A stretch of DNA of 64,000 nt from Bradymonadia bacterium (GTDB lineage: Bacteria > Myxococcota_A > Bradymonadia > UBA7976 > UBA1532), in the NCBI GenBank assembly GCA_046290225.1, contig JBKAGE010000078.1, forward strand, positions 224,001 to 288,000. Reading direction: 5' to 3'. Made by a program: the position numbers and the translations under genes. The notes under the pieces are model-generated. The model was not told the origin of the DNA. It saw only the letters and a program-made list of their open reading frames with translations, and ran no database searches. Position 1 is the stretch's first letter. Each line of letters begins with the position of its first letter. Positions 1-64,000 of this stretch are shown here, one piece after another.

Positions 1-928
1 GGAAAGAGGGTGTCAGTGATCCCGGTGCTCGAGTGTCGTAGTGACCCCAGAACTGCAGGTTGACCACATAGTCGGCGATGACCAGGGTGCTGCCATCTCG
101 AACCGCGAGATCACCCCCCTGGACCGTGAGCTCCCGCCGCACCAGGTCCGACTTGCGGGGCAAGTCGGGATCAGCCTGGAGGGCGTATTCCACCACCTCG
201 ATGGGGTTCACGGTGCAATCACCCGTGCACAAGACATCCTGGATGCACGGCCCCGTGCTCAGGGCGTCATTGTTCGCGAGGGTGATGGTGGCCGGCAGCC
301 CGGCGCCGTTGAACTGCACCGCGGTGATGGGCACCAGATCGATCATGGGGGGGTTGGCCTGCAGTGTATGAATGAGCAGGTAGCGACCCGGCACGAACAT
401 CGACTCGAAGCGCGCCGCGCTGTTCATGATGGCTCGACCCGTGATGGTGCTCTGCTGATCTGCGGCGGCGACGACGACCTGGTTGCCGTTGATGCTCTGG
501 GTCTTCAGCGGGTTCCCTGACGAAGCATCCCTGAGCAACCGCAGGCGATCCGGGTTGAACGGTTCGTCTTCGTTGAGGAAGCCTGGGGCGTTCGCGTCGT
601 CGTCGAACAACCTGACCGCCGAGATGCCCTCTTCAGGCCGGCAAAACAGGTTGGCCTCGGGGTTGTTCCAGCTGTTCGGATCCCCGGAGATGATTGTGTT
701 GCGGCCGGCATTGCGCAGGTCGTTCTTGACGAATTCCACGGCAAAGCGCACCGACTCCTGCATCTGCACCACCTGCTCCTGCAAGTAGTACTGTCGAGCG
801 TTGTTGATGAAGACGAAGTAGATGGACATCAACACCACCGCCGCGAGGAGCACTGAGACGAGCAGCTCCACGAGGGTGAACCCTCGAGCGCCCTGGAGAC
901 GGGCTGGTGAACGTCGAGTCATGATCAT
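1..928 (-). CDS. PilW-like type IV minor pilin (partial, runs off the left edge)
   Basis: Read by hand, not in the ORF track: MIMTRRSPARLQGARG|FTLVELLVSVLLAAVVLMSIYFVF... has a class III signal with E5; QEQVVQMQESVRFAVEFVKNDLRNAG is typical of PilW; ATGA overlap with the upstream gene. Confidence 0.8.
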   Translation of the reverse strand, partial: MIMTRRSPARLQGARGFTLVELLVSVLLAAVVLMSIYFVFINNARQYYLQEQVVQMQESVRFAVEFVKNDLRNAGRNTIISGDPNSWNNPEANLFCRPEEGISAVRLFDDDANAPGFLNEDEPFNPDRLRLLRDASSGNPLKTQSINGNQVVVAAADQQSTITGRAIMNSAARFESMFVPGRYLLIHTLQANPPMIDLVPITAVQFNGAGLPATITLANNDALSTGPCIQDVLCTGDCTVNPIEVVEYALQADPDLPRKSDLVRRELTVQGGDLAVRDGSTLVIADYVVNLQFWGHYDTRAPGSLTPSF

Positions 929-1482
929 GTTCCCGGTTGATGGAATCGAAGCGTGATGGGCAATGTCACCGAGCGAATGACGTTGTTGGCGCTCGGGCGG
1001 CCATCGAAGCCATTGGCGTTGGCCTCGGCACACACCCCTTCGAGGGTGGCTCTGTCCTGAGGATCCCAGGACCACATGACCCGGACACGACCATTCATGA
1101 GGCCCTGGTAGGGTGCTGCGGCGATGGGCGACAACCAGTAATGCACACAGAACCGCTGTCGACGCAGATCGCTGCCGGTGTCGGCGTCGAGGATGAGATC
1201 GTTGTGATCCAGGGGCTCGTCCGAGAACGTGTGCCATGTCCCGTCGGACCGCGACAGAAAGGGCGCAGGCGGCGCATCTCGAACGGTCCAGTTGTGGCTG
1301 CTCTGCCGCAGGATCTCTGCATATCGCTCGGCGAGGTTGATGGCGGCGGAGAAGTCCTTGGCCGAGACGTTGCCCTGAATGGTGCTCAGCTGCATCGAAA
1401 AGACCGCGGCAAAGCCGATGGCGGAGACCGCCACGGCGATGAGCGTCTCGATGACAGTGTAGCCCTTCTGAAAGCGCTTCAT
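925..1482 (-). CDS. PilV-like type IV minor pilin
   Basis: QKG|YTVIETLIAVAV prepilin cleavage motif; position between FimU-like and PilW-like genes. Confidence 0.75.
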   Translation of the reverse strand: MKRFQKGYTVIETLIAVAVSAIGFAAVFSMQLSTIQGNVSAKDFSAAINLAERYAEILRQSSHNWTVRDAPPAPFLSRSDGTWHTFSDEPLDHNDLILDADTGSDLRRQRFCVHYWLSPIAAAPYQGLMNGRVRVMWSWDPQDRATLEGVCAEANANGFDGRPSANNVIRSVTLPITLRFHQPGT

Positions 1483-2159
1483 GCCCCGCTCTCCATTCTC
1501 AGACGCGCGGGCCCGGCGAAGGGGATCATGATGCCCCGTGCGGGGCCGGCGATGTCTCCGGCCGGTGTGAAACGCTGCAGTCGCAGCTCCAGTGCACCTG
1601 CTCGGTTGGCATCTTCGCCAGGGGGGAACGGCTCGAGCGTGTGGGCATTGAGGATGGCCCCATCTGGTTTGAGGCAGATGAAGACCCGACCACCATCGAG
1701 GGCCGCCTCGGGGATCACGGTGGCGAAGCCGATGCTCTCGTCTTTGTCGAGCCCAAAGCGGCGCTCATTGTCGAAGCTGGGTGAGAGGCCGTAGGTGGCT
1801 CGGACCACCACATTCTCGAGGTCGTCTTCTTGATCGACGGCGGCCCTGCACGAGGAGGTGAGGGCCTCGACCACCCGAAGCTCGCCCAGAGGCTCGTCTT
1901 CGCTGAAGCTCGAGATGCTCACGAGGTGGGCTCGATTCCGACGACGAGCGCGATCCTTCATCTCGTTGAGCAAGTGGCTGGTGTGAGAGACCACCCCAGT
2001 GGCCCGATCTCGCTCTCCGAGGTTACGGAGTGTGGGGTAGGTCACCATGGAGAGCAGGCCGAGGATGGCCACCACGATGGCCAGCTCCACCATGGTCAGG
2101 CCCTTGGGCTGCACGCGACGCGTGTCAGCTCTGCAGGTGTGATGACGTTGTTGCCTCAA
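1479..2159 (-). CDS. FimT/FimU-like type IV minor pilin
   Basis: PKG|LTMVELAIVVAIL prepilin motif; TTG start after AGAGGGA SD. Confidence 0.75.
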   Translation of the reverse strand: MRQQRHHTCRADTRRVQPKGLTMVELAIVVAILGLLSMVTYPTLRNLGERDRATGVVSHTSHLLNEMKDRARRRNRAHLVSISSFSEDEPLGELRVVEALTSSCRAAVDQEDDLENVVVRATYGLSPSFDNERRFGLDKDESIGFATVIPEAALDGGRVFICLKPDGAILNAHTLEPFPPGEDANRAGALELRLQRFTPAGDIAGPARGIMIPFAGPARLRMESGA

Positions 2160-2201
2160 TGGTCCCTCTTCGTCGTACGGCTCTCCCGGAGCCAGGTCAG
2201 C

Positions 2202-2216
2202 GCAAGTTCCGTGCCG
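2202..2216 (-). promoter_or_regulatory. sigma54 (-24/-12) promoter of the minor pilin operon
   Basis: Minus strand CGGCACGGAACTTGC matches YGGCACG-N4-TTGC, about 45 nt upstream of the start. Confidence 0.75.
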
Positions 2217-2346
2217 TATACAGTCGTCGGCTCATTGCCCGGGACGCCAGAAGTTTTTCGGCATCTGGTCCTGACGCCGCTATGAAATTTTTGCGTAACC
2301 AGCGAATGATTGCGCAGTGCAGGGGGCTCTCCTTAGGATACCGGCC

Positions 2347-3729
2347 ATGCCTGCCCACCTCGGGGCCCGCCCCCTACAGATGGCCACGTGCCTGTTGCTG
2401 TCGATGGTGCCCTTCCGAGGCGCGCTGAGCCAGACCCCTGCCCCTGGCGATGCCGCTGCAGGTGGAGTGGTCTGGCACACGCACGGGCAAATCTGGGTGG
2501 ACGCCACACGTTGGCGATCTCCCCATCGCAGGGAGATCCAGGACACGACGGTGGTGCGCCACCGATTGCGCTTCGGCGCTTACAACCTCATCGAGGGTGA
2601 GCCTCGGCGTGCCCGCCTTGAGGTGGACCTCGAAATCGGCGCCGACCTGGGTCCCCCAGGTTCTGAGGTCGATGCTCTGCCGTACACCCGCCGCGCCACC
2701 TTCGACCTGCGCTCGGCTCAGCTGCAGCTGGAAGACATCGTGGGGCCCATCAGCCTCTCCGCTGGGCGTCTGCAGCTCTTCGACCCTGCAGGCTTCGATG
2801 CCCTCGACGGCGCCCGGGTGACCGTGGCGCTGCCCCATGTTCATGTGCATGGCGCTGGCGGCTGGGCCGCTCATCGTCGAACCTGGGGGGCCGGACCCGA
2901 CCAGCCCACGCCCGAGGGTGTGCTGCCTGATCCTGCCGGGCGGCTCTACGGCCTCGGTTTCCACACGCAAAAATTGCCGGGCGTTCAGCTTCAAGGGGCA
3001 TGGCGACAGCGGGTCGATGGCGACGGACGAATCGAGCGCTCCCTCGCGGGTGCTCAGCTCGTACTGGGCGCCCTCGGGCCGGTGAGCTTGCAGAGCCGCG
3101 GCACCTGGGATCTGTACTTGAAGCAGCCTGTGGAGCTCTCTGCAGGTGCCGATGCAACCGTGTCGGATCTCTTGACGCTCTCCACCACAGTGCGGAGGCG
3201 CCGGCCGATCTACGCCGCCTCGAGCATCTGGTCCGCCTTCGACCCTCGACCCTTCGACGCGCTCTCGGCCCAGGGCCAGCTCTCCACAGAGCGATGGCGC
3301 GGTCGCCTCAGCGCCGACCTCAGGCAATATGCTGATGACGGCCGTGGGCAAGCAGTGCGCTTCGACGGTCAGCGGCTCATGGGAGCAGTCGAGGCTCCAG
3401 GCCACGTAGGGGTGTGGAGTCAACTCACCTGGGGCCACGGGGGTGCCCAGCTCCGAGGGGATCTCAATGGCGCAGTCCCCTTCCTCTTTGAGCGTGGAGA
3501 GCCGCCTGTCTGGCTCCGCGGTCGGATAGGCGTCGTGCACAGCGCCGGTGACGACACCCTCTCAAGGGTGGCCGAGTGGTCGGGCACGAGTGGCTGGCTG
3601 CTCATGGCCCTGAGATGGCCTGCATCGGAGACCGCCCACATCGAATGTGTCGCCGAGAGCCATCACAGCGCCTTCACGCCTGCCCGCATGCGCGTAATGG
3701 CCCGCATCGTAGCGGAGGAGTGGCTGTGA
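2347..3729 (+). CDS. Putative outer-membrane beta-barrel protein coupled to a multiheme cytochrome
   Basis: Signal-like N-terminus and many alternating-polarity beta strands (ARLEVDLEIG, RWRGRLSADL, RMRVMARIVAEEWL); stop overlaps the cytochrome start; start uncertain (2317/2347/2380). Confidence 0.55.
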   Translation: MPAHLGARPLQMATCLLLSMVPFRGALSQTPAPGDAAAGGVVWHTHGQIWVDATRWRSPHRREIQDTTVVRHRLRFGAYNLIEGEPRRARLEVDLEIGADLGPPGSEVDALPYTRRATFDLRSAQLQLEDIVGPISLSAGRLQLFDPAGFDALDGARVTVALPHVHVHGAGGWAAHRRTWGAGPDQPTPEGVLPDPAGRLYGLGFHTQKLPGVQLQGAWRQRVDGDGRIERSLAGAQLVLGALGPVSLQSRGTWDLYLKQPVELSAGADATVSDLLTLSTTVRRRRPIYAASSIWSAFDPRPFDALSAQGQLSTERWRGRLSADLRQYADDGRGQAVRFDGQRLMGAVEAPGHVGVWSQLTWGHGGAQLRGDLNGAVPFLFERGEPPVWLRGRIGVVHSAGDDTLSRVAEWSGTSGWLLMALRWPASETAHIECVAESHHSAFTPARMRVMARIVAEEWL

Positions 3730-4928
3730 ACCGGATCCTGCTCTGCCTGAGCATCGCGCTCGTCTGTCCGGGCCCGACATATGCCCAGCACGGCGAGGTC
3801 CCCGCGGCGTCGCAGCCATCGCTGAAGGCGCCGGGGTTCGGCACGCCCGTCATCGTGGAGCCACTGCGGGCCACGGCTCCGGAGATGGTGGTGCCTGGTG
3901 CTTCAGCCCGTGGCAGGGATCCCCGTCGAGTGATGTATCCATCCAAGGCATCCAGCTTTGATCATGTGGCTCATCGTGCAGGCGGTGAGTCGACTCGATG
4001 CCTGACCTGCCACGGTGCCGCCCTCACAGGGGCCCATGCGTCTTCGATGTCGCCTAAGGGAGCCCCCAATCCAGCCCTGCAAGCGCAAGTGAAATTCGAC
4101 CACAGCCTGCACCATCGACAAGGCATTGCCTGTGCGCGCTGCCATGGCGGCATAGATGGCACCTCAGCGCGGCCCGCGGGTGTGGGTCCAGACCATTTGC
4201 CCGACATGTCCTTGTGCCTTGGGTGTCATGAAGACTGGGCCTCGGACCGGGTGGCCTTCCAATGTGGTCGGTGTCACCTCACGGATCCTGGTGGCCGGGT
4301 GCTCACCGATCTGCCCTCCGGACAGTTCGTGCCTGTGGGCCGATATGGGTACGGCGATCACCGTCTGGGCTTCGACACAGGCCACGGACCGCTCGCCCTG
4401 GCCCACCCGGACAGGTGCGAGACCTGCCATGCCCCCGCTCGATGCCAGACCTGCCACACCGGCTCGATCAGACCCGTCAGCCAGCACCCCGCGGACTACC
4501 TCATGCATCACGGCCCCGACGCCCGGCGCAATGATCCGGAGTGCAGCACCTGCCATCGGGTCAGCATCGATTGCGTGGGCTGCCACCTGCGCAGTGGCCT
4601 TGGCGATGCCACGGCAGGCCCCCTGGCCTATGGCGCCGACGGGGTGGCCCGGGGCAGTTATCACAGCGCAACGTTCGTCGGTCGCCCGGGGGATCCGCCA
4701 GGGCCAGATCATCATCGACACGAGGCGCGCCGCAACCTCGACGCCTGCGTCAGCTGTCACAGCGAGCAGAGCTGCATGCGGTGTCACAGCACAGGCGCCC
4801 CGTCTGGCCTGAGAGCCAGCCCCCACGCCGACACGGCGAATCTGTGCGCCGGCCCGTGGCGACTCAACCCCACGGGCTGCTTGAAGTGCCACACTGATGC
4901 TGCTGGCCTTGAACGCCTGTGCCCTTGA
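3726..4928 (+). CDS. Secreted multiheme c-type cytochrome (11 CxxCH)
   Basis: CLTCH, CARCH, CLGCH, CGRCH, CETCH, CQTCH, CSTCH, CVGCH, CVSCH, CMRCH, CLKCH; signal peptide from GTG 3726 (GTGA overlap). Confidence 0.9.
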   Translation: MNRILLCLSIALVCPGPTYAQHGEVPAASQPSLKAPGFGTPVIVEPLRATAPEMVVPGASARGRDPRRVMYPSKASSFDHVAHRAGGESTRCLTCHGAALTGAHASSMSPKGAPNPALQAQVKFDHSLHHRQGIACARCHGGIDGTSARPAGVGPDHLPDMSLCLGCHEDWASDRVAFQCGRCHLTDPGGRVLTDLPSGQFVPVGRYGYGDHRLGFDTGHGPLALAHPDRCETCHAPARCQTCHTGSIRPVSQHPADYLMHHGPDARRNDPECSTCHRVSIDCVGCHLRSGLGDATAGPLAYGADGVARGSYHSATFVGRPGDPPGPDHHRHEARRNLDACVSCHSEQSCMRCHSTGAPSGLRASPHADTANLCAGPWRLNPTGCLKCHTDAAGLERLCP

Positions 4929-4985
4929 GCAGTGCTACCCTTGAGCAATACTGCCCTTGAGCAGAGATGCCCCTCGATCAAGATG
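4922..4985. repeat. 16-bp period tandem repeat (3 good copies, 1 degenerate)
   Basis: cccttgagcagtgcta / cccttgagcaatactg / cccttgagcagagatg / cccctcgatcaagatg. Confidence 0.8.
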
Positions 4986-5050
4986 ATCATTGGGCCTGAG
5001 ATGCTGTTGTCGTAGGGTACGAGGATCGAACAGCCATTGGATGATCATCG

Positions 5051-6247
5051 GTGCGCAACGAGACACATGAACGAGCGGGCTCGAGACGACACAGCGTGCG
5101 CACGTCACTGCTGAGCGTGGGCCTGCTGAGCGTGGGCCTGCTGTGGGGTTGTGGCGCGGAAGACGAGACGGCCCCAGTCTACGCGGACCCGGGCCAGACC
5201 TGCCCCACCATCGCCGAGCAGGCGCCCCAGCTGACGGTCCTGCTCGAAGACGATGCGCTCCCGGGCATCTCCCGAGTCATGGGCGAAATCGTCTCCGACG
5301 ATCAGCTTGCGGCTGCGCTCGACGGCACGCTTCGCCTGATGGCCCGGCTCACCGAAGAGGAGATCAGCAACCTCGTGGCCATCGCGGGACACCCCTCGCT
5401 CTCTGGTGCGACCCACCAGCTCGAGAGCATGTTGCACATCATGCAATCGGGCCCCGAGGGTCTACGCAGCGATGTGCTCGAGGAGATCCAGTTTCTGCTG
5501 CAAACCTGCGAGGGCGGTCGAACCTTCGACGCCCTCGGCGGGCTCTTCGACGCCCCTGAGATCCCTCAGGCGCTCAACGCGCTGGGCGCCGCGCTCAAGC
5601 TGCCCGAGATCCAAGCCCTGCTCTCCGGAGAGGGCCCGGACCCATCGGTGCTGGGCCGCGCAGGCTTCAACGCCATCGTGGGCAACATGCTGCTCAAGCT
5701 CACCGAGCCCGGCTACGACTTCGACGCCGACGTTCGGCGCCCTCTGGCCGAGCTCGGGGTGCTCCCCCTCGACACCCCGCCCCTGCTCACCCTGATGGAC
5801 GCCCTGAGCGGCGTCATGTCGCCTGAGCGTGGGGTGCAGCGTGCTCTCTCTGACCTGGTGTGTTGCGGCTTCTATGGCACCCCGACGTGCTCCACCGGGG
5901 GTACTCTGCGGGACAGCCCGCCCATCTTGAGAAACCTGGGGTACGACCTGCTCCTCGCCCAAAGTGTGGCCCCCACCTCGCCCACCAACACAGACTTGTT
6001 CGAGGCCCTCGGCGTGCTCGCCGGTGATCCGATCATCTCGGCGGCCCTTCAGCCGCTGAACACAGTCCTCGATCAGATGGCTGAAGATGCCGACCTGCGG
6101 GCCGCCCTCGTCGACATGATGGTCACGATTTTGGAGCCCGAGAACATGGCGTTGATGCTGCCGGATCTCGAGCACATGATCAGCGCCGGCGCCGCGGATG
6201 AGCTCTTCGGCCTGTTCGGCCTCTTCACGGGCACGTGTACGCCATGA
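5051..6247 (+). CDS. Hypothetical alpha-helical lipoprotein
   Basis: Lipobox LWGC after a hydrophobic stretch; acidic and Leu-rich; stop overlaps the FadL-like start. Confidence 0.65.
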   Translation: MRNETHERAGSRRHSVRTSLLSVGLLSVGLLWGCGAEDETAPVYADPGQTCPTIAEQAPQLTVLLEDDALPGISRVMGEIVSDDQLAAALDGTLRLMARLTEEEISNLVAIAGHPSLSGATHQLESMLHIMQSGPEGLRSDVLEEIQFLLQTCEGGRTFDALGGLFDAPEIPQALNALGAALKLPEIQALLSGEGPDPSVLGRAGFNAIVGNMLLKLTEPGYDFDADVRRPLAELGVLPLDTPPLLTLMDALSGVMSPERGVQRALSDLVCCGFYGTPTCSTGGTLRDSPPILRNLGYDLLLAQSVAPTSPTNTDLFEALGVLAGDPIISAALQPLNTVLDQMAEDADLRAALVDMMVTILEPENMALMLPDLEHMISAGAADELFGLFGLFTGTCTP

Positions 6248-7566
6248 TGAACCGGTTGCCTCTCGTCGCCCTCGGGGCGCTCCTCTGCGCGACCCCTGCC
6301 CAGGCCTCTGTGCTCGAGATCTTCGGCTTCAGCGCGCGGGGTACGGCCATGGGCAGCGCCCAGACCGCCGCGGCCAACGACTACACCGCCACCTTCTACA
6401 ACCCCGCGGCGCTCACGGTGCCCAAGCGCGTCATCGTCGGCGCGGGGGTCGTGGGTATGCTGCCTCGCCTCACCGTCGATCGGGACTTCAGCCAGATCAA
6501 CCAGCGAGACATCGAGGCCAGCTACCCCGGAGACGCCGGGGGCTTCACCCTCGGCGCCCTGTTCCCTCTCGGCGGCCTCATCGACAACCGCGTCGCCGTG
6601 GGTGTAGGGGTCTATGTGCCCACCCTGGCCCTCGTGCGGGGTGAGGGTGTGGACAGCCAGCGGCCACAGTTCTATCGCTACGAAAACCTGCCCGACAAAT
6701 ATGTGCTGCTCACATCCGTGGCCTTCGAATTCACCGACTGGATCTCCATCGGCATCGGCGCTCAGGTCCTCGCCCAACTCAACGGCGCAGTGCTGGCGCA
6801 GATCGACGTGCCCAACGGGCGGGTGAACTCCAGACAAATCGAAGTAGAGCTGCGACCCACTGCGGCCCCCGTGGCGGGGGTGCATGTGCGGCCCACGTCG
6901 AACCTCAGCTTTGGCCTGTCGTGGCGCGGCAACGTGCAGCTCGACTACGGCCTGCCGGCAGAGATCCAGCTCGAGGAGCTGCTCAGCCTCGACCTGCAGC
7001 TCGGCGGCACGGTGCTCTACCACCCCGACATCGTCACCCTCGGCGCCGCGTGGCAGATCTCCGACGACTGGCTCACCTCGCTCGACGTCAGCTACGCATG
7101 GTGGTCCGGCGCCCCTGATCCGTCGCCCCGCCTCGCCCTCGACATCAGCGGCACGCTCGTCGACGGGCTGGGCCTCGAAGAGCGCCTGGACGGCGGCTCT
7201 GGCAACCCCATCGATCTGTCGTTCAAAGATGTGCCCCAGGTGCGCCTGGGCGTGGAACACACCCCCATCGACGCCCTGGCCATTCGAGCAGGCTATAGCT
7301 GGCGGCCCACGCCGGCGCCGATCCCTTCTGGCGCCTTCAACTACATCGACACCGACGCCCACATCGTCTCTCTGGGCCTCGGCGTGGTGTTCCAGGACCC
7401 CCTCGAGATCAGGCGCAACCCCATCCACCTCGACGCGGTCTATCAGGGCACCGTGATGGCCTCCACCCGGGTGGACAAAGCCGCCGGCACTCGGGATCCC
7501 GTGGGCGGATATGACGCCGGGGGCGTCGTGCACTTCATCGGGCTCACCTTCCGCCACGATCTCTGA
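6244..7566 (+). CDS. FadL/OmpP1-family outer-membrane transporter
   Basis: FGFSARGTAMGSAQTA...TFYNPAAL hatch motif; beta-barrel with RLGVEH, IRAGY, LGLG strands. Confidence 0.85.
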   Translation: MMNRLPLVALGALLCATPAQASVLEIFGFSARGTAMGSAQTAAANDYTATFYNPAALTVPKRVIVGAGVVGMLPRLTVDRDFSQINQRDIEASYPGDAGGFTLGALFPLGGLIDNRVAVGVGVYVPTLALVRGEGVDSQRPQFYRYENLPDKYVLLTSVAFEFTDWISIGIGAQVLAQLNGAVLAQIDVPNGRVNSRQIEVELRPTAAPVAGVHVRPTSNLSFGLSWRGNVQLDYGLPAEIQLEELLSLDLQLGGTVLYHPDIVTLGAAWQISDDWLTSLDVSYAWWSGAPDPSPRLALDISGTLVDGLGLEERLDGGSGNPIDLSFKDVPQVRLGVEHTPIDALAIRAGYSWRPTPAPIPSGAFNYIDTDAHIVSLGLGVVFQDPLEIRRNPIHLDAVYQGTVMASTRVDKAAGTRDPVGGYDAGGVVHFIGLTFRHDL

Positions 7567-7675
7567 GCGCGGCCCACGGCGGCCCGCCGCCGAACGAGAT
7601 CCGTGCACACATCATGGGGGCGCGGTATAACCCCCGCCGAATTCCCTAGAGAGTCCCTTTCGAGAAGGAGCCCCC

Positions 7676-9268
7676 ATGACCACCCCCGCAGAGCTGAAGC
7701 GGGAGCTGGAGCGGCGACGCACGTTCGCCATCATCAGCCACCCTGACGCCGGCAAGACCACCATCACCGAGAAGCTGCTGCTCTTCGGGGGTGCCATTCA
7801 GACCGCCGGCGCCGTGCGGGCCAAACGCAACGCCCAGCACACCACATCCGACTTCATGAAGATGGAGCGGGAGCGCGGCATCTCGATCTCCACGGCGGTC
7901 ATGAGCTTCGACTACAAGGGTCGAAACGTGAACCTGCTCGACACCCCGGGCCACGCCGACTTCAGCGAGGACACCTACCGGGTGCTCACCGCCGTGGACT
8001 CGTCGCTCATGGTGCTCGACGGCGCCAAGGGCGTAGAGCAGCGGACCATGGCCCTCATGGACGTCTGCCGCATGCGGGACACCCCGGTGATGACCTTCAC
8101 CAACAAGTTCGACCGGGACTGCCTCGATCCCTTCGATCTGCTCGACGATGTGGAGAAGAAGCTGGGCATAACGTGTTGCCCCATCACCTGGCCCATCGGC
8201 ATGGGCAAGGATTTCCAGGGGGTCTACGATCTCGTGGGCAAGCGGGTGGTGTTCTACGAGGCCGCCTCCCGTGGCCGCATGAACGAGATCGTCGAGCTTC
8301 AAGATCCTGACGACGCCGCCCTGGACGATCTCATCGGCGAGCAGCTCGCCGAGAAGCTCCGAGAAGACCTCATGCTCATCGAGGCCCTTGATCCCTTTGA
8401 TCGAGAGGCATATCTGAAGGGCCTGCAGACGCCGGTCTTCTTCGGCAGCGCCATCAACAACTTCGGGGTCCGGGAGCTGCTGGACCACTTCGTGGAGTAC
8501 GCCCCCCAGCCTCAGGCCCGGGCCACCGATCAGCGCACCGTCGAGCCCAACGAGGAGAAGCTCTCGGGCTTCGTCTTCAAGATCCAGGCGAACCTCGACC
8601 CCGCCCACCGGGATCGCATGGCCTTCATGCGCATCACCTCGGGGAAGTACGAGCGGGGCATGAAGCTGTTCCACGTACGCACCGGGCGGCAGATGGCGAT
8701 CCACAACGCCACCACCTTCCTCGCTCGGGATCGCACCGTCACTGAAGAGGCGTGGCCCGGCGACATCATCGGCCTGCACAACCACGGCGCCATCCGGATC
8801 GGCGACACCTTCACCCTCGGCGAGAAGGTGAAGTTCACCGGCATCCCCTCCTTCGCGCCGGAGCTGTTCCGCCGTGCCATTTTGCGGGATCCGCTGAAGT
8901 CGAAGGCCCTGGCCAAGGGGCTCAAGGAGCTTTCAGAAGAAGGCGCCGCTCAGCTGTTCCGCCCCATCGACGGCACCGAGTACATCATCGGCGCCCTCGG
9001 GGTGCTGCAGTTCGACGTCATCCGCAGCCGCCTGGAGAACGAGTATCGGGTGCGTGCAGAGTTCGAAGCGGTGCCTTACACCGCCATGCGCTGGCTCGCC
9101 TGCGACGACGACAAGAAGCTGGACACCTTCATCAGCCAGAACCGGGCCCGCATCTTCCGCGACGTGATGGATCAGCCCGTGTTCCTCGCCAACAGCGACT
9201 GGGCCATCAACTACGCGTCGGAGAATCACCCCGACGTGGTCTTCATGAAGACGATGGAGATTCAGTAG
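7676..9268 (+). CDS. prfC: Peptide chain release factor 3
   Basis: RRRTFAIISHPDAGKTTITEKLLL, DTPGHADFSEDTYR, GIPSFAPELF. Confidence 0.98.
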   Translation: MTTPAELKRELERRRTFAIISHPDAGKTTITEKLLLFGGAIQTAGAVRAKRNAQHTTSDFMKMERERGISISTAVMSFDYKGRNVNLLDTPGHADFSEDTYRVLTAVDSSLMVLDGAKGVEQRTMALMDVCRMRDTPVMTFTNKFDRDCLDPFDLLDDVEKKLGITCCPITWPIGMGKDFQGVYDLVGKRVVFYEAASRGRMNEIVELQDPDDAALDDLIGEQLAEKLREDLMLIEALDPFDREAYLKGLQTPVFFGSAINNFGVRELLDHFVEYAPQPQARATDQRTVEPNEEKLSGFVFKIQANLDPAHRDRMAFMRITSGKYERGMKLFHVRTGRQMAIHNATTFLARDRTVTEEAWPGDIIGLHNHGAIRIGDTFTLGEKVKFTGIPSFAPELFRRAILRDPLKSKALAKGLKELSEEGAAQLFRPIDGTEYIIGALGVLQFDVIRSRLENEYRVRAEFEAVPYTAMRWLACDDDKKLDTFISQNRARIFRDVMDQPVFLANSDWAINYASENHPDVVFMKTMEIQ

Positions 9269-9273
9269 CCCCT

Positions 9274-9305
9274 CTGCTCGTCGGCCCTGCTCGTCGGCCC
9301 TGCTC
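9274..9305. repeat. 13-bp tandem repeat (about 2.5 copies) between convergent prfC and murJ
   Basis: ctgctcgtcggcc x2 plus ctgctc. Confidence 0.7.
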
Positions 9306-10833
9306 AGCGCCTGAGCAACCGGCGGATCAACCAGCGAGTCTCTTCCACCTTCAAGGCATACGCCCCCACGAAGGTGATCACCACGGCGCCGCCACCGGCG
9401 ATGCCGCCGCTGAGCAGAGGCGGCATCGCTTCGCTCAACAGCCCCACGACCCAGATGCCCAGCGCCGTAGCCCCTGCGGCCACGGGCAGCAGCCGCACGA
9501 GCAAGTCGGTGATGCCCGGCCCGCTGGCTCGGGGCCCATCAAGGGCACGTCTCAGCGCCCACATCAGCAACAGCACGTACACCAGAATGCTCATGGAAGA
9601 GGCCACGCCGAGGCCGAGTCCGCCGTACGACCCGTACAGCCACCAGTACACCGGCAGCATGGCCAGCACGACGATGGTGCCGATGACTGTGGGTGGCCAG
9701 GTCTGCCCTCGGGCATAGAAGCCTCGAGCCACGAGCCCTTGAGCGGACCAGCCCATGAGGCCGCCACAGAGAATGCCGGTGTAGAGCCCGATGTCCTGCA
9801 GGCCCTGGGCGTCGATGCGCCCTGATCCCCAGATGACCTGAGCCACCTGGACGCCGGCCACGGTGAGCCCCACCTGGGCGAGGACCGCCAACAACAGGAG
9901 CGCCCGCAGCGCCCGCACCAGGGTGGACCACGCCTCGACGGTCTCGCCGGCGTTCATCATGCGCGAGAGTGTGGGGAACGCCGCCATGCCCAGGGCGAGG
10001 CCAAAGACCCCCATGGGCACCTTCATCAGGGTGCGGGCGTAGCCCATCTGCGCCACGAGGCCCCCCTGCTCCGAGGCGAAGTAGGTCACCAGCCAGTCAT
10101 CCACCATGACCACGGAGAAGCCCAGCATGATGGGCAGCGCCCGGACGAAGTAGCGCTTCACGTCGGGGTGGCTGGGCTCCAGACGCCATCGCCACCGCAC
10201 GCCCAGCCGAATGGCGCCGAGGAGCGGCAACCCGAAGGGCCCCAGCGCCGCCCCAACGACCGCACCCCACGCGAAAGCATACTCACCATACTCAGGGCCC
10301 CAAATGAGCCCTGCGCCGACGATGCACCCGGTGTAGACCAGCGGCGCCAGGGCCGGCAGGCTGTGACGATCTTCAGCTTGGAGGGTGGCAGAGAGCAGGC
10401 CCCCGACGGCGTGAAAGAGCGCCGTAGGCAGCACGATGCGGTACAGCGAAACGAGGGCTTCTTGTTTCTCTGGGGCAAACCCTGGGGCGAGCTTCGGCGC
10501 CACCACCGGCGCCAACCACCACGCCACGGCGATCAGCACCAGGGCGCCGAGCCCCAACAGGTTGCCCACGGCGGCACAGGCCCGCCACCCACCCGCCTCG
10601 TCTCCATCAGCACGATGCTTCTGAAACAACGGGATGAAGACGAGGGAGATGGCCCCACCGGCGAGCAGGTAGAGCAGGTAGTCGGGCAAGACGAACGACG
10701 CCCGAAAGATGTCGGCGCCGTCTCCATCGCCGAGGGTGCGACCGATGACCGCTTCTCGCACGAGGCCGATGAGCCGCGAGAGCAGGTTGGCCAGCCCATA
10801 GATCAGGGCGGCGACGCCGATTTGACGGCTCAT
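9304..10833 (-). CDS. murJ: Lipid II flippase MurJ (MviN)
   Basis: LLSRLIGLVREAVIG, FIPLF, PMGVFG, RGFYA; about 14 TM segments. Confidence 0.9.
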   Translation of the reverse strand: MSRQIGVAALIYGLANLLSRLIGLVREAVIGRTLGDGDGADIFRASFVLPDYLLYLLAGGAISLVFIPLFQKHRADGDEAGGWRACAAVGNLLGLGALVLIAVAWWLAPVVAPKLAPGFAPEKQEALVSLYRIVLPTALFHAVGGLLSATLQAEDRHSLPALAPLVYTGCIVGAGLIWGPEYGEYAFAWGAVVGAALGPFGLPLLGAIRLGVRWRWRLEPSHPDVKRYFVRALPIMLGFSVVMVDDWLVTYFASEQGGLVAQMGYARTLMKVPMGVFGLALGMAAFPTLSRMMNAGETVEAWSTLVRALRALLLLAVLAQVGLTVAGVQVAQVIWGSGRIDAQGLQDIGLYTGILCGGLMGWSAQGLVARGFYARGQTWPPTVIGTIVVLAMLPVYWWLYGSYGGLGLGVASSMSILVYVLLLMWALRRALDGPRASGPGITDLLVRLLPVAAGATALGIWVVGLLSEAMPPLLSGGIAGGGAVVITFVGAYALKVEETRWLIRRLLRR

Positions 10834-10843
10834 CGAGGGCCCC

Positions 10844-11671
10844 TCACTCGGGGGAGGCCGACGCAGGTGGGGAGAAGACGCGCAGGAGCCCGCCTACGCC
10901 CACGGCCACACAGATCGCCCCCAGCAGGTCGAACCACACAGGCTGATAGACAACCTGGTCGACTGATGGCACATCGAAGCCTGGGAGGTTGGGCGCCAGG
11001 CCCAGGGCCATGAGCGACAGCAACAAGGGCATCGGCAGGGTGGACAGCGCAGCGACGGTTGCCGAGCCCGTACACGCGAAGAGCCACGCACCAAAGGCGA
11101 AAAGCGGAGCCACCAGAATGAGCGGATGGCCCAGGCCCTCCGCCATAATCCCCGCCCAGAAGCCGAGCATGGGGACCACCGTCCAACGTTCGAAACGGGT
11201 GAGCAGATGGCGGGCGATGAGCCCATTGAAAACCCAGGAGATCGTCACCAGTGAGAGGGCCACCACAAAGGTGGCTTCCCACGGGCTCACCTCCAGCCCA
11301 CCTTCTGGCGTCATAGGAATCGGCGGGGGCGCCGTGGACATGCTCTCGAGGACGTTGTCCACCTCAGAGGCCAGGATCAAGAAGCCGAGGGCTGCGATGA
11401 TGCTCAGCACCAAGATCTGCACGGTTGGCAATCGTGTGCTCAGGGGCGGCGCATCAGGGGCCACCTTCTGGTCGACGACATAGGCCGCGGCGAGGCCAGC
11501 GAGAGCGGCGACCCCTGCACCGAGCAAGGGGGCCTGGATCGCCGCCAGAGCCACCAGGGTGACCATGGTGGCCACCAACCAGCCTACAGCGATGAGGAAA
11601 GCCAGCTGCAGTGACTTCAGGGGCGAGGGCTGCTCGCCTCCCCCGCCGTTCTTGGGATCGTGCTCAGACAT
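10844..11671 (-). CDS. Membrane protein resembling a degenerate CPBP (Abi/CAAX) family member
   Basis: About 8 TM segments; layout resembles CPBP but the EExxxR and His motifs are absent. Confidence 0.45.
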   Translation of the reverse strand: MSEHDPKNGGGGEQPSPLKSLQLAFLIAVGWLVATMVTLVALAAIQAPLLGAGVAALAGLAAAYVVDQKVAPDAPPLSTRLPTVQILVLSIIAALGFLILASEVDNVLESMSTAPPPIPMTPEGGLEVSPWEATFVVALSLVTISWVFNGLIARHLLTRFERWTVVPMLGFWAGIMAEGLGHPLILVAPLFAFGAWLFACTGSATVAALSTLPMPLLLSLMALGLAPNLPGFDVPSVDQVVYQPVWFDLLGAICVAVGVGGLLRVFSPPASASPE

Positions 11672-11741
11672 CGGCGGGCACCCTACAGCGGGGTGTCATG
11701 GACGTCTAGTGCCAGGGCATGGGCCCTGATACATTGCCGCC

Positions 11742-13436
11742 ATGTCTACAATGCGCTCCGTCTACACCAACATCCGCGCCGCCCGTACGGCCATCAAGGA
11801 TGTTGGCCGCCTGCGTCAGATCGCCTCGGTTCTGGTGCGCCACGGTCTCGGCCACGTCGTCGAGTCCTGGAACCTTCAGGACAAGTTCCTGCTGGGTCTC
11901 ATGGTGCCTCAGACCCCGGTGGGCATGAAGCAGAAGTCATTGCCAGCCCGGGTCACCGAGGCCACCCAGCAATTGGGCCCCACCTTCGTGAAGCTCGGGC
12001 AGATCCTGTCCACGCGGCCCGATCTCATCCCTCAGGAGTTCTGCGACGCCCTCGCCACCCTGCAAGATCAGGTGCTGCCCATCGAGGCCGAGGCCGCCCG
12101 GAAAGTGATCAGGGACTCCACGGGCCGCGACGTGGACGACATCTTCGCCGAGTTCGACGACGAGCCCCTCGCCTGCGCCAGCATCGCCCAGGTGCACACT
12201 GCGCGTCTGAGGACCGGCGAAGAGGTGGTGGTGAAGGTGCAGAGGCCGGGCATCCGGGCCACCATCGAGAGCGATCTGCACATCTTGTACTTCGCCGCCC
12301 GGCAGCTCGAGGCCACCATCCCCGAAGCCCAGGCCTTCGACCCGGTCTCCATCACCCGAGAGTTCGAGAAGGCCATCATCCGGGAGCTCGACTTCACCTA
12401 CGAGGCCGATCACCTGCAGCGGTTCGATCGCAACTTCGAGGATGATCCTGGGGCCCACATCCCCAAGCTGTACCGCGAGTACTCCACGAGCCACGTGATG
12501 GTGATGGAGCGCCTCAAGGGCTGCAAAATCACCGAGGGCGCCCAGCACGGCCACGACATGGAGGCAGTGGCCAAGAACGCTGTGCGGGTGCTCTTCACCA
12601 TGGTCTTCGAGCACGGGTTCTTCCACGGCGATCTGCACCCCGGGAACGTCTTCATCCTCGAGGGCGGCCGCATGGGCCTCATCGACTTCGGCCTCGTGGG
12701 CCGGATGACCCCGACGATGAAGGACATGATGGCCGATCTGCTCATGGCCATCGTCACCAGCGACTATGAAGGCGTGGCCCGCAGCTTCTACGAGATCTGC
12801 ATCCGCCGCGGCCCGGTGAACTACGGTGAGTTCGAGTCCGACGTCATCGAGCTGATGGAGCGTTACTTCAGCCACAAGACCCTCGCCGAGGTGGACTTCG
12901 GCGCCTTCATCCGCGATCTCGTCGAGGGAGCCATCCGCCACAACGTCACCGTGCCCCCCGACTACACGATGTTCTTCAAGGCCATCATGACCGTAGAGGG
13001 CATCGGCAAGGCCATCGCCCCCGATCTCGACCTCATCGGTGAATGTCAGCCCTATGTAGAGAAGCTGATCCTCGCCCGGTACAGCCCCGAGCGGGTGATG
13101 AAGTCGGCAGCAGACACGCTGCAGGCCTTCGCGCGGTTCGGGCGGCAGTTCCCCATCACCGCGCATCAGTTCCTGTCTCAGATCGAAGACGGCAAGCTCT
13201 CGATCGGGGTGGAGCACCAGCAGCTCGAGCAGCTCGAGAAGGGTCGGGCCGAGCGGAGCAACCGCGCCGTCACGGGGGCCATCGCCGGCGTGCTCATGCT
13301 CTGCGGCACCCTCGTGCGTCACGATCCCGGCTTTACCCTCTTCGGGATGCCCGGGCTGAGTGCGGTGTTGTGGATCATCGGCGGCGGCATCGCCAGCCGG
13401 GTGCTGTGGCGCATCTACCGCTCAGGTCACTGGTGA
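11742..13436 (+). CDS. ubiB: AarF/UbiB/ABC1 atypical kinase
   Basis: LGPTFVKLGQILSTRPD, ACASIAQVH, VKVQRP, FFHGDLHPGN, IDFG; C-terminal TMs. Confidence 0.9.
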   Translation: MSTMRSVYTNIRAARTAIKDVGRLRQIASVLVRHGLGHVVESWNLQDKFLLGLMVPQTPVGMKQKSLPARVTEATQQLGPTFVKLGQILSTRPDLIPQEFCDALATLQDQVLPIEAEAARKVIRDSTGRDVDDIFAEFDDEPLACASIAQVHTARLRTGEEVVVKVQRPGIRATIESDLHILYFAARQLEATIPEAQAFDPVSITREFEKAIIRELDFTYEADHLQRFDRNFEDDPGAHIPKLYREYSTSHVMVMERLKGCKITEGAQHGHDMEAVAKNAVRVLFTMVFEHGFFHGDLHPGNVFILEGGRMGLIDFGLVGRMTPTMKDMMADLLMAIVTSDYEGVARSFYEICIRRGPVNYGEFESDVIELMERYFSHKTLAEVDFGAFIRDLVEGAIRHNVTVPPDYTMFFKAIMTVEGIGKAIAPDLDLIGECQPYVEKLILARYSPERVMKSAADTLQAFARFGRQFPITAHQFLSQIEDGKLSIGVEHQQLEQLEKGRAERSNRAVTGAIAGVLMLCGTLVRHDPGFTLFGMPGLSAVLWIIGGGIASRVLWRIYRSGHW

Positions 13437-13442
13437 GGCGCT

Positions 13443-15305
13443 TCAGCAGCACCCGCACTCGGCGGTCTCGGGCGGGTCGAGGAACCCGTCGAGTACCTTG
13501 ATGGCCACCTTGTAGCGGTTGAAGGGGGGCATGATGTACGCCCCCTGCACCCGGTGGCGCACGGCGGCGAGGGCCTCTCGGGCGATGGCGATGCCTTCTT
13601 CTTGCCCCCGGCCCTGCTCGTCGGCGGCCTTCATCCGCAGCCTGATCTCGTCGGGGATCTGCATGCCCGGCACGTTGTTGTGCAGGAACTCGGCGTTTCG
13701 GTAGCTGGCCAGCGGGCACAGCCCCAACATCACCGGCAGCCCCATGTCCGCCACATCGTCGAGGAACCGCTCCACCTTGGACGGATCATAGACCGGTTGG
13801 GTCATCACCACCTCGGCTCCGGCCTCGCGCTTCATCGCCAGACGCCTCAGCTCCCGATCGTAGTCCAGCGCCGCGGGCTCCGCCCCCGTGGCCAGTACGA
13901 AAGAGGTGGGGCTCATCTCTTTGCCCGCAGGATCAACGCCTGCGTTGAAGCCCTTGATCACCTCGAGCAAGCCCACACTGTCGAGATCGTACACCCCCGT
14001 GGAGTTGGGATAGGCCCCCATCTTCGGGGGATCGCCCGTGATGACCACGAGGTTGCGCACCCCCATGGTGTGGGCCCCGAGCAGGTGAGAGAGCAGCCCG
14101 AGGAAGCTGCGATCGCGGCAGCAGATGTGCACGATGGGCTGCAAGCCGGTCTGGGCCTCGATGGCCTGAGCCATGGCCAGGTTGCCCATGCGCACGCTCG
14201 CCCGGGGGCCGTCGGCGATGTTGATGGTGGTGATCCCCGCCTCTTTGAGGGCCTGAGCAGCGATGACCTTCTTCTCGAGATTGAACCCCGTGGGCGGGTT
14301 GATCTCCACGCTGGTGACGAACCGGCCTGCGGCAAGCTGAGCGCCGAGCGTGCTCCGAGCGGCAACGGGCGTCGCCGGCTCCACGGGAGAGGCGCCCCCC
14401 TCGATCTTGATCTCTTTCGCAGCGGGGTCTTGCGCCGCGGACATCATGCGAGCAGCCCCAGCCATGGACTTGATGTGAGAAGGTCGAGTGCCACAGCAGC
14501 CGCCGACCACCTTCACCCCTGCCTTGAACAAACGCCGGGCAAAGACCCCGAAGTACTCGGGATTCGCCACATATATCATGCGGCCGTCCACCACCTCGGG
14601 GGCCCCGGCATTCGCCTGGGCCATCACCGGCACGCCGAGGCCTACCATCGGCGTCGACACCCGGAACAACAAGTCAGGGCCGCCGCCACAATTGGAGCCG
14701 ATCACGTCCGCGCCGGCGTCGATGAGCCGCTGGCCCACGACCTTCGGCGGCTGACCGTTTTGCGTGACGCCTTCAGGGGTGAAAGTCATCAAGGCCACGA
14801 TGGGCAGCTCGGTCCGGGTCCGGGCGAGGGACACCGCGAGCTCGATCTCTTGAAGCTCGTAAAAGGTCTCGAAGATCAGGGCGTCTACCCCGGTCTCCAG
14901 CAGGACGTCGATCTGTTCGATGAAGGCCGCCTCGGCCCTGGCACCCTGGGGGCCCACGAGCTGCTGCAGGGTGAGGCCCGTGGGCCCGACGCTGCCACAG
15001 ATGAATGCCCTGCCCTTCGCCGCCGCGCGGGCCAGCTTGACCCCGGCGACGTTGAGCTCTCGGACCTTCGCGCCGAGCTCGTGCCGCTCCAGGCGCAGGC
15101 GGTTGGCCCCGAAGGTGTTGGTGGTGATGGCCCGGGCCCCCGCAGCGAGATACTCGCCGTGGATCTGCTCCACAAGCTCGGGCTGGCCCAGGTTCACTGC
15201 TTCGAAGTTCCGGTTGAGGAACACGCCATGGTCGTAGAGCAGCGTGCCCATGGCCCCGTCGAAGAGCAGGCCGCCGCGTGAGGCCAGGGTGAGAAAATCG
15301 CTCAT
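13443..15305 (-). CDS. yitJ: Bifunctional homocysteine S-methyltransferase / 5,10-methylene-THF reductase
   Basis: DGAMGT, TNTFGAN, GSNC and GGCCG Zn ligands; C-terminal MTHFR domain (HICCRDR, TGDPP, TQPVYD). Confidence 0.9.
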   Translation of the reverse strand: MSDFLTLASRGGLLFDGAMGTLLYDHGVFLNRNFEAVNLGQPELVEQIHGEYLAAGARAITTNTFGANRLRLERHELGAKVRELNVAGVKLARAAAKGRAFICGSVGPTGLTLQQLVGPQGARAEAAFIEQIDVLLETGVDALIFETFYELQEIELAVSLARTRTELPIVALMTFTPEGVTQNGQPPKVVGQRLIDAGADVIGSNCGGGPDLLFRVSTPMVGLGVPVMAQANAGAPEVVDGRMIYVANPEYFGVFARRLFKAGVKVVGGCCGTRPSHIKSMAGAARMMSAAQDPAAKEIKIEGGASPVEPATPVAARSTLGAQLAAGRFVTSVEINPPTGFNLEKKVIAAQALKEAGITTINIADGPRASVRMGNLAMAQAIEAQTGLQPIVHICCRDRSFLGLLSHLLGAHTMGVRNLVVITGDPPKMGAYPNSTGVYDLDSVGLLEVIKGFNAGVDPAGKEMSPTSFVLATGAEPAALDYDRELRRLAMKREAGAEVVMTQPVYDPSKVERFLDDVADMGLPVMLGLCPLASYRNAEFLHNNVPGMQIPDEIRLRMKAADEQGRGQEEGIAIAREALAAVRHRVQGAYIMPPFNRYKVAIKVLDGFLDPPETAECGCC

Positions 15306-15513
15306 GTCTGTCGTGCTCCCTCTCGCACTCGCTGATCTCCGCCGAGGGCATCGGCGCCCACCCGCCCGTTGTCATCGACCTGCGGGCGGTGGGCCTTTAC
15401 GATGCCCGAAACCACCCTGTGGCCTCGGCCGATCTGCACACACGCACGCCTGAGGACCCCATGTATGCGACAACAGGACCCTGGAGACAAGTTGGCCCAG
15501 GGCAGGAGCGCCG

Positions 15514-16026
15514 ATGGATCCACACGTCCTCCAGGGCAGCTATGATCGGTTCGCCCCCCGCTACGACGAGATCTTTCTCGAACAGCAGCGGCCCAAAATC
15601 ACTGCCATTTCCGAAGCATTGCCGTCTCCACCTCCAGGGCCTGTGCTCGACGCAGGGTGTGGCACGGGGCTGCTGCACCGCCTGACTGGATGGCCCGCGG
15701 TGCAGGTGGATTTCTCAAGAGAGATGCTGCATCACAACCCCGGGCCTCAGCGCGTGCTCGGCGATCTCGGGCGGCTCCCCTTCCCTGATGGTGTCTTTGG
15801 TACCGCATGTTGTGTCACCGCACTCCTGGACTTCGGCCCAGACATACGTGGGCTCTCCGAGCTCATCCGTGTGGTGCGCCCTGGCGGGTACCTCGCCCTC
15901 TCCGCGCTCAAGGTAGATGACCTGCCCAGCCTCGAGTCTGCCCTGGCAGCGGCCCCCCTCACCGAGCTGAAACGGCTCGACCTCGACCAGGACATGGGCT
16001 GGATACTCCAGCGCACAGACGGCTGA
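15514..16026 (+). CDS. Class I SAM-dependent methyltransferase
   Basis: VLDAGCGTG, VDFSREML, LPFPDG, RVVRPGG. Confidence 0.85.
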   Translation: MDPHVLQGSYDRFAPRYDEIFLEQQRPKITAISEALPSPPPGPVLDAGCGTGLLHRLTGWPAVQVDFSREMLHHNPGPQRVLGDLGRLPFPDGVFGTACCVTALLDFGPDIRGLSELIRVVRPGGYLALSALKVDDLPSLESALAAAPLTELKRLDLDQDMGWILQRTDG

Positions 16027-16084
16027 TCTCACCACACGACGAAGCCCTTGCCCCACCTGTGCAGTTGCTGTTCACTCCAGCACC

Positions 16085-17347
16085 ATGGATGCCTTCGATA
16101 CAGTGTCGATCCTCCTGGTGGTGGCAGGCCTCTTTGGCTACCTCAACCACCACTTCCTCAAACTGCCCTTCACCATCGGCCTCATGGTCTCGGGGTTGCT
16201 GGCTTCACTGCTCGTAGTGGCCATCGACGCCATGGCCCCAGGCCTCGGGTGGGGTCAGGCGATCTCTGAGGCGGTGCTGGGCATCGACTTCACCGACTCG
16301 GTGCTCAGGGTGATGCTCGGGGCGCTGCTCTTCGCCGGGGCGATGCACGTCAACCTCGACGATCTGCTCGATCAAAAGGGCATCATCCTCACTCTCGCCT
16401 CCGTGGGGGTGATCTTGTCCACGGTGGTCTTCGGCGGCATGGCCTATTACATCTTCGCCGCCCTGGGCCACCCGATCTCGCTGCCCTGGTGCATGGTCTT
16501 CGGCTCGTTGCTGGCCCCCACTGACCCCATCGCGGTGCTGGGCATCATGAAGTCACTCGGAGCGCCCAAAGCGCTTGAGTCGAAGGTGGCCGGTGAGTCG
16601 CTCTTCAACGATGGCGTCGGCGTGGTGGTCTTCGCCGCCCTCGTGTCCTGGGCCTCTTCTTCCACCGGAGATGTGCCCTGGGGTGACGTGGGCGTGCTCT
16701 TCCTCGAGGAGGTGGGCGGCGGCGTGGTGTTGGGCCTCGGCGCGGGCCTGCTGGTCTACAAGGCCATGCGTACCCTCGACGAGCCTAACCTCGAGATCCT
16801 GCTCAGCGTGGGCTTGGTCATGGGCATGACCACCGTGGCCTACGCCCTGCATTTCTCCGCCCCCCTCGCCTGCGTCTTCGCCGGCCTGCTCATCGGCAAC
16901 CACGGCCGCCGCCTGGCCATGTCTGCCAAGACCCGCGAGGCCCTCGATCTGGTCTGGGCCTTCATCGACGAAGCCCTCAACGCCATCTTGTTCCTGTTGG
17001 TGGGCCTCGAGGTGTTCCAGACCCAGTCTTCCATGTTGGTCCCAGCCCTGGTGGCGATCCCCATGGCCCTGCTCGCCAGAGCCGTGGCCGTCTCAGTCCC
17101 CGTGAAGGCCCTCAGCCTCGGCCGCGACTTCCTCCCGGGCACCACCCCCATCTTGATCTGGGGAGGCCTCAAGGGTGGCATCTCTGTGGCTCTGGCGCTC
17201 TCGCTGCCCCAGTTCGAGGGCCGAGGCATCATCATCGCCGCGACCTATGTAGTGGTGGTGTTCTCCATCTTGGTGCAGGGCATGACCGTCGGCCCTCTGA
17301 TCAAACGCCTGACCTCGACGGATCCATCTCAGGCCTCTCATCACTGA
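16085..17347 (+). CDS. CPA1 (NhaP-type) Na+/H+ antiporter
   Basis: PTDPIAV, GESLFNDG, WGGLKGGIS. Confidence 0.92.
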   Translation: MDAFDTVSILLVVAGLFGYLNHHFLKLPFTIGLMVSGLLASLLVVAIDAMAPGLGWGQAISEAVLGIDFTDSVLRVMLGALLFAGAMHVNLDDLLDQKGIILTLASVGVILSTVVFGGMAYYIFAALGHPISLPWCMVFGSLLAPTDPIAVLGIMKSLGAPKALESKVAGESLFNDGVGVVVFAALVSWASSSTGDVPWGDVGVLFLEEVGGGVVLGLGAGLLVYKAMRTLDEPNLEILLSVGLVMGMTTVAYALHFSAPLACVFAGLLIGNHGRRLAMSAKTREALDLVWAFIDEALNAILFLLVGLEVFQTQSSMLVPALVAIPMALLARAVAVSVPVKALSLGRDFLPGTTPILIWGGLKGGISVALALSLPQFEGRGIIIAATYVVVVFSILVQGMTVGPLIKRLTSTDPSQASHH

Positions 17348-17374
17348 GCAGGCCCCTCGACAGCGGGTCACACT

Positions 17375-18235
17375 TTGACCGCCACCACCCTGGCCTGCCT
17401 CATCTGCGCCGCCCTCGCCTGGTCCTGCCTCGACGCGCTGCGCAAGGGCCTCGGCGCCCGCCTGGACATCGTCTCCGCCCTGTTGATGCTCACCCTCGTG
17501 CAGGTGCCCGCCTTCGGCGTGTGGCTGTACGTGGAAGGCTGGCCCCTGGTGAAGTCAGGCTTCTGGCCCCTGACCCTCGGGGTGCTGGCGCTGAACCTGC
17601 TCTCCAACCTGATGTTTCTGCGGGCAGTGCAAGTCTCACCGTTGAGCCGCACGGTGCCATACCTGTCTCTCACTCCAGTGTTCACCATCGGCGCCGCCGC
17701 GCTGGCCCTCGGGGAATGGCCCACGACTTTGCAGCTCGTGGGCATGGGCCTGGTGCTCCTCGGCGCCATCGGCCTCAACGCCGGGCACTTGCACCCACGA
17801 CAGATCGACAAGGGTGTCTTGCTGATGATTGGGGTGGCGATCATCTGGGCCACCAACTCGGTCTTCGACAAGATGGCCGTGTCCCTGAGCAGCCCTCCTC
17901 TCCACGGCATGGTGCAGATCGGGGGACTCGCGGTGATCGTCGCCCTATGGCTGGGTCTTCGAGGGCGTCTCGGCGAGGCGCTGCACGCCGGCATGAGGCA
18001 TCGCGGGATCGTGCTCGCCTCTGGGGGGGTGGCCGCCCTGGCCATGGGCCTGCAGCTCGTGGCTCTTCAGCTGACCCTGGCGAGCGTGGTCGAGGTGGTG
18101 AAGCGAGCCATCGGGCTGGTGATGGCGGTGCTCCTGGGCCGAATGTTCTTCGGAGAAGGGTTCACTGCGGGAAAGTGGGTGTCGGTGGGGCTGATGGGGG
18201 CGGGCACCATCCTGGTGCTCACCCAGGGCGGCTGA
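17375..18235 (+). CDS. EamA/DMT family transporter
   Basis: 10 TM segments in two repeats; SPLSRTVPYLSLTP, KR..G..MAVLLG..FFGE. Confidence 0.85.
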   Translation: MTATTLACLICAALAWSCLDALRKGLGARLDIVSALLMLTLVQVPAFGVWLYVEGWPLVKSGFWPLTLGVLALNLLSNLMFLRAVQVSPLSRTVPYLSLTPVFTIGAAALALGEWPTTLQLVGMGLVLLGAIGLNAGHLHPRQIDKGVLLMIGVAIIWATNSVFDKMAVSLSSPPLHGMVQIGGLAVIVALWLGLRGRLGEALHAGMRHRGIVLASGGVAALAMGLQLVALQLTLASVVEVVKRAIGLVMAVLLGRMFFGEGFTAGKWVSVGLMGAGTILVLTQGG

Positions 18236-18253
18236 GCGCCACCCTGCTTCACA

Positions 18254-19921
18254 TCACTTGGAGGGCACCGGGCCGGCCTGAAGCACGCGCTCGGGGATGT
18301 CGGGCAGCTTGCGGATGGCCTCCTGGAAGATGCCGGCGAGCTTGTCTGCCGTGGCGTTGTAGGCGTCGACGTCTTCCCAGGCGTTGCGGGGATCGAGGAT
18401 CTCGTCGGGCACCCCAGGCATGCTCTTGGGCACGTACATCTTGAACGTGGGGTGGTACCAGAAGTTGTCCTCGTTCATGTTGACGTTGTCGTCGCGGACA
18501 GCGTTGATGATGCCCTTGCTCACCAGGATGTCGACGCGGCTGCGGTTGGGCAGGCTTTGGGGCCCGAGCCAGCCGGTGTTCACCAGCCACACCTTGGTGC
18601 CGTGCTTCGAGATCAGCTTGGCGAGCAGCTCCATGTAGTACATGGGCTTCAAGGGCATGAAAGGCTTGCCGAAGAAGCTCGAGAAGGTGGGCACCGGATC
18701 AGTGATGCCCTTCTCGGTGCCGGGCATCTTGCTGGTGAAGCCACAAGCGAAGTGGAACATGCCACCCTCGGTGGACAGGCGCGCCACAGGGGGCAACACG
18801 CCAAAGCCGTCGGCGGTGAGGAAGGTGATGTTCGCCGGGGCCTTCGAGGTGCCCGAGGCCTTCGCCGTGGGCACGTAATCGAGGGGGTAGCCCACGCGGC
18901 CGTTCGCCGTGATGGAGCCGTTGCTGTAGTCCACCACGCCGTTGTCATCGTGGAAAAGGTTCTCCGCCGTGGTGCCGTACCCGATGGCGTTGTAGGTCTC
19001 GGGCTCCTTGTCCTGGCGCAGGTTCTCGGTCTTGGCGTACTGGCCGCCCTCCATGTTGGAGATGGCCCGATCGCCGGTGTTGTCGATCTCGATGCAGATC
19101 TGATCGTCGGCGACAGGGTGACCGGTGTTCGAGAGCGTGGTCTTCCCGGTGCCGGACAGGCCCGCGTGCACGGCGGACAGGCCGGTGTTCCCCTCGGAGG
19201 CCCCGGCGTGCATGGTCAGGATGCCCTTGAGGGGCAGCAGGAAGTTCTGCACGGCGAAGATCGACTTCTTGATCTGACCGTTGTAGCGGGTGCCACCGAT
19301 GATGGTGGTCCGGCTGGCGAGATCGGTGATGATGAAGGCGGTGCCGTGGGTGCCATCCTCGGGCTCGGCGTCGACGTCGGGGCAGTGCAGCACCGTCCAG
19401 CCGGGGGTGAAGCCCTTCAGCGCGTCGATGTCCTCAATGCGCACGAAGATGTTGCGCGCAAAGAGCGCGCCCATCGGGCGACCGGTGACCACGCGCACGT
19501 TCAGGCGGGTGGCGTCGGTGCGGCCGCTGTGGGCGTCGGTGACGTAGAGATCACCGCTGCCGGAGAGGTGCTCCACCACGCGGGCCCGCAGCCGACGGAA
19601 GACCTCGGGGCCGATGGGCTGGTTGTCGAAAGCACCCTTGGAGGCGTCGCCCCAGGCCACCAGCTCGTCGAGAGACTTGTCGTTGATGCGGAAGTCGGGA
19701 TCGTTCACGTAGAACGACGACTTCGCCGCGCGGCCGAAGTAGGGATCGGTGCGCTGATGCAGCGCGCCGTTGGCGAGTACCTCGGCCTGGCCCCGCTGAA
19801 CCGCTGCCTGGTAGAGGGCGTCCACCCCCAGGTTGCGGTAGACCACTCCGCTCGGGCGGATGCCGTACTCGGCCACCAGCGCAGGGCCCTCAACAAACAC
19901 AGAACGATCCAAGAGACTCAT
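18254..19921 (-). CDS. pckA: Phosphoenolpyruvate carboxykinase (ATP), divergent
   Basis: GLSGTGKTTLS, NMEGGQYAK, FLTADGFGVLPP, FGKPF, WLVNTGW; ATG 19921 after GGAGG. Confidence 0.92.
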   Translation of the reverse strand: MSLLDRSVFVEGPALVAEYGIRPSGVVYRNLGVDALYQAAVQRGQAEVLANGALHQRTDPYFGRAAKSSFYVNDPDFRINDKSLDELVAWGDASKGAFDNQPIGPEVFRRLRARVVEHLSGSGDLYVTDAHSGRTDATRLNVRVVTGRPMGALFARNIFVRIEDIDALKGFTPGWTVLHCPDVDAEPEDGTHGTAFIITDLASRTTIIGGTRYNGQIKKSIFAVQNFLLPLKGILTMHAGASEGNTGLSAVHAGLSGTGKTTLSNTGHPVADDQICIEIDNTGDRAISNMEGGQYAKTENLRQDKEPETYNAIGYGTTAENLFHDDNGVVDYSNGSITANGRVGYPLDYVPTAKASGTSKAPANITFLTADGFGVLPPVARLSTEGGMFHFACGFTSKMPGTEKGITDPVPTFSSFFGKPFMPLKPMYYMELLAKLISKHGTKVWLVNTGWLGPQSLPNRSRVDILVSKGIINAVRDDNVNMNEDNFWYHPTFKMYVPKSMPGVPDEILDPRNAWEDVDAYNATADKLAGIFQEAIRKLPDIPERVLQAGPVPSK

Positions 19922-20112
19922 GTTTCCTCCGAGGGTGATCATGAAAAGTGAAGTCGCTGACCACCGGGGTGTGAATATGAAGGGTATACCGGATCGACAC
20001 CCGAGAAACCAGGGGCTGCGCACATTGACCTACTCTCCCGGTCAAGGCTCGATTTACAGATTTACAACCCCTGCTTCACAAGACCGACTGTTGACGTCGG
20101 CGGGTTTCGGGT

Positions 20113-20128
20113 TGCATATGCAGTGCCG
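20113..20128 (-). promoter_or_regulatory. Possible sigma54 promoter upstream of pckA
   Basis: Minus strand CGGCACTGCATATGCA has GG-N10-GC spacing, about 190 nt upstream of the start. Confidence 0.4.
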
Positions 20129-20235
20129 ATTTTGCCAACGACTCGACAGCTCGATTGTCGAATTCGGGCCCTGATTTCGAGCCTTGAGCGCTCGCTGTCA
20201 AGATCCCCGACTCGAGGACCCGTGGAGGCCCCGCC

Positions 20236-20958
20236 GTGATCCCCAACCACATCACCGTCGATGGTGTCGATTACCCTGTCGACGCCGTCATCGATGCCCT
20301 GAGCCCGCACATGTCCGAGTCGAGGCTGACTCGCTTCGAGTCCGTGCTCGGGCAACGCCTCAAACACCTCGTCCTCGCGGTGGAGAACCTGCACCACTCC
20401 CACAACGCTTCGGCCTGTCTCCGGTCAGCGGAAGCCCTGGGCCTCCAGGACGTAGTGGCCATCGAAGACCTTGAGGCGCTCCCTCTACAGCTCGAGGCGG
20501 CCCCCTATCCCATCATGCGCAAGGTGTCGAAGACCGCCCACCGCTGGCTGGACATCCACAGCGTGGATGGCCCGGAGGGCCTGAAGGCCTTCGCCGACGC
20601 CAGAGGGGCGAGGCTCTTCGGCGCTGGTCCTCGGGGCGCCTTGACCCTCGACTCGCTGCCCATCGATCGCCCTGTCATCGTGGTCTTCGGCAATGAGCTG
20701 AACGGCCTGCGCCCGGAGACAGAGTCGCTCTGTGACGGCATGTTCCGCATCCCGATGTACGGCTTCTGCGAGAGCTTCAACGTCTCGGTGAGCGCGGGCA
20801 TCGTCCTTCAACGCCTCGGGGAGCGGATTCGGGCCGAGCAACCTGAGGCGCTTTCGGGGGATCTCAGCGACGAGAGACGCCGACTGCTCATGGCGGAGTG
20901 GTGCGCCCGCGACGTCAAAGCCGCAGCGCAGATCTTGAGGCGCAAGCTGGGGCAATGA
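20236..20958 (+). CDS. trmH: tRNA (Gm18) 2'-O-methyltransferase, SpoU family
   Basis: ENLHHSHNASACLRSAEALG, FGNE, IPMYGFCESFNVSV. Confidence 0.8.
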   Translation: MIPNHITVDGVDYPVDAVIDALSPHMSESRLTRFESVLGQRLKHLVLAVENLHHSHNASACLRSAEALGLQDVVAIEDLEALPLQLEAAPYPIMRKVSKTAHRWLDIHSVDGPEGLKAFADARGARLFGAGPRGALTLDSLPIDRPVIVVFGNELNGLRPETESLCDGMFRIPMYGFCESFNVSVSAGIVLQRLGERIRAEQPEALSGDLSDERRRLLMAEWCARDVKAAAQILRRKLGQ

Positions 20959-20976
20959 CAGCGATCTGAGAGCCGC

Positions 20977-21588
20977 TTACTTGAGGTTCTGATCCACCAT
21001 GCCTTGGCGGATGGCGTACCGGGTGAGCCCGGGCACGTCGTGGATCCCCAGCTTCTCCATCAGCCGCGCGCGGTGATGCTCCGCGGTCCGGCGGCTGATG
21101 CCCAGGATCCCCCCGATCTCCTTGCTGGTGTGGCCTTCTGCGAGCAGCGTGAGCACCTCGCGCTCACGGGCGCTGAGGATCTCGGCGTTCGCCGCCCGAC
21201 GGGCGCCAGGAGACAAAAACGACTCCCCTTCGGCGACGGTTCGGATCGCCTTCACGAGATCCTGAACCCCCGAGCCTTTGAGCAGGTAGCCCTTAGCGCC
21301 GGCGTCGAGGGCCCGCTGCACCCACACCTGATCGTGATACATGCTCAAGGCAATGCACTTTGGCGGCTCATCGCCTTCGTTGAGTCGCTTGATGACCTCC
21401 AGACCGCCCAGACCCGGCAAGGCAAGATCTGTGACCAGTACATCGGGCTGGAGACTCTGCACCTCGGAGAGGCCCGTGCGCCCATCACCGGCTTCTCCCA
21501 CGACCTCGATGTCACCTGCGGCGCTGAGGAGGGCCACGAGGCCCTGGCGGACGATGGTGTGGTCTTCAATCACATAGACACGGATCAT
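20977..21588 (-). CDS. NarL/FixJ-family response regulator
   Basis: EDHTIVRQG, DLALP receiver; LSAREREVL LuxR HTH. Confidence 0.95.
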   Translation of the reverse strand: MIRVYVIEDHTIVRQGLVALLSAAGDIEVVGEAGDGRTGLSEVQSLQPDVLVTDLALPGLGGLEVIKRLNEGDEPPKCIALSMYHDQVWVQRALDAGAKGYLLKGSGVQDLVKAIRTVAEGESFLSPGARRAANAEILSAREREVLTLLAEGHTSKEIGGILGISRRTAEHHRARLMEKLGIHDVPGLTRYAIRQGMVDQNLK

Positions 21589-22877
21589 CACATCTCCTCG
21601 GGCAGCCACGCCAGCAGGCAGGCGCCGCCCCATTCGCTCGGTTCAAGGTCAAGATAGCCACCGGCCTGCTCGACGCGCTCCCGGGCACCGACGAGGCCGA
21701 GGCCCCCCTTGTCGGTCCGTGGGCGGTCCATGTCGCTCAGACCTACCCCATCATCTTCGATCATCAGGCGCCATCCGTCATCATACCCATCGAGGGTAAT
21801 CCGCACGCGCTCGGCGTGGGCATGGCGGGCGATGTTGGTGAGGGCCTCCTGGCCCACACGAAACAACACCTCGGCGATTTGAGCCTCCGGCTCGATGGGC
21901 TCCATGTTCAGGGTCAAGTCGAGCCCCACGGCCTCTGCCCATCGGTCGGCATGACTCGACAGGGCCGCTGCGAGCCCCAAAGCGTCCAGGGCTGGCGGGC
22001 GAAGACCATGGGCCAGGGTGCGCACCTGCTCCACAGCATCATCCACCGCCTCAAGAGCGCTGTGAATCTGCTCTCGCTGTCCGCCTGATGCGGTCTCGTC
22101 TGCAGGGAGCAGTGCCTCCATCATGGTGAGTCTCAGCCGCAGGCCCGTGAGCGTCTGGCCGAGCTCATCGTGCAAGTCTCGACTGATGCGGGCCCGCTCC
22201 TCTTCCTGAACGGCCACCAGCCGCGCCCCGAGATCCGCCAGCTGAACTTGTCGGGCACGCAACGCCTCGGTTCGGTCGCGCACCCGCTCCTCGAGATGAG
22301 CGTTGGCCTCCTGCAACGCCCCCCACAGATCGAGATTGCGCTGATCTGCTCGACGCACGGTGAGCAGAGGCAGAAACAACAGGGCGGCGGCGAGCATGGC
22401 CCCGCTGATGCCACCGACGGTCCAGAACAACCGAGCGCCTTCGAGGGCCTCGGAGGTCGCCAGCTCTACGCGCACCCGCCCGATGGCCCGGCCCTCGGAG
22501 CGCACGATGGCCCAGCCGCCTGCGACGCTGTCTCCACTCTGAGAGCCCGCCTCAAACACTTTGTCTGCGTCTGGCACATCCACCCGAATACGGGCGGAGA
22601 TCGGCGGGCGCACGATACGTTCCGTGGCCTGAGCCAGCCGCACTTGATCGTAGGACCAGAGCAACGGCCGCGCCTGGGCGAGGCTGCCGAGGCGGGCGGC
22701 GACCTCCTGAGCCCAGAGACGTGCTTCACCGGCGCGCTCCCTGATGACGAGGCTCTGATATACAGCTGGCAACACCACCCCACAGACCAGACCTGCCAGG
22801 AGGGCCAGAGGGACCATGCGGCCGGCGAACGGGCGCGCGAGAGGCTTGAGATCTCTCATCTCGGGGGCAGTGCTCAT
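21588..22877 (-). CDS. Sensor histidine kinase (HisKA_3)
   Basis: Two TMs; EEERARISRDLHDELGQ; QEALTNIARHA, EDDGVG, GLGLVG. Confidence 0.95.
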   Translation of the reverse strand: MSTAPEMRDLKPLARPFAGRMVPLALLAGLVCGVVLPAVYQSLVIRERAGEARLWAQEVAARLGSLAQARPLLWSYDQVRLAQATERIVRPPISARIRVDVPDADKVFEAGSQSGDSVAGGWAIVRSEGRAIGRVRVELATSEALEGARLFWTVGGISGAMLAAALLFLPLLTVRRADQRNLDLWGALQEANAHLEERVRDRTEALRARQVQLADLGARLVAVQEEERARISRDLHDELGQTLTGLRLRLTMMEALLPADETASGGQREQIHSALEAVDDAVEQVRTLAHGLRPPALDALGLAAALSSHADRWAEAVGLDLTLNMEPIEPEAQIAEVLFRVGQEALTNIARHAHAERVRITLDGYDDGWRLMIEDDGVGLSDMDRPRTDKGGLGLVGARERVEQAGGYLDLEPSEWGGACLLAWLPEEM

Positions 22878-23689
22878 CGTCGGCCGTACCCCAGGTCGAT
22901 GACCGTACGTCGGGCCTCCACCCCCTTCACGTAGTCGAGGAAGGCATACAGGCGCTTCGAGGCCCCTCTACGCGGCACGAGCCAGATGATGAGTTCACCC
23001 CAACGCTGCTGACCGCCCGGGCCAGGCGAGAGAAACCACACCGGCGCCCCCAGTTGTCTCAGCGTGCCCAGATCTGAGATCGCGATGGCGCCAGGCGTGC
23101 GCTTGAGCGCGTCTCTGAGCGCCTCGTCTTCTGGGTATACCGGCCATCGATGTCGATCGAGGGCGTCGTCAACGGCCGCGCCCAGCCCGGCACTCAGACC
23201 GCTGAGCAGGGCCTGAGCTGGATCTTGTCGGGGCCGCAACAACACCATACGGCTCTGTTGATTCGACCACGGCCCGCTCTCTCCCCTCACGGTCTCGATG
23301 AGCGCCTCCATGGTGAGGCTGCGGGTGGGCACCCGTGAGCCCGCCACCACCCCCACGGGGCTCAAAGCCACCTCCACACCTCCAGGAGGCCGCGAGGCGT
23401 CCGCCGGGAGGGCGACGATGGCTGCGTCGATGACACCGGCCGACAGCGCCTGTAGTGCCCCCTCCGAGCCGATGGGCACCTCGACGTTGATGGGCTGCCC
23501 ACCGCTTCGGGCCATGAACTCTGTAGAGAGATGCTTCAGCAGAGGGGTGCCTGCGCTGGCTCCGGCGATGCGAACGATGTCGTCCTCTGCTCGCGGCCGT
23601 GGGGGCTCCAGCTCAGGTGGGGCTGGGGGGTCTTCGCAGGCCAGGCAAAGCAGGCAGGCCAAAATATATGTGCCTGCAAGGCGCCACAT
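22874..23689 (-). CDS. PstS-like (PBP2) substrate-binding lipoprotein
   Basis: Lipobox CLAC; RIAGAS, IGSEGALQAL..G.ID, TPGAIA; overlaps the kinase start. Confidence 0.7.
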   Translation of the reverse strand: MWRLAGTYILACLLCLACEDPPAPPELEPPRPRAEDDIVRIAGASAGTPLLKHLSTEFMARSGGQPINVEVPIGSEGALQALSAGVIDAAIVALPADASRPPGGVEVALSPVGVVAGSRVPTRSLTMEALIETVRGESGPWSNQQSRMVLLRPRQDPAQALLSGLSAGLGAAVDDALDRHRWPVYPEDEALRDALKRTPGAIAISDLGTLRQLGAPVWFLSPGPGGQQRWGELIIWLVPRRGASKRLYAFLDYVKGVEARRTVIDLGYGRR

Positions 23690-23760
23690 AGAGCAGACTC
23701 CGGTCATCGAGACCCCAACGGTCAATCTGGAACCACGTACGATCAACAGAGCCCCCAGCC

Positions 23761-24414
23761 ATGTCCACTGCGCCTCACACCCCCCTGGACTTCGTCCGAC
23801 ACAGCCCTGACCAGATGCACGCTCGAGCGGAGACGCTCTTCGACGAGATGAAGCGCCGCAGAAGCGTGCGCACCTTCAGTGACGAGGCGGTGCCCCTGGA
23901 CGTGGTGCGTCAGTGCATCCACATCGCCGGACAAGCCCCTTCCGGGGCCAACAAACAGCCGTGGACCTTCGCGCTGGTCACGGATCCGGAGATCAAGCGT
24001 CACATCAGGGAGGCCGCTGAGGCAGAGGAGGCGCGCTTCTACGGGGGCCGCGCCCCCCAATCCTGGCTCGACGACCTCGCCCCTCTCGGCACCGACGACA
24101 AGAAGCCGTTCCTCGAGCATGCCCCCGCTCTGATTGTGCTCTTCGCTCACACCAAGGCCGCTGACGGCAGTAAACACTACTATGTCCAGGAATCTGTGGG
24201 CATCGCAGCTGGCATGCTCATCGGTGCTCTGCACCAAGTCGGTCTGGCCACGTTGACCCACACGCCCTCCCCCATGGGGTTTCTCTCGGAGATCTTGAAG
24301 CGTCCGGCACACGAGCGCGCCTACCTGCTGCTGCCTGTGGGCTACCCTCACGAGGACACCCTGGTGCCCGACATCACCCGCAAGCCCCTCGAAGAGATCC
24401 TGGCTGAATACTGA
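23761..24414 (+). CDS. Nitroreductase, iodotyrosine-deiodinase-like subgroup
   Basis: RRSVRTF, APSGANKQPW, EEARFY, KPFLE.AP, YYVQESVGIA, THTPSPM. Confidence 0.85.
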   Translation: MSTAPHTPLDFVRHSPDQMHARAETLFDEMKRRRSVRTFSDEAVPLDVVRQCIHIAGQAPSGANKQPWTFALVTDPEIKRHIREAAEAEEARFYGGRAPQSWLDDLAPLGTDDKKPFLEHAPALIVLFAHTKAADGSKHYYVQESVGIAAGMLIGALHQVGLATLTHTPSPMGFLSEILKRPAHERAYLLLPVGYPHEDTLVPDITRKPLEEILAEY

Positions 24415-24771
24415 TCATGTGGCCTCCGCACTCCAGTGGAAGGCCACGGCGAGCATGTGGTCGCCCATCTGGCTGTGATCGAGGCTGATGTGGCCACGGC
24501 AAATCTCTGCTGCTCTGCCCACGAGTTTCACCTGACCGTCCGGCAGGATCCGAATATCGGACCAGTTCACGCCCTCTTGCCAGAGTCCAGTGCCCAGTGA
24601 TTTGGCGATGGCCTCCTTGCCAGTCCAGAGGCGAACGGCGCGCAGGGCGTCAGCAGACTCAGGGGCCTCTTCAGGGGCGCAGACGAGGGTCAGCACGCGG
24701 CGACGCCGGGCAACGACCCTGGCGAGGCGCTCCATGTGCGCCACGTCGATGCCCACCCCGATCAGCGGCAC
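24415..24771 (-). CDS. acpS: Holo-ACP synthase (4'-phosphopantetheinyl transferase)
   Basis: GVGIDV, WTGKEAIAKSLGTG, HISLDH. Confidence 0.85.
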   Translation of the reverse strand: MPLIGVGIDVAHMERLARVVARRRRVLTLVCAPEEAPESADALRAVRLWTGKEAIAKSLGTGLWQEGVNWSDIRILPDGQVKLVGRAAEICRGHISLDHSQMGDHMLAVAFHWSAEAT

Positions 24772-24772
24772 G

Positions 24773-25387
24773 TTATCGTCGCCCGGCCCGACGGGCAGGT
24801 ACCCAGTCCTCGGCGAGATCTTCTGGCACCTCGGGGATCACGGTGAGGTTGAGGCCGAGAATCCGCCCCAGTTTGTCGAGCAATGCAGTGTCGAGTCTGC
24901 TGGTGCCCGCACCTTCGATGAAAATCCAGAAGCGGGCCATGGCCGTCGGTTGTCCAAAGTCGACCTCTTTGAGCTTCAGATCAGAGCCACACGAGGGGCA
25001 CCGCAACTCGAACCGGTCGATGGGAAAATAGTTCAGACGCCCCAAGGCAGGCTGGAGCACGTCATCGCCAATCTCGTCCCCACAGACACCACACAGGGTG
25101 TGAGGGAAACCCTCACCGTGATTCCGAGGCAGCAACCTCGCCCGAGAGACTGTCTCGACTCTGAGCGCGTCGAAGGTCAGCTCTGCAGGCAGCAAATCGT
25201 CATAGGCATCGTGGTGGAACAGCTGGGCTGTCTGCGCGCCGGGGGTGTAGGCGCCGTCGTGGTGATCGCCAATGATGTCCACTCGCTTCAAGAAGTCGAG
25301 GACCTGCTCGATGGCTTCTTCGGTGGGCACCAGGCCTTTGAGGCCCCGCGGGGTGAGGTACAGATTCAACATAATTTCATCACCCAC
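24773..25387 (-). CDS. Hypothetical protein with a CxxC...CxxC zinc ribbon
   Basis: CGVC and CPSC; 1-nt gap to acpS; start uncertain (25387/25372). Confidence 0.65.
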   Translation of the reverse strand: MGDEIMLNLYLTPRGLKGLVPTEEAIEQVLDFLKRVDIIGDHHDGAYTPGAQTAQLFHHDAYDDLLPAELTFDALRVETVSRARLLPRNHGEGFPHTLCGVCGDEIGDDVLQPALGRLNYFPIDRFELRCPSCGSDLKLKEVDFGQPTAMARFWIFIEGAGTSRLDTALLDKLGRILGLNLTVIPEVPEDLAEDWVPARRAGRR

Positions 25388-25558
25388 TTGACTGAGATTT
25401 CATCTAACCGCATCAAGCACCCCCCGTCCAGTTGACCCCAAGCCAGCCGCTCTCTCAAAGGCTCGCTTGCGGTGCTCTCGATGGTTGTAGGAAACTGTAC
25501 GTCCTTTTTCAGGGGAGAGCTGAAGCCTGTGCGAGGCTTCGGCGCACGCGAGGTGGAG

Positions 25559-27550
25559 ATGAAGCGGTTGAGTTGGATGAAGACGGTGGCCCTGGCAGCA
25601 GCGGTCATGTGGTCGGGCAGCTGTGCTGACGAGGGTTCGCCTGGACTCGGCAATGTTGCTGATCAGGGGCCTGGGGCGGACATGACCATCGGGCCCGCGG
25701 GCGGAGCAGGTGCAGCCATGGGCGGTGCCGGAGGCGCTGGTGGTCAACCCCCACAATGCCCCGACGTCGATCAGGACGGCTTCGCCGACCGCAGCTGCAA
25801 CCCGGATCCCCGGCAAGGCGGCGGTGACTGTGACGATCTCAACCCGCTCCGCAGCCCTGGCCGCGAGGAGAACTGCGGGAACATGATCGACGATGATTGC
25901 GACGGTCAGATCAACGACGGCTGCGAGTCCAACTGTATGGACCTCGACAACGACGGGTTCCAGGACATCGCATGCAACCCTGATCGTCGCACTGGTGGTG
26001 ACTGCAACGATCGCGACGAGACTGTCAACCCGGGCACCGCGGAGCGTTGCGGTAACTTCAAGGACGATGACTGCCAGGGCGGCGACGTGCCCTGCCTCCA
26101 GAACTGCGTCGACATGGATCTCGACGGTTTCGGTGAGGGCTCGGGCTGCAATGGCCCCGACTGTGACGACACCCGGGCAGACGTGAACCCCTGGACGAGC
26201 GAGATCTGCGCTGATGGCATCGATCAAGACTGCAACGGCGCTGATCTCAACTGCCCCCGTGACTGTGAGGATCTCGACGGTGACGGCTTTGGACGCGGCA
26301 ATGGCTGCCGTGGCCCCGACTGTGACGATCGCAACCCGCAGATCAACGCCGGCGCCCGGGACATTGCCAACGACGGCATCGACCAGGACTGTGACGGCGA
26401 AGATCTGACGCCGTCGATGGACTGCCGCGATCTGGACACTGACGGCTATGGCGAGGGTGCTGGCTGTGCGGGCCAGGACTGTGATGATCGAGATCCCCGT
26501 ATCAACCCCGGCCGTATGGAGATCTGCGGCAACGGCCTGGACGATGACTGCTTCAATGGCGATCAGGTCTGTGTGGGCATGGGCACGGGCTCATGCGAAG
26601 ACAACGACGGTGACGGCTACGGCATGGGCGGCTGCCCCAACGGCAACCTCGACTGTGACGACGGCAACGCCGAGGTGAACCCGGGCGCTCGAGAGGTGTG
26701 CAACGGCCGCGACGACAACTGCAACGGTGAGGTCGATGAGTGCGCTCTCCGCAACCAGATCTGCGACGGTGCCGCCTGCGTGGGTGACTCCGGCGCCCCC
26801 TGTCGTGAGGACGGGGAGTGTGCTCAGCAGCTGGGTCTGTTCTGTGATCCGGGATCGAACGAGTGCCGCATCGCCGGTGGCGAGACCTGCATGGACAACG
26901 CACAGTGTGTCTCTGGTGCGGAGTGCATCGTCCTCGATGTGTGTGATGGAGACGAAGCCCGCTGCTACCAGGCCAAGAGCGGCCCCTGTGAAGACAGCTG
27001 TGATTGTACGGGTGAGTGGCTCTGCCACCAGAGCAACGACCGCTGTGTGGAATGCTTCGACGATGGTGACTGCCGCGCCGATGCCCGAGACACCTGCACC
27101 GACGGCGGTTACTGCGCCGAGACGGTGGCCCTCGGTGGAGCCGGCGTAGACATGCGCTTCGAACTCTACCGCCGCTTTGTGCTCTGCTGGAACGCCTTCA
27201 ACGGCAGCAACGAGATGGAAGCCTGTGACGTGCTGCTCCTCGACGATGTCTTGGAGGTGGGTGGCATGGCGGTCAACAGCTTCGGTGATGCCGACGAGGT
27301 TGATGGTGAAGCCTGTGATCTCGACGAAGAGTTGGCAGCAGCTGGCTTCTCTGAAGACGACATCGAGGTGGTTGAGGAGCTCTTCGGTTGTGGGCTCTTC
27401 GACATCTTCAACATCTACTGGGTCGATGCGCTGACGCCTGGGAGCCAGTGGTGCGTGTACTACGTGCCGGAGAAGTCCGACTTCGGCTTCCCCAACGACA
27501 CCCGCCCCGCGGTGACGGTGGGTAGCTGTGAGGTGTCCTACTTCGACTGA
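25559..27550 (+). CDS. Cys/Asp-rich lipoprotein with MopE-type (putative metal-binding) repeats
   Basis: Lipobox SGSC; repeated DxDxDG(F/Y)...DCDD....(I/V)NPG..E.C..G.D.DC units followed by Cys-rich repeats. Confidence 0.85.
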   Translation: MKRLSWMKTVALAAAVMWSGSCADEGSPGLGNVADQGPGADMTIGPAGGAGAAMGGAGGAGGQPPQCPDVDQDGFADRSCNPDPRQGGGDCDDLNPLRSPGREENCGNMIDDDCDGQINDGCESNCMDLDNDGFQDIACNPDRRTGGDCNDRDETVNPGTAERCGNFKDDDCQGGDVPCLQNCVDMDLDGFGEGSGCNGPDCDDTRADVNPWTSEICADGIDQDCNGADLNCPRDCEDLDGDGFGRGNGCRGPDCDDRNPQINAGARDIANDGIDQDCDGEDLTPSMDCRDLDTDGYGEGAGCAGQDCDDRDPRINPGRMEICGNGLDDDCFNGDQVCVGMGTGSCEDNDGDGYGMGGCPNGNLDCDDGNAEVNPGAREVCNGRDDNCNGEVDECALRNQICDGAACVGDSGAPCREDGECAQQLGLFCDPGSNECRIAGGETCMDNAQCVSGAECIVLDVCDGDEARCYQAKSGPCEDSCDCTGEWLCHQSNDRCVECFDDGDCRADARDTCTDGGYCAETVALGGAGVDMRFELYRRFVLCWNAFNGSNEMEACDVLLLDDVLEVGGMAVNSFGDADEVDGEACDLDEELAAAGFSEDDIEVVEELFGCGLFDIFNIYWVDALTPGSQWCVYYVPEKSDFGFPNDTRPAVTVGSCEVSYFD

Positions 27551-28329
27551 CGCAGCTGGTCGAGAAACAGCCCCTGGTGGACCTTCATCGTCTGCCCGAA
27601 GATCTGTTGAAAGGCCTCCCCCACCGGCACACCTGCCCGAGCCTGCCGCGCCAGTGCCTTCATCCATCCCCACCCGCTCTGTTGATGCCTGAGACTGTCG
27701 ACCCAGTGATGGCAGGCTGTGTAGTACAGCTCGACTGAGCCGCTGGGGTCGAAGGGGTCAATCTCACGGTGTGCTCTCAGATGCGCCCCAAGCTGCTCTC
27801 TATCGGCCCTGTAAGCCCCTTGCCCGCTCAGGAGGCTGGCAATGCCTTCCTCCATCTCTGGCGGCCAGATACCCACAACACCACCATCACGGCCCTCAAT
27901 CAGCCCCATCAACCGCACATGCACCCATTCGTGGGCGATGATGCCCACGATTTGACCGCGGTCGATGCTCTCGGGCCATGCCCAAGGTGACCAGAGGTGG
28001 ATCGCCTCAGGCAGAGCGATGGCCCTCACCCAAGCGGGCTGAGGTCCAGCGACTGAGCCGACATCAGCCTGGTTTTGATAGACATGGATCAGGAGCTGGT
28101 CCGGGCCTGAGAGTGGCCCATTTCTCAACAGGGCCTCGGCATCCAGAATCAGTGACCAGAGGGGTTCGTGCTTGTCTTCATTGAGCCCATGGGCCAGGAG
28201 GATCACTCGCCCACCCTGAACAGCCCTGTCACTCTGAGCCAGCGGTGCCCGGCCGCTGCATCCACCTACGAGCGGCGCAGCCAAAAAAAAAGCCCTGGTG
28301 AACATCACCAGGGCTTTCTTCGTGCTCAT
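27538..28329 (-). CDS. Putative gluzincin-like (peptidase MA) lipoprotein
   Basis: IAHEWVH plus downstream MEEGIA; possible lipobox VGGC; start uncertain. Confidence 0.6.
   Translation of the reverse strand: MSTKKALVMFTRAFFLAAPLVGGCSGRAPLAQSDRAVQGGRVILLAHGLNEDKHEPLWSLILDAEALLRNGPLSGPDQLLIHVYQNQADVGSVAGPQPAWVRAIALPEAIHLWSPWAWPESIDRGQIVGIIAHEWVHVRLMGLIEGRDGGVVGIWPPEMEEGIASLLSGQGAYRADREQLGAHLRAHREIDPFDPSGSVELYYTACHHWVDSLRHQQSGWGWMKALARQARAGVPVGEAFQQIFGQTMKVHQGLFLDQLRQSK
28283..28317 (-). terminator. Rho-independent terminator after rplQ
   Basis: Stem AGCCCTGGTG/CACCAGGGCT followed by a run of 8-9 U on the minus strand. Confidence 0.85.
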
Positions 28330-28355
28330 CGACGTGAGTCGGTGTGCGCGCCTCT

Positions 28356-28883
28356 TCAGGCGTCGGCGGACTTCTCGACCTCGGCAGCCTCGGCCACCTC
28401 GGTCTCGGCAGGTGCAGCTGCGACAGCCTCACCACCGCTCAACAGGACGTCCTGCACAGCGGCGTCACCCTCGGGGATGAGCTCGATGATGGCCATCTCG
28501 GCGCCGTCACCGAGACGACGACCCACCTTGATGATGCGGGTGTAACCACCAGGACGATCGATGTAACGCTCGGCCAGCTCACCGAAGAGCTTCTCGAGGA
28601 TCACGCGGTCCTGGATGGTCTTGCCAGCCTGACGCACAGCAGCAACGCGGGCTGCGGTGAGCTGGGCCTTCTCGGCATCGCTGCCAGCGGCTTCGACCTT
28701 GCTGGCGGCATGACGACGCGCAAGGGTGATGAGCTTCTCGGCATGACGCCGAAGCTCCTTGGCCTTGGGCTCGGTGGTCTCGATCTTCTCTACCTCGAAG
28801 AGAGCAGAGGTGAGGTTGCGAAACAGGGCCACCCGATGGCTGGCGTTACGCCCGAGCTTCCGTCCGGATTTGCGATGGCGCAT
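28356..28883 (-). CDS. rplQ: 50S ribosomal protein L17
   Basis: MRHRKSGRKLGR, RPGGYTRIIK. Confidence 0.98.
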   Translation of the reverse strand: MRHRKSGRKLGRNASHRVALFRNLTSALFEVEKIETTEPKAKELRRHAEKLITLARRHAASKVEAAGSDAEKAQLTAARVAAVRQAGKTIQDRVILEKLFGELAERYIDRPGGYTRIIKVGRRLGDGAEMAIIELIPEGDAAVQDVLLSGGEAVAAAPAETEVAEAAEVEKSADA

Positions 28884-28930
28884 GATAGTGCTCCGTAAAA
28901 AATATCGTATACAGGTACGATGCCTTCAGC

Positions 28931-29962
28931 TCACTTACGGCGAGCGTCCGGGCTCCACCCTTCGAGTTTCATACCGAGTGCCAGGCCCATGGTGGCCAGG
29001 ACCTCTTTGATCTCTTTGAGAGACTTCCGACCAAAGTTCTTGGTCTTGAGCATCTCAGCTTCGGTCCGCTGAACCAGCTCACCGATGAATTTGATGTTGG
29101 CATTCTGCAGGCAGTTGGCCGAGCGCACCGAGAGCTCAAGCTCATCGACGGTGCGGTACAGGTTCTCGTTCTGCAGCAGCTCGTTCACCGGGGAATCGAC
29201 ATCCTCTTCGGGCTCGGCCTCTTCATCGAAGTTGATGAAGATGCTCACCTGCTCTTTGAGGATCTTGGCGGCGTAGGCCACGGCGTCGACAGGGATGACG
29301 CTGCCGTCGGTCCACACCTCGAGCACCAGACGATCGTAGTCAGTCTGCTGACCGACGCGAGCGTTGGTGACGTTGTAGTTCACGCGCCGAATGGGGCTGA
29401 ACATGGCGTCGATGGGGATGGTCCCCACAGGCTGGTTCTCGCTCTTGTTCTTCTCGGCAGGCACATAGCCCCAACCGGTCCGCACGGACAGCTCCATGCT
29501 GAGCCGGCCACCCTCGCTCACGGTGGCGATGTGGGCGTCGGGGTTGAGCACGTCCACCATGCCATCGCCGACGATGTCGGCACCGGTGACGGTGGCGGGG
29601 CCGGTGACGTCGAGACGCACGACGCGCGGCTCGTTGGTGTGCACCTTGAACCGCAGCTCCTTTACGTTGAGGATGATGTCAGTCACATCCTCGAGCACCT
29701 CAGGCACACTGCTGAACTCGTGCAGCACACCATCGATCCGCAGCGCGGTGCATGCTGCGCCCTGAAGGGACGACAGCAGGATCCGCCGCAGCGAGTTGCC
29801 GATGGTGATGCCGTAGCCCCGCTCAAAGGGCTCGGCGACGAACTTGCCATAGGTGTCAGTGGCGTGCTCGACCTGGATGCCCTTGGGACGAATCAAATCG
29901 CGCCAGTTGCGGGCGATCATCTCCATCGGCTTGTTCTCATCGACATTGACGTCATTCGTCAT
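28931..29962 (-). CDS. rpoA: RNA polymerase alpha subunit
   Basis: [33 protein letters not shown]. Confidence 0.99.
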
Positions 29963-30153
29963 TGCGGACAGTCCCTCCTCAGGGGGGTTACCCGTTTACG
30001 AACCCACTGCGGATCCGGTACCCGAACCAGTGAATGAATCAGACAAGCCAAGACACATGTCGTCAGCCTGCCCCTGCTCGCCCGAGGGCGACGTTCAAAC
30101 ACAGCAGCGGCCACCCAGTTGAAGAGCGACCGCCACGCTGTGCAACCGCGAGA

Positions 30154-30549
30154 TTAGACGCGGCGACGCTTGGGGGGACGACACCCGTTGTGGGGAATCG
30201 GCGTGACGTCACGGATGTGAGTCACCTTGAACCCCGCCGAGTTGAGCGCCCGCAGCGCAGCCTCACGGCCAGCGCCAGGCCCCTTCACGTAGATGCCGAT
30301 GGAACGCATGCCATGCTCCATGGCTTTGCGCGCGGCATCTTCGGCGGCAAGCTGCGCCGCGAAGGGGGTGCTCTTCCGGCTGCCCTTGAAACCGCGGGAG
30401 CCGGCCGAGGACCAGGAGATGCAGTTCCCCTGGACGTCGGTGATGGTGATGATGGTGTTGTTGAACGTCGACTGAATGTGGGCAATGCCCGACTGGACGT
30501 TCTTCTTCACCTTGCGCTTGGTGCCCTTGCGGGAAGATGCCTTGGCCAT
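30154..30549 (-). CDS. rpsK: 30S ribosomal protein S11
   Basis: [27 protein letters not shown]. Confidence 0.99.
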
Positions 30550-30573
30550 GGTTCAGGCGCCTTTCAGATATCT

Positions 30574-30942
30574 TTACTTCTTCTTCTTGGGCACGACCTT
30601 GCGGGGGCCCTTACGAGTCCTGGCGTTGGTCCGAGTACGCTGACCACGAACCGGCAGGCCGCGACGATGGCGCAGCCCACGGTAGCAGCCGAGATCCATC
30701 AAACGCTTGATGTTCAACTGCACCGTGCGACGAAGATCACCCTCAACCTTGAGGTGATCTTCGATGTAGGTCCGGATGCGACGAACGTCAGCATCAGACA
30801 GGTTGTCGGTCCGCAGGTTCTCGTCGATCCCACACGAGGCGAGGATCTTGGCCGAGGTGGAACGACCAATCCCGTGGATGTAGGTCAGACCAATCAGGAC
30901 CCGCTTGTTACGGGGCAGGTCTACGCCGGAAATACGCGCCAT
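30574..30942 (-). CDS. rpsM: 30S ribosomal protein S13
   Basis: [28 protein letters not shown]. Confidence 0.99.
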
Positions 30943-30962
30943 CTTAGCTCTCTCCTGTGGGG

Positions 30963-31076
30963 TCAGCCCTGACGCTGCTTGTGGCGTGGGTTCTCACAGA
31001 TGACCCGGACCACCCCATGACGCCGAATAATTTTACACTTTTCGCAAATTCGCCTGACGGAGGCTCGAACCTTCAT
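30963..31076 (-). CDS. rpmJ: 50S ribosomal protein L36 (Zn-binding form)
   Basis: [37 protein letters not shown]. Confidence 0.98.
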
Positions 31077-31249
31077 ATCCCTACTCCAGCTCTTCGTCGG
31101 AGCTTTCAACGGCCACAAGCGCATGGGCCGCTCATAATTTGCAGAGCCGCCTAAAAAGGCGGTTCTAAATAGAGTCAATCCAGCAACAAAGCAAGAAGTT
31201 TGTTGGACTGGTCTGCCCCCTGGTCAAACCCACATGGGTTTGACCCCGC

Positions 31250-32584
31250 TCAAGCGGTGGAGGTCTGCCGATTCCGGATACGCCCGCCGCGGCTCCGATC
31301 GGTGAAGTTGTCATAGTCGCGAGTGATCAGGTGACTCCTGATCTGCTCCACAGTATCCAAGGCCACGGAGACGACGATGAGCAGCGAGGTGCCACCGAAG
31401 TAGAACGAGACCTTGAACTCTTCCTGCACGAACATCGGCACGACACACACCGCGGCGACATAAGTAGCGCCACCAGTGGTGATACGGGTCAGCACGAAGT
31501 CGATGTACTCGGCGGTCTTGGCCCCAGGACGAATCCCGGGAATGTAGCCACCATGCTTCTTCAAGTTCTCAGCGACATCGACGGGATTGAACATCACGGC
31601 GGTGTAGAAGTAACAGAAGAAGATGATGAGGCCACAGAAGACCAGGTTGTACTGCCATGCACCAGGCGTCAGCGCGGCCTGAACCGTGTTCATCCACTCA
31701 GCGTCGGTCCACCCCGCGATGGTGGCGGGGAACATCAGGATCGACGAGGCGAAGATGGGCGGAATCACACCAGCCATGTTGACCCGCAGGGGCAAGTGGG
31801 TGCTCTGAGCGGCACCGACCTTGTTACCTACGAGTCGCTTGGCGTACTGAATCGGAATGCGCCGCTGACCCCGTTCGATGAACACGATGAACATGATGAC
31901 AGCCAGCACGACGCCCACGAGAGCGAGCAAGGTGAAGAGCTGAATCTGCTCAGAGCGGAACATCTGCAGAGTCTGCAGGATGGCGTCGGGCAGCCCGGCG
32001 ACGATGCCGGCGAAGATGATGAGGCTCATCCCGTTGCCGATGCCACGCTCGGTGATCTGCTCGCCGAGCCACATGATGAAAGCGGTACCAGCAGCAAGGG
32101 TGAGGACGGTCATGAACCGGAACGTGAACGTACCTGGCTCACGGACGACCTGACCACTGCCCCCCTCATTGATGCCCTCGAGGAAGAAGGCGATGAAGAG
32201 GCCCTGCACGATGGCGAGACCAATGGTGGAGTATCGCGTCCACTGATTGATCTTCTTACGCCCCTGCTCGCCCTCTTTGTTGAGACGGTCGAGAGTGGGC
32301 ACGACCACGGTGAGCAGCTGGAAGATGATGGAGGCAGAGATGTAGGGCATGATGCCCAGTGCGAACACGCTCAACTGTTCAATGGCACCGCCGCTGAACA
32401 TGTTGAACAGGCCAAGGAAGCCACCGCTCCCCTGACCCACGTTCATGAAGTCTGCCATCTTCTCGCGATCAACACCTGGCAGGGTAATGAATACGCCGAT
32501 CCGATAGACGGCGAGCATGGAAAGCGTAAATAGAATCCGCTTCCGGAGCTCGGGGATTCGGAAGATGTTGATCAGGGTTTCCAC
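31250..32584 (-). CDS. secY: Preprotein translocase SecY
   Basis: [40 protein letters not shown]. Confidence 0.99.
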
Positions 32585-32597
32585 TCGATGCCGCCTT

Positions 32598-33047
32598 TCA
32601 GCTGCCGAGGATCTCTACAGTCCCGCCGGCGCTCTCGATCTTTTGCACCGCGGACTTGCTGAACTTATGGGCCTTGACGGTGAGAGAGACGCTGATCTCC
32701 CCATCACCAAGGATCTTGAGGGCAGTGGCCCGCTTCTTGATGAGCCCGCGAGTCCGCAGGAACTCCTCGTCAACGATGGTGCCCGCCTCGAAGTTGGCAA
32801 GGGCGCCGACGTTGATGATGGCGATTTCCTCGCGGCTACGGCTCACGAAGCCTCGCTTGGGCAGACGACGGGCGAGGGGCATCTGGCCACCCTCGAAACC
32901 ACGCGCCGGACCACCACCGCTACGGGACTTCTGCCCCTTCATACCGCGGCCAGCGGTCTTGCCCCAGCCGGAGGACTCGCCTCGGCCGATGCGCTTCTTC
33001 TTACGAACTGCCCCTTCGGCAGGGGTCAGGTTGCTCAGCTCATTCAT
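32598..33047 (-). CDS. rplO: 50S ribosomal protein L15
   Basis: RIGRG..SG.GKT.GRG.KGQKSR, FEGGQMP. Confidence 0.98.
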
Positions 33048-33050
33048 GGC

Positions 33051-33233
33051 TCACTCCCCTACCGATTCCCACTCGACCAGGTGGCTGACCTTGTTGATCA
33101 TGCCCCGAACGGCGGGGTTGTCGGGCAGAACTCGTGATGAGTTCAAACGGCCAAGGCCCAGACCCTTAAGGACATCACGGTGACGCTGAGGACGACCGAT
33201 GGGGCTCTTGCGCAAGGTAACTTTGATCTTCAT
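33051..33233 (-). CDS. rpmD: 50S ribosomal protein L30
   Basis: [14 protein letters not shown]...[11 protein letters not shown]. Confidence 0.97.
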
Positions 33234-33243
33234 GGTACGCTCC

Positions 33244-33756
33244 TCACTCCGGGACGTTGTGCCCGATGTCCTCGACGGACAGGCCACGCTTGGAGGCGGT
33301 GCGCTCCACGGAAACGAGGTGCTGCAGCGCGTTGACAGTGGCGTGGACCATGTTGTGAGGGTTGTTGCTCCCCAGCGACTTGGTCAGCACGTTGTGCACG
33401 CCGGCAGCCTCGAGGACGGCACGGACAGCACCACCGGCGATCACACCGGTACCACCACTGGCAGGGCGCAGAAGCACCCGCCCGGCACCGAAGTGGCCGA
33501 GGATGTCGTGAGGGATGGTCCCGTGAATCAAGGGGACGTCGAACATGGCCTTGCGGGCACGCTCGTTGCCCTTGCGGATCGCTTCGGGCACCTCGTTGGC
33601 CTTACCAAGACCAACGCCCACTCGACCCTGACCATTCCCAACGACGACGAGGGCGCTGAAGCTGAACCGCCGGCCGCCCTTGACCACCTTGGCCACTCGG
33701 TTGATGCTGATGACCTTGTCGATCAGCTCTTCTTCATTCGTGTTCGCCACGGCCAA
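33244..33756 (-). CDS. rpsE: 30S ribosomal protein S5
   Basis: [24 protein letters not shown]; start TTG 33756 or GTG 33750. Confidence 0.98.
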
Positions 33757-33844
33757 TTTTTAGCTCCCAGGCGGGCAACAGCCGCACATAAATAAAACGA
33801 ACGCGCTCAAACGTCGCCGACATGCGTCGTGCGATGGAGCGCGG

Positions 33845-33874
33845 AGTTTTAACTTCAGACCCTCCAGGTGTCAA
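33845..33874 (-). promoter_or_regulatory. Possible internal sigma70 promoter upstream of rpsE
   Basis: TTGACA-17/18-TAAAACT followed by CCGC in a 134-nt gap. Confidence 0.45.
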
Positions 33875-33890
33875 CACCTGACCGGCCAAC

Positions 33891-34259
33891 TTAGAATACG
33901 AGACCAGCTTCCCGGGCGGCGTCCGCGAGGACCTTCACGCGCCCGTGGTAGATGAACCCGTTGCGGTCAAAGACCACGGTTTCGATATTCTGAGCCCGAC
34001 ACTTGTCAGCGATCAGACGCCCAACCAAACCGGCCATCTCGGACTTCTTCTTCCCCTCACGCTGATCGCGAATCTCGGGGGTCAGAGTCGACGCCGCGGC
34101 CAGGGTACGGCCGGTGGTGTCATCGATGACCTGGGCATAGATGTGCTGACTCGAGCGGAAGACGCTCAGCCGAGGACGCTCGGTGCTGCCGCTGATCCGC
34201 TTGCGAATCGAACGCTTGCGCCGAAGGCGGCCCTGCAGTTTGGGATCGGTACGACCCAT
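33891..34259 (-). CDS. rplR: 50S ribosomal protein L18
   Basis: [22 protein letters not shown]. Confidence 0.98.
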
Positions 34260-34286
34260 TGTCTGATCTCCCTCGCCTCAACGACC

Positions 34287-34826
34287 TCAGCGGCCGCCAG
34301 ACTTGCCTTCTTTACGCCGGATAACTTCGTCGGAGTACTTCACGCCCTTGCCCTTGTAGGGCTCGGGGGGCCGGAAGCCGCGAATGACGGCGGCGGCCTG
34401 GCCCACCTTCTGGCGATCGATACCATTCACGGAAACGCGGGTTGCGCTCTCGATCTTGGCGTCGAGGCCCTCGGGCACTTCGTAATAGATGGGGTGGCTG
34501 TAGCCAAGCGAGAAGACGAGGTACTCCTTCTTCTGCTCGACCTTGTAACCCACGCCCACGATGTCCAGGGACTTGGTGTAGCCCTTGCTCACACCCTCAA
34601 CCATGTTGTTGATGAGGCTGCGTGCGAGGCCGTGCATGGCCTTGGCGGTCCGCTCCTCGGAGGCCCGCTTCACCACGACGTTACCGTCGTCGATGCTGAC
34701 GTCGACCTTGGGCGGAATAGGCCGGCTGAGGGTGCCCTTGGGCCCCTTCACCGTAATGTTGCCGCCAGAGGTCTCCACGGTCACCCCACCAGGGATAACC
34801 ACCGGCAATTTGCCGATACGGGACAT
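34287..34826 (-). CDS. rplF: 50S ribosomal protein L6
   Basis: MSRIGK, RPPEPYKGKG. Confidence 0.98.
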   Translation of the reverse strand: MSRIGKLPVVIPGGVTVETSGGNITVKGPKGTLSRPIPPKVDVSIDDGNVVVKRASEERTAKAMHGLARSLINNMVEGVSKGYTKSLDIVGVGYKVEQKKEYLVFSLGYSHPIYYEVPEGLDAKIESATRVSVNGIDRQKVGQAAAVIRGFRPPEPYKGKGVKYSDEVIRRKEGKSGGR

Positions 34827-34899
34827 GATGGTCTCCTATCTTTGGATACTGGCAGTGACGGCAGGCTCGGCCCGACCGCCTCAAATCACCAAGTTGTCT

Positions 34900-35298
34900 T
34901 CACCACACCGAGCAGAGGTGCTCACCACCAATTTGGAGGGAGCGAGCCTGCTTGTCGGACATCACACCCCGAGAGGTGGACAAGATGGCGATGCCAAGGC
35001 CATTCCGCACGCGCGGGAGGCCACGATGCTTGACATAGATACGCTGGCCAGGACGTGACACACGCTTCAAGCCGGTGATGACTGAGGCGTTCTCAGGCGT
35101 GTACTTCAGGAAGATGCAAATCTGATCCTGAACGCCGTCCTTCACGATCTTGAAGTTACGCACGAAACCCTCCTCACGGAGGATGTTCACGATGCGCAGC
35201 TTCAAGTTGGACGCTGGGACGAATACCTTGTCGTGCCGCACGGCTGAAGCGTTGCGAATACGAGTCAAGAGGTCCGCAATCGGGTCGGTCATCCCCAC
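34900..35298 (-). CDS. rpsH: 30S ribosomal protein S8
   Basis: [27 protein letters not shown]. Confidence 0.98.
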
Positions 35299-35365
35299 GG
35301 AACTTCCCCTTGTAGCATTAGGCGTGAGCCCTGAGGCCCAAACCTGTGAAACGTTTCAAAACGGA

Positions 35366-35925
<560 letters not shown>

Positions 35926-35929
<4 letters not shown>

Positions 35930-36303
35930 CGGAACACCTCACCGGTCCGGGCGCAGTACCGGACCTTCTTGATCGTGCCGTCTTGCTGGCCGCCGAAGCT
36001 GGCCAGCGCCTCTTTCTTGGAGGCAAACAGCGCGCCTTCCTTGCCCTCGTAACGGTACCCGAGACGCACGCCACGGCCCGCCTCTTCGGAATATACGAGA
36101 ACGTTGGAGGCGTGAATGCCTGCCTCTTTCTCAATGATGCCCGACTCTTCGTTGGCCACGTTCTGTCGCTGGTGGCGCTTGACGATGTTCAGGCCTTCTA
36201 CATAGACGCGGTTCCGCCGGTGATCGACCCGAATAACGGTCCCGATCTTGCCCTTCTCTTTGCCGGCGGTCACCTGGACCTTGTCGTTGGTCTTGATGTG
36301 CAT
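35926..36303 (-). CDS. rplX: 50S ribosomal protein L24
   Basis: KOW motif V.AGKEKGK.G.V; EA.IH.SNV. Confidence 0.97.
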
Positions 36304-36341
36304 ATTGATACCTCGACCTCGGGGCAGACTCAGTGAGCCGC

Positions 36342-36710
36342 TCAGAGAACCTCTGGGGCCAGCGAAACGATCTTCATAAACTTCTTGGCGCGCAGCTCGC
36401 GAGCTACAGGGCCGAAGATACGGGTACCGACGGGCTCGTTCGAGTTGTCGATGAGCACGGCGGAGTTCTCATCGAACTTGATGTACGACCCGTCGACTCG
36501 GCGCACCTCTTTCTTGGTGCGCACGATCACTGCCCGCTTCACCTGGCCCTTCTTGACCTTGGAGTTGGGCAGCGCCTCTTTGACGGCCACGACGACGATG
36601 TCGCCGATGGAAGCCACCCGACGCTTGGAGCCCCCGAGCACCTTGATGCACTGGAGCTTCTTGGCACCGGAGTTGTCGGCGGCGGTCATCACGCTCTGCA
36701 TCTGGATCAT
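36342..36710 (-). CDS. rplN: 50S ribosomal protein L14
   Basis: [26 protein letters not shown]. Confidence 0.99.
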
Positions 36711-36748
36711 GGTCTGATCTCCTTATAAAGCTGATGGGTGGTCTGAAA

Positions 36749-37060
36749 TCAGACCACCACCGCCCGGGTCTTGATGGACTGAAGACGCCAACGCTTCTCG
36801 CGGCTCATGGGACGGCACTCCTCGATGAGGACGGTGTCGCCGGTACGGGCCTCGTTGCGCTCGTCGTGGGCTTTGTACTTCACCCGCTGACGGACGTACT
36901 TCTTGTAGACAGGGTGACGCACCATGCGCACGGTCTGCACGACGATGGTCTTCTCCATCTTGTCGCTGACCACGACGCCCTCGCGCACCTTACGGTGGCC
37001 CCGAGTACGGGTGGTGTCGGCGGCAGCGCCTGCCTCTTCCTTGTTCACAACGTCAGTCAT
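36749..37060 (-). CDS. rpsQ: 30S ribosomal protein S17
   Basis: GVVVSDKMEKTIVV, HPVYKK, ECRPMS. Confidence 0.98.
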   Translation of the reverse strand: MTDVVNKEEAGAAADTTRTRGHRKVREGVVVSDKMEKTIVVQTVRMVRHPVYKKYVRQRVKYKAHDERNEARTGDTVLIEECRPMSREKRWRLQSIKTRAVVV

Positions 37061-37072
37061 GTCAAAATCCCG

Positions 37073-37279
37073 TTACTTGTCGGCCTGTTGGGCAAGCTCG
37101 CGCTCACGGATCACGGTCTCGACGCGGGCGATGTCTCGCCGCGTGACGCGGATCTCAGCGGTGTTGAGCAGCTGGCCAGTGTAATGCTTAAAACGCAGGT
37201 CGAAGCTCTGGCGACGCAGCTCGGCGCTGAGCGCCTTGAGCTCGTCGACCGACTTCTCCCTCAAATCTTTGGCCTTCAT
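37073..37279 (-). CDS. rpmC: 50S ribosomal protein L29
   Basis: MKAKDLR, RRDIAR..T. Confidence 0.96.
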   Translation of the reverse strand: MKAKDLREKSVDELKALSAELRRQSFDLRFKHYTGQLLNTAEIRVTRRDIARVETVIRERELAQQADK

Positions 37280-37280
37280 G

Positions 37281-37691
37281 TCACTGACCTCTCATCAGGA
37301 AACGGGTCTTGACGGGCAGCTTGTGGGCGGCGAGCCGGAAAGCCTCACGGGCGAGCTCTTCGCTGACGCCCTCCATCTCATACATGACGCGGCCAGGGCG
37401 AATCATGACCACCCAGTGGTCCACAGCACCCTTACCTTTACCCATCCGGGTCTCAGCGGGCTTCTTGCTGATCGGCTTGTCGGGAAACACCCGAATCCAG
37501 ATCTTGCCGGTACGCTTGACGTGACGGGTCATCGCGATACGGGCAGCCTCGATCTGGCGAGCGGTGACTCGACCATGGGACAACGCCTGCAGCCCGAACT
37601 CCCCGAAGTGGACATCGGTACCGCCCTTGGCGAGGCCCCTCAAGCGGCCCTTTTGCTGCTTACGAAATTTGGTTCTCTTCGGGGACAGCAT
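37281..37691 (-). CDS. rplP: 50S ribosomal protein L16
   Basis: [18 protein letters not shown]. Confidence 0.99.
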
Positions 37692-37755
37692 TGTCTCTCT
37701 CCCGCAGTGTCAGGGAATCCCCTGCACTTTCGTGTGATAAACCGCTCGAGGTGAG

Positions 37756-38406
37756 TCAGCGACGTGCGCCGGCTTCCTTGTCCTCGAGAACCTCGCCTTT
37801 GAAAATCCAGCACTTGATGCCAATGACCCCGTAGGTGGTCCTGGCAATGGCGGTGCCGTAGTCGATGTCGGCGCGAAGAGTGTGCAACGGCACCCGGCCG
37901 TCGCGGTACCACTCGTACCGACCCATCTCGGCGCCGCCGAGCCGCCCGGAGGCGGAGATACGGAAGCCCTTGGCGCCGAACTTCATGCCCGTCTGCATGG
38001 CCTTCTTGAGGGCCCGACGGAATGCGACGCGACGCACGAGCTGTGCGGCGACGTTCTCGGCGACGAGGGTGGCGTCGAGCTCGGCCTTGCGGACCTCCTG
38101 GATGTTCAGGAAGATCTCGCCGGCAACGAGCTTGCTCACGTCACGCTTGAGCTCATCGACCCCAGCGCCACGCTTGCCGATCACGATGCCAGGCCGGGCG
38201 GTGAAGATGTTGATCTTCACCTTGTTGGCCATGCGCTCGATCTCGATCTTCGAGATGCCGGCGTGCATGAGTTTCTTCTTGATGAAGCGACGCAGCTTGA
38301 TGTCCTCGTGGAGCCAATCAGCGTAACGCTTCTCTTCGTACCACTTGGACTTCCAGCCCTTGATGACCCCGAGACGGAAGCCAATCGGATGAGTTTTCTG
38401 GCCCAT
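37756..38406 (-). CDS. rpsC: 30S ribosomal protein S3
   Basis: [27 protein letters not shown]. Confidence 0.99.
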
Positions 38407-38420
38407 CGGTTAAACCTCTC

Positions 38421-38747
38421 TCAGTCCACCACGCCGAGCACGCAGGTCACGTGGCTCGTCATCTTGTTGATCCGGGTCGCCCGGCCCATGGCCCGGGGAC
38501 GGAAGCGACGAAGGGTCGGGCCCTCGTCGACGAAGATTTCCTTGACGAACAAGGCGTCGGGATCGACGCCGGCGTTCTCAGCGTTGCTGGCGGCGCTCTC
38601 AATGAGCTTGCGCACCGGCTCGCTGGCCGCACGATGGGTGAACGTCAAGATGTTCACGGCCTCGGCGAGGGACTTGCCCCGGACGAGGTTTACGACCAGC
38701 CGAGTCTTGCGAGGGCTGACTCGGAGGTATCGAAGCTTAGCCTTCAT
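38421..38747 (-). CDS. rplV: 50S ribosomal protein L22
   Basis: [20 protein letters not shown] 38747. Confidence 0.98.
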
Positions 38748-38760
38748 CGGGTCATCTCCC

Positions 38761-39039
38761 TCAGCGCCGCTTGGACTTCTTATCGGCCATGTGGCCGTAG
38801 TAAGTCCGGGTGGGCGAGAACTCGCCAAGCTTGTGACCAACCATGTTCTCGGTGACGAACACCGGGATGAACTTGCGGCCATTGTGCACGGCGAAGGTGT
38901 GGCCGAGGAACTCAGGCAGAATCGTACTGCGCCGAGACCAGGTCTTGATCACCTTTTTGGAGCCCGACTCGTTCATCTGCATCACCTTGTCCATGAGGTG
39001 ATGGTCGACGAAGGGCCCCTTGCGAATTGAACGTGGCAT
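38761..39039 (-). CDS. rpsS: 30S ribosomal protein S19
   Basis: [21 protein letters not shown]. Confidence 0.99.
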
Positions 39040-39053
39040 CGTCTACCCCTTCC

Positions 39054-39881
39054 TCACTTCTTGCCGCGGCGCTTGACGATCATGTTGTCGGTACGGTGGT
39101 TCCGGCGGGTCTTCTTGCCCTTGGTCGGCACACCCCAAGGCGAAACGGGGTGACGACCACCGGAGGTCCGACCCTCACCACCACCGTGGGGGTGATCGAC
39201 GGGGTTCATGGCCACACCGCGAACGGCGGGGCGCTTGCCGAGCCAGCGTGAGCGACCGGCCTTGCCGAGCCGCACGTTGCCGTGCTCTTCGTTGCCCACC
39301 TGGCCAACAGTGGCCCGGCAGTTGAGGTGCACGCGGCGGACCTCACCGGAGGGCAGACGGAGCTGGCTCCAGTCACCCTCTTTGGCGAGGATCTGAGCGG
39401 AAGCACCAGCGGCACGGCACATACGAGCGCCGGCGCCGATCTTCAGCTCGACCGCGTGAATCAGCGTACCCACGGGGATGTTCCGGATGGGCAGGCTGTT
39501 ACCAGGCTTGATGTCAGCACCACGGCTGGAGACGACGACGTCACCGGCCTTGAGGCCCTTGGGAGCCAGGATGTAGCGCTTCTCGCCATCGACGTAGTGG
39601 AGCAGAGCGATACGCGCGCTGCGGTTGGGATCGTACTCGATGGTGGCCACGTGGGCCTCGACACCGTACTTGTCCCGCTTGAAGTCGATGATGCGGTAAC
39701 GACGCTTGTGACCGCCGCCACGACGACGGGCGGTGATGCGACCGTAGACGTTGCGACCTGCCTTCTTGCGCAGGGCCGACGTGAGCTTCTTCAAGGGACC
39801 GTTGCTGGCGGTCTCCGAGAAATCGCTCACGGACATGGCCCGGCGACCGGCAGAAGTCGGCTTGTACTTCTTGGTAGCCAT
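39054..39881 (-). CDS. rplB: 50S ribosomal protein L2
   Basis: [26 protein letters not shown]. Confidence 0.99.
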
Positions 39882-39887
39882 CGCTGC

Positions 39888-40244
39888 TTACTCCGTCGCC
39901 TCGTCGATGGGGGCGTCGAACTCGCCCATCCCGTCCACGTCTTCCAGGTCATCGAGGCCTTCGAAGAACTCCACCTCGGAGCCCTCGGCGAGGGTGACGA
40001 TGGCCTTCTTCCACCCGGTGCGGTAACCCATGCTACGGCCGACGCGCTTGGGCTTGCCGCGGTAGATCATGGTGTTGACCGACTCGACCTTGACGTCGAG
40101 CAGCTGCTCGACGGCCTGGCGGATCTCGATCTTGTTGGCATCTTTGCGGACCACGAAGGCCACCTGGTTGGTGTCTTCCTTCTGAGCCGTGGTCTTCTCG
40201 GTGATCAGCGGCCGCCGCAGGATGCTGTGGATATCTTTCTTCAT
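39888..40244 (-). CDS. rplW: 50S ribosomal protein L23 with an acidic C-terminal tail
   Basis: PLITEK, ANKIEI, WKKAIVTL. Confidence 0.97.
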   Translation of the reverse strand: MKKDIHSILRRPLITEKTTAQKEDTNQVAFVVRKDANKIEIRQAVEQLLDVKVESVNTMIYRGKPKRVGRSMGYRTGWKKAIVTLAEGSEVEFFEGLDDLEDVDGMGEFDAPIDEATE

Positions 40245-40861
40245 TTGCCCAACACTCCCTCGATGCGCCGCACTGCGGGCTCGGTGAGCACCACATAGTT
40301 GTGCTTGAGCACATCAAACAGGTTCAGCCCCTCAACCGGCAGGTACTTGACCCGGGGGAGGTTGCGGACCGACAGCTGCAGCTCGTTGTTGGGGCCGTCG
40401 ATGACCACGGCGTTGCCGTTGGTCAGCGCACCCATCACCTTGGCGGCGGTCTTGGTCTTGATCTCACCGAGGGTGAGATCCTGAACCACCACGAGGTGAC
40501 CCTCCTGAACGCGACGGCTCAGAGCGGAACGAAGAGCGGCCTTGCGCACCTTCTTGTTGATGGGGAAGGCGTGCGAACGGGGCTGAGGCCCGTGCACGAC
40601 ACCACCACCGACAAACTGGGGTGCGCGGCGGGTGCCTTGACGTGCACGACCGGTGCCCTTCTGACGGTAGGGCTTGGCCCCACCACCCGCCACCTGGGAT
40701 CGACCCTTGGTGGCGTGGGTACCAGCGCGCCGCTTGGCGAGCTGCCACTTGATGACTTCATAAAAGAGGTGCTCTTTGACCTCGGTGTTGAACACCGAAT
40801 CGGAGACCTCAATCTCTCCGACCTGCTGCTTGGTCAGGTCGTATACCGGGAGCGTAGCCAT
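40241..40861 (-). CDS. rplD: 50S ribosomal protein L4
   Basis: [25 protein letters not shown]. Confidence 0.98.
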
Positions 40862-40874
40862 TGATAAAAGCTCC

Positions 40875-41180
40875 TCAGGACTTCAGCTCGACGTTCACCC
40901 CAGCAGACAGGTCGAGCTTCATCAGCGCGTCCAGGGTCTGCGGAGTGGGCTCCAAGATATCGAGCAGTCGCTTGTGCGTGCGGATCTCGAACTGCTCCCG
41001 GCTCTTCTTGTCGACGTGGGGGCCTCTCAACACGGTGTAGCGGCTGATCGCGGTGGGGAGAGGAATCGGCCCCGCCACCTTGGCCCCGGTGCGCCGCGCA
41101 ATGTCGACGATCTCGGAGGCCGACTGATCGAGCAGCTTGTGATCGTAAGCCTTCAGCCGGATACGGATCTTCTGACTCAT
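40875..41180 (-). CDS. rpsJ: 30S ribosomal protein S10
   Basis: [30 protein letters not shown]. Confidence 0.99.
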
Positions 41181-41247
41181 GGTCCAGGTCCTATCTAAAC
41201 CGTCTCTCGAAGCCGCCCTTTCTCAAGAGCCGGCTCGACGGATACCC

Positions 41248-43326
<2,079 letters not shown>

Positions 43327-43359
43327 GGAGTGCGTCCTCTAACCTGCTGGAAATGATGC

Positions 43360-43830
43360 TTACCAGCGGTAGTGGGCGAAGGCCTTGTTGGCCTCGGCCA
43401 TCTTGTGCGTGTCTTCGCGCTTCTTCACGGCGTTACCACGACCAGCGGCGGCGTCGAGGAGCTCACCAGCGAGCTTCTCGGCCATGGTCTTCTCGTGGCG
43501 AGACCGGGCGTAGTTGATGATCCACCGGATGCCGAGGGCGGTACGACGCTCGCCACGGATCTCGATCGGCACCTGGTAGGTGGAACCACCGACGCGGCGG
43601 CTCTTGACCTCGAGACTGGGCTTGACGTTGTCGATGGCCTTCTTGAAGAGACGCAGGGGCTCTTCCTTGGAGCGGCGCTCCACGATCTCGAAGGCGTCGT
43701 ACACGATGGCCTCGGCAATCGACTTCTTGCCGCGGGTCATCAGGCAGTTGGTGAACTTGGCAACGAGACGATCCCCGTACTTCGGATCGGGGAGGGTCTT
43801 GCGCTTGGGAACTTCTCTACGGCGAGGCAT
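43360..43830 (-). CDS. rpsG: 30S ribosomal protein S7
   Basis: [29 protein letters not shown]. Confidence 0.99.
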
Positions 43831-43840
43831 CTGACCGCTC

Positions 43841-44215
43841 CTACTTCTTGGGGCGCTTGGCGCCGTACTTGGAACGGCCCTGGTTGCGGTTGGAGACGCC
43901 GGTGGCGTCCAAGGTGCCGCGGATGATGTGATAGCGGACACCGGGAAGGTCCTTCACACGACCGCCACGGATGAGCACCACGGAGTGCTCCTGGAGGTTG
44001 TGACCCTCGCCGGGAATGTAACTGGTGACCTCAATCCCATTGGAGAGACGAACACGGGCGACCTTACGAAGGGCCGAGTTCGGCTTCTTGGGGGTTGAGG
44101 TGTATACCCGGACGCACACACCACGCTTCTGCGGGCAGGCCTGCAGCGCGGGAGCGGTGTTCTTCTGGAACTTCCGCTTGCGGCCGTGACGAACCAACTG
44201 GCTGATAGTCGGCAT
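43841..44215 (-). CDS. rpsL: 30S ribosomal protein S12
   Basis: [21 protein letters not shown]. Confidence 0.99.
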
Positions 44216-44444
44216 GCGTACTCAATCCTCGATAGAACGTGCGCTTTGCATGTCGCAAAGCGCTTCCTAAAACTACGACAACGGATTGCCTACCAGGGGG
44301 GTGTGCAGACGCATGAACGCGCCTGACGCTCGATGGGGCGACCCAACGAATCACCCCCGGTGGTTCGGCTCCGCAGTCAGCGGCCCGCCTTCCGGGTAGT
44401 GATGCCGCCCTTCACGAATGCTACAGGCGGCGAACAGGTGGCGG

Positions 44445-44472
44445 ATTATAAGTGTGAATGCAGAGCAGTCAA
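44445..44472 (-). promoter_or_regulatory. sigma70 promoter of the str operon
   Basis: TTGACT-16-TATAAT followed by GC-rich CCGCC. Confidence 0.8.
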
Positions 44473-44515
44473 GGAGTTTCTCAATAACGCTGCATTCTCC
44501 GGAAATGTTTAGGTT

Positions 44516-48667
<4,152 letters not shown>

Positions 48668-48857
48668 GCGTGCTCCACTCACCCAGAGGTAAGGCACTCC
48701 CTCTGAGGGGCCTGGCCAGCCACCCCGCCGAGGGAGGTAAAGAAGAGTCTCGAACGCTCGGCCCCCTGCTCCCCTGAGCAAGGGCGGCGGCCGGGCAGGC
48801 CACATCACGTTCGAGTGAGCGCAACAGGTCACCCCATCGCGCTATGCCCATCTACGC

Positions 48858-48890
48858 AAAAAGGCCCGATCACGCAAGGTGACCGGACCT
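48858..48890 (-). terminator. rplL-rpoB attenuator/terminator
   Basis: Minus strand AGGTCCGGTCAC-cttgc-GTGATCGGGCCT followed by a U tract. Confidence 0.75.
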
Positions 48891-48937
48891 AAAGGTGTGC
48901 GAAGCCAGCCACAGGCCAGCTACGCAGGTCAAGTGAT

Positions 48938-49318
48938 TTACTTGACCTCGACCTGACCGCCGGCCTCTTCGATCTTGCCCTTGACGGTCTCGGCCTCTTC
49001 CTTGGACACGCCCTCCTTGAGAGCGTTGGGGGCGCCGTCCACCAGAGCCTTGGCGTCCTTGAGACCCAGGCCGGTGAGCTCGCGGACCACCTTGATGACG
49101 GCGATCTTCTTGGCGCCGGCGCTGGTGAGGATCACGTCGAACTCGGTCTTCTCTTCGACAGCAGCAGCGGCCTCGCCACCACCACCACCGGTCACGGCGA
49201 CGGCTGCGGCGGCGCTCACGCCCCACTTCTCCTCGAGCTCCTTGACGATCTCGGAGATCTCCATGACGGTGAGGTTGCTGAGGAAGTCGATGACCTGGTC
49301 TTTGTTGAGATCGCTCAT
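48938..49318 (-). CDS. rplL: 50S ribosomal protein L7/L12
   Basis: [26 protein letters not shown]. Confidence 0.99.
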
Positions 49319-49418
49319 TGTGTTTCTCCTATGAAGTTGAGCTGTTCAATGTTGCTGGCTGAACCAGCGATATATGTGTACGAACGGGTAGTTCTGGGCG
49401 AATCGGTCAAGGTCTGCC

Positions 49419-49961
49419 TCAGGCAGCCTTGGCGTCTCCACCACCTTCTTCGAGCTGCTGCTTGCGGGCCTGCAGGACCTGCATGAAGTCCCGAGGTGCG
49501 GCGCTGAGCACGCGCACCATGGCCGTAGGCACGCCCAACATGACGTTGAGGAGCTTGCTCCTCAGCTCGTCCTTGCCCGGCATCTTGGACAGACCGTCGA
49601 CGCCATTCTCGTCGAGGATCGTCCCCTCCACCCAGCCACCCTTGATCACGAGCTTCTTGTGATCCTTGGCGAACTTGAGGAGCAGCTTGGCAGCGGTGCC
49701 GGGCTCCTCGGGGTGGTAGGCGATGGCCGAGTTGCCCTTGAACAGGTCGTTGAGCCCCTCCATGGAGGTGCCGGCGATCGCGCGCTTGGCCAGGGTGTTC
49801 TTGACGACCTCGAACGTGCAGCCGGCGGCGTCCAATGTACGCCGCAGCTCGTCGCTCTCAGCCACCTTGAGACCCTGGAAATCGGCGACCACCACCGAAG
49901 GCACGCCGTCGAGGTCGTCCTTCAGCCGCTCAACGAGCGCGGTCTTGGTTTCCCGGTTCAT
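49419..49961 (-). CDS. rplJ: 50S ribosomal protein L10
   Basis: V.KNTLAKRA, LSKMPGKDEL. Confidence 0.97.
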   Translation of the reverse strand: MNRETKTALVERLKDDLDGVPSVVVADFQGLKVAESDELRRTLDAAGCTFEVVKNTLAKRAIAGTSMEGLNDLFKGNSAIAYHPEEPGTAAKLLLKFAKDHKKLVIKGGWVEGTILDENGVDGLSKMPGKDELRSKLLNVMLGVPTAMVRVLSAAPRDFMQVLQARKQQLEEGGGDAKAA

Positions 49962-49979
49962 GGTCACTTCCCCTTGTTG

Positions 49980-50092
49980 GGGCGGGGAGATGCTTCATAT
50001 GAAACAGCTCAACCCCGCCTCGGCGGGCGATCTCGGCTGGAAGGCCGAGGGATTAAGCGCTCCCCCATGGAGCGCACCCGCTGTCTATGGCG
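49980..50092 (-). ncRNA. L10 leader (rplJ autoregulatory RNA)
   Basis: Minus strand TAGACAGCGGGTGC...CTTAAT...CCCGCCGAGG resembles the L10-leader core; lies directly 5' of rplJ. Confidence 0.7.
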
Positions 50093-50164
50093 AGCGGCGC
50101 CAAAAAACGGCGCCCCTCATAAAAAACTCGGTCGAACGAGTCAAGAGCCTCGTGGCTCTCGAAC

Positions 50165-50863
50165 TCAGTTCTTGAACGCGTTCGGATCCAGCCGGAGCCC
50201 GGGGCCCATGGTGCTGGTGAGGGTCACGTTCTTCATGTAGACACCCTTGGCGCTGGCGGGCTTGAGCCGGAGCAGGGCCTCCATGAGGGTGTTCAGGTTG
50301 CCCCGGAGGGCCTCGGCGGTGAACGAGATCTTGCCCACGGGGGCGTGCACGATGCCGGCACGCTCGACGCGGAACTCGACCCGACCGGCCTTCATCTCAC
50401 CCACGGCCTTGGCCACGTCGAAGGTCACGGTGCCCACCTTGGGGTTGGGCATCAGACCACGGGGGCCGAGGATGCGACCGATGCGGCCCACGAGGCCCAT
50501 CATGTCGGGGGTGGCGACGGCCTTGTCGAAGTCGAGCCAGCCTTCGTCTTTGATCTTGGCGACGAGATCTTCGCCACCGACGAAGTCGGCACCGGCCTCG
50601 CGGGCCTCGTTGGCCTTCTCGCCCTTGGCGAAGACGGCGACGCGCACGCTCTTGCCCAGACCGTTGGGGTACACCACGGCGCCACGGACCATCTGGTCGG
50701 CGTGACGGGGGTTCACCCCGAGGTTGACGGCCACCTCGACGGTCTCGTCGAACTTCGCGAAGGCGCCGCCCTTGAGCAGCTCGATGGCGTCAGTGGGATC
50801 GTAGAGCAGGCCGCGATCGACCCGCTTCATCATGTTCTCGTAATTCTTGCCACGCGTCGGCAT
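50165..50863 (-). CDS. rplA: 50S ribosomal protein L1
   Basis: [25 protein letters not shown]. Confidence 0.99.
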
Positions 50864-50885
50864 GAGATGCCCTCCTTGTGCGTGT

Positions 50886-50924
50886 CCCCGGTGCATGCGA
50901 CCACCTCGAGGGTGATCTCCCGGG
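50886..50924 (-). ncRNA. Putative L1-binding autoregulatory element 5' of rplA
   Basis: cccGGGA-gatcacc(ctcga)ggtggtc-gcatgc-ACCgggg resembles the L1 operator layout. Confidence 0.5.
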
Positions 50925-51010
50925 CCTTGGTGCTCCTCAAAATAGGCGGAGCACGGTGTTTAAATAATGCTCAGCGTGTACCTGATGTCTGGTGCCCGAA
51001 GGCCCGAGAC

Positions 51011-51439
51011 TCAGGCCTCGACGACGTTGAGGCCCATAGAGCGGGCGGTGCCAGCGATGGTGCGCATGGCAGCTTCGACGTTGTCGGTGTTGAGATCAGG
51101 GAGCTTCAAGGTGGCGATCTCCTTGACCTGCTCCGTGGTCACGCTGCCGACCTTGGTCTTGTTCGGCTCAGCAGACCCGCTCTCGATGCCGGCGGCCTTG
51201 AGCAGCAGCACGGCAGCGGGGGGGGTCTTGGTGATGAAGGAGAAGGACCGGTCAGCGTAGACGGTGATCACCACGGGGATGATCATGCCCACCTGATCGC
51301 TGGTCCGGGAGTTGAACTCCTTCACGAACTGCATGATGTTCACACCATGCTGACCGAGGGCGGGACCCACGGGCGGGGAAGGGTTGGCCTTCCCAGCGGG
51401 GACCTGCAGCTTGATGAGGCCGGTAATCTTCTTGGCCAT
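51011..51439 (-). CDS. rplK: 50S ribosomal protein L11
   Basis: [24 protein letters not shown]. Confidence 0.99.
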
Positions 51440-51492
51440 AGCGAAGGCTCCTTATAAAACAGCGGCCCTCTCTCGACGGCCGCGCATGCGCC

Positions 51493-52032
51493 TTATGACT
51501 TCTCGACCTGGGTGAAGTCCAGCTCCACCGGGGTGGCGCGTCCGAAAATACTCACCAACACCCGCAGCTTGCCCTTGTCGAGGTTCACCTCGTCGACGGT
51601 GCCGTTGAAGTTGGCGAAGGGGCCGTCGGTGACCCGTACGGTCTCGCCCTCTTCGAAGCGCAGCTTCGGCGCCGGACGGGCGGTGCCCTCTTCGATCTGG
51701 TTGGTCAGCCGGGCGATCTCGCGCTCGGGCACGCTGGGCACGGACTCGGGGGTGGCCCCGCCGCCGACGAAGCCGGTGACCCGCGGGGTGTCCTTCACGA
51801 TGTGCCAGGTGCGCTTGTTGAGATCCATCTTCACCAGGATGTACCCGGGGAAGAACTTACGGGCAGAGGTCTTCCGCTCGCCCTTCACGACCTCGGTGAC
51901 GTTCTCGCGAGGCACCAAAACCTCGGTGAACTCTTCCTCGGCGTTGTGCTGCTTGATGCGCTCCCACAGGGCGGTCTCGACCTTGTTCTCAAAGCCAGAG
52001 TAGGTGTGGACCACATACCATTTGTGTGACAT
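51493..52032 (-). CDS. nusG: Transcription factor NusG
   Basis: [26 protein letters not shown]. Confidence 0.99.
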
Positions 52033-52133
52033 CTCTCTACTCTCCGTACGCGCTGGGGCGAATCACCAATTGAAGGTTCAATGTGTAAGAAGCAGGCTTG
52101 GGGGACACGGATCGCCGAAGTGGATGGCGATGC

Positions 52134-52526
52134 TCAGGTCCCTCCCCCACCGAGAATCCAGTTGGTGAGCTTGAAGAAGACAGTGTCAAAGATCCACAGG
52201 ATGGCCGAGATGATGACCGTCACGAGGATGGTCATCCAGGTGTTGGACTTGGTCTCTTCCCATGTGGGCCAGGTGACCTTGGACAGCTCGTCGACCACCT
52301 CGCCCAGCTGAGGCCGGTAGCGGGGGTGCCGCCAGGCCCAGAAGAGCAACGCCAAAGCGGTGATGGCACCGAGCAGGTGAGCGACGGTGAACGACTGGCC
52401 CAGGAGGTGGCGAGGCTGGATGCCGAAGCTGGCGAAGCCAGAGGCGAACGCCTTCCAGAAGATGACGTAGGCGAGGATCGTGCCCACCGCATACGTCAGG
52501 TTGACCATTCGCTTGTTGGTGTTCAT
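52134..52526 (-). CDS. secE: Preprotein translocase SecE (3-TM form)
   Basis: ELSKVTWPTWEET; located 5' of nusG. Confidence 0.95.
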   Translation of the reverse strand: MNTNKRMVNLTYAVGTILAYVIFWKAFASGFASFGIQPRHLLGQSFTVAHLLGAITALALLFWAWRHPRYRPQLGEVVDELSKVTWPTWEETKSNTWMTILVTVIISAILWIFDTVFFKLTNWILGGGGT

Positions 52527-52670
52527 GCCACTTCGCCTGGCCTTGACTCCCCCGACCCCGCGTGCTCAGGCCCGCGGAGTCAAGAGCCCTTCACCACCCC
52601 AAGGCCTGTTGTAGGGTCTTGGTGAAGGGGTTGAGGTGCCCCAAAAGTGGCACCATTTTTCCTGCATAAG

Positions 52671-52743
52671 CAGGGCCGACAGGACTCGAACCTGCAACCC
52701 TCGGATTTGGAGTCCGATGCTCTACCAATTGAGCCACAGCCCT
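52671..52743 (-). tRNA. tRNA-Trp(CCA)
   Basis: AGGGCTG...TCGGA-CTCCAAA-TCCGA...GGTTCGAGTCC...CGGCCCTG; CCA end not encoded. Confidence 0.95.
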
Positions 52744-52832
52744 ACACGTGAGCAAGCGATTGCCCAAACGTGCGAGACCCGGGCAACTGCCCGGGCCTCA
52801 AAAGTCGATGACCACTTGGGTCACGACCTTGA

Positions 52833-54017
52833 TTACTCGACGATCTTGGACACCACACCGGCACCCACGGTACGGCCACCCTCGCGGATGGCGAACCGGA
52901 GACCCTCATCCATGGCGATGGGGGTGATCAGGGTGACGTTGATGGTGATGTTATCACCGGGCATGCACATCTCGACGCCCTCGGGCAGCTTGCAGCTACC
53001 GGTCACATCGGTGGTGCGGAAGTAGAACTGAGGACGGTAGCCGTTGAAGAACGGAGTGTGACGACCACCCTCCTCCTTCTTGAGCACGTAGACCTCAGCC
53101 TCGAACACCGTGTGAGGGGTGATGCTGCCGGGCTTGGCGAGCACCTGACCACGCTCGATGTCGGTACGCTTGATACCGCGAAGGAGGAGACCGACGTTGT
53201 CGCCAGCCTGACCCTCGTCGAGGAGCTTACGGAACATCTCGACACCGGTGACGGTGGTCTTGTGGGTGTCGCGGATGCCGACGATCTCGACCTCTTCGGA
53301 CACCTTGATGATCCCGCGCTCCACGCGGCCGGTGGCCACGGTGCCGCGACCGGCGATGGAGAACACGTCCTCGACGGGCATGAGGAAGTCACGGTCGATG
53401 TCGCGCACGGGCTCGGGCACGAAGGTGTCGACAGCTTCCATCAGCTCGAAGATCTTGGCCACGCCGTCGGCGTCACCCTCGAGAGCCTTCAGAGCGGAGC
53501 CGATGATGACCGGGCAGTCATCGCCGGGGAACTCGTACATGCTCAGGAGCTCGCGCACCTCCATCTCCACCAGCTCGAGGAGCTCCTCATCGTCGACTAG
53601 GTCGGCCTTGTTGAGGAACACCACGATGGCGGGCACGCCAACCTGGCGAGCGAGGAGGATGTGCTCGCGGGTCTGAGGCATGGGGCCGTCAGCAGCGGAG
53701 CACACGAGAATGGCGCCGTCCATCTGGGCAGCACCGGTGATCATGTTCTTGATGTAGTCCGCGTGCCCGGGGCAGTCCACGTGAGCGTAGTGGCGGTTGT
53801 CCGTCTCGTACTCAACGTGAGCAGTGGAGATGGTGATGCCGCGCTCCCGCTCCTCGGGGGCGTTGTCGATCTCGTCGAACGCCTTGACCTCGCCACCGTG
53901 CTTCTCGGAGAGAACCTTGGTGATGGCGGCGGTAAGAGTGGTCTTACCGTGGTCGACGTGACCGATGGTCCCCACGTTGACGTGGGGCTTATTGCGAACA
54001 AACTTCTCCTTGGCCAT
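52833..54017 (-). CDS. tuf: Elongation factor Tu
   Basis: [27 protein letters not shown]. Confidence 0.99.
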
Positions 54018-54060
54018 CTGAAACCTGCTCCCTAGCCTGGAGTGACCAACGAGAGGGCGG

Positions 54061-54088
54061 ATTATGCCGCACCCCGCGAAGTTGCCAA
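54061..54088 (-). promoter_or_regulatory. Possible internal tuf promoter
   Basis: TTGGCA-16-CATAAT followed by CCGCC. Confidence 0.5.
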
Positions 54089-54108
54089 CGTGGAAAGAAT
54101 CGTAAAAA

Positions 54109-54181
54109 AGCCGATGACCGGACTTGAACCGGTGACCTCACCCTTACCAAGGGTGTGCTCTACCAACTGAGCTACATCGGC
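54109..54181 (-). tRNA. tRNA-Thr(GGT)
   Basis: GCCGATG...ACCCT-TGGTA-AGGGT...GGTTCAAGTCC...CATCGGCT. Confidence 0.95.
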
Positions 54182-54223
54182 AAAACGATCTCCGACCGAA
54201 ACCAGAGATCGAAACGCTCAAAA

Positions 54224-54299
54224 TGGAGCGGGAGACGGGGTTCGAACCCGCGACATTCAGCTTGGAAGGCTGACGCTCTGCCAGCTGAGCTACTCCCGC
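54224..54299 (-). tRNA. tRNA-Gly(TCC)
   Basis: GCGGGAG...TCAGC-CTTCCAA-GCTGA...CTCCCGCTCCA. Confidence 0.96.
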
Positions 54300-54334
54300 A
54301 GACGATCTACGCGAGATCGCCGTATGAGACCTAG

Positions 54335-54417
<83 letters not shown>

Positions 54418-54461
54418 GAGTTATCTCTCTCTTCCGCTAAACACCTCAATCCAAGGTGATA

Positions 54462-54534
54462 AGCTGGCGAAGGGACTTGAACCCGCAACCGGCTGATTAC
54501 AAATCAGCTGCTCTACCGATTGAGCTACGCCAGC
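54462..54534 (-). tRNA. tRNA-Thr(TGT)
   Basis: GCTGGCG...CTGAT-TTGTA-ATCAG...CGCCAGCT. Confidence 0.95.
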
Positions 54535-54549
54535 TCAAAACGGGGGCGG

Positions 54550-54578
54550 ACTCTAACAGCCACCCCTATCCAGATCAA
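54550..54578 (-). promoter_or_regulatory. Proximal sigma70 promoter of the tRNA-tuf operon
   Basis: TTGATC-17-TAGAGT followed by CCGCCCCC. Confidence 0.65.
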
Positions 54579-54632
54579 GCCCTTTCGGACCCAGTTGATC
54601 GCTGTGCGACCAATCCCTGTCAGGGTGGGCGG

Positions 54633-54661
54633 TTTATACGGGAGGCCTCTGCAGGGGTCAA
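54633..54661 (-). promoter_or_regulatory. Distal sigma70 promoter of the tRNA-tuf operon
   Basis: TTGACC-17-TATAAA followed by CCGCCC; A-rich UP-like tract upstream. Confidence 0.65.
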
Positions 54662-54718
54662 GGAGTTTGTTCTTTTTGTTACCCCTCTCAAAAACACTCG
54701 GGATTACAGCAGGTTGCC

Positions 54719-55450
54719 CTACCCCTTTTTGCGGTGCTCTGCGGCGGTATGCAGCAAGATCCCTGCGGCGACCGAGACGTTCAACGACGCCGTCGCTCCA
54801 GAAAGGGGGATCATGACCCGCTGATCGCATCTTTCACGGGTGAGTCGACGCAGCCCCTGCCCCTCAGCGCCCATGATGAGCATGGTGGGACGAGACCAGT
54901 CGATCGCCTCTGGATGCACGCCATCCATGTCGGCACCGATGCACTGCAGCCCCGCCTTTTGAGCCACCTTGATGCTCTGGGCGAGGTTTGTCTCCATGGC
55001 CACCGGCAAGATCTCGCTGGCGCCCGCAGACGTGCGGGCCACCGTGGGGCCCAGATGGGCGCTGCGGTGTTTGGGAAGCAACGCCCCTGTGGCCCCGAAG
55101 GCCTCGGCAGATCGCAGGATCGCGCCGAGGTTTCGAGGATCGGTGACCTGGTCCAGGGCCACGATGAGCGGACTGTCGGTGAAGATCAGCTGATCGAGCT
55201 CGGTGTACCCTGCGGGGGTGATGAAGCCCACGATGCCCTGGTGACGGACCTCGCTGACCTCGTCCAGTTGCTTGCGTGGTACCCGCTCCAGCTTGATGCC
55301 CAGCGTCATGGCCTGGTCGAGCAGACGCTCGCGCGCCGGGCTGGAGTCGGGGACGTGCTGGATCTTCTTCAGTCGGTGGGGTGCCCGGTTGAGCATGGCT
55401 TCCACCGGACGGATGCCTGGGAGAGGCACGAGGCCTTGACGACTGCTCAT
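54719..55450 (-). CDS. rlmB: 23S rRNA Gm2251 methyltransferase
   Basis: HQGIV, DQVTDPRNLGAILRSA, GAEGQGLR, SLNVSVA. Confidence 0.92.
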   Translation of the reverse strand: MSSRQGLVPLPGIRPVEAMLNRAPHRLKKIQHVPDSSPARERLLDQAMTLGIKLERVPRKQLDEVSEVRHQGIVGFITPAGYTELDQLIFTDSPLIVALDQVTDPRNLGAILRSAEAFGATGALLPKHRSAHLGPTVARTSAGASEILPVAMETNLAQSIKVAQKAGLQCIGADMDGVHPEAIDWSRPTMLIMGAEGQGLRRLTRERCDQRVMIPLSGATASLNVSVAAGILLHTAAEHRKKG

Positions 55451-56130
55451 GAGATGCTCAGTGACTGCAAGTGGGTCAACACACTTTGGAGATCGTCAGC
55501 GGCGGTGACGGCTCGCCCGATGACCAGCACATCTGCCCCTGCTTCGAGGGCTGCGGCAGGCGTCGCGACACGCTTCTGATCGTGCTGACCCGCGGTGATG
55601 CGAATCCCAGGGGTGACGAGCTTGAGCTGTCCGCCGGTGGCGGCTTTCAGGGTCGACGCCTCCTGAGCGCTGCACACGAGGCCGCCCAGTCCACTCTCAC
55701 GGGCGAGCAATGCCCGCTCTGTCGCCACAGCAGCGGGCTCGGGCCGTATCCCCACGGCCTGCATGGTGGGGCCGTCCAGGCTGGTGAGCACGGTGACGCC
55801 GAGGAGCACCATGTCGCCGGCTTGCTCAGTGGCAGCCTGCATCATCGGCCCCCCTCCCCCAGTGTGAATGGTGAGGTAGTTCACCCCGAGCCCGCTCACG
55901 CTCGCCACCGCCTTGGCGACGGTGTTGGGGATGTCGTGCAATTTGAGGTCGAGGAAAATCGCCGGCGCCCCGGCTCTGCGCACCGCCTCGATGATGGAGG
56001 GGCCCTCTGCACAGAACAGCTGCAAGCCGATCTTGTAGAGCCCGAAGACGTGGTGCGTACGCTCTACCCAGCTGATGGCCTCAGCGGGGGTGGGCACGTC
56101 GAGAGCGAGGCACAGCCGGGGATCGCTCAT
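55447..56130 (-). CDS. pyrF: Orotidine-5'-phosphate decarboxylase
   Basis: ALDV, KIG, FLDLKLHDIPNTV, VTPGIR, VIGR. Confidence 0.97.
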   Translation of the reverse strand: MSDPRLCLALDVPTPAEAISWVERTHHVFGLYKIGLQLFCAEGPSIIEAVRRAGAPAIFLDLKLHDIPNTVAKAVASVSGLGVNYLTIHTGGGGPMMQAATEQAGDMVLLGVTVLTSLDGPTMQAVGIRPEPAAVATERALLARESGLGGLVCSAQEASTLKAATGGQLKLVTPGIRITAGQHDQKRVATPAAALEAGADVLVIGRAVTAADDLQSVLTHLQSLSIS

Positions 56131-57839
56131 CCGAGCATCTCCCGTACCCGGGCGACGAGGGTGTCAGCAGGCTCGAAGGGCACCTTCTCGATGTCGCTGC
56201 CCGTACGGGACTTCAGCTCCACTACGCCCTCTTTGACCCCACGGCCACCGATGGCGATGCGCACGGGGACCCCGATGAGATCGGCGTCTTTGAACTTGGA
56301 GCCTGCCCGCTCGTTGCGGTCGTCCAGCAACACCTCGACCCCGGCAGTCTGGAGGGCCTCGTAGACCTTCTCTGCAGTCTGCACGACGTCTTCTTTGTTC
56401 ATTTGCAACGGCAGCACGATGGCCTGATAAGGCGCGATGGCCGCAGGCCACGTGATTCCGTGCTCATCATGGTTCTGTTCGATGGCTGCGGCCATGACCC
56501 GGGTGACCCCGATGCCGTAGCAGCCCATCACCATGGGGTTCTCCTTGCCGTCCTCGTCGAGGTAGGTGCACTTCATGGGCTCGCTGTAGCGCGTGCCCAG
56601 GAAGAACACGTGGCCCACCTCGATGCCCTTGTAGCTCTTCAGCGGCGAGCCACAGCGGGGGCACGGATCGTTGTCGACGGCCATCCGCACGTCGGCGTAC
56701 TGGCTGGGCTCGAAATCCCGACCTGCGGCCACGTGTACCATGTGATGGTCTGCGACGTTGGCGCCGGCGACGCCGTCTTGCACAAGGGCGACCGCGTGAT
56801 CGGCGATGATCGACTTCACGCCGGTGAGTCCCACAGGGCCGAGGTAGCCCACGGGCACCCCGGTGGCCGACTTGACGCGGGCCTCGTCGGCCATACGCAG
56901 CTCGGTGGCGCCCAGGAGCTTCTTCACCTTGATCTCGTTGAGCTCGTGATCACCGCGCACGAGGATGGCGTGCAGCTCGCCGTCCGCCTCCACCATGAGC
57001 GTCTTGATGAAGGTGTTCGCAGGGGCCTCGAGGAAGGCAGAGACCGCCTCGATGGTCTTCTGACCGGGGGTCGAGACCTGCTCTATGGCAGCACCAGGGG
57101 CAGCGGGCGCCTCTTCAGAGGCGTTCAACTCGGCCTGCTCGGTGTTGGCGGCGTAACCACAGTGGCTGCAGCTGACGATGCGATCTTCACCGCTGTCTGC
57201 GAGGACCTGGAACTCGTGGCTGCGCTTACCGCCGATGGCGCCGGTGTCGGCCTCCACAGCGCGGAACTCCAACCCACAGCGGGTGAAGATGCGCTCGTAG
57301 GCAGCATACATGGCGTCATAGCTGGCGTTGGCGGCGTCGTCGTCCACGTCGAAGGAGTAGGCATCCTTCATGATGAACTCACGGCCACGCATCAGGCCTG
57401 CACGGGGACGGATCTCGTCTCGGAACTTGATCTGGATCTGGTAGAGGTTCAACGGGAGCGCACGCCAGGAGCGCACGTCGCGGCGGACCACGTCGACGAT
57501 GACCTCTTCATGGGTGGGGCCCAAGCAGAAGTGCCCCGCCTTACGGTCGGTCATCCGCATCAGCTCGGGGCCATAAGCACCCCAGCGGTTGGACTCTTCC
57601 CAGAGCTCTGCGGGCTGCACGACAGGGAGCAGCACCTCCTGAGCGCCGGCGCGATCCAGCTCCTCGCGGATGATCTCTTCGATCTTGCGCAGGGTCCGTC
57701 GGGCGAGGGGCAGATAGTCGTAAATGCCTGCTGCGAGCTTGCGGATGAAGCCCCCGCGGAGCAGAAGCTTGTGGCTCACCACCTCGGCGTCCTTGGGGAC
57801 CTCGCGCAAGGTGGGCATATGCAGTCGGGACAATCGCAT
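56127..57839 (-). CDS. proS: Proline--tRNA ligase (with INS editing domain)
   Basis: LGPTHEE, FRDEIRPR.GLMRGREF.MKDAYSF, MGCYGIG. Confidence 0.98.
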   Translation of the reverse strand: MRLSRLHMPTLREVPKDAEVVSHKLLLRGGFIRKLAAGIYDYLPLARRTLRKIEEIIREELDRAGAQEVLLPVVQPAELWEESNRWGAYGPELMRMTDRKAGHFCLGPTHEEVIVDVVRRDVRSWRALPLNLYQIQIKFRDEIRPRAGLMRGREFIMKDAYSFDVDDDAANASYDAMYAAYERIFTRCGLEFRAVEADTGAIGGKRSHEFQVLADSGEDRIVSCSHCGYAANTEQAELNASEEAPAAPGAAIEQVSTPGQKTIEAVSAFLEAPANTFIKTLMVEADGELHAILVRGDHELNEIKVKKLLGATELRMADEARVKSATGVPVGYLGPVGLTGVKSIIADHAVALVQDGVAGANVADHHMVHVAAGRDFEPSQYADVRMAVDNDPCPRCGSPLKSYKGIEVGHVFFLGTRYSEPMKCTYLDEDGKENPMVMGCYGIGVTRVMAAAIEQNHDEHGITWPAAIAPYQAIVLPLQMNKEDVVQTAEKVYEALQTAGVEVLLDDRNERAGSKFKDADLIGVPVRIAIGGRGVKEGVVELKSRTGSDIEKVPFEPADTLVARVREMLG

Positions 57840-57862
57840 GGGGCGCGTCCTGTTGTGTATCT

Positions 57863-58840
57863 CTAGGAAATGTGGGCGCCCACCTGCATGGTGGACAACA
57901 AGACCGCCTTGGTCAGGGCCAGGCGGTTGTCGGCCTGCTGATAGATCAGCGACCGGTCAGAATCGATCACCGCGTCGGCGACCTCTTCTCCCCGGCGGGC
58001 GGGGAGGCAGTGCATGAAGACGGCGTCGGGGGCAGCCCGAGCGAAGCGCTCTTCATTGAGGATCCAGCCAGCGAAGGGCGCGGCGAGGGCGCTGGCCTCT
58101 TCAGGCTGGTGCAGCAAGTCGAAGGGGGCCCAGGCTCGGGGATAGACGGCATCTGCCCCTTCCACCGCAGCGTCCATGTCAGCGACCACCTCGAGGCGAC
58201 CGCCCCCCGCTTCGGCACCCTTCCGAGCGCGGTCGAGGGCCGCCTTGGGCAGTTCGAAGCCCGGCGGATGGGCCAGTCGAACGGTCATGCCCAGACGGGG
58301 CAACAAAGACAACAGACCCTGAGAGACTGAAGCAGGCTGGCTGGGGGCTTTGTTGTACGCCCAGGTCACCGCCACCGTGCGGCCAGACAAATCAGCACCG
58401 AATCGCGCCCGCAGCGTGGCCAGATCGGCGAGGGTCTGGATCGGGTGGTCCAGATCGCACTGCAGGTTGTAGACCGGGCGCTCGGTGGCACCGGCCACGG
58501 TCTCGATGAAGGTGTTGGCCTTACCCGGAACCAGCGGATGGCGGATGCCGATGGCGTCTCCCTCGTCAGCGATCCGCGCCATGGCTCGAGCGGGCTCGTC
58601 TCCCTTGAGCGCGGCAAAGCCACCAGCGGTGACATCGCGCACGTTGGCGCCGAGTTGTCGGGCGGCCTCGACGAAGGAGGCCTTGGTCCGAGTGGACTCT
58701 GACAGGAAGGCCAGGAGCAGCGTACGCCCGGTGAGGGGCTGACCGGGATCTTCAGTCCGGAGCCTGCGGGCGAGACTGAGCAGCGCTTCGATGTCTTCGA
58801 GAGGCAATGCGTCGGTGGTGATGAGACTGTGTAGGGCCAT
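57863..58840 (-). CDS. Carbamoyltransferase, YgeW-like (knotted transcarbamylase) subgroup
   Basis: STRT, NLQCDLDHPIQ, VTWAY....P.SV.QG, FMHCLP, QADNR. Confidence 0.75.
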   Translation of the reverse strand: MALHSLITTDALPLEDIEALLSLARRLRTEDPGQPLTGRTLLLAFLSESTRTKASFVEAARQLGANVRDVTAGGFAALKGDEPARAMARIADEGDAIGIRHPLVPGKANTFIETVAGATERPVYNLQCDLDHPIQTLADLATLRARFGADLSGRTVAVTWAYNKAPSQPASVSQGLLSLLPRLGMTVRLAHPPGFELPKAALDRARKGAEAGGGRLEVVADMDAAVEGADAVYPRAWAPFDLLHQPEEASALAAPFAGWILNEERFARAAPDAVFMHCLPARRGEEVADAVIDSDRSLIYQQADNRLALTKAVLLSTMQVGAHIS

Positions 58841-58892
58841 GCTGTGCTCTGTGATACGGAGTGCTGTGATGCAGAGTGATGAGGGCCTGGGC

Positions 58893-60515
58893 TCAGCCCG
58901 CAGGCTTGCCCAGACGCAGAATGGTCTGACCGAGCATCACCGCGTCGCCCACCTGCAGGTGCCTGGCGCTCTTCAGCTTCACCCAGGTGCCATTCCTGCT
59001 GGTGAGATCGCGCAGGGTGAGATGGCTGGCCCGAGGGAGAGCCAGGGCATGGATGCCACTCATGAAGGTGTCGTGGGTGAAGACCCAGTCGCCGACGTGG
59101 CGACCGATGCGGCAGCCCTCATCTTGCAGATAGTGGGTGTTGTACGCTCGACCTTCATGGTCGACCTGCACCAGACGCCACTGCACCTTCGAGGGCCGGT
59201 CGACGTACATCTTCGAGCCCAACCGCTCAGTGCCATCGTCGGTGGGCGCAGCCACGGGCAAGGGCTCGACGCGCTCTGCCCGGAGCACCTGCTGGCCGAC
59301 AAGACAGAGCTCGCCGTCTCCCAGCTGGACGTCGCCGCGCACCCTCATCCAGATGCCGTTGCTCTCATCGAGGGGCTCCACCACCACACCATCTGGCTCC
59401 GGCACGAACCGACCATGGAGCGGTGCCATGCGCAGGTCGCCTTCGATGACGACGTCTGCCTGGGCGCGACCGACGGTGACACCATCATCGGCAATGGGGA
59501 TGCCATAGCTCTGCTCGAGGTTGTTCGACAACGCCCGGAGCACGAAACGCGCAGCCTTGGGCAGCGGCGGCGGCACGGGGCGCACGTCGTCGGGCAGCTC
59601 GATGGCCTCGAAGTCTCCTGTCTGGAGCACCTCGGCTTCGGAGGTGACCTGATCCAGAGGCACTAGGTCGATGGAGCTGAGCGGCTCACTGTTGTCGATG
59701 ACCACCTCGGGCCTGCTGATGGCCGGCGTCATGGTCTCTGCGAGGGTGCCCTTGGCAGACAATTCAGCGTCCGCGAGGGCCTCGCTGGACAGCTCAGGCG
59801 GCTCTGTAGGTGGTGGCAGCAACTCTTCAGAGGCCAACGTGTCCTGACTGGGGAGCCCCTCGGAGATCGAGTCTGGCCCCGCCTCTTCGAAGTCGTCGAG
59901 AGAGCCATCTTCCGGCTCGATCTCGTCCAGCGTGCTCACCTTGTCCGCCGCGGCCTTCTCGTCGACCCTGACCACAGGGGTCTCGGCGAGGGTGGCCATA
60001 GGCGTCGGGGCCATGGGTACAGGCATGGGCACGGGGACAGGCGTCTCACCTGAAGTCTCAACGGGCGCATCTACCGGGACGGCGGCGCGCCCCTGAGCGG
60101 GAAACTTGTCGAGGCTCGAGAGCGCCTTCATCGATGCGGGCTTCGCCGAGGGCACACCTGGGGCCAGCGCGGCATTCGTCGGTGAAGTCATCACCGGGGT
60201 ATCGGACACTCCCGCAGCAGAGGTGCTGCTCCCCTGCCCCACCCTGAGCGCCCGCGCCACAGCGCCGAGATCAACCGCCTTGGACCGCTTCCGACCATTT
60301 TCCGTGGTGTCAACCTCGTCGGCACCTTGAGCACCCAACGGGCTCAGATCCACCACGGTGGGTCGCTCCTTGCGCGCCTTCACTGAGGGCGCGGGAGGCT
60401 CGGCCACGCGCGACCGGCTCAGCGTGCGCCCGCAGTGCACACAGAAGACCGAACCATGAGGGCTCTCACCCCCACAGTGTCGACACACGACCATCTGCGG
60501 GTTTTCACCGGACAT
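58893..60515 (-). CDS. Zinc-ribbon protein with two FHA domains
   Basis: N-terminal CRHCG...FCVHCG; acidic Pro-rich linker; two GR...H...NG FHA motifs. Confidence 0.85.
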   Translation of the reverse strand: MSGENPQMVVCRHCGGESPHGSVFCVHCGRTLSRSRVAEPPAPSVKARKERPTVVDLSPLGAQGADEVDTTENGRKRSKAVDLGAVARALRVGQGSSTSAAGVSDTPVMTSPTNAALAPGVPSAKPASMKALSSLDKFPAQGRAAVPVDAPVETSGETPVPVPMPVPMAPTPMATLAETPVVRVDEKAAADKVSTLDEIEPEDGSLDDFEEAGPDSISEGLPSQDTLASEELLPPPTEPPELSSEALADAELSAKGTLAETMTPAISRPEVVIDNSEPLSSIDLVPLDQVTSEAEVLQTGDFEAIELPDDVRPVPPPLPKAARFVLRALSNNLEQSYGIPIADDGVTVGRAQADVVIEGDLRMAPLHGRFVPEPDGVVVEPLDESNGIWMRVRGDVQLGDGELCLVGQQVLRAERVEPLPVAAPTDDGTERLGSKMYVDRPSKVQWRLVQVDHEGRAYNTHYLQDEGCRIGRHVGDWVFTHDTFMSGIHALALPRASHLTLRDLTSRNGTWVKLKSARHLQVGDAVMLGQTILRLGKPAG

Positions 60516-60739
60516 GCACGCCCCTCGTGGTGGCTCTCGCCCTGCCAGTCGCTAGGCCCTGGTTCAGGGGCTGGCTCAGAGCGCGTCGGCCTGTGGGAAG
60601 GTGGTGGGTCAAATCGCTGTTCTTTCTTTGAGTTTGTGGTGTAGCCCATGGCCACAGGAGGGTCAAGGTCCACCAGACCCATGACACCCCAGGGTGCATA
60701 AGGTTGTGCCCGTGACCCGATCGAGGACACTCTACGGCC

Positions 60740-62587
60740 ATGAAATACGCACTCTGCCTGTTCCTCAGCCTTACGCTCACCGCCTGTGGTGGGGGCCTCG
60801 TCGACCGCCCACCTCTCCCTGAGACCTCGAGCCTTCGAGACAAGACAGAGCTCAAAGTGGGCATCGAGGCCTTCGATGAAGGGCGCTTCAAAGCAGCCCG
60901 TATTCAGTTCGAGCGGTTACTCAAGGAGAACCAGGACCAAGCCATCGTGGCCCACGCCCGCTACTACATGGGTCGGATGCTCGGGCAGTCTGATCCCATA
61001 AAGGGCGCTCAGGCCCTCGAAGATCTTGCCACCGAGCTGGTGGAAGGACAGCTGCACCTCGCGGCGAGGGCCTATGGGGCAGAAGCCGCCGCTCGGGGCC
61101 ATCAATGCGCCCGAGCACGGGCCGGCGCCTCCGCCGTGCACGATCATGTGGGCGGCGCCACCCGGGCAGATCTGATGCTCTCCCTGTCCAAGTGCTTCCC
61201 ACCCCCTCAGGCCATGGCCCGCCTCGATGATGGTGCTCGCGCCGCCCACGATGCCAAAGATGAGGCCCGCGTGAGCAAGATCCGGGCAGAGGCCGTCGTA
61301 CGTGCAGCTCAGCTTCAGCCGGGTGATCGGCCAGTGATCACCGAGATGGTCATGGAGGGCCCTCTGGAGTCGGTGATGACCGGCTCGGTCGCCGAGCCTG
61401 AGCCTGTAGAATCCGCCCCGGTGGAAGACGTCCCTGTGGAGAGTTCGCCCACTCAAGAGGCGCCTGCCGTGGAAGATCCTGGGGCGCTGCTGCCCCCGGA
61501 CAGTGGGGCCTCAGTAGGCCCCATGGCGCCGGCGGGCCCCCCGCGCATCGTCGTGCTCCTCCCGCTGTCCGGCCGCTCCGCCCCGTTGGGTGATCGACTG
61601 CGCGGTGTCATCGATCTCGTCGTGGACGAAGATCACCCGGAGGGCAGCCCCCAGATCACGGTGAAAGATGCAGGATCCGTAGCCAAGACCCGAGCGGCGC
61701 TGAGTGAGCTCGCCGGCTCGACGAACGTCTCGGGCATCATCGCCATTCTCGATCGGGCCACCGCTCAAGGCAGCGGGGACGCCTTTGCAAATCTCGCTCT
61801 GCCGGTCATCGCCCTCACCCTCGGTCAGGCCCCCATGGCACACGAGGGTGTCTGGCGGGGCCTGCACACCCCTCCGCTCGTGGCTCAGGCTGCAGCACGG
61901 GCGGGCCTCGATGCCGGCGGCCGGCGAGCGGCGATCCTGTACCCCGACATCAGCTACGGAAGAGTCCTCACTCAACTGTTTCGGGGCAGCTGGCAGGCGG
62001 GCGGCGGGCAAATCGTCAAGGCCCGCAGTTGGTCGGGCACGAAGCCTGACATCAAGTCACTCGTCCGCGCCCTCAAAGGGGTGGAATTCGACACACTGTT
62101 CATCCCCGCCCCACCTCAGAGTGCCGCCACCGTCTTGAGCCACCTCGCCGCAGAGGCCGGCGTCTGGTCCAAGAGCCAGCGGCGCTCGATGAAGGGTCGC
62201 AAAGGCGTCAAGGAGGTCACCCTGCTCGGCGTGCCCGAGTGGTACACACCCAAGATCATCGACCAGGCCGGCCGCTACGTCGATGGCGCATTGTTGCCTG
62301 TGCCCTATGCTGCCGAGACGGCTGGGGGTGGAACCTTCGCGGGGCAATATGTTGCCCGCCACAACCGGGCACCCACCGCATTCGAAGCGCTGCTGATGGA
62401 CGCCATCAGCGCGCTCAGTCGCGCCCATGATGCCGCCCGCTCCACCGGGGTATCCGTCGCCAGCGCGCTGCAAGGCACCCGATATGCTCAAGCGAGCGTC
62501 GGCTACGACTTCAGCCGAAAAGAGGCTGTGCAGTCACTCTTCATGCTCGAGATTACGCCCGACGGGTTTCGCCCACTGAATCGGTGA
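60740..62587 (+). CDS. LppC/LpoA-like lipoprotein (TPR plus periplasmic binding protein type 1 domain)
   Basis: Lipobox LTAC; TPR-like helices; IVVLLPLSG, AILYP...YG, FDTLFIP. Confidence 0.75.
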   Translation: MKYALCLFLSLTLTACGGGLVDRPPLPETSSLRDKTELKVGIEAFDEGRFKAARIQFERLLKENQDQAIVAHARYYMGRMLGQSDPIKGAQALEDLATELVEGQLHLAARAYGAEAAARGHQCARARAGASAVHDHVGGATRADLMLSLSKCFPPPQAMARLDDGARAAHDAKDEARVSKIRAEAVVRAAQLQPGDRPVITEMVMEGPLESVMTGSVAEPEPVESAPVEDVPVESSPTQEAPAVEDPGALLPPDSGASVGPMAPAGPPRIVVLLPLSGRSAPLGDRLRGVIDLVVDEDHPEGSPQITVKDAGSVAKTRAALSELAGSTNVSGIIAILDRATAQGSGDAFANLALPVIALTLGQAPMAHEGVWRGLHTPPLVAQAAARAGLDAGGRRAAILYPDISYGRVLTQLFRGSWQAGGGQIVKARSWSGTKPDIKSLVRALKGVEFDTLFIPAPPQSAATVLSHLAAEAGVWSKSQRRSMKGRKGVKEVTLLGVPEWYTPKIIDQAGRYVDGALLPVPYAAETAGGGTFAGQYVARHNRAPTAFEALLMDAISALSRAHDAARSTGVSVASALQGTRYAQASVGYDFSRKEAVQSLFMLEITPDGFRPLNR

Positions 62588-62607
62588 AGGCGAGGCAGAC
62601 CGCGTGC

Positions 62608-63843
62608 TCAGGTGAGCAGGTACATCGCCGCAGCCCCGATACTCGCCGTCAGGACAGCCCCCACCAGCACCCAGGGCCAGGCCCCCGATCGTCCTCGAGG
62701 CGTTTGACCAGCCCCACCGGCCCATGTGGGCTCTGGCGCCTCGTCCAGTTGCCCCATGCTCCACTCTCCAGTAGGGCGGTCGGTGACAGGGACCGCCACA
62801 CGTTGCTCTGAAGGTGTGGGCACGTCGAACACCAGCGCATTGAGATCCGAGGCTGATGCCTGAGCGGATGGGCCCTTCCAGAGCCGATCGACCCAGTTGG
62901 CGAGATCACGGCTCGTCGCCTGGGGAAAGTGCGGCATCGAGGACATCAGCAAATGGTGGAGGAAGCCATCAGCGTCTTCGAACCGATCTCTGGGATCAGG
63001 TGAGAGCGCCCTGAGGATCACCCGCTCAAGAGAGATGGGCAGGTTGGGCATGTGGGCCGTGGGCGGGACCAGACGCTGGCCGTCCCAGGGCATGTAGCCG
63101 GTGAGGGTGCGGTACAGCACCACCCCAGCGGAGAACAGGTCGGCCCGGGCGTCGGGCATACCCCCCGCCCTCACCTCAGGAGCCACATAGGCCGCGGAAG
63201 CCGGATCAGAGAGCGCCGTGGGCCCCATGGGCAGCCCGAAGTCGGCGAGCTTCACCTGACCATCCCGGGAGATGAGCACCGTGGAGGGCCGCACAGCCCG
63301 ATGCACGACACCCACCCGGCCCTGCTCGTCGGTGTGCCTGTGGGCATAGTCGAGGGCCTTGAGCAGCTGGGACACGACGAAGATGGCCAACGGCGCCGAT
63401 AACACCCGCACTCGAGTGCGCGAAAGCAAGCCATTGACGTCGGACAAACGCGGGCCATCGACGGCCTCGAACACGATGAAGGGCGCGCCTTCGCGACGAC
63501 CGACGTCGAGGACCTGTACGATGTGGGCGTGATTGAGCTGAGCCGCGAGGCGGGCCTCTTCCATGAAGGCCTTCACCTGCGAGCGCTCGGCGGCGAGAGC
63601 AGGCCTGAGGCGCTTGATCAAGACCGGGCGTCGGAAGGCCTCTGCCCCCATCAATGCCCCGGTGTACACCTCTACAGCCGACCCCTCGGCCACTCGAGGA
63701 CCCCAGAGATATCGACCCACAGCGGTGCTGTCCGCTGGGCCAACCGGGGCAGTCGTGCCCGCATCACCGATGAGGGTGCTGGAGCGGTTTTGGGGGAATG
63801 TGTCGCCGGGAGTGTGCACTGACTGCGCTCCAAGCCACCACAT
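62608..63843 (-). CDS. Membrane-anchored Ser/Thr kinase-like protein (probable pseudokinase)
   Basis: IKRL, EEARLAAQLNH, HRAVRP (HRD lost), DFG, YVAPE, DLFS.G; C-terminal TM. Confidence 0.85.
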   Translation of the reverse strand: MWWLGAQSVHTPGDTFPQNRSSTLIGDAGTTAPVGPADSTAVGRYLWGPRVAEGSAVEVYTGALMGAEAFRRPVLIKRLRPALAAERSQVKAFMEEARLAAQLNHAHIVQVLDVGRREGAPFIVFEAVDGPRLSDVNGLLSRTRVRVLSAPLAIFVVSQLLKALDYAHRHTDEQGRVGVVHRAVRPSTVLISRDGQVKLADFGLPMGPTALSDPASAAYVAPEVRAGGMPDARADLFSAGVVLYRTLTGYMPWDGQRLVPPTAHMPNLPISLERVILRALSPDPRDRFEDADGFLHHLLMSSMPHFPQATSRDLANWVDRLWKGPSAQASASDLNALVFDVPTPSEQRVAVPVTDRPTGEWSMGQLDEAPEPTWAGGAGQTPRGRSGAWPWVLVGAVLTASIGAAAMYLLT

Positions 63844-64000
63844 GGGGGGAGATGTGTACGTTCGGTGGCGCTTATAGCACGAAGCGGCGACATGCCCCCA
63901 CTGACTTTACACATTCTTCCATGGTTTCAGCCTGTTCGAGTCAAAGCTGTCAAAAACTGACCTGTGCCCCCGAGTGAATCAGGCGCTGATGACCTCAGGT

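Follow-up and report, generated by a model that had tools for sequence, protein, structure and literature searches.

Loss of single genes from the bacterial ribosomal superoperon, with a copy elsewhere taking over, has been described before (PMC8046335, PMC3087516). A survey of this cluster in Gammaproteobacteria and Bacilli reports removal of rpmJ, rpsN, rplJL and secY as single genes, each replaced by a paralogue or a new duplicate at another site; the passages of that survey drawn on here, and the sampled part of its supplement, describe no removal of rpoC alone (PMC8046335). For S4, S14 and L33, a C+ copy is described in the operon and a C- copy outside it, loss of the former leaving a lone C- gene; in the sections consulted both forms of S4 are listed for Myxococcus, Sorangium and Bdellovibrio, and the C+/C- notation is credited to Makarova et al. 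by Chen, Roberts and Luthey-Schulten 2009 (PMC3087516). The SNAP model, as set out in the part of its description used here, proposes segmental duplication followed by reciprocal loss (Brandis and Hughes 2020, PMC7055797).

Superoperon layout and location of the missing genes

The window analysed is a stretch of 64,000 nt from the genome of a Bradymonadia bacterium (G000; 83 contigs, 99.4% complete). Gene names assigned with NCBIfam agreed with the canonical order from tuf to rplQ reported in the initial annotation, and rpmG, rpoC, a second tuf, rplC, rpsN, adk, map, infA and rpsD were all absent between these two genes (Table 1). The sizes of the seven gaps recomputed identically. A tblastn comparison of the window with eight probes (operon copies of rpoC, rpsD, rpsN, adk, map and infA from relatives, and rplC and rpmG of this genome) gave a best E of 0.26, indicating that the gaps hold no remnants, again as first noted, and Rfam returned five tRNAs and nothing else over positions 27000-56000. 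The zinc-type L36 said to be retained does have its cysteines. The true start of rpoB probably lies about 60 codons downstream of the first GTG. The earlier statement that promoters are intact was upheld for the rpoB-rpsL gap, where a sigma70-like element, the putative str operon promoter judging from its sequence, lies 43 nt behind the rpoB stop; this promoter is conserved upstream of rpsL in 12 of the 12 relatives compared, with either rpoC or rpoB preceding.

Table 1. Features of the superoperon and sites of the genes absent from it (window positions, or genome contig and positions)
Feature	Position	Strand	Remarks
Superoperon tuf-secE-rpoB-str-S10-spc-alpha	28356..54017	-	36 protein genes, canonical order; NCBIfam gene names
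tRNA genes	52670..54535	-	Thr, Tyr, Gly, Thr upstream of tuf; Trp downstream of tuf
tuf	52833-54017	-	First gene of cluster; NCBIfam
Gap tuf/tRNA-Trp	52744..52832	-	89 nt, without rpmG
rpoB	44516..48832	-	Single copy; open frame 1438 aa from first GTG
str operon promoter (putative)	44445..44472, hand-counted	-	Sigma70-like (TTGACT, 16 nt, TATAAT); consensus and conservation
Gap rpoB/rpsL	44216..44515	-	300 nt, without rpoC
Gap fusA/rpsJ	41181..41247	-	67 nt, without tuf
Gap rpsJ/rplD	40862..40874	-	13 nt, without rplC
Gap rplE/rpsH	35299..35365	-	67 nt, without rpsN
Gap secY/rpmJ	31077..31249	-	173 nt, without adk, map, infA
rpmJ	30963..31076	-	37-aa zinc-type L36, cysteines kept, in place
Gap rpsK/rpoA	29963..30153	-	191 nt, without rpsD
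rplQ	28356-28883	-	Last gene of cluster; NCBIfam
rpmG	G000:C20:15264-15431		Only L33; cysteine-free, stand-alone
rpoC	G000:C38:313854-317972		Flanked by genes for a long cysteine-rich protein and a Ser/Thr kinase
rplC	G000:C75:86894-87568
rpsN	G000:C78:351895-352200		Only S14; 101-aa form without CxxC
adk	C80:104130		No CxxC
map	C80 and C36		Two copies
infA	C79:250163
rpsD	G000:C81:23381-23995		Only S4; cysteine-free form
tuf paralogue	C57		Divergent (56%)

The junctions were checked against Logan contigs of public sequencing runs. Six gaps (all but the rpmG gap) are bridged by contigs of runs X1, X5 and X7, which come from other studies, whereas run X6 gave short pieces only. Record 26 of run X7 (43366-44587) joins rpoB to rpsL with no rpoC between; 141 of its 1217 letters differ, indicating that it derives from a relative and not from this strain. 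The division of the genome over 83 contigs, the use of assembled contigs rather than raw reads, bridging confined to gaps of the superoperon, and the failure to find rpoB in the related genomes G014, G022 and G040 would each be compatible with gaps created by assembly or binning. However, in addition to the bridged junctions, the same gaps occur in relatives, rpoB and rpsL are directly adjacent in three genomes of family f2, and completeness is high, with single copies and matching codon use, leaving such an artefact a negligible probability.

All the missing genes were located elsewhere in the genome, as had been predicted. Each is present once, except for map with two copies, and each stands alone among unrelated genes; together they occupy seven contigs, rpsN sharing the contig of the window 74 kb from tuf. 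The initial annotation had proposed that duplication of the whole superoperon and reciprocal loss left a second cluster holding the missing genes in ancestral order. The presence of every missing gene elsewhere accords with this, and the portion of PMC7055797 considered sets out such a course, segmental duplication and then reciprocal loss, as a model. However, when the genome was searched for the nine missing and all 36 resident genes no complementary cluster was detected, nor any second copy of a resident operon gene except GTPase and methyltransferase paralogues. Since the genes lie between unrelated neighbours on seven contigs, the model is refuted by this scatter; in addition, the stand-alone S4 is 39-44% identical to operon copies of the family and belongs to a different clade, and the distributions of the gaps over relatives differ, so that whole-superoperon duplication is extremely improbable. 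The gaps are of unequal age, and among the outside copies only those of rpoC, rplC and infA look native.

A dispersed 145-nt repeat was also considered as the agent of the moves and rejected, as it has 112 matches genome-wide, many of them behind other housekeeping genes. Copies of it immediately follow the orphan rplC, rpsD and rpmG, with none listed behind rpoC, rpsN, infA or adk, and these repeats are treated as later insertions.

Cysteine status of the copies and age of the gaps

For four of the missing proteins, cysteine content was found to follow gene location. All 18 operon copies of S4 have four cysteines and all 13 stand-alone copies have none, the two kinds forming separate clades (100 SH-aLRT); the C- S4 of this genome groups with G014/G022 (96), contrary to the species tree, and some lateral exchange is thus possible. 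The 13 CxxC forms of S14 are all sited on the contig that carries rplD, and the 19 long CxxC-free forms never are (rplD is on another contig in 15 cases and was not found in four). L33 is cysteine-free at 25 of 25 stand-alone loci and has four cysteines at four of four loci near tuf/secE, the two forms being 31-33% identical; two L33 genes are present in 9 of 41 genomes, G015 and G023 being shown with one of each form. For S14 and S4, none of the genomes examined was seen to hold two copies. Adk has two CxxC motifs in 14 of 14 operon copies and none in the orphan copy (n=1, from this genome).

By these sequence criteria the S4, S14, L33 and Adk gaps follow the known C+/C- pattern. The S4 tree and the low L33 identity indicate that the C- copy is a distant paralogue and not a moved operon gene, and a sole C- copy would be expected to be constitutive. 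The second model of the initial annotation, relocation or displacement of zinc-binding members, therefore survives for L33, S14, S4 and Adk as displacement by zinc-free paralogues and fails as relocation. It does not apply to beta-prime, which is native and has kept its zinc-binding cysteines: the four-cysteine zinc ribbon is present in all five proteins compared, and the C+/C- pattern does not extend to this subunit. A single zinc-sparing programme that removed all zinc-binding operon members, beta-prime included, would account for the complete match of cysteine status with location in the four proteins, for the finding that, of the seven genomes in the class whose rpoC is an orphan, all lack operon S4 or have a stand-alone S4, and for the lack of cysteines in the L31 and S18 candidates found here by motif. 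However, beta-prime retains its active-site motif as well as the ribbon cysteines, L36 and L32 keep their zinc cysteines, rplC, tuf, infA and map fall outside such a scheme, and replacement of L33 is class-wide and predates the rpoC move. Such a programme is accordingly regarded as very unlikely.

The gaps differ in their distribution over relatives. rplC is missing behind rpsJ at 29 of 30 phylum loci and in all 24 class genomes with the S10 region mapped, and the orphan gene lies tail-to-tail with a neighbour, presumably dapF from its sequence, in a context common to 16 of 21 class loci. The rplC gap is thus inherited and phylum-wide, and the str-tuf gap, common to 18 of 18 order genomes read, is order-wide. 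Other losses are patchy: among 14 family genomes read, the operon copy is retained in three for rpsN, nine for adk, five for map, two for infA and ten for rpsD, and operon C+ L33 in 8 of 13, with the rpmG, rpsN, rpsD and adk gaps patchy within the family. The possibility raised at the outset that the gaps are ordinary lineage synteny is partly borne out: the missing genes occur singly at scattered sites, and lineage synteny accounts for the absence of rplC and tuf. On the other hand, the set of gaps varies across the phylum, and few genomes have the one at rpoC.

Separation of rpoC from rpoB

In the canonical rplKAJL-rpoBC operon rpoC lies right behind rpoB, whereas here rpsL takes that place and rpoC, on contig C38, is at least 280 kb from rpoB on C78. 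The two genes sit side by side in 179 of the 182 phylum genomes that were resolved and in 78 of 78 other bacteria, and no split was found in the published literature searched. Within the order, 6 of the 23 genomes that could be resolved have the genes split, against 2 of 173 among the other phylum members sampled; G226, G242, G115, G171, G163 and G166 gave no information on linkage owing to contig ends or a gene not found. The displaced rpoC is native, being 74-78% identical to operon copies of the family and placed inside the family in the tree, which rules out a foreign origin, and its codon adaptation is close to that of rpoB (0.80 vs 0.81).

The splits within the order likely represent three independent events, with two further split lineages in the phylum. 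A single clade of G000 and G014/G022 was rejected with eight other genes (p-AU 1.7e-7) and with rpoC (0.023), although a clade of G000 and f2 was not rejected on rpoC (p-AU 0.056), and the genes flanking the orphan rpoC differ among the split lineages. One ancient rpoC paralogue behind all the orphans was rejected (p-AU 0.032), the G040 copy grouping with that of its linked sister G033. Orphan rpoC branches are long (about 0.35 in G014/G022 vs 0.10 in sisters, compared with 0.31 vs 0.30 for the eight other genes), as expected after a duplicate phase. None of 41 genomes has two full rpoC copies, and neither rpoB nor rpsL remnants flank the orphan gene; the duplicate step was therefore not observed. 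A promoter scan detected no sigma70-type promoter upstream of the orphan rpoC.

Position 1253 of beta-prime, chosen post hoc from 584 columns, is proline in G000, G014, G040 and G230, representing four of five split lineages, whereas the linked genomes of the class in which the site is present all have valine (23 of 23); among a further 18 linked genomes of the phylum, one has proline. The f2 family lacks this proline, which is frequent elsewhere (16 of 66 loci). The excess of splits in the order, the rejection of a single G000/G014/G022 clade together with the differing flanks, the faster evolution of rpoC after its move and the shared proline could indicate that separation was favoured in the order, freeing beta-prime to be regulated or to diverge alone, with the other gaps as background erosion. 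In this case beta-prime would have been cut loose repeatedly under selection, in at least three independent moves, and the two large subunits made and regulated independently. However, the proline was selected post hoc and is missing in f2, G000 and f2 may form one clade, no upstream promoter was found, and many operon genes have been lost in this order, so that overall looseness of the operon accounts for the excess. Both the favoured separation and repeated selection on beta-prime are hence considered unlikely.

Probable piecemeal erosion and comparison with described systems

We consider it probable that the seven gaps are of different age and each separate in origin, a working second copy elsewhere having been followed by clean deletion of the operon copy, gap by gap. 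The oldest layer would comprise the inherited rplC and str-tuf gaps. In a second, zinc-binding operon L33, S14, S4 and Adk would have been lost repeatedly as zinc-free stand-alone paralogues took over, infA and map also disappearing from the spc tail; zinc shortage may have played a role. The third would be a more recent relocation of the native rpoC, probably through duplication and loss, and with rpoB left directly before the str promoter the downstream genes would keep expression. The excess of rpoC splits in the order and the shared proline are observations that neutral erosion does not explain. Overall, the locus reflects piecemeal operon erosion, a known process, together with rare recurrent relocation of rpoC, and does not represent a system.

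As rpoB-rpoC is among the most stable bacterial gene pairs in the samples above, sister lineages that differ in having kept or lost the link offer a natural comparison of whether shared transcription or coupled translation matters for polymerase assembly and, if the selection reading were true, a natural test of why this adjacency persists almost everywhere. In this class S4, S14, L33 and Adk are mixtures of two paralogue types, and trees that use them as marker genes will be misled. Finding rpoC or rplC on its own in a bin from this group does not point to contamination.

The locus agrees with the Myxococcota-type S10 operon in both the rpsJ-rplD adjacency and the stand-alone rplC at its inherited site. 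It resembles the C+/C- paralogues, as presented in the sections of PMC3087516 used here, in having operon C+ and stand-alone C- copies, but differs in that the whole class is either-or with repeated losses and that Adk shows the same pattern. SNAP, within the portion of its description considered, might provide the duplication stage needed for rpoC, infA and rplC (PMC7055797), although neither a block of second copies nor a remnant survives to show it. The rplC and tuf gaps and the C+/C- losses are known operon erosion, and the unusual part is the separation of rpoC from rpoB. As in the cases drawn from PMC8046335, single genes are gone from the same cluster with its concatenation intact, but seven empty slots in one genome represent a heavy load.

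The superoperon gaps and the scattered genes

In the Bradymonadia genome G000 (8.58 Mb, 83 contigs, 99.4% complete), the ribosomal superoperon runs on the minus strand from tuf to rplQ, and NCBIfam naming bore out its canonical gene order. Gaps of 89, 300, 67, 13, 67, 173 and 191 nt occupy the slots of rpmG, rpoC, the str-operon tuf, rplC, rpsN, adk-map-infA and rpsD respectively, all seven measured sizes being identical to those of the initial annotation and, as it had stated, none of the seven containing a pseudogene remnant. Assembled contigs, not raw reads, of four of nine listed public sequencing runs from other studies were compared with G000, and those of three runs spanned six of the seven gaps; the stretch covered includes neither the rpoC locus nor the rpmG gap. 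These contigs join rpoB to rpsL (run X7, record 26), are collinear through secY-rpmJ, rplE-rpsH and rpsJ-rplD (X7 record 25, 12,246 nt) and cover the rpsK-rpoA (X1 record 1) and fusA-rpsJ (X1 record 6 and X5 record 14) junctions. X7 mismatches at approximately 12% of letters, indicating a layout common to a related organism. The missing genes were, as predicted, all located outside the superoperon. A complementary second cluster holding them had also been proposed; it does not exist, each gene lying between unrelated neighbours, and no second copy of any resident ribosomal protein or polymerase gene was found in G000. The distance from rpoB to rpoC, taken from contig ends, is at least approximately 280 kb. 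One of the two map genes, on C36, encodes an N-terminal extension opening with what we take to be a SEC-C motif.

Locations of the missing genes and of associated features in G000
Feature	Location	Remarks
rpoC	C38:313854	
rplC	C75:86894	
rpsN	C78:351895	strand opposite to tuf, 74 kb from tuf
rpsD	C81:23381	
rpmG	C20:15264	
infA	C79:250163	
adk	C80:104130	
map (two genes)	C80; C36:388113-389246	
tuf paralogue	C57:43014-44237	divergent EF-Tu, 56% identity to operon tuf, unrelated neighbours
rpsL leader	window 44216-44445	two-part motif
operon fusA	window 41248-43326	
145-nt repeat (examples)	C75:87570; C81:23996; C20:15428	

Three further features were observed in G000. The rpsL leader motif, conserved across the family (f1) but not in its sister family f2 and without an Rfam match, is a candidate str-operon regulatory RNA. 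The operon fusA is fast-evolving in the class (58-68% identity within the family versus 75-95% for its neighbours), and two more EF-G-like genes are present on C34 and C4. A dispersed non-coding repeat of approximately 145 nt with an inner hairpin occurs at 112 places, many of them beginning a few bases at most from the stop codon of a housekeeping gene.

Among relatives, none of the 24 class genomes mapped has rplC after rpsJ, and it is likewise missing there in 29 of 30 phylum rpsJ loci, the highest-scoring of a set of 70 (22 of 23 outside the class). The outside site of rplC is inherited, the same tail-to-tail neighbour being present in 16 of 21 class loci. The sole locus of the 30 with rplC still between rpsJ and rplD (L264, contig C3 of G058) represents either an early-branching lineage or a re-insertion. 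The str tuf was absent in 18/18 order genomes and in 3/7 other class genomes. In 14 family genomes the spc and alpha region was read, and the operon still contains rpsN in 3 of them, adk in 9, map in 5, infA in 2 and rpsD in 10; rpmG is still in place in 8 of the 13 whose tuf-secE region was read; all seven gaps were present in all three f2 genomes. The initial annotation had held that genes scattered singly with vertical phylogeny, and identical gaps across the phylum, would make this ordinary lineage synteny; the scatter was found, but the gaps are not identical across the phylum. Taken together the seven gaps are not a system, and the annotation is confirmed in its observation and partly supported in its interpretation.

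Recurrent separation of rpoB and rpoC

The G000 rpoC is native: it is 74-78% identical to family operon copies, falls within the family clade (SH-aLRT 87; order 99), matches rpoB in codon adaptation and encodes a beta-prime subunit with intact zinc ribbon and active-site motifs. Of 80 named rpoC loci, those of Myxococcota genomes are the most similar to it (72-74%). Removal of rpoC left a clean junction: 43 nt past the rpoB stop lies a promoter-like sequence that each of the 12 relatives compared also has ahead of rpsL, and such a promoter would permit loss of rpoC without harm to the str genes.

Adjacency of rpoB and rpoC was observed in 179 of 182 resolved phylum genomes (221 sampled, 39 giving no linkage call through missing genes, contig ends or incomplete listings) and in all 78 informative of the 80 named loci, mostly Proteobacteria. 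The three phylum exceptions are G000, G040 and G230, the last from another class, where rpoB and rpoC share a strand but stand 34 kb apart, the interval being filled by unrelated genes (L275-L277, C1:3031115-3065133). The 31 order genomes comprised 17 linked, six split (G000; G014 and G022; G025, G026 and G027) and eight without a call; in G014, G022 and G040 rpoB is absent from the assembly and the split call derives from the 3.4-8 kb that precede rpoC, which are unrelated DNA. Seven class orphans need four changes on the rpoC tree. A clade of G000 with G014/G022 was rejected using eight other genes from 15 genomes (p-AU 1.7e-7), as was a single clade of all six order orphans on rpoC (p-AU 0.032); a clade of G000 and f2 was not rejected on rpoC (p-AU 0.056), and rpoB placed G000 in f1 (99), the position of f2 being unstable. 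Upstream of the orphan rpoC lie genes for a cysteine-rich protein in G000, an EAL/GGDEF protein in G014/G022 and an M17 peptidase in f2. The clade rejections and differing upstream neighbours indicate that three independent rpoC moves within the order are likely and two well supported, and it is this repeated isolation of rpoC that merits further attention.

Other arrangements of these genes were also noted. In family f6 rpoBC forms a pair with neither rplKAJL nor rpsL in the stretch examined (L041, L043 and L127, from G035, G031 and G038), and in G031 and G038 the opposite strand carries a stand-alone S4 gene 3 kb before rpoB. Besides its operon copy, G003 has a further, incomplete rpoB match (C90:564-3974, 1560 bits), which is either contamination or a duplicate.

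The root-to-tip ratio of rpoC to rpoB was 1.40 in G000 versus 0.94-1.22 in 13 linked family genomes, with no excess in f2 (1.12-1.15); the G014/G022 rpoC branch is approximately 3.5 times longer than its sisters', other genes being equal. Of 584 beta-prime columns that do not vary among 24 linked genomes, G000 deviates at 11, the corresponding figure for rpoB being 1 of 570; in a leave-one-out control linked genomes deviate at 0-24 columns. Selected uncoupling of beta-prime is, in our view, an improbable explanation of the separation. Beta-prime position 1253 is proline in G000, G014, G040 and, checked afterwards, G230, and valine in f2 and in 23/23 linked class genomes in which the site is present; proline also occurs in 1/18 further linked phylum genomes and 16/66 wider loci, and this site, chosen post hoc, is a lead only.

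The f2 orphan beta-prime is approximately 2600 aa long and carries, in frame after residue 150-165, an insertion of approximately 1200 aa (L034:6722-14542, G026:C9; L037, G025:C182; L040, G027:C37) that gave no Pfam match. Beta of f2 (1718-1758 aa) also carries an insertion, and NusG (30-33% identity to the G000 copy) and alpha (45%) are unusually divergent. The f2 RNA polymerase is strongly remodelled and possibly more interesting than the rpoC relocation.

Probable piecemeal erosion and zinc-free copies

Piecemeal erosion of the superoperon is the best reading, and a probable one. An essential gene could exit the operon only after another functional copy had become established at a different site; on this reading that copy was an old zinc-free paralogue in the case of L33, S14, S4 and Adk, while rplC, infA and rpoC had likely been duplicated themselves. 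None of 41 genomes carried two full rpoC copies, and the duplicate step for rpoC was not seen. PMC12993453 calls rplKAJL-rpoBC universally conserved and reports moving the whole locus in Vibrio. Literature searches found neither rpoB-rpoC separation nor a missing rplC in a myxococcal S10 operon, absences that are weakly shown since a paper had to contain every search term together and most subscription journals are not covered; further event tables of PMC8046335 may list rpoC.

The alternative first put forward, relocation or displacement of zinc-binding members, holds, in its displacement form, for S4, S14, L33 and Adk, which have zinc-free stand-alone copies, but not for beta-prime. In the 31 relatives examined of 38 with an S4 match, the first 45 residues contain four cysteines in all 18 operon copies and none in any of the 13 stand-alone copies, and the two types formed separate clades. 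For S14, 13 short CxxC forms lay on the rplD contig and 19 long CxxC-free forms did not; of 29 L33 loci 25 were stand-alone without cysteine and four, near tuf/secE, had four; two L33 copies in 9/41 genomes represent an intermediate state. Fourteen operon Adk copies had two CxxC motifs and the G000 orphan, the sole orphan Adk examined, had none. Displacement is incomplete, since L36 and L32 retain their cysteines. Zinc shortage may have caused the losses of zinc-binding forms. The zinc pattern as a whole is the same C+/C- displacement, between cysteine-containing and cysteine-free copies, as in PMC3087516 (S4) and PMC8046335 (rpsN and rpmJ).
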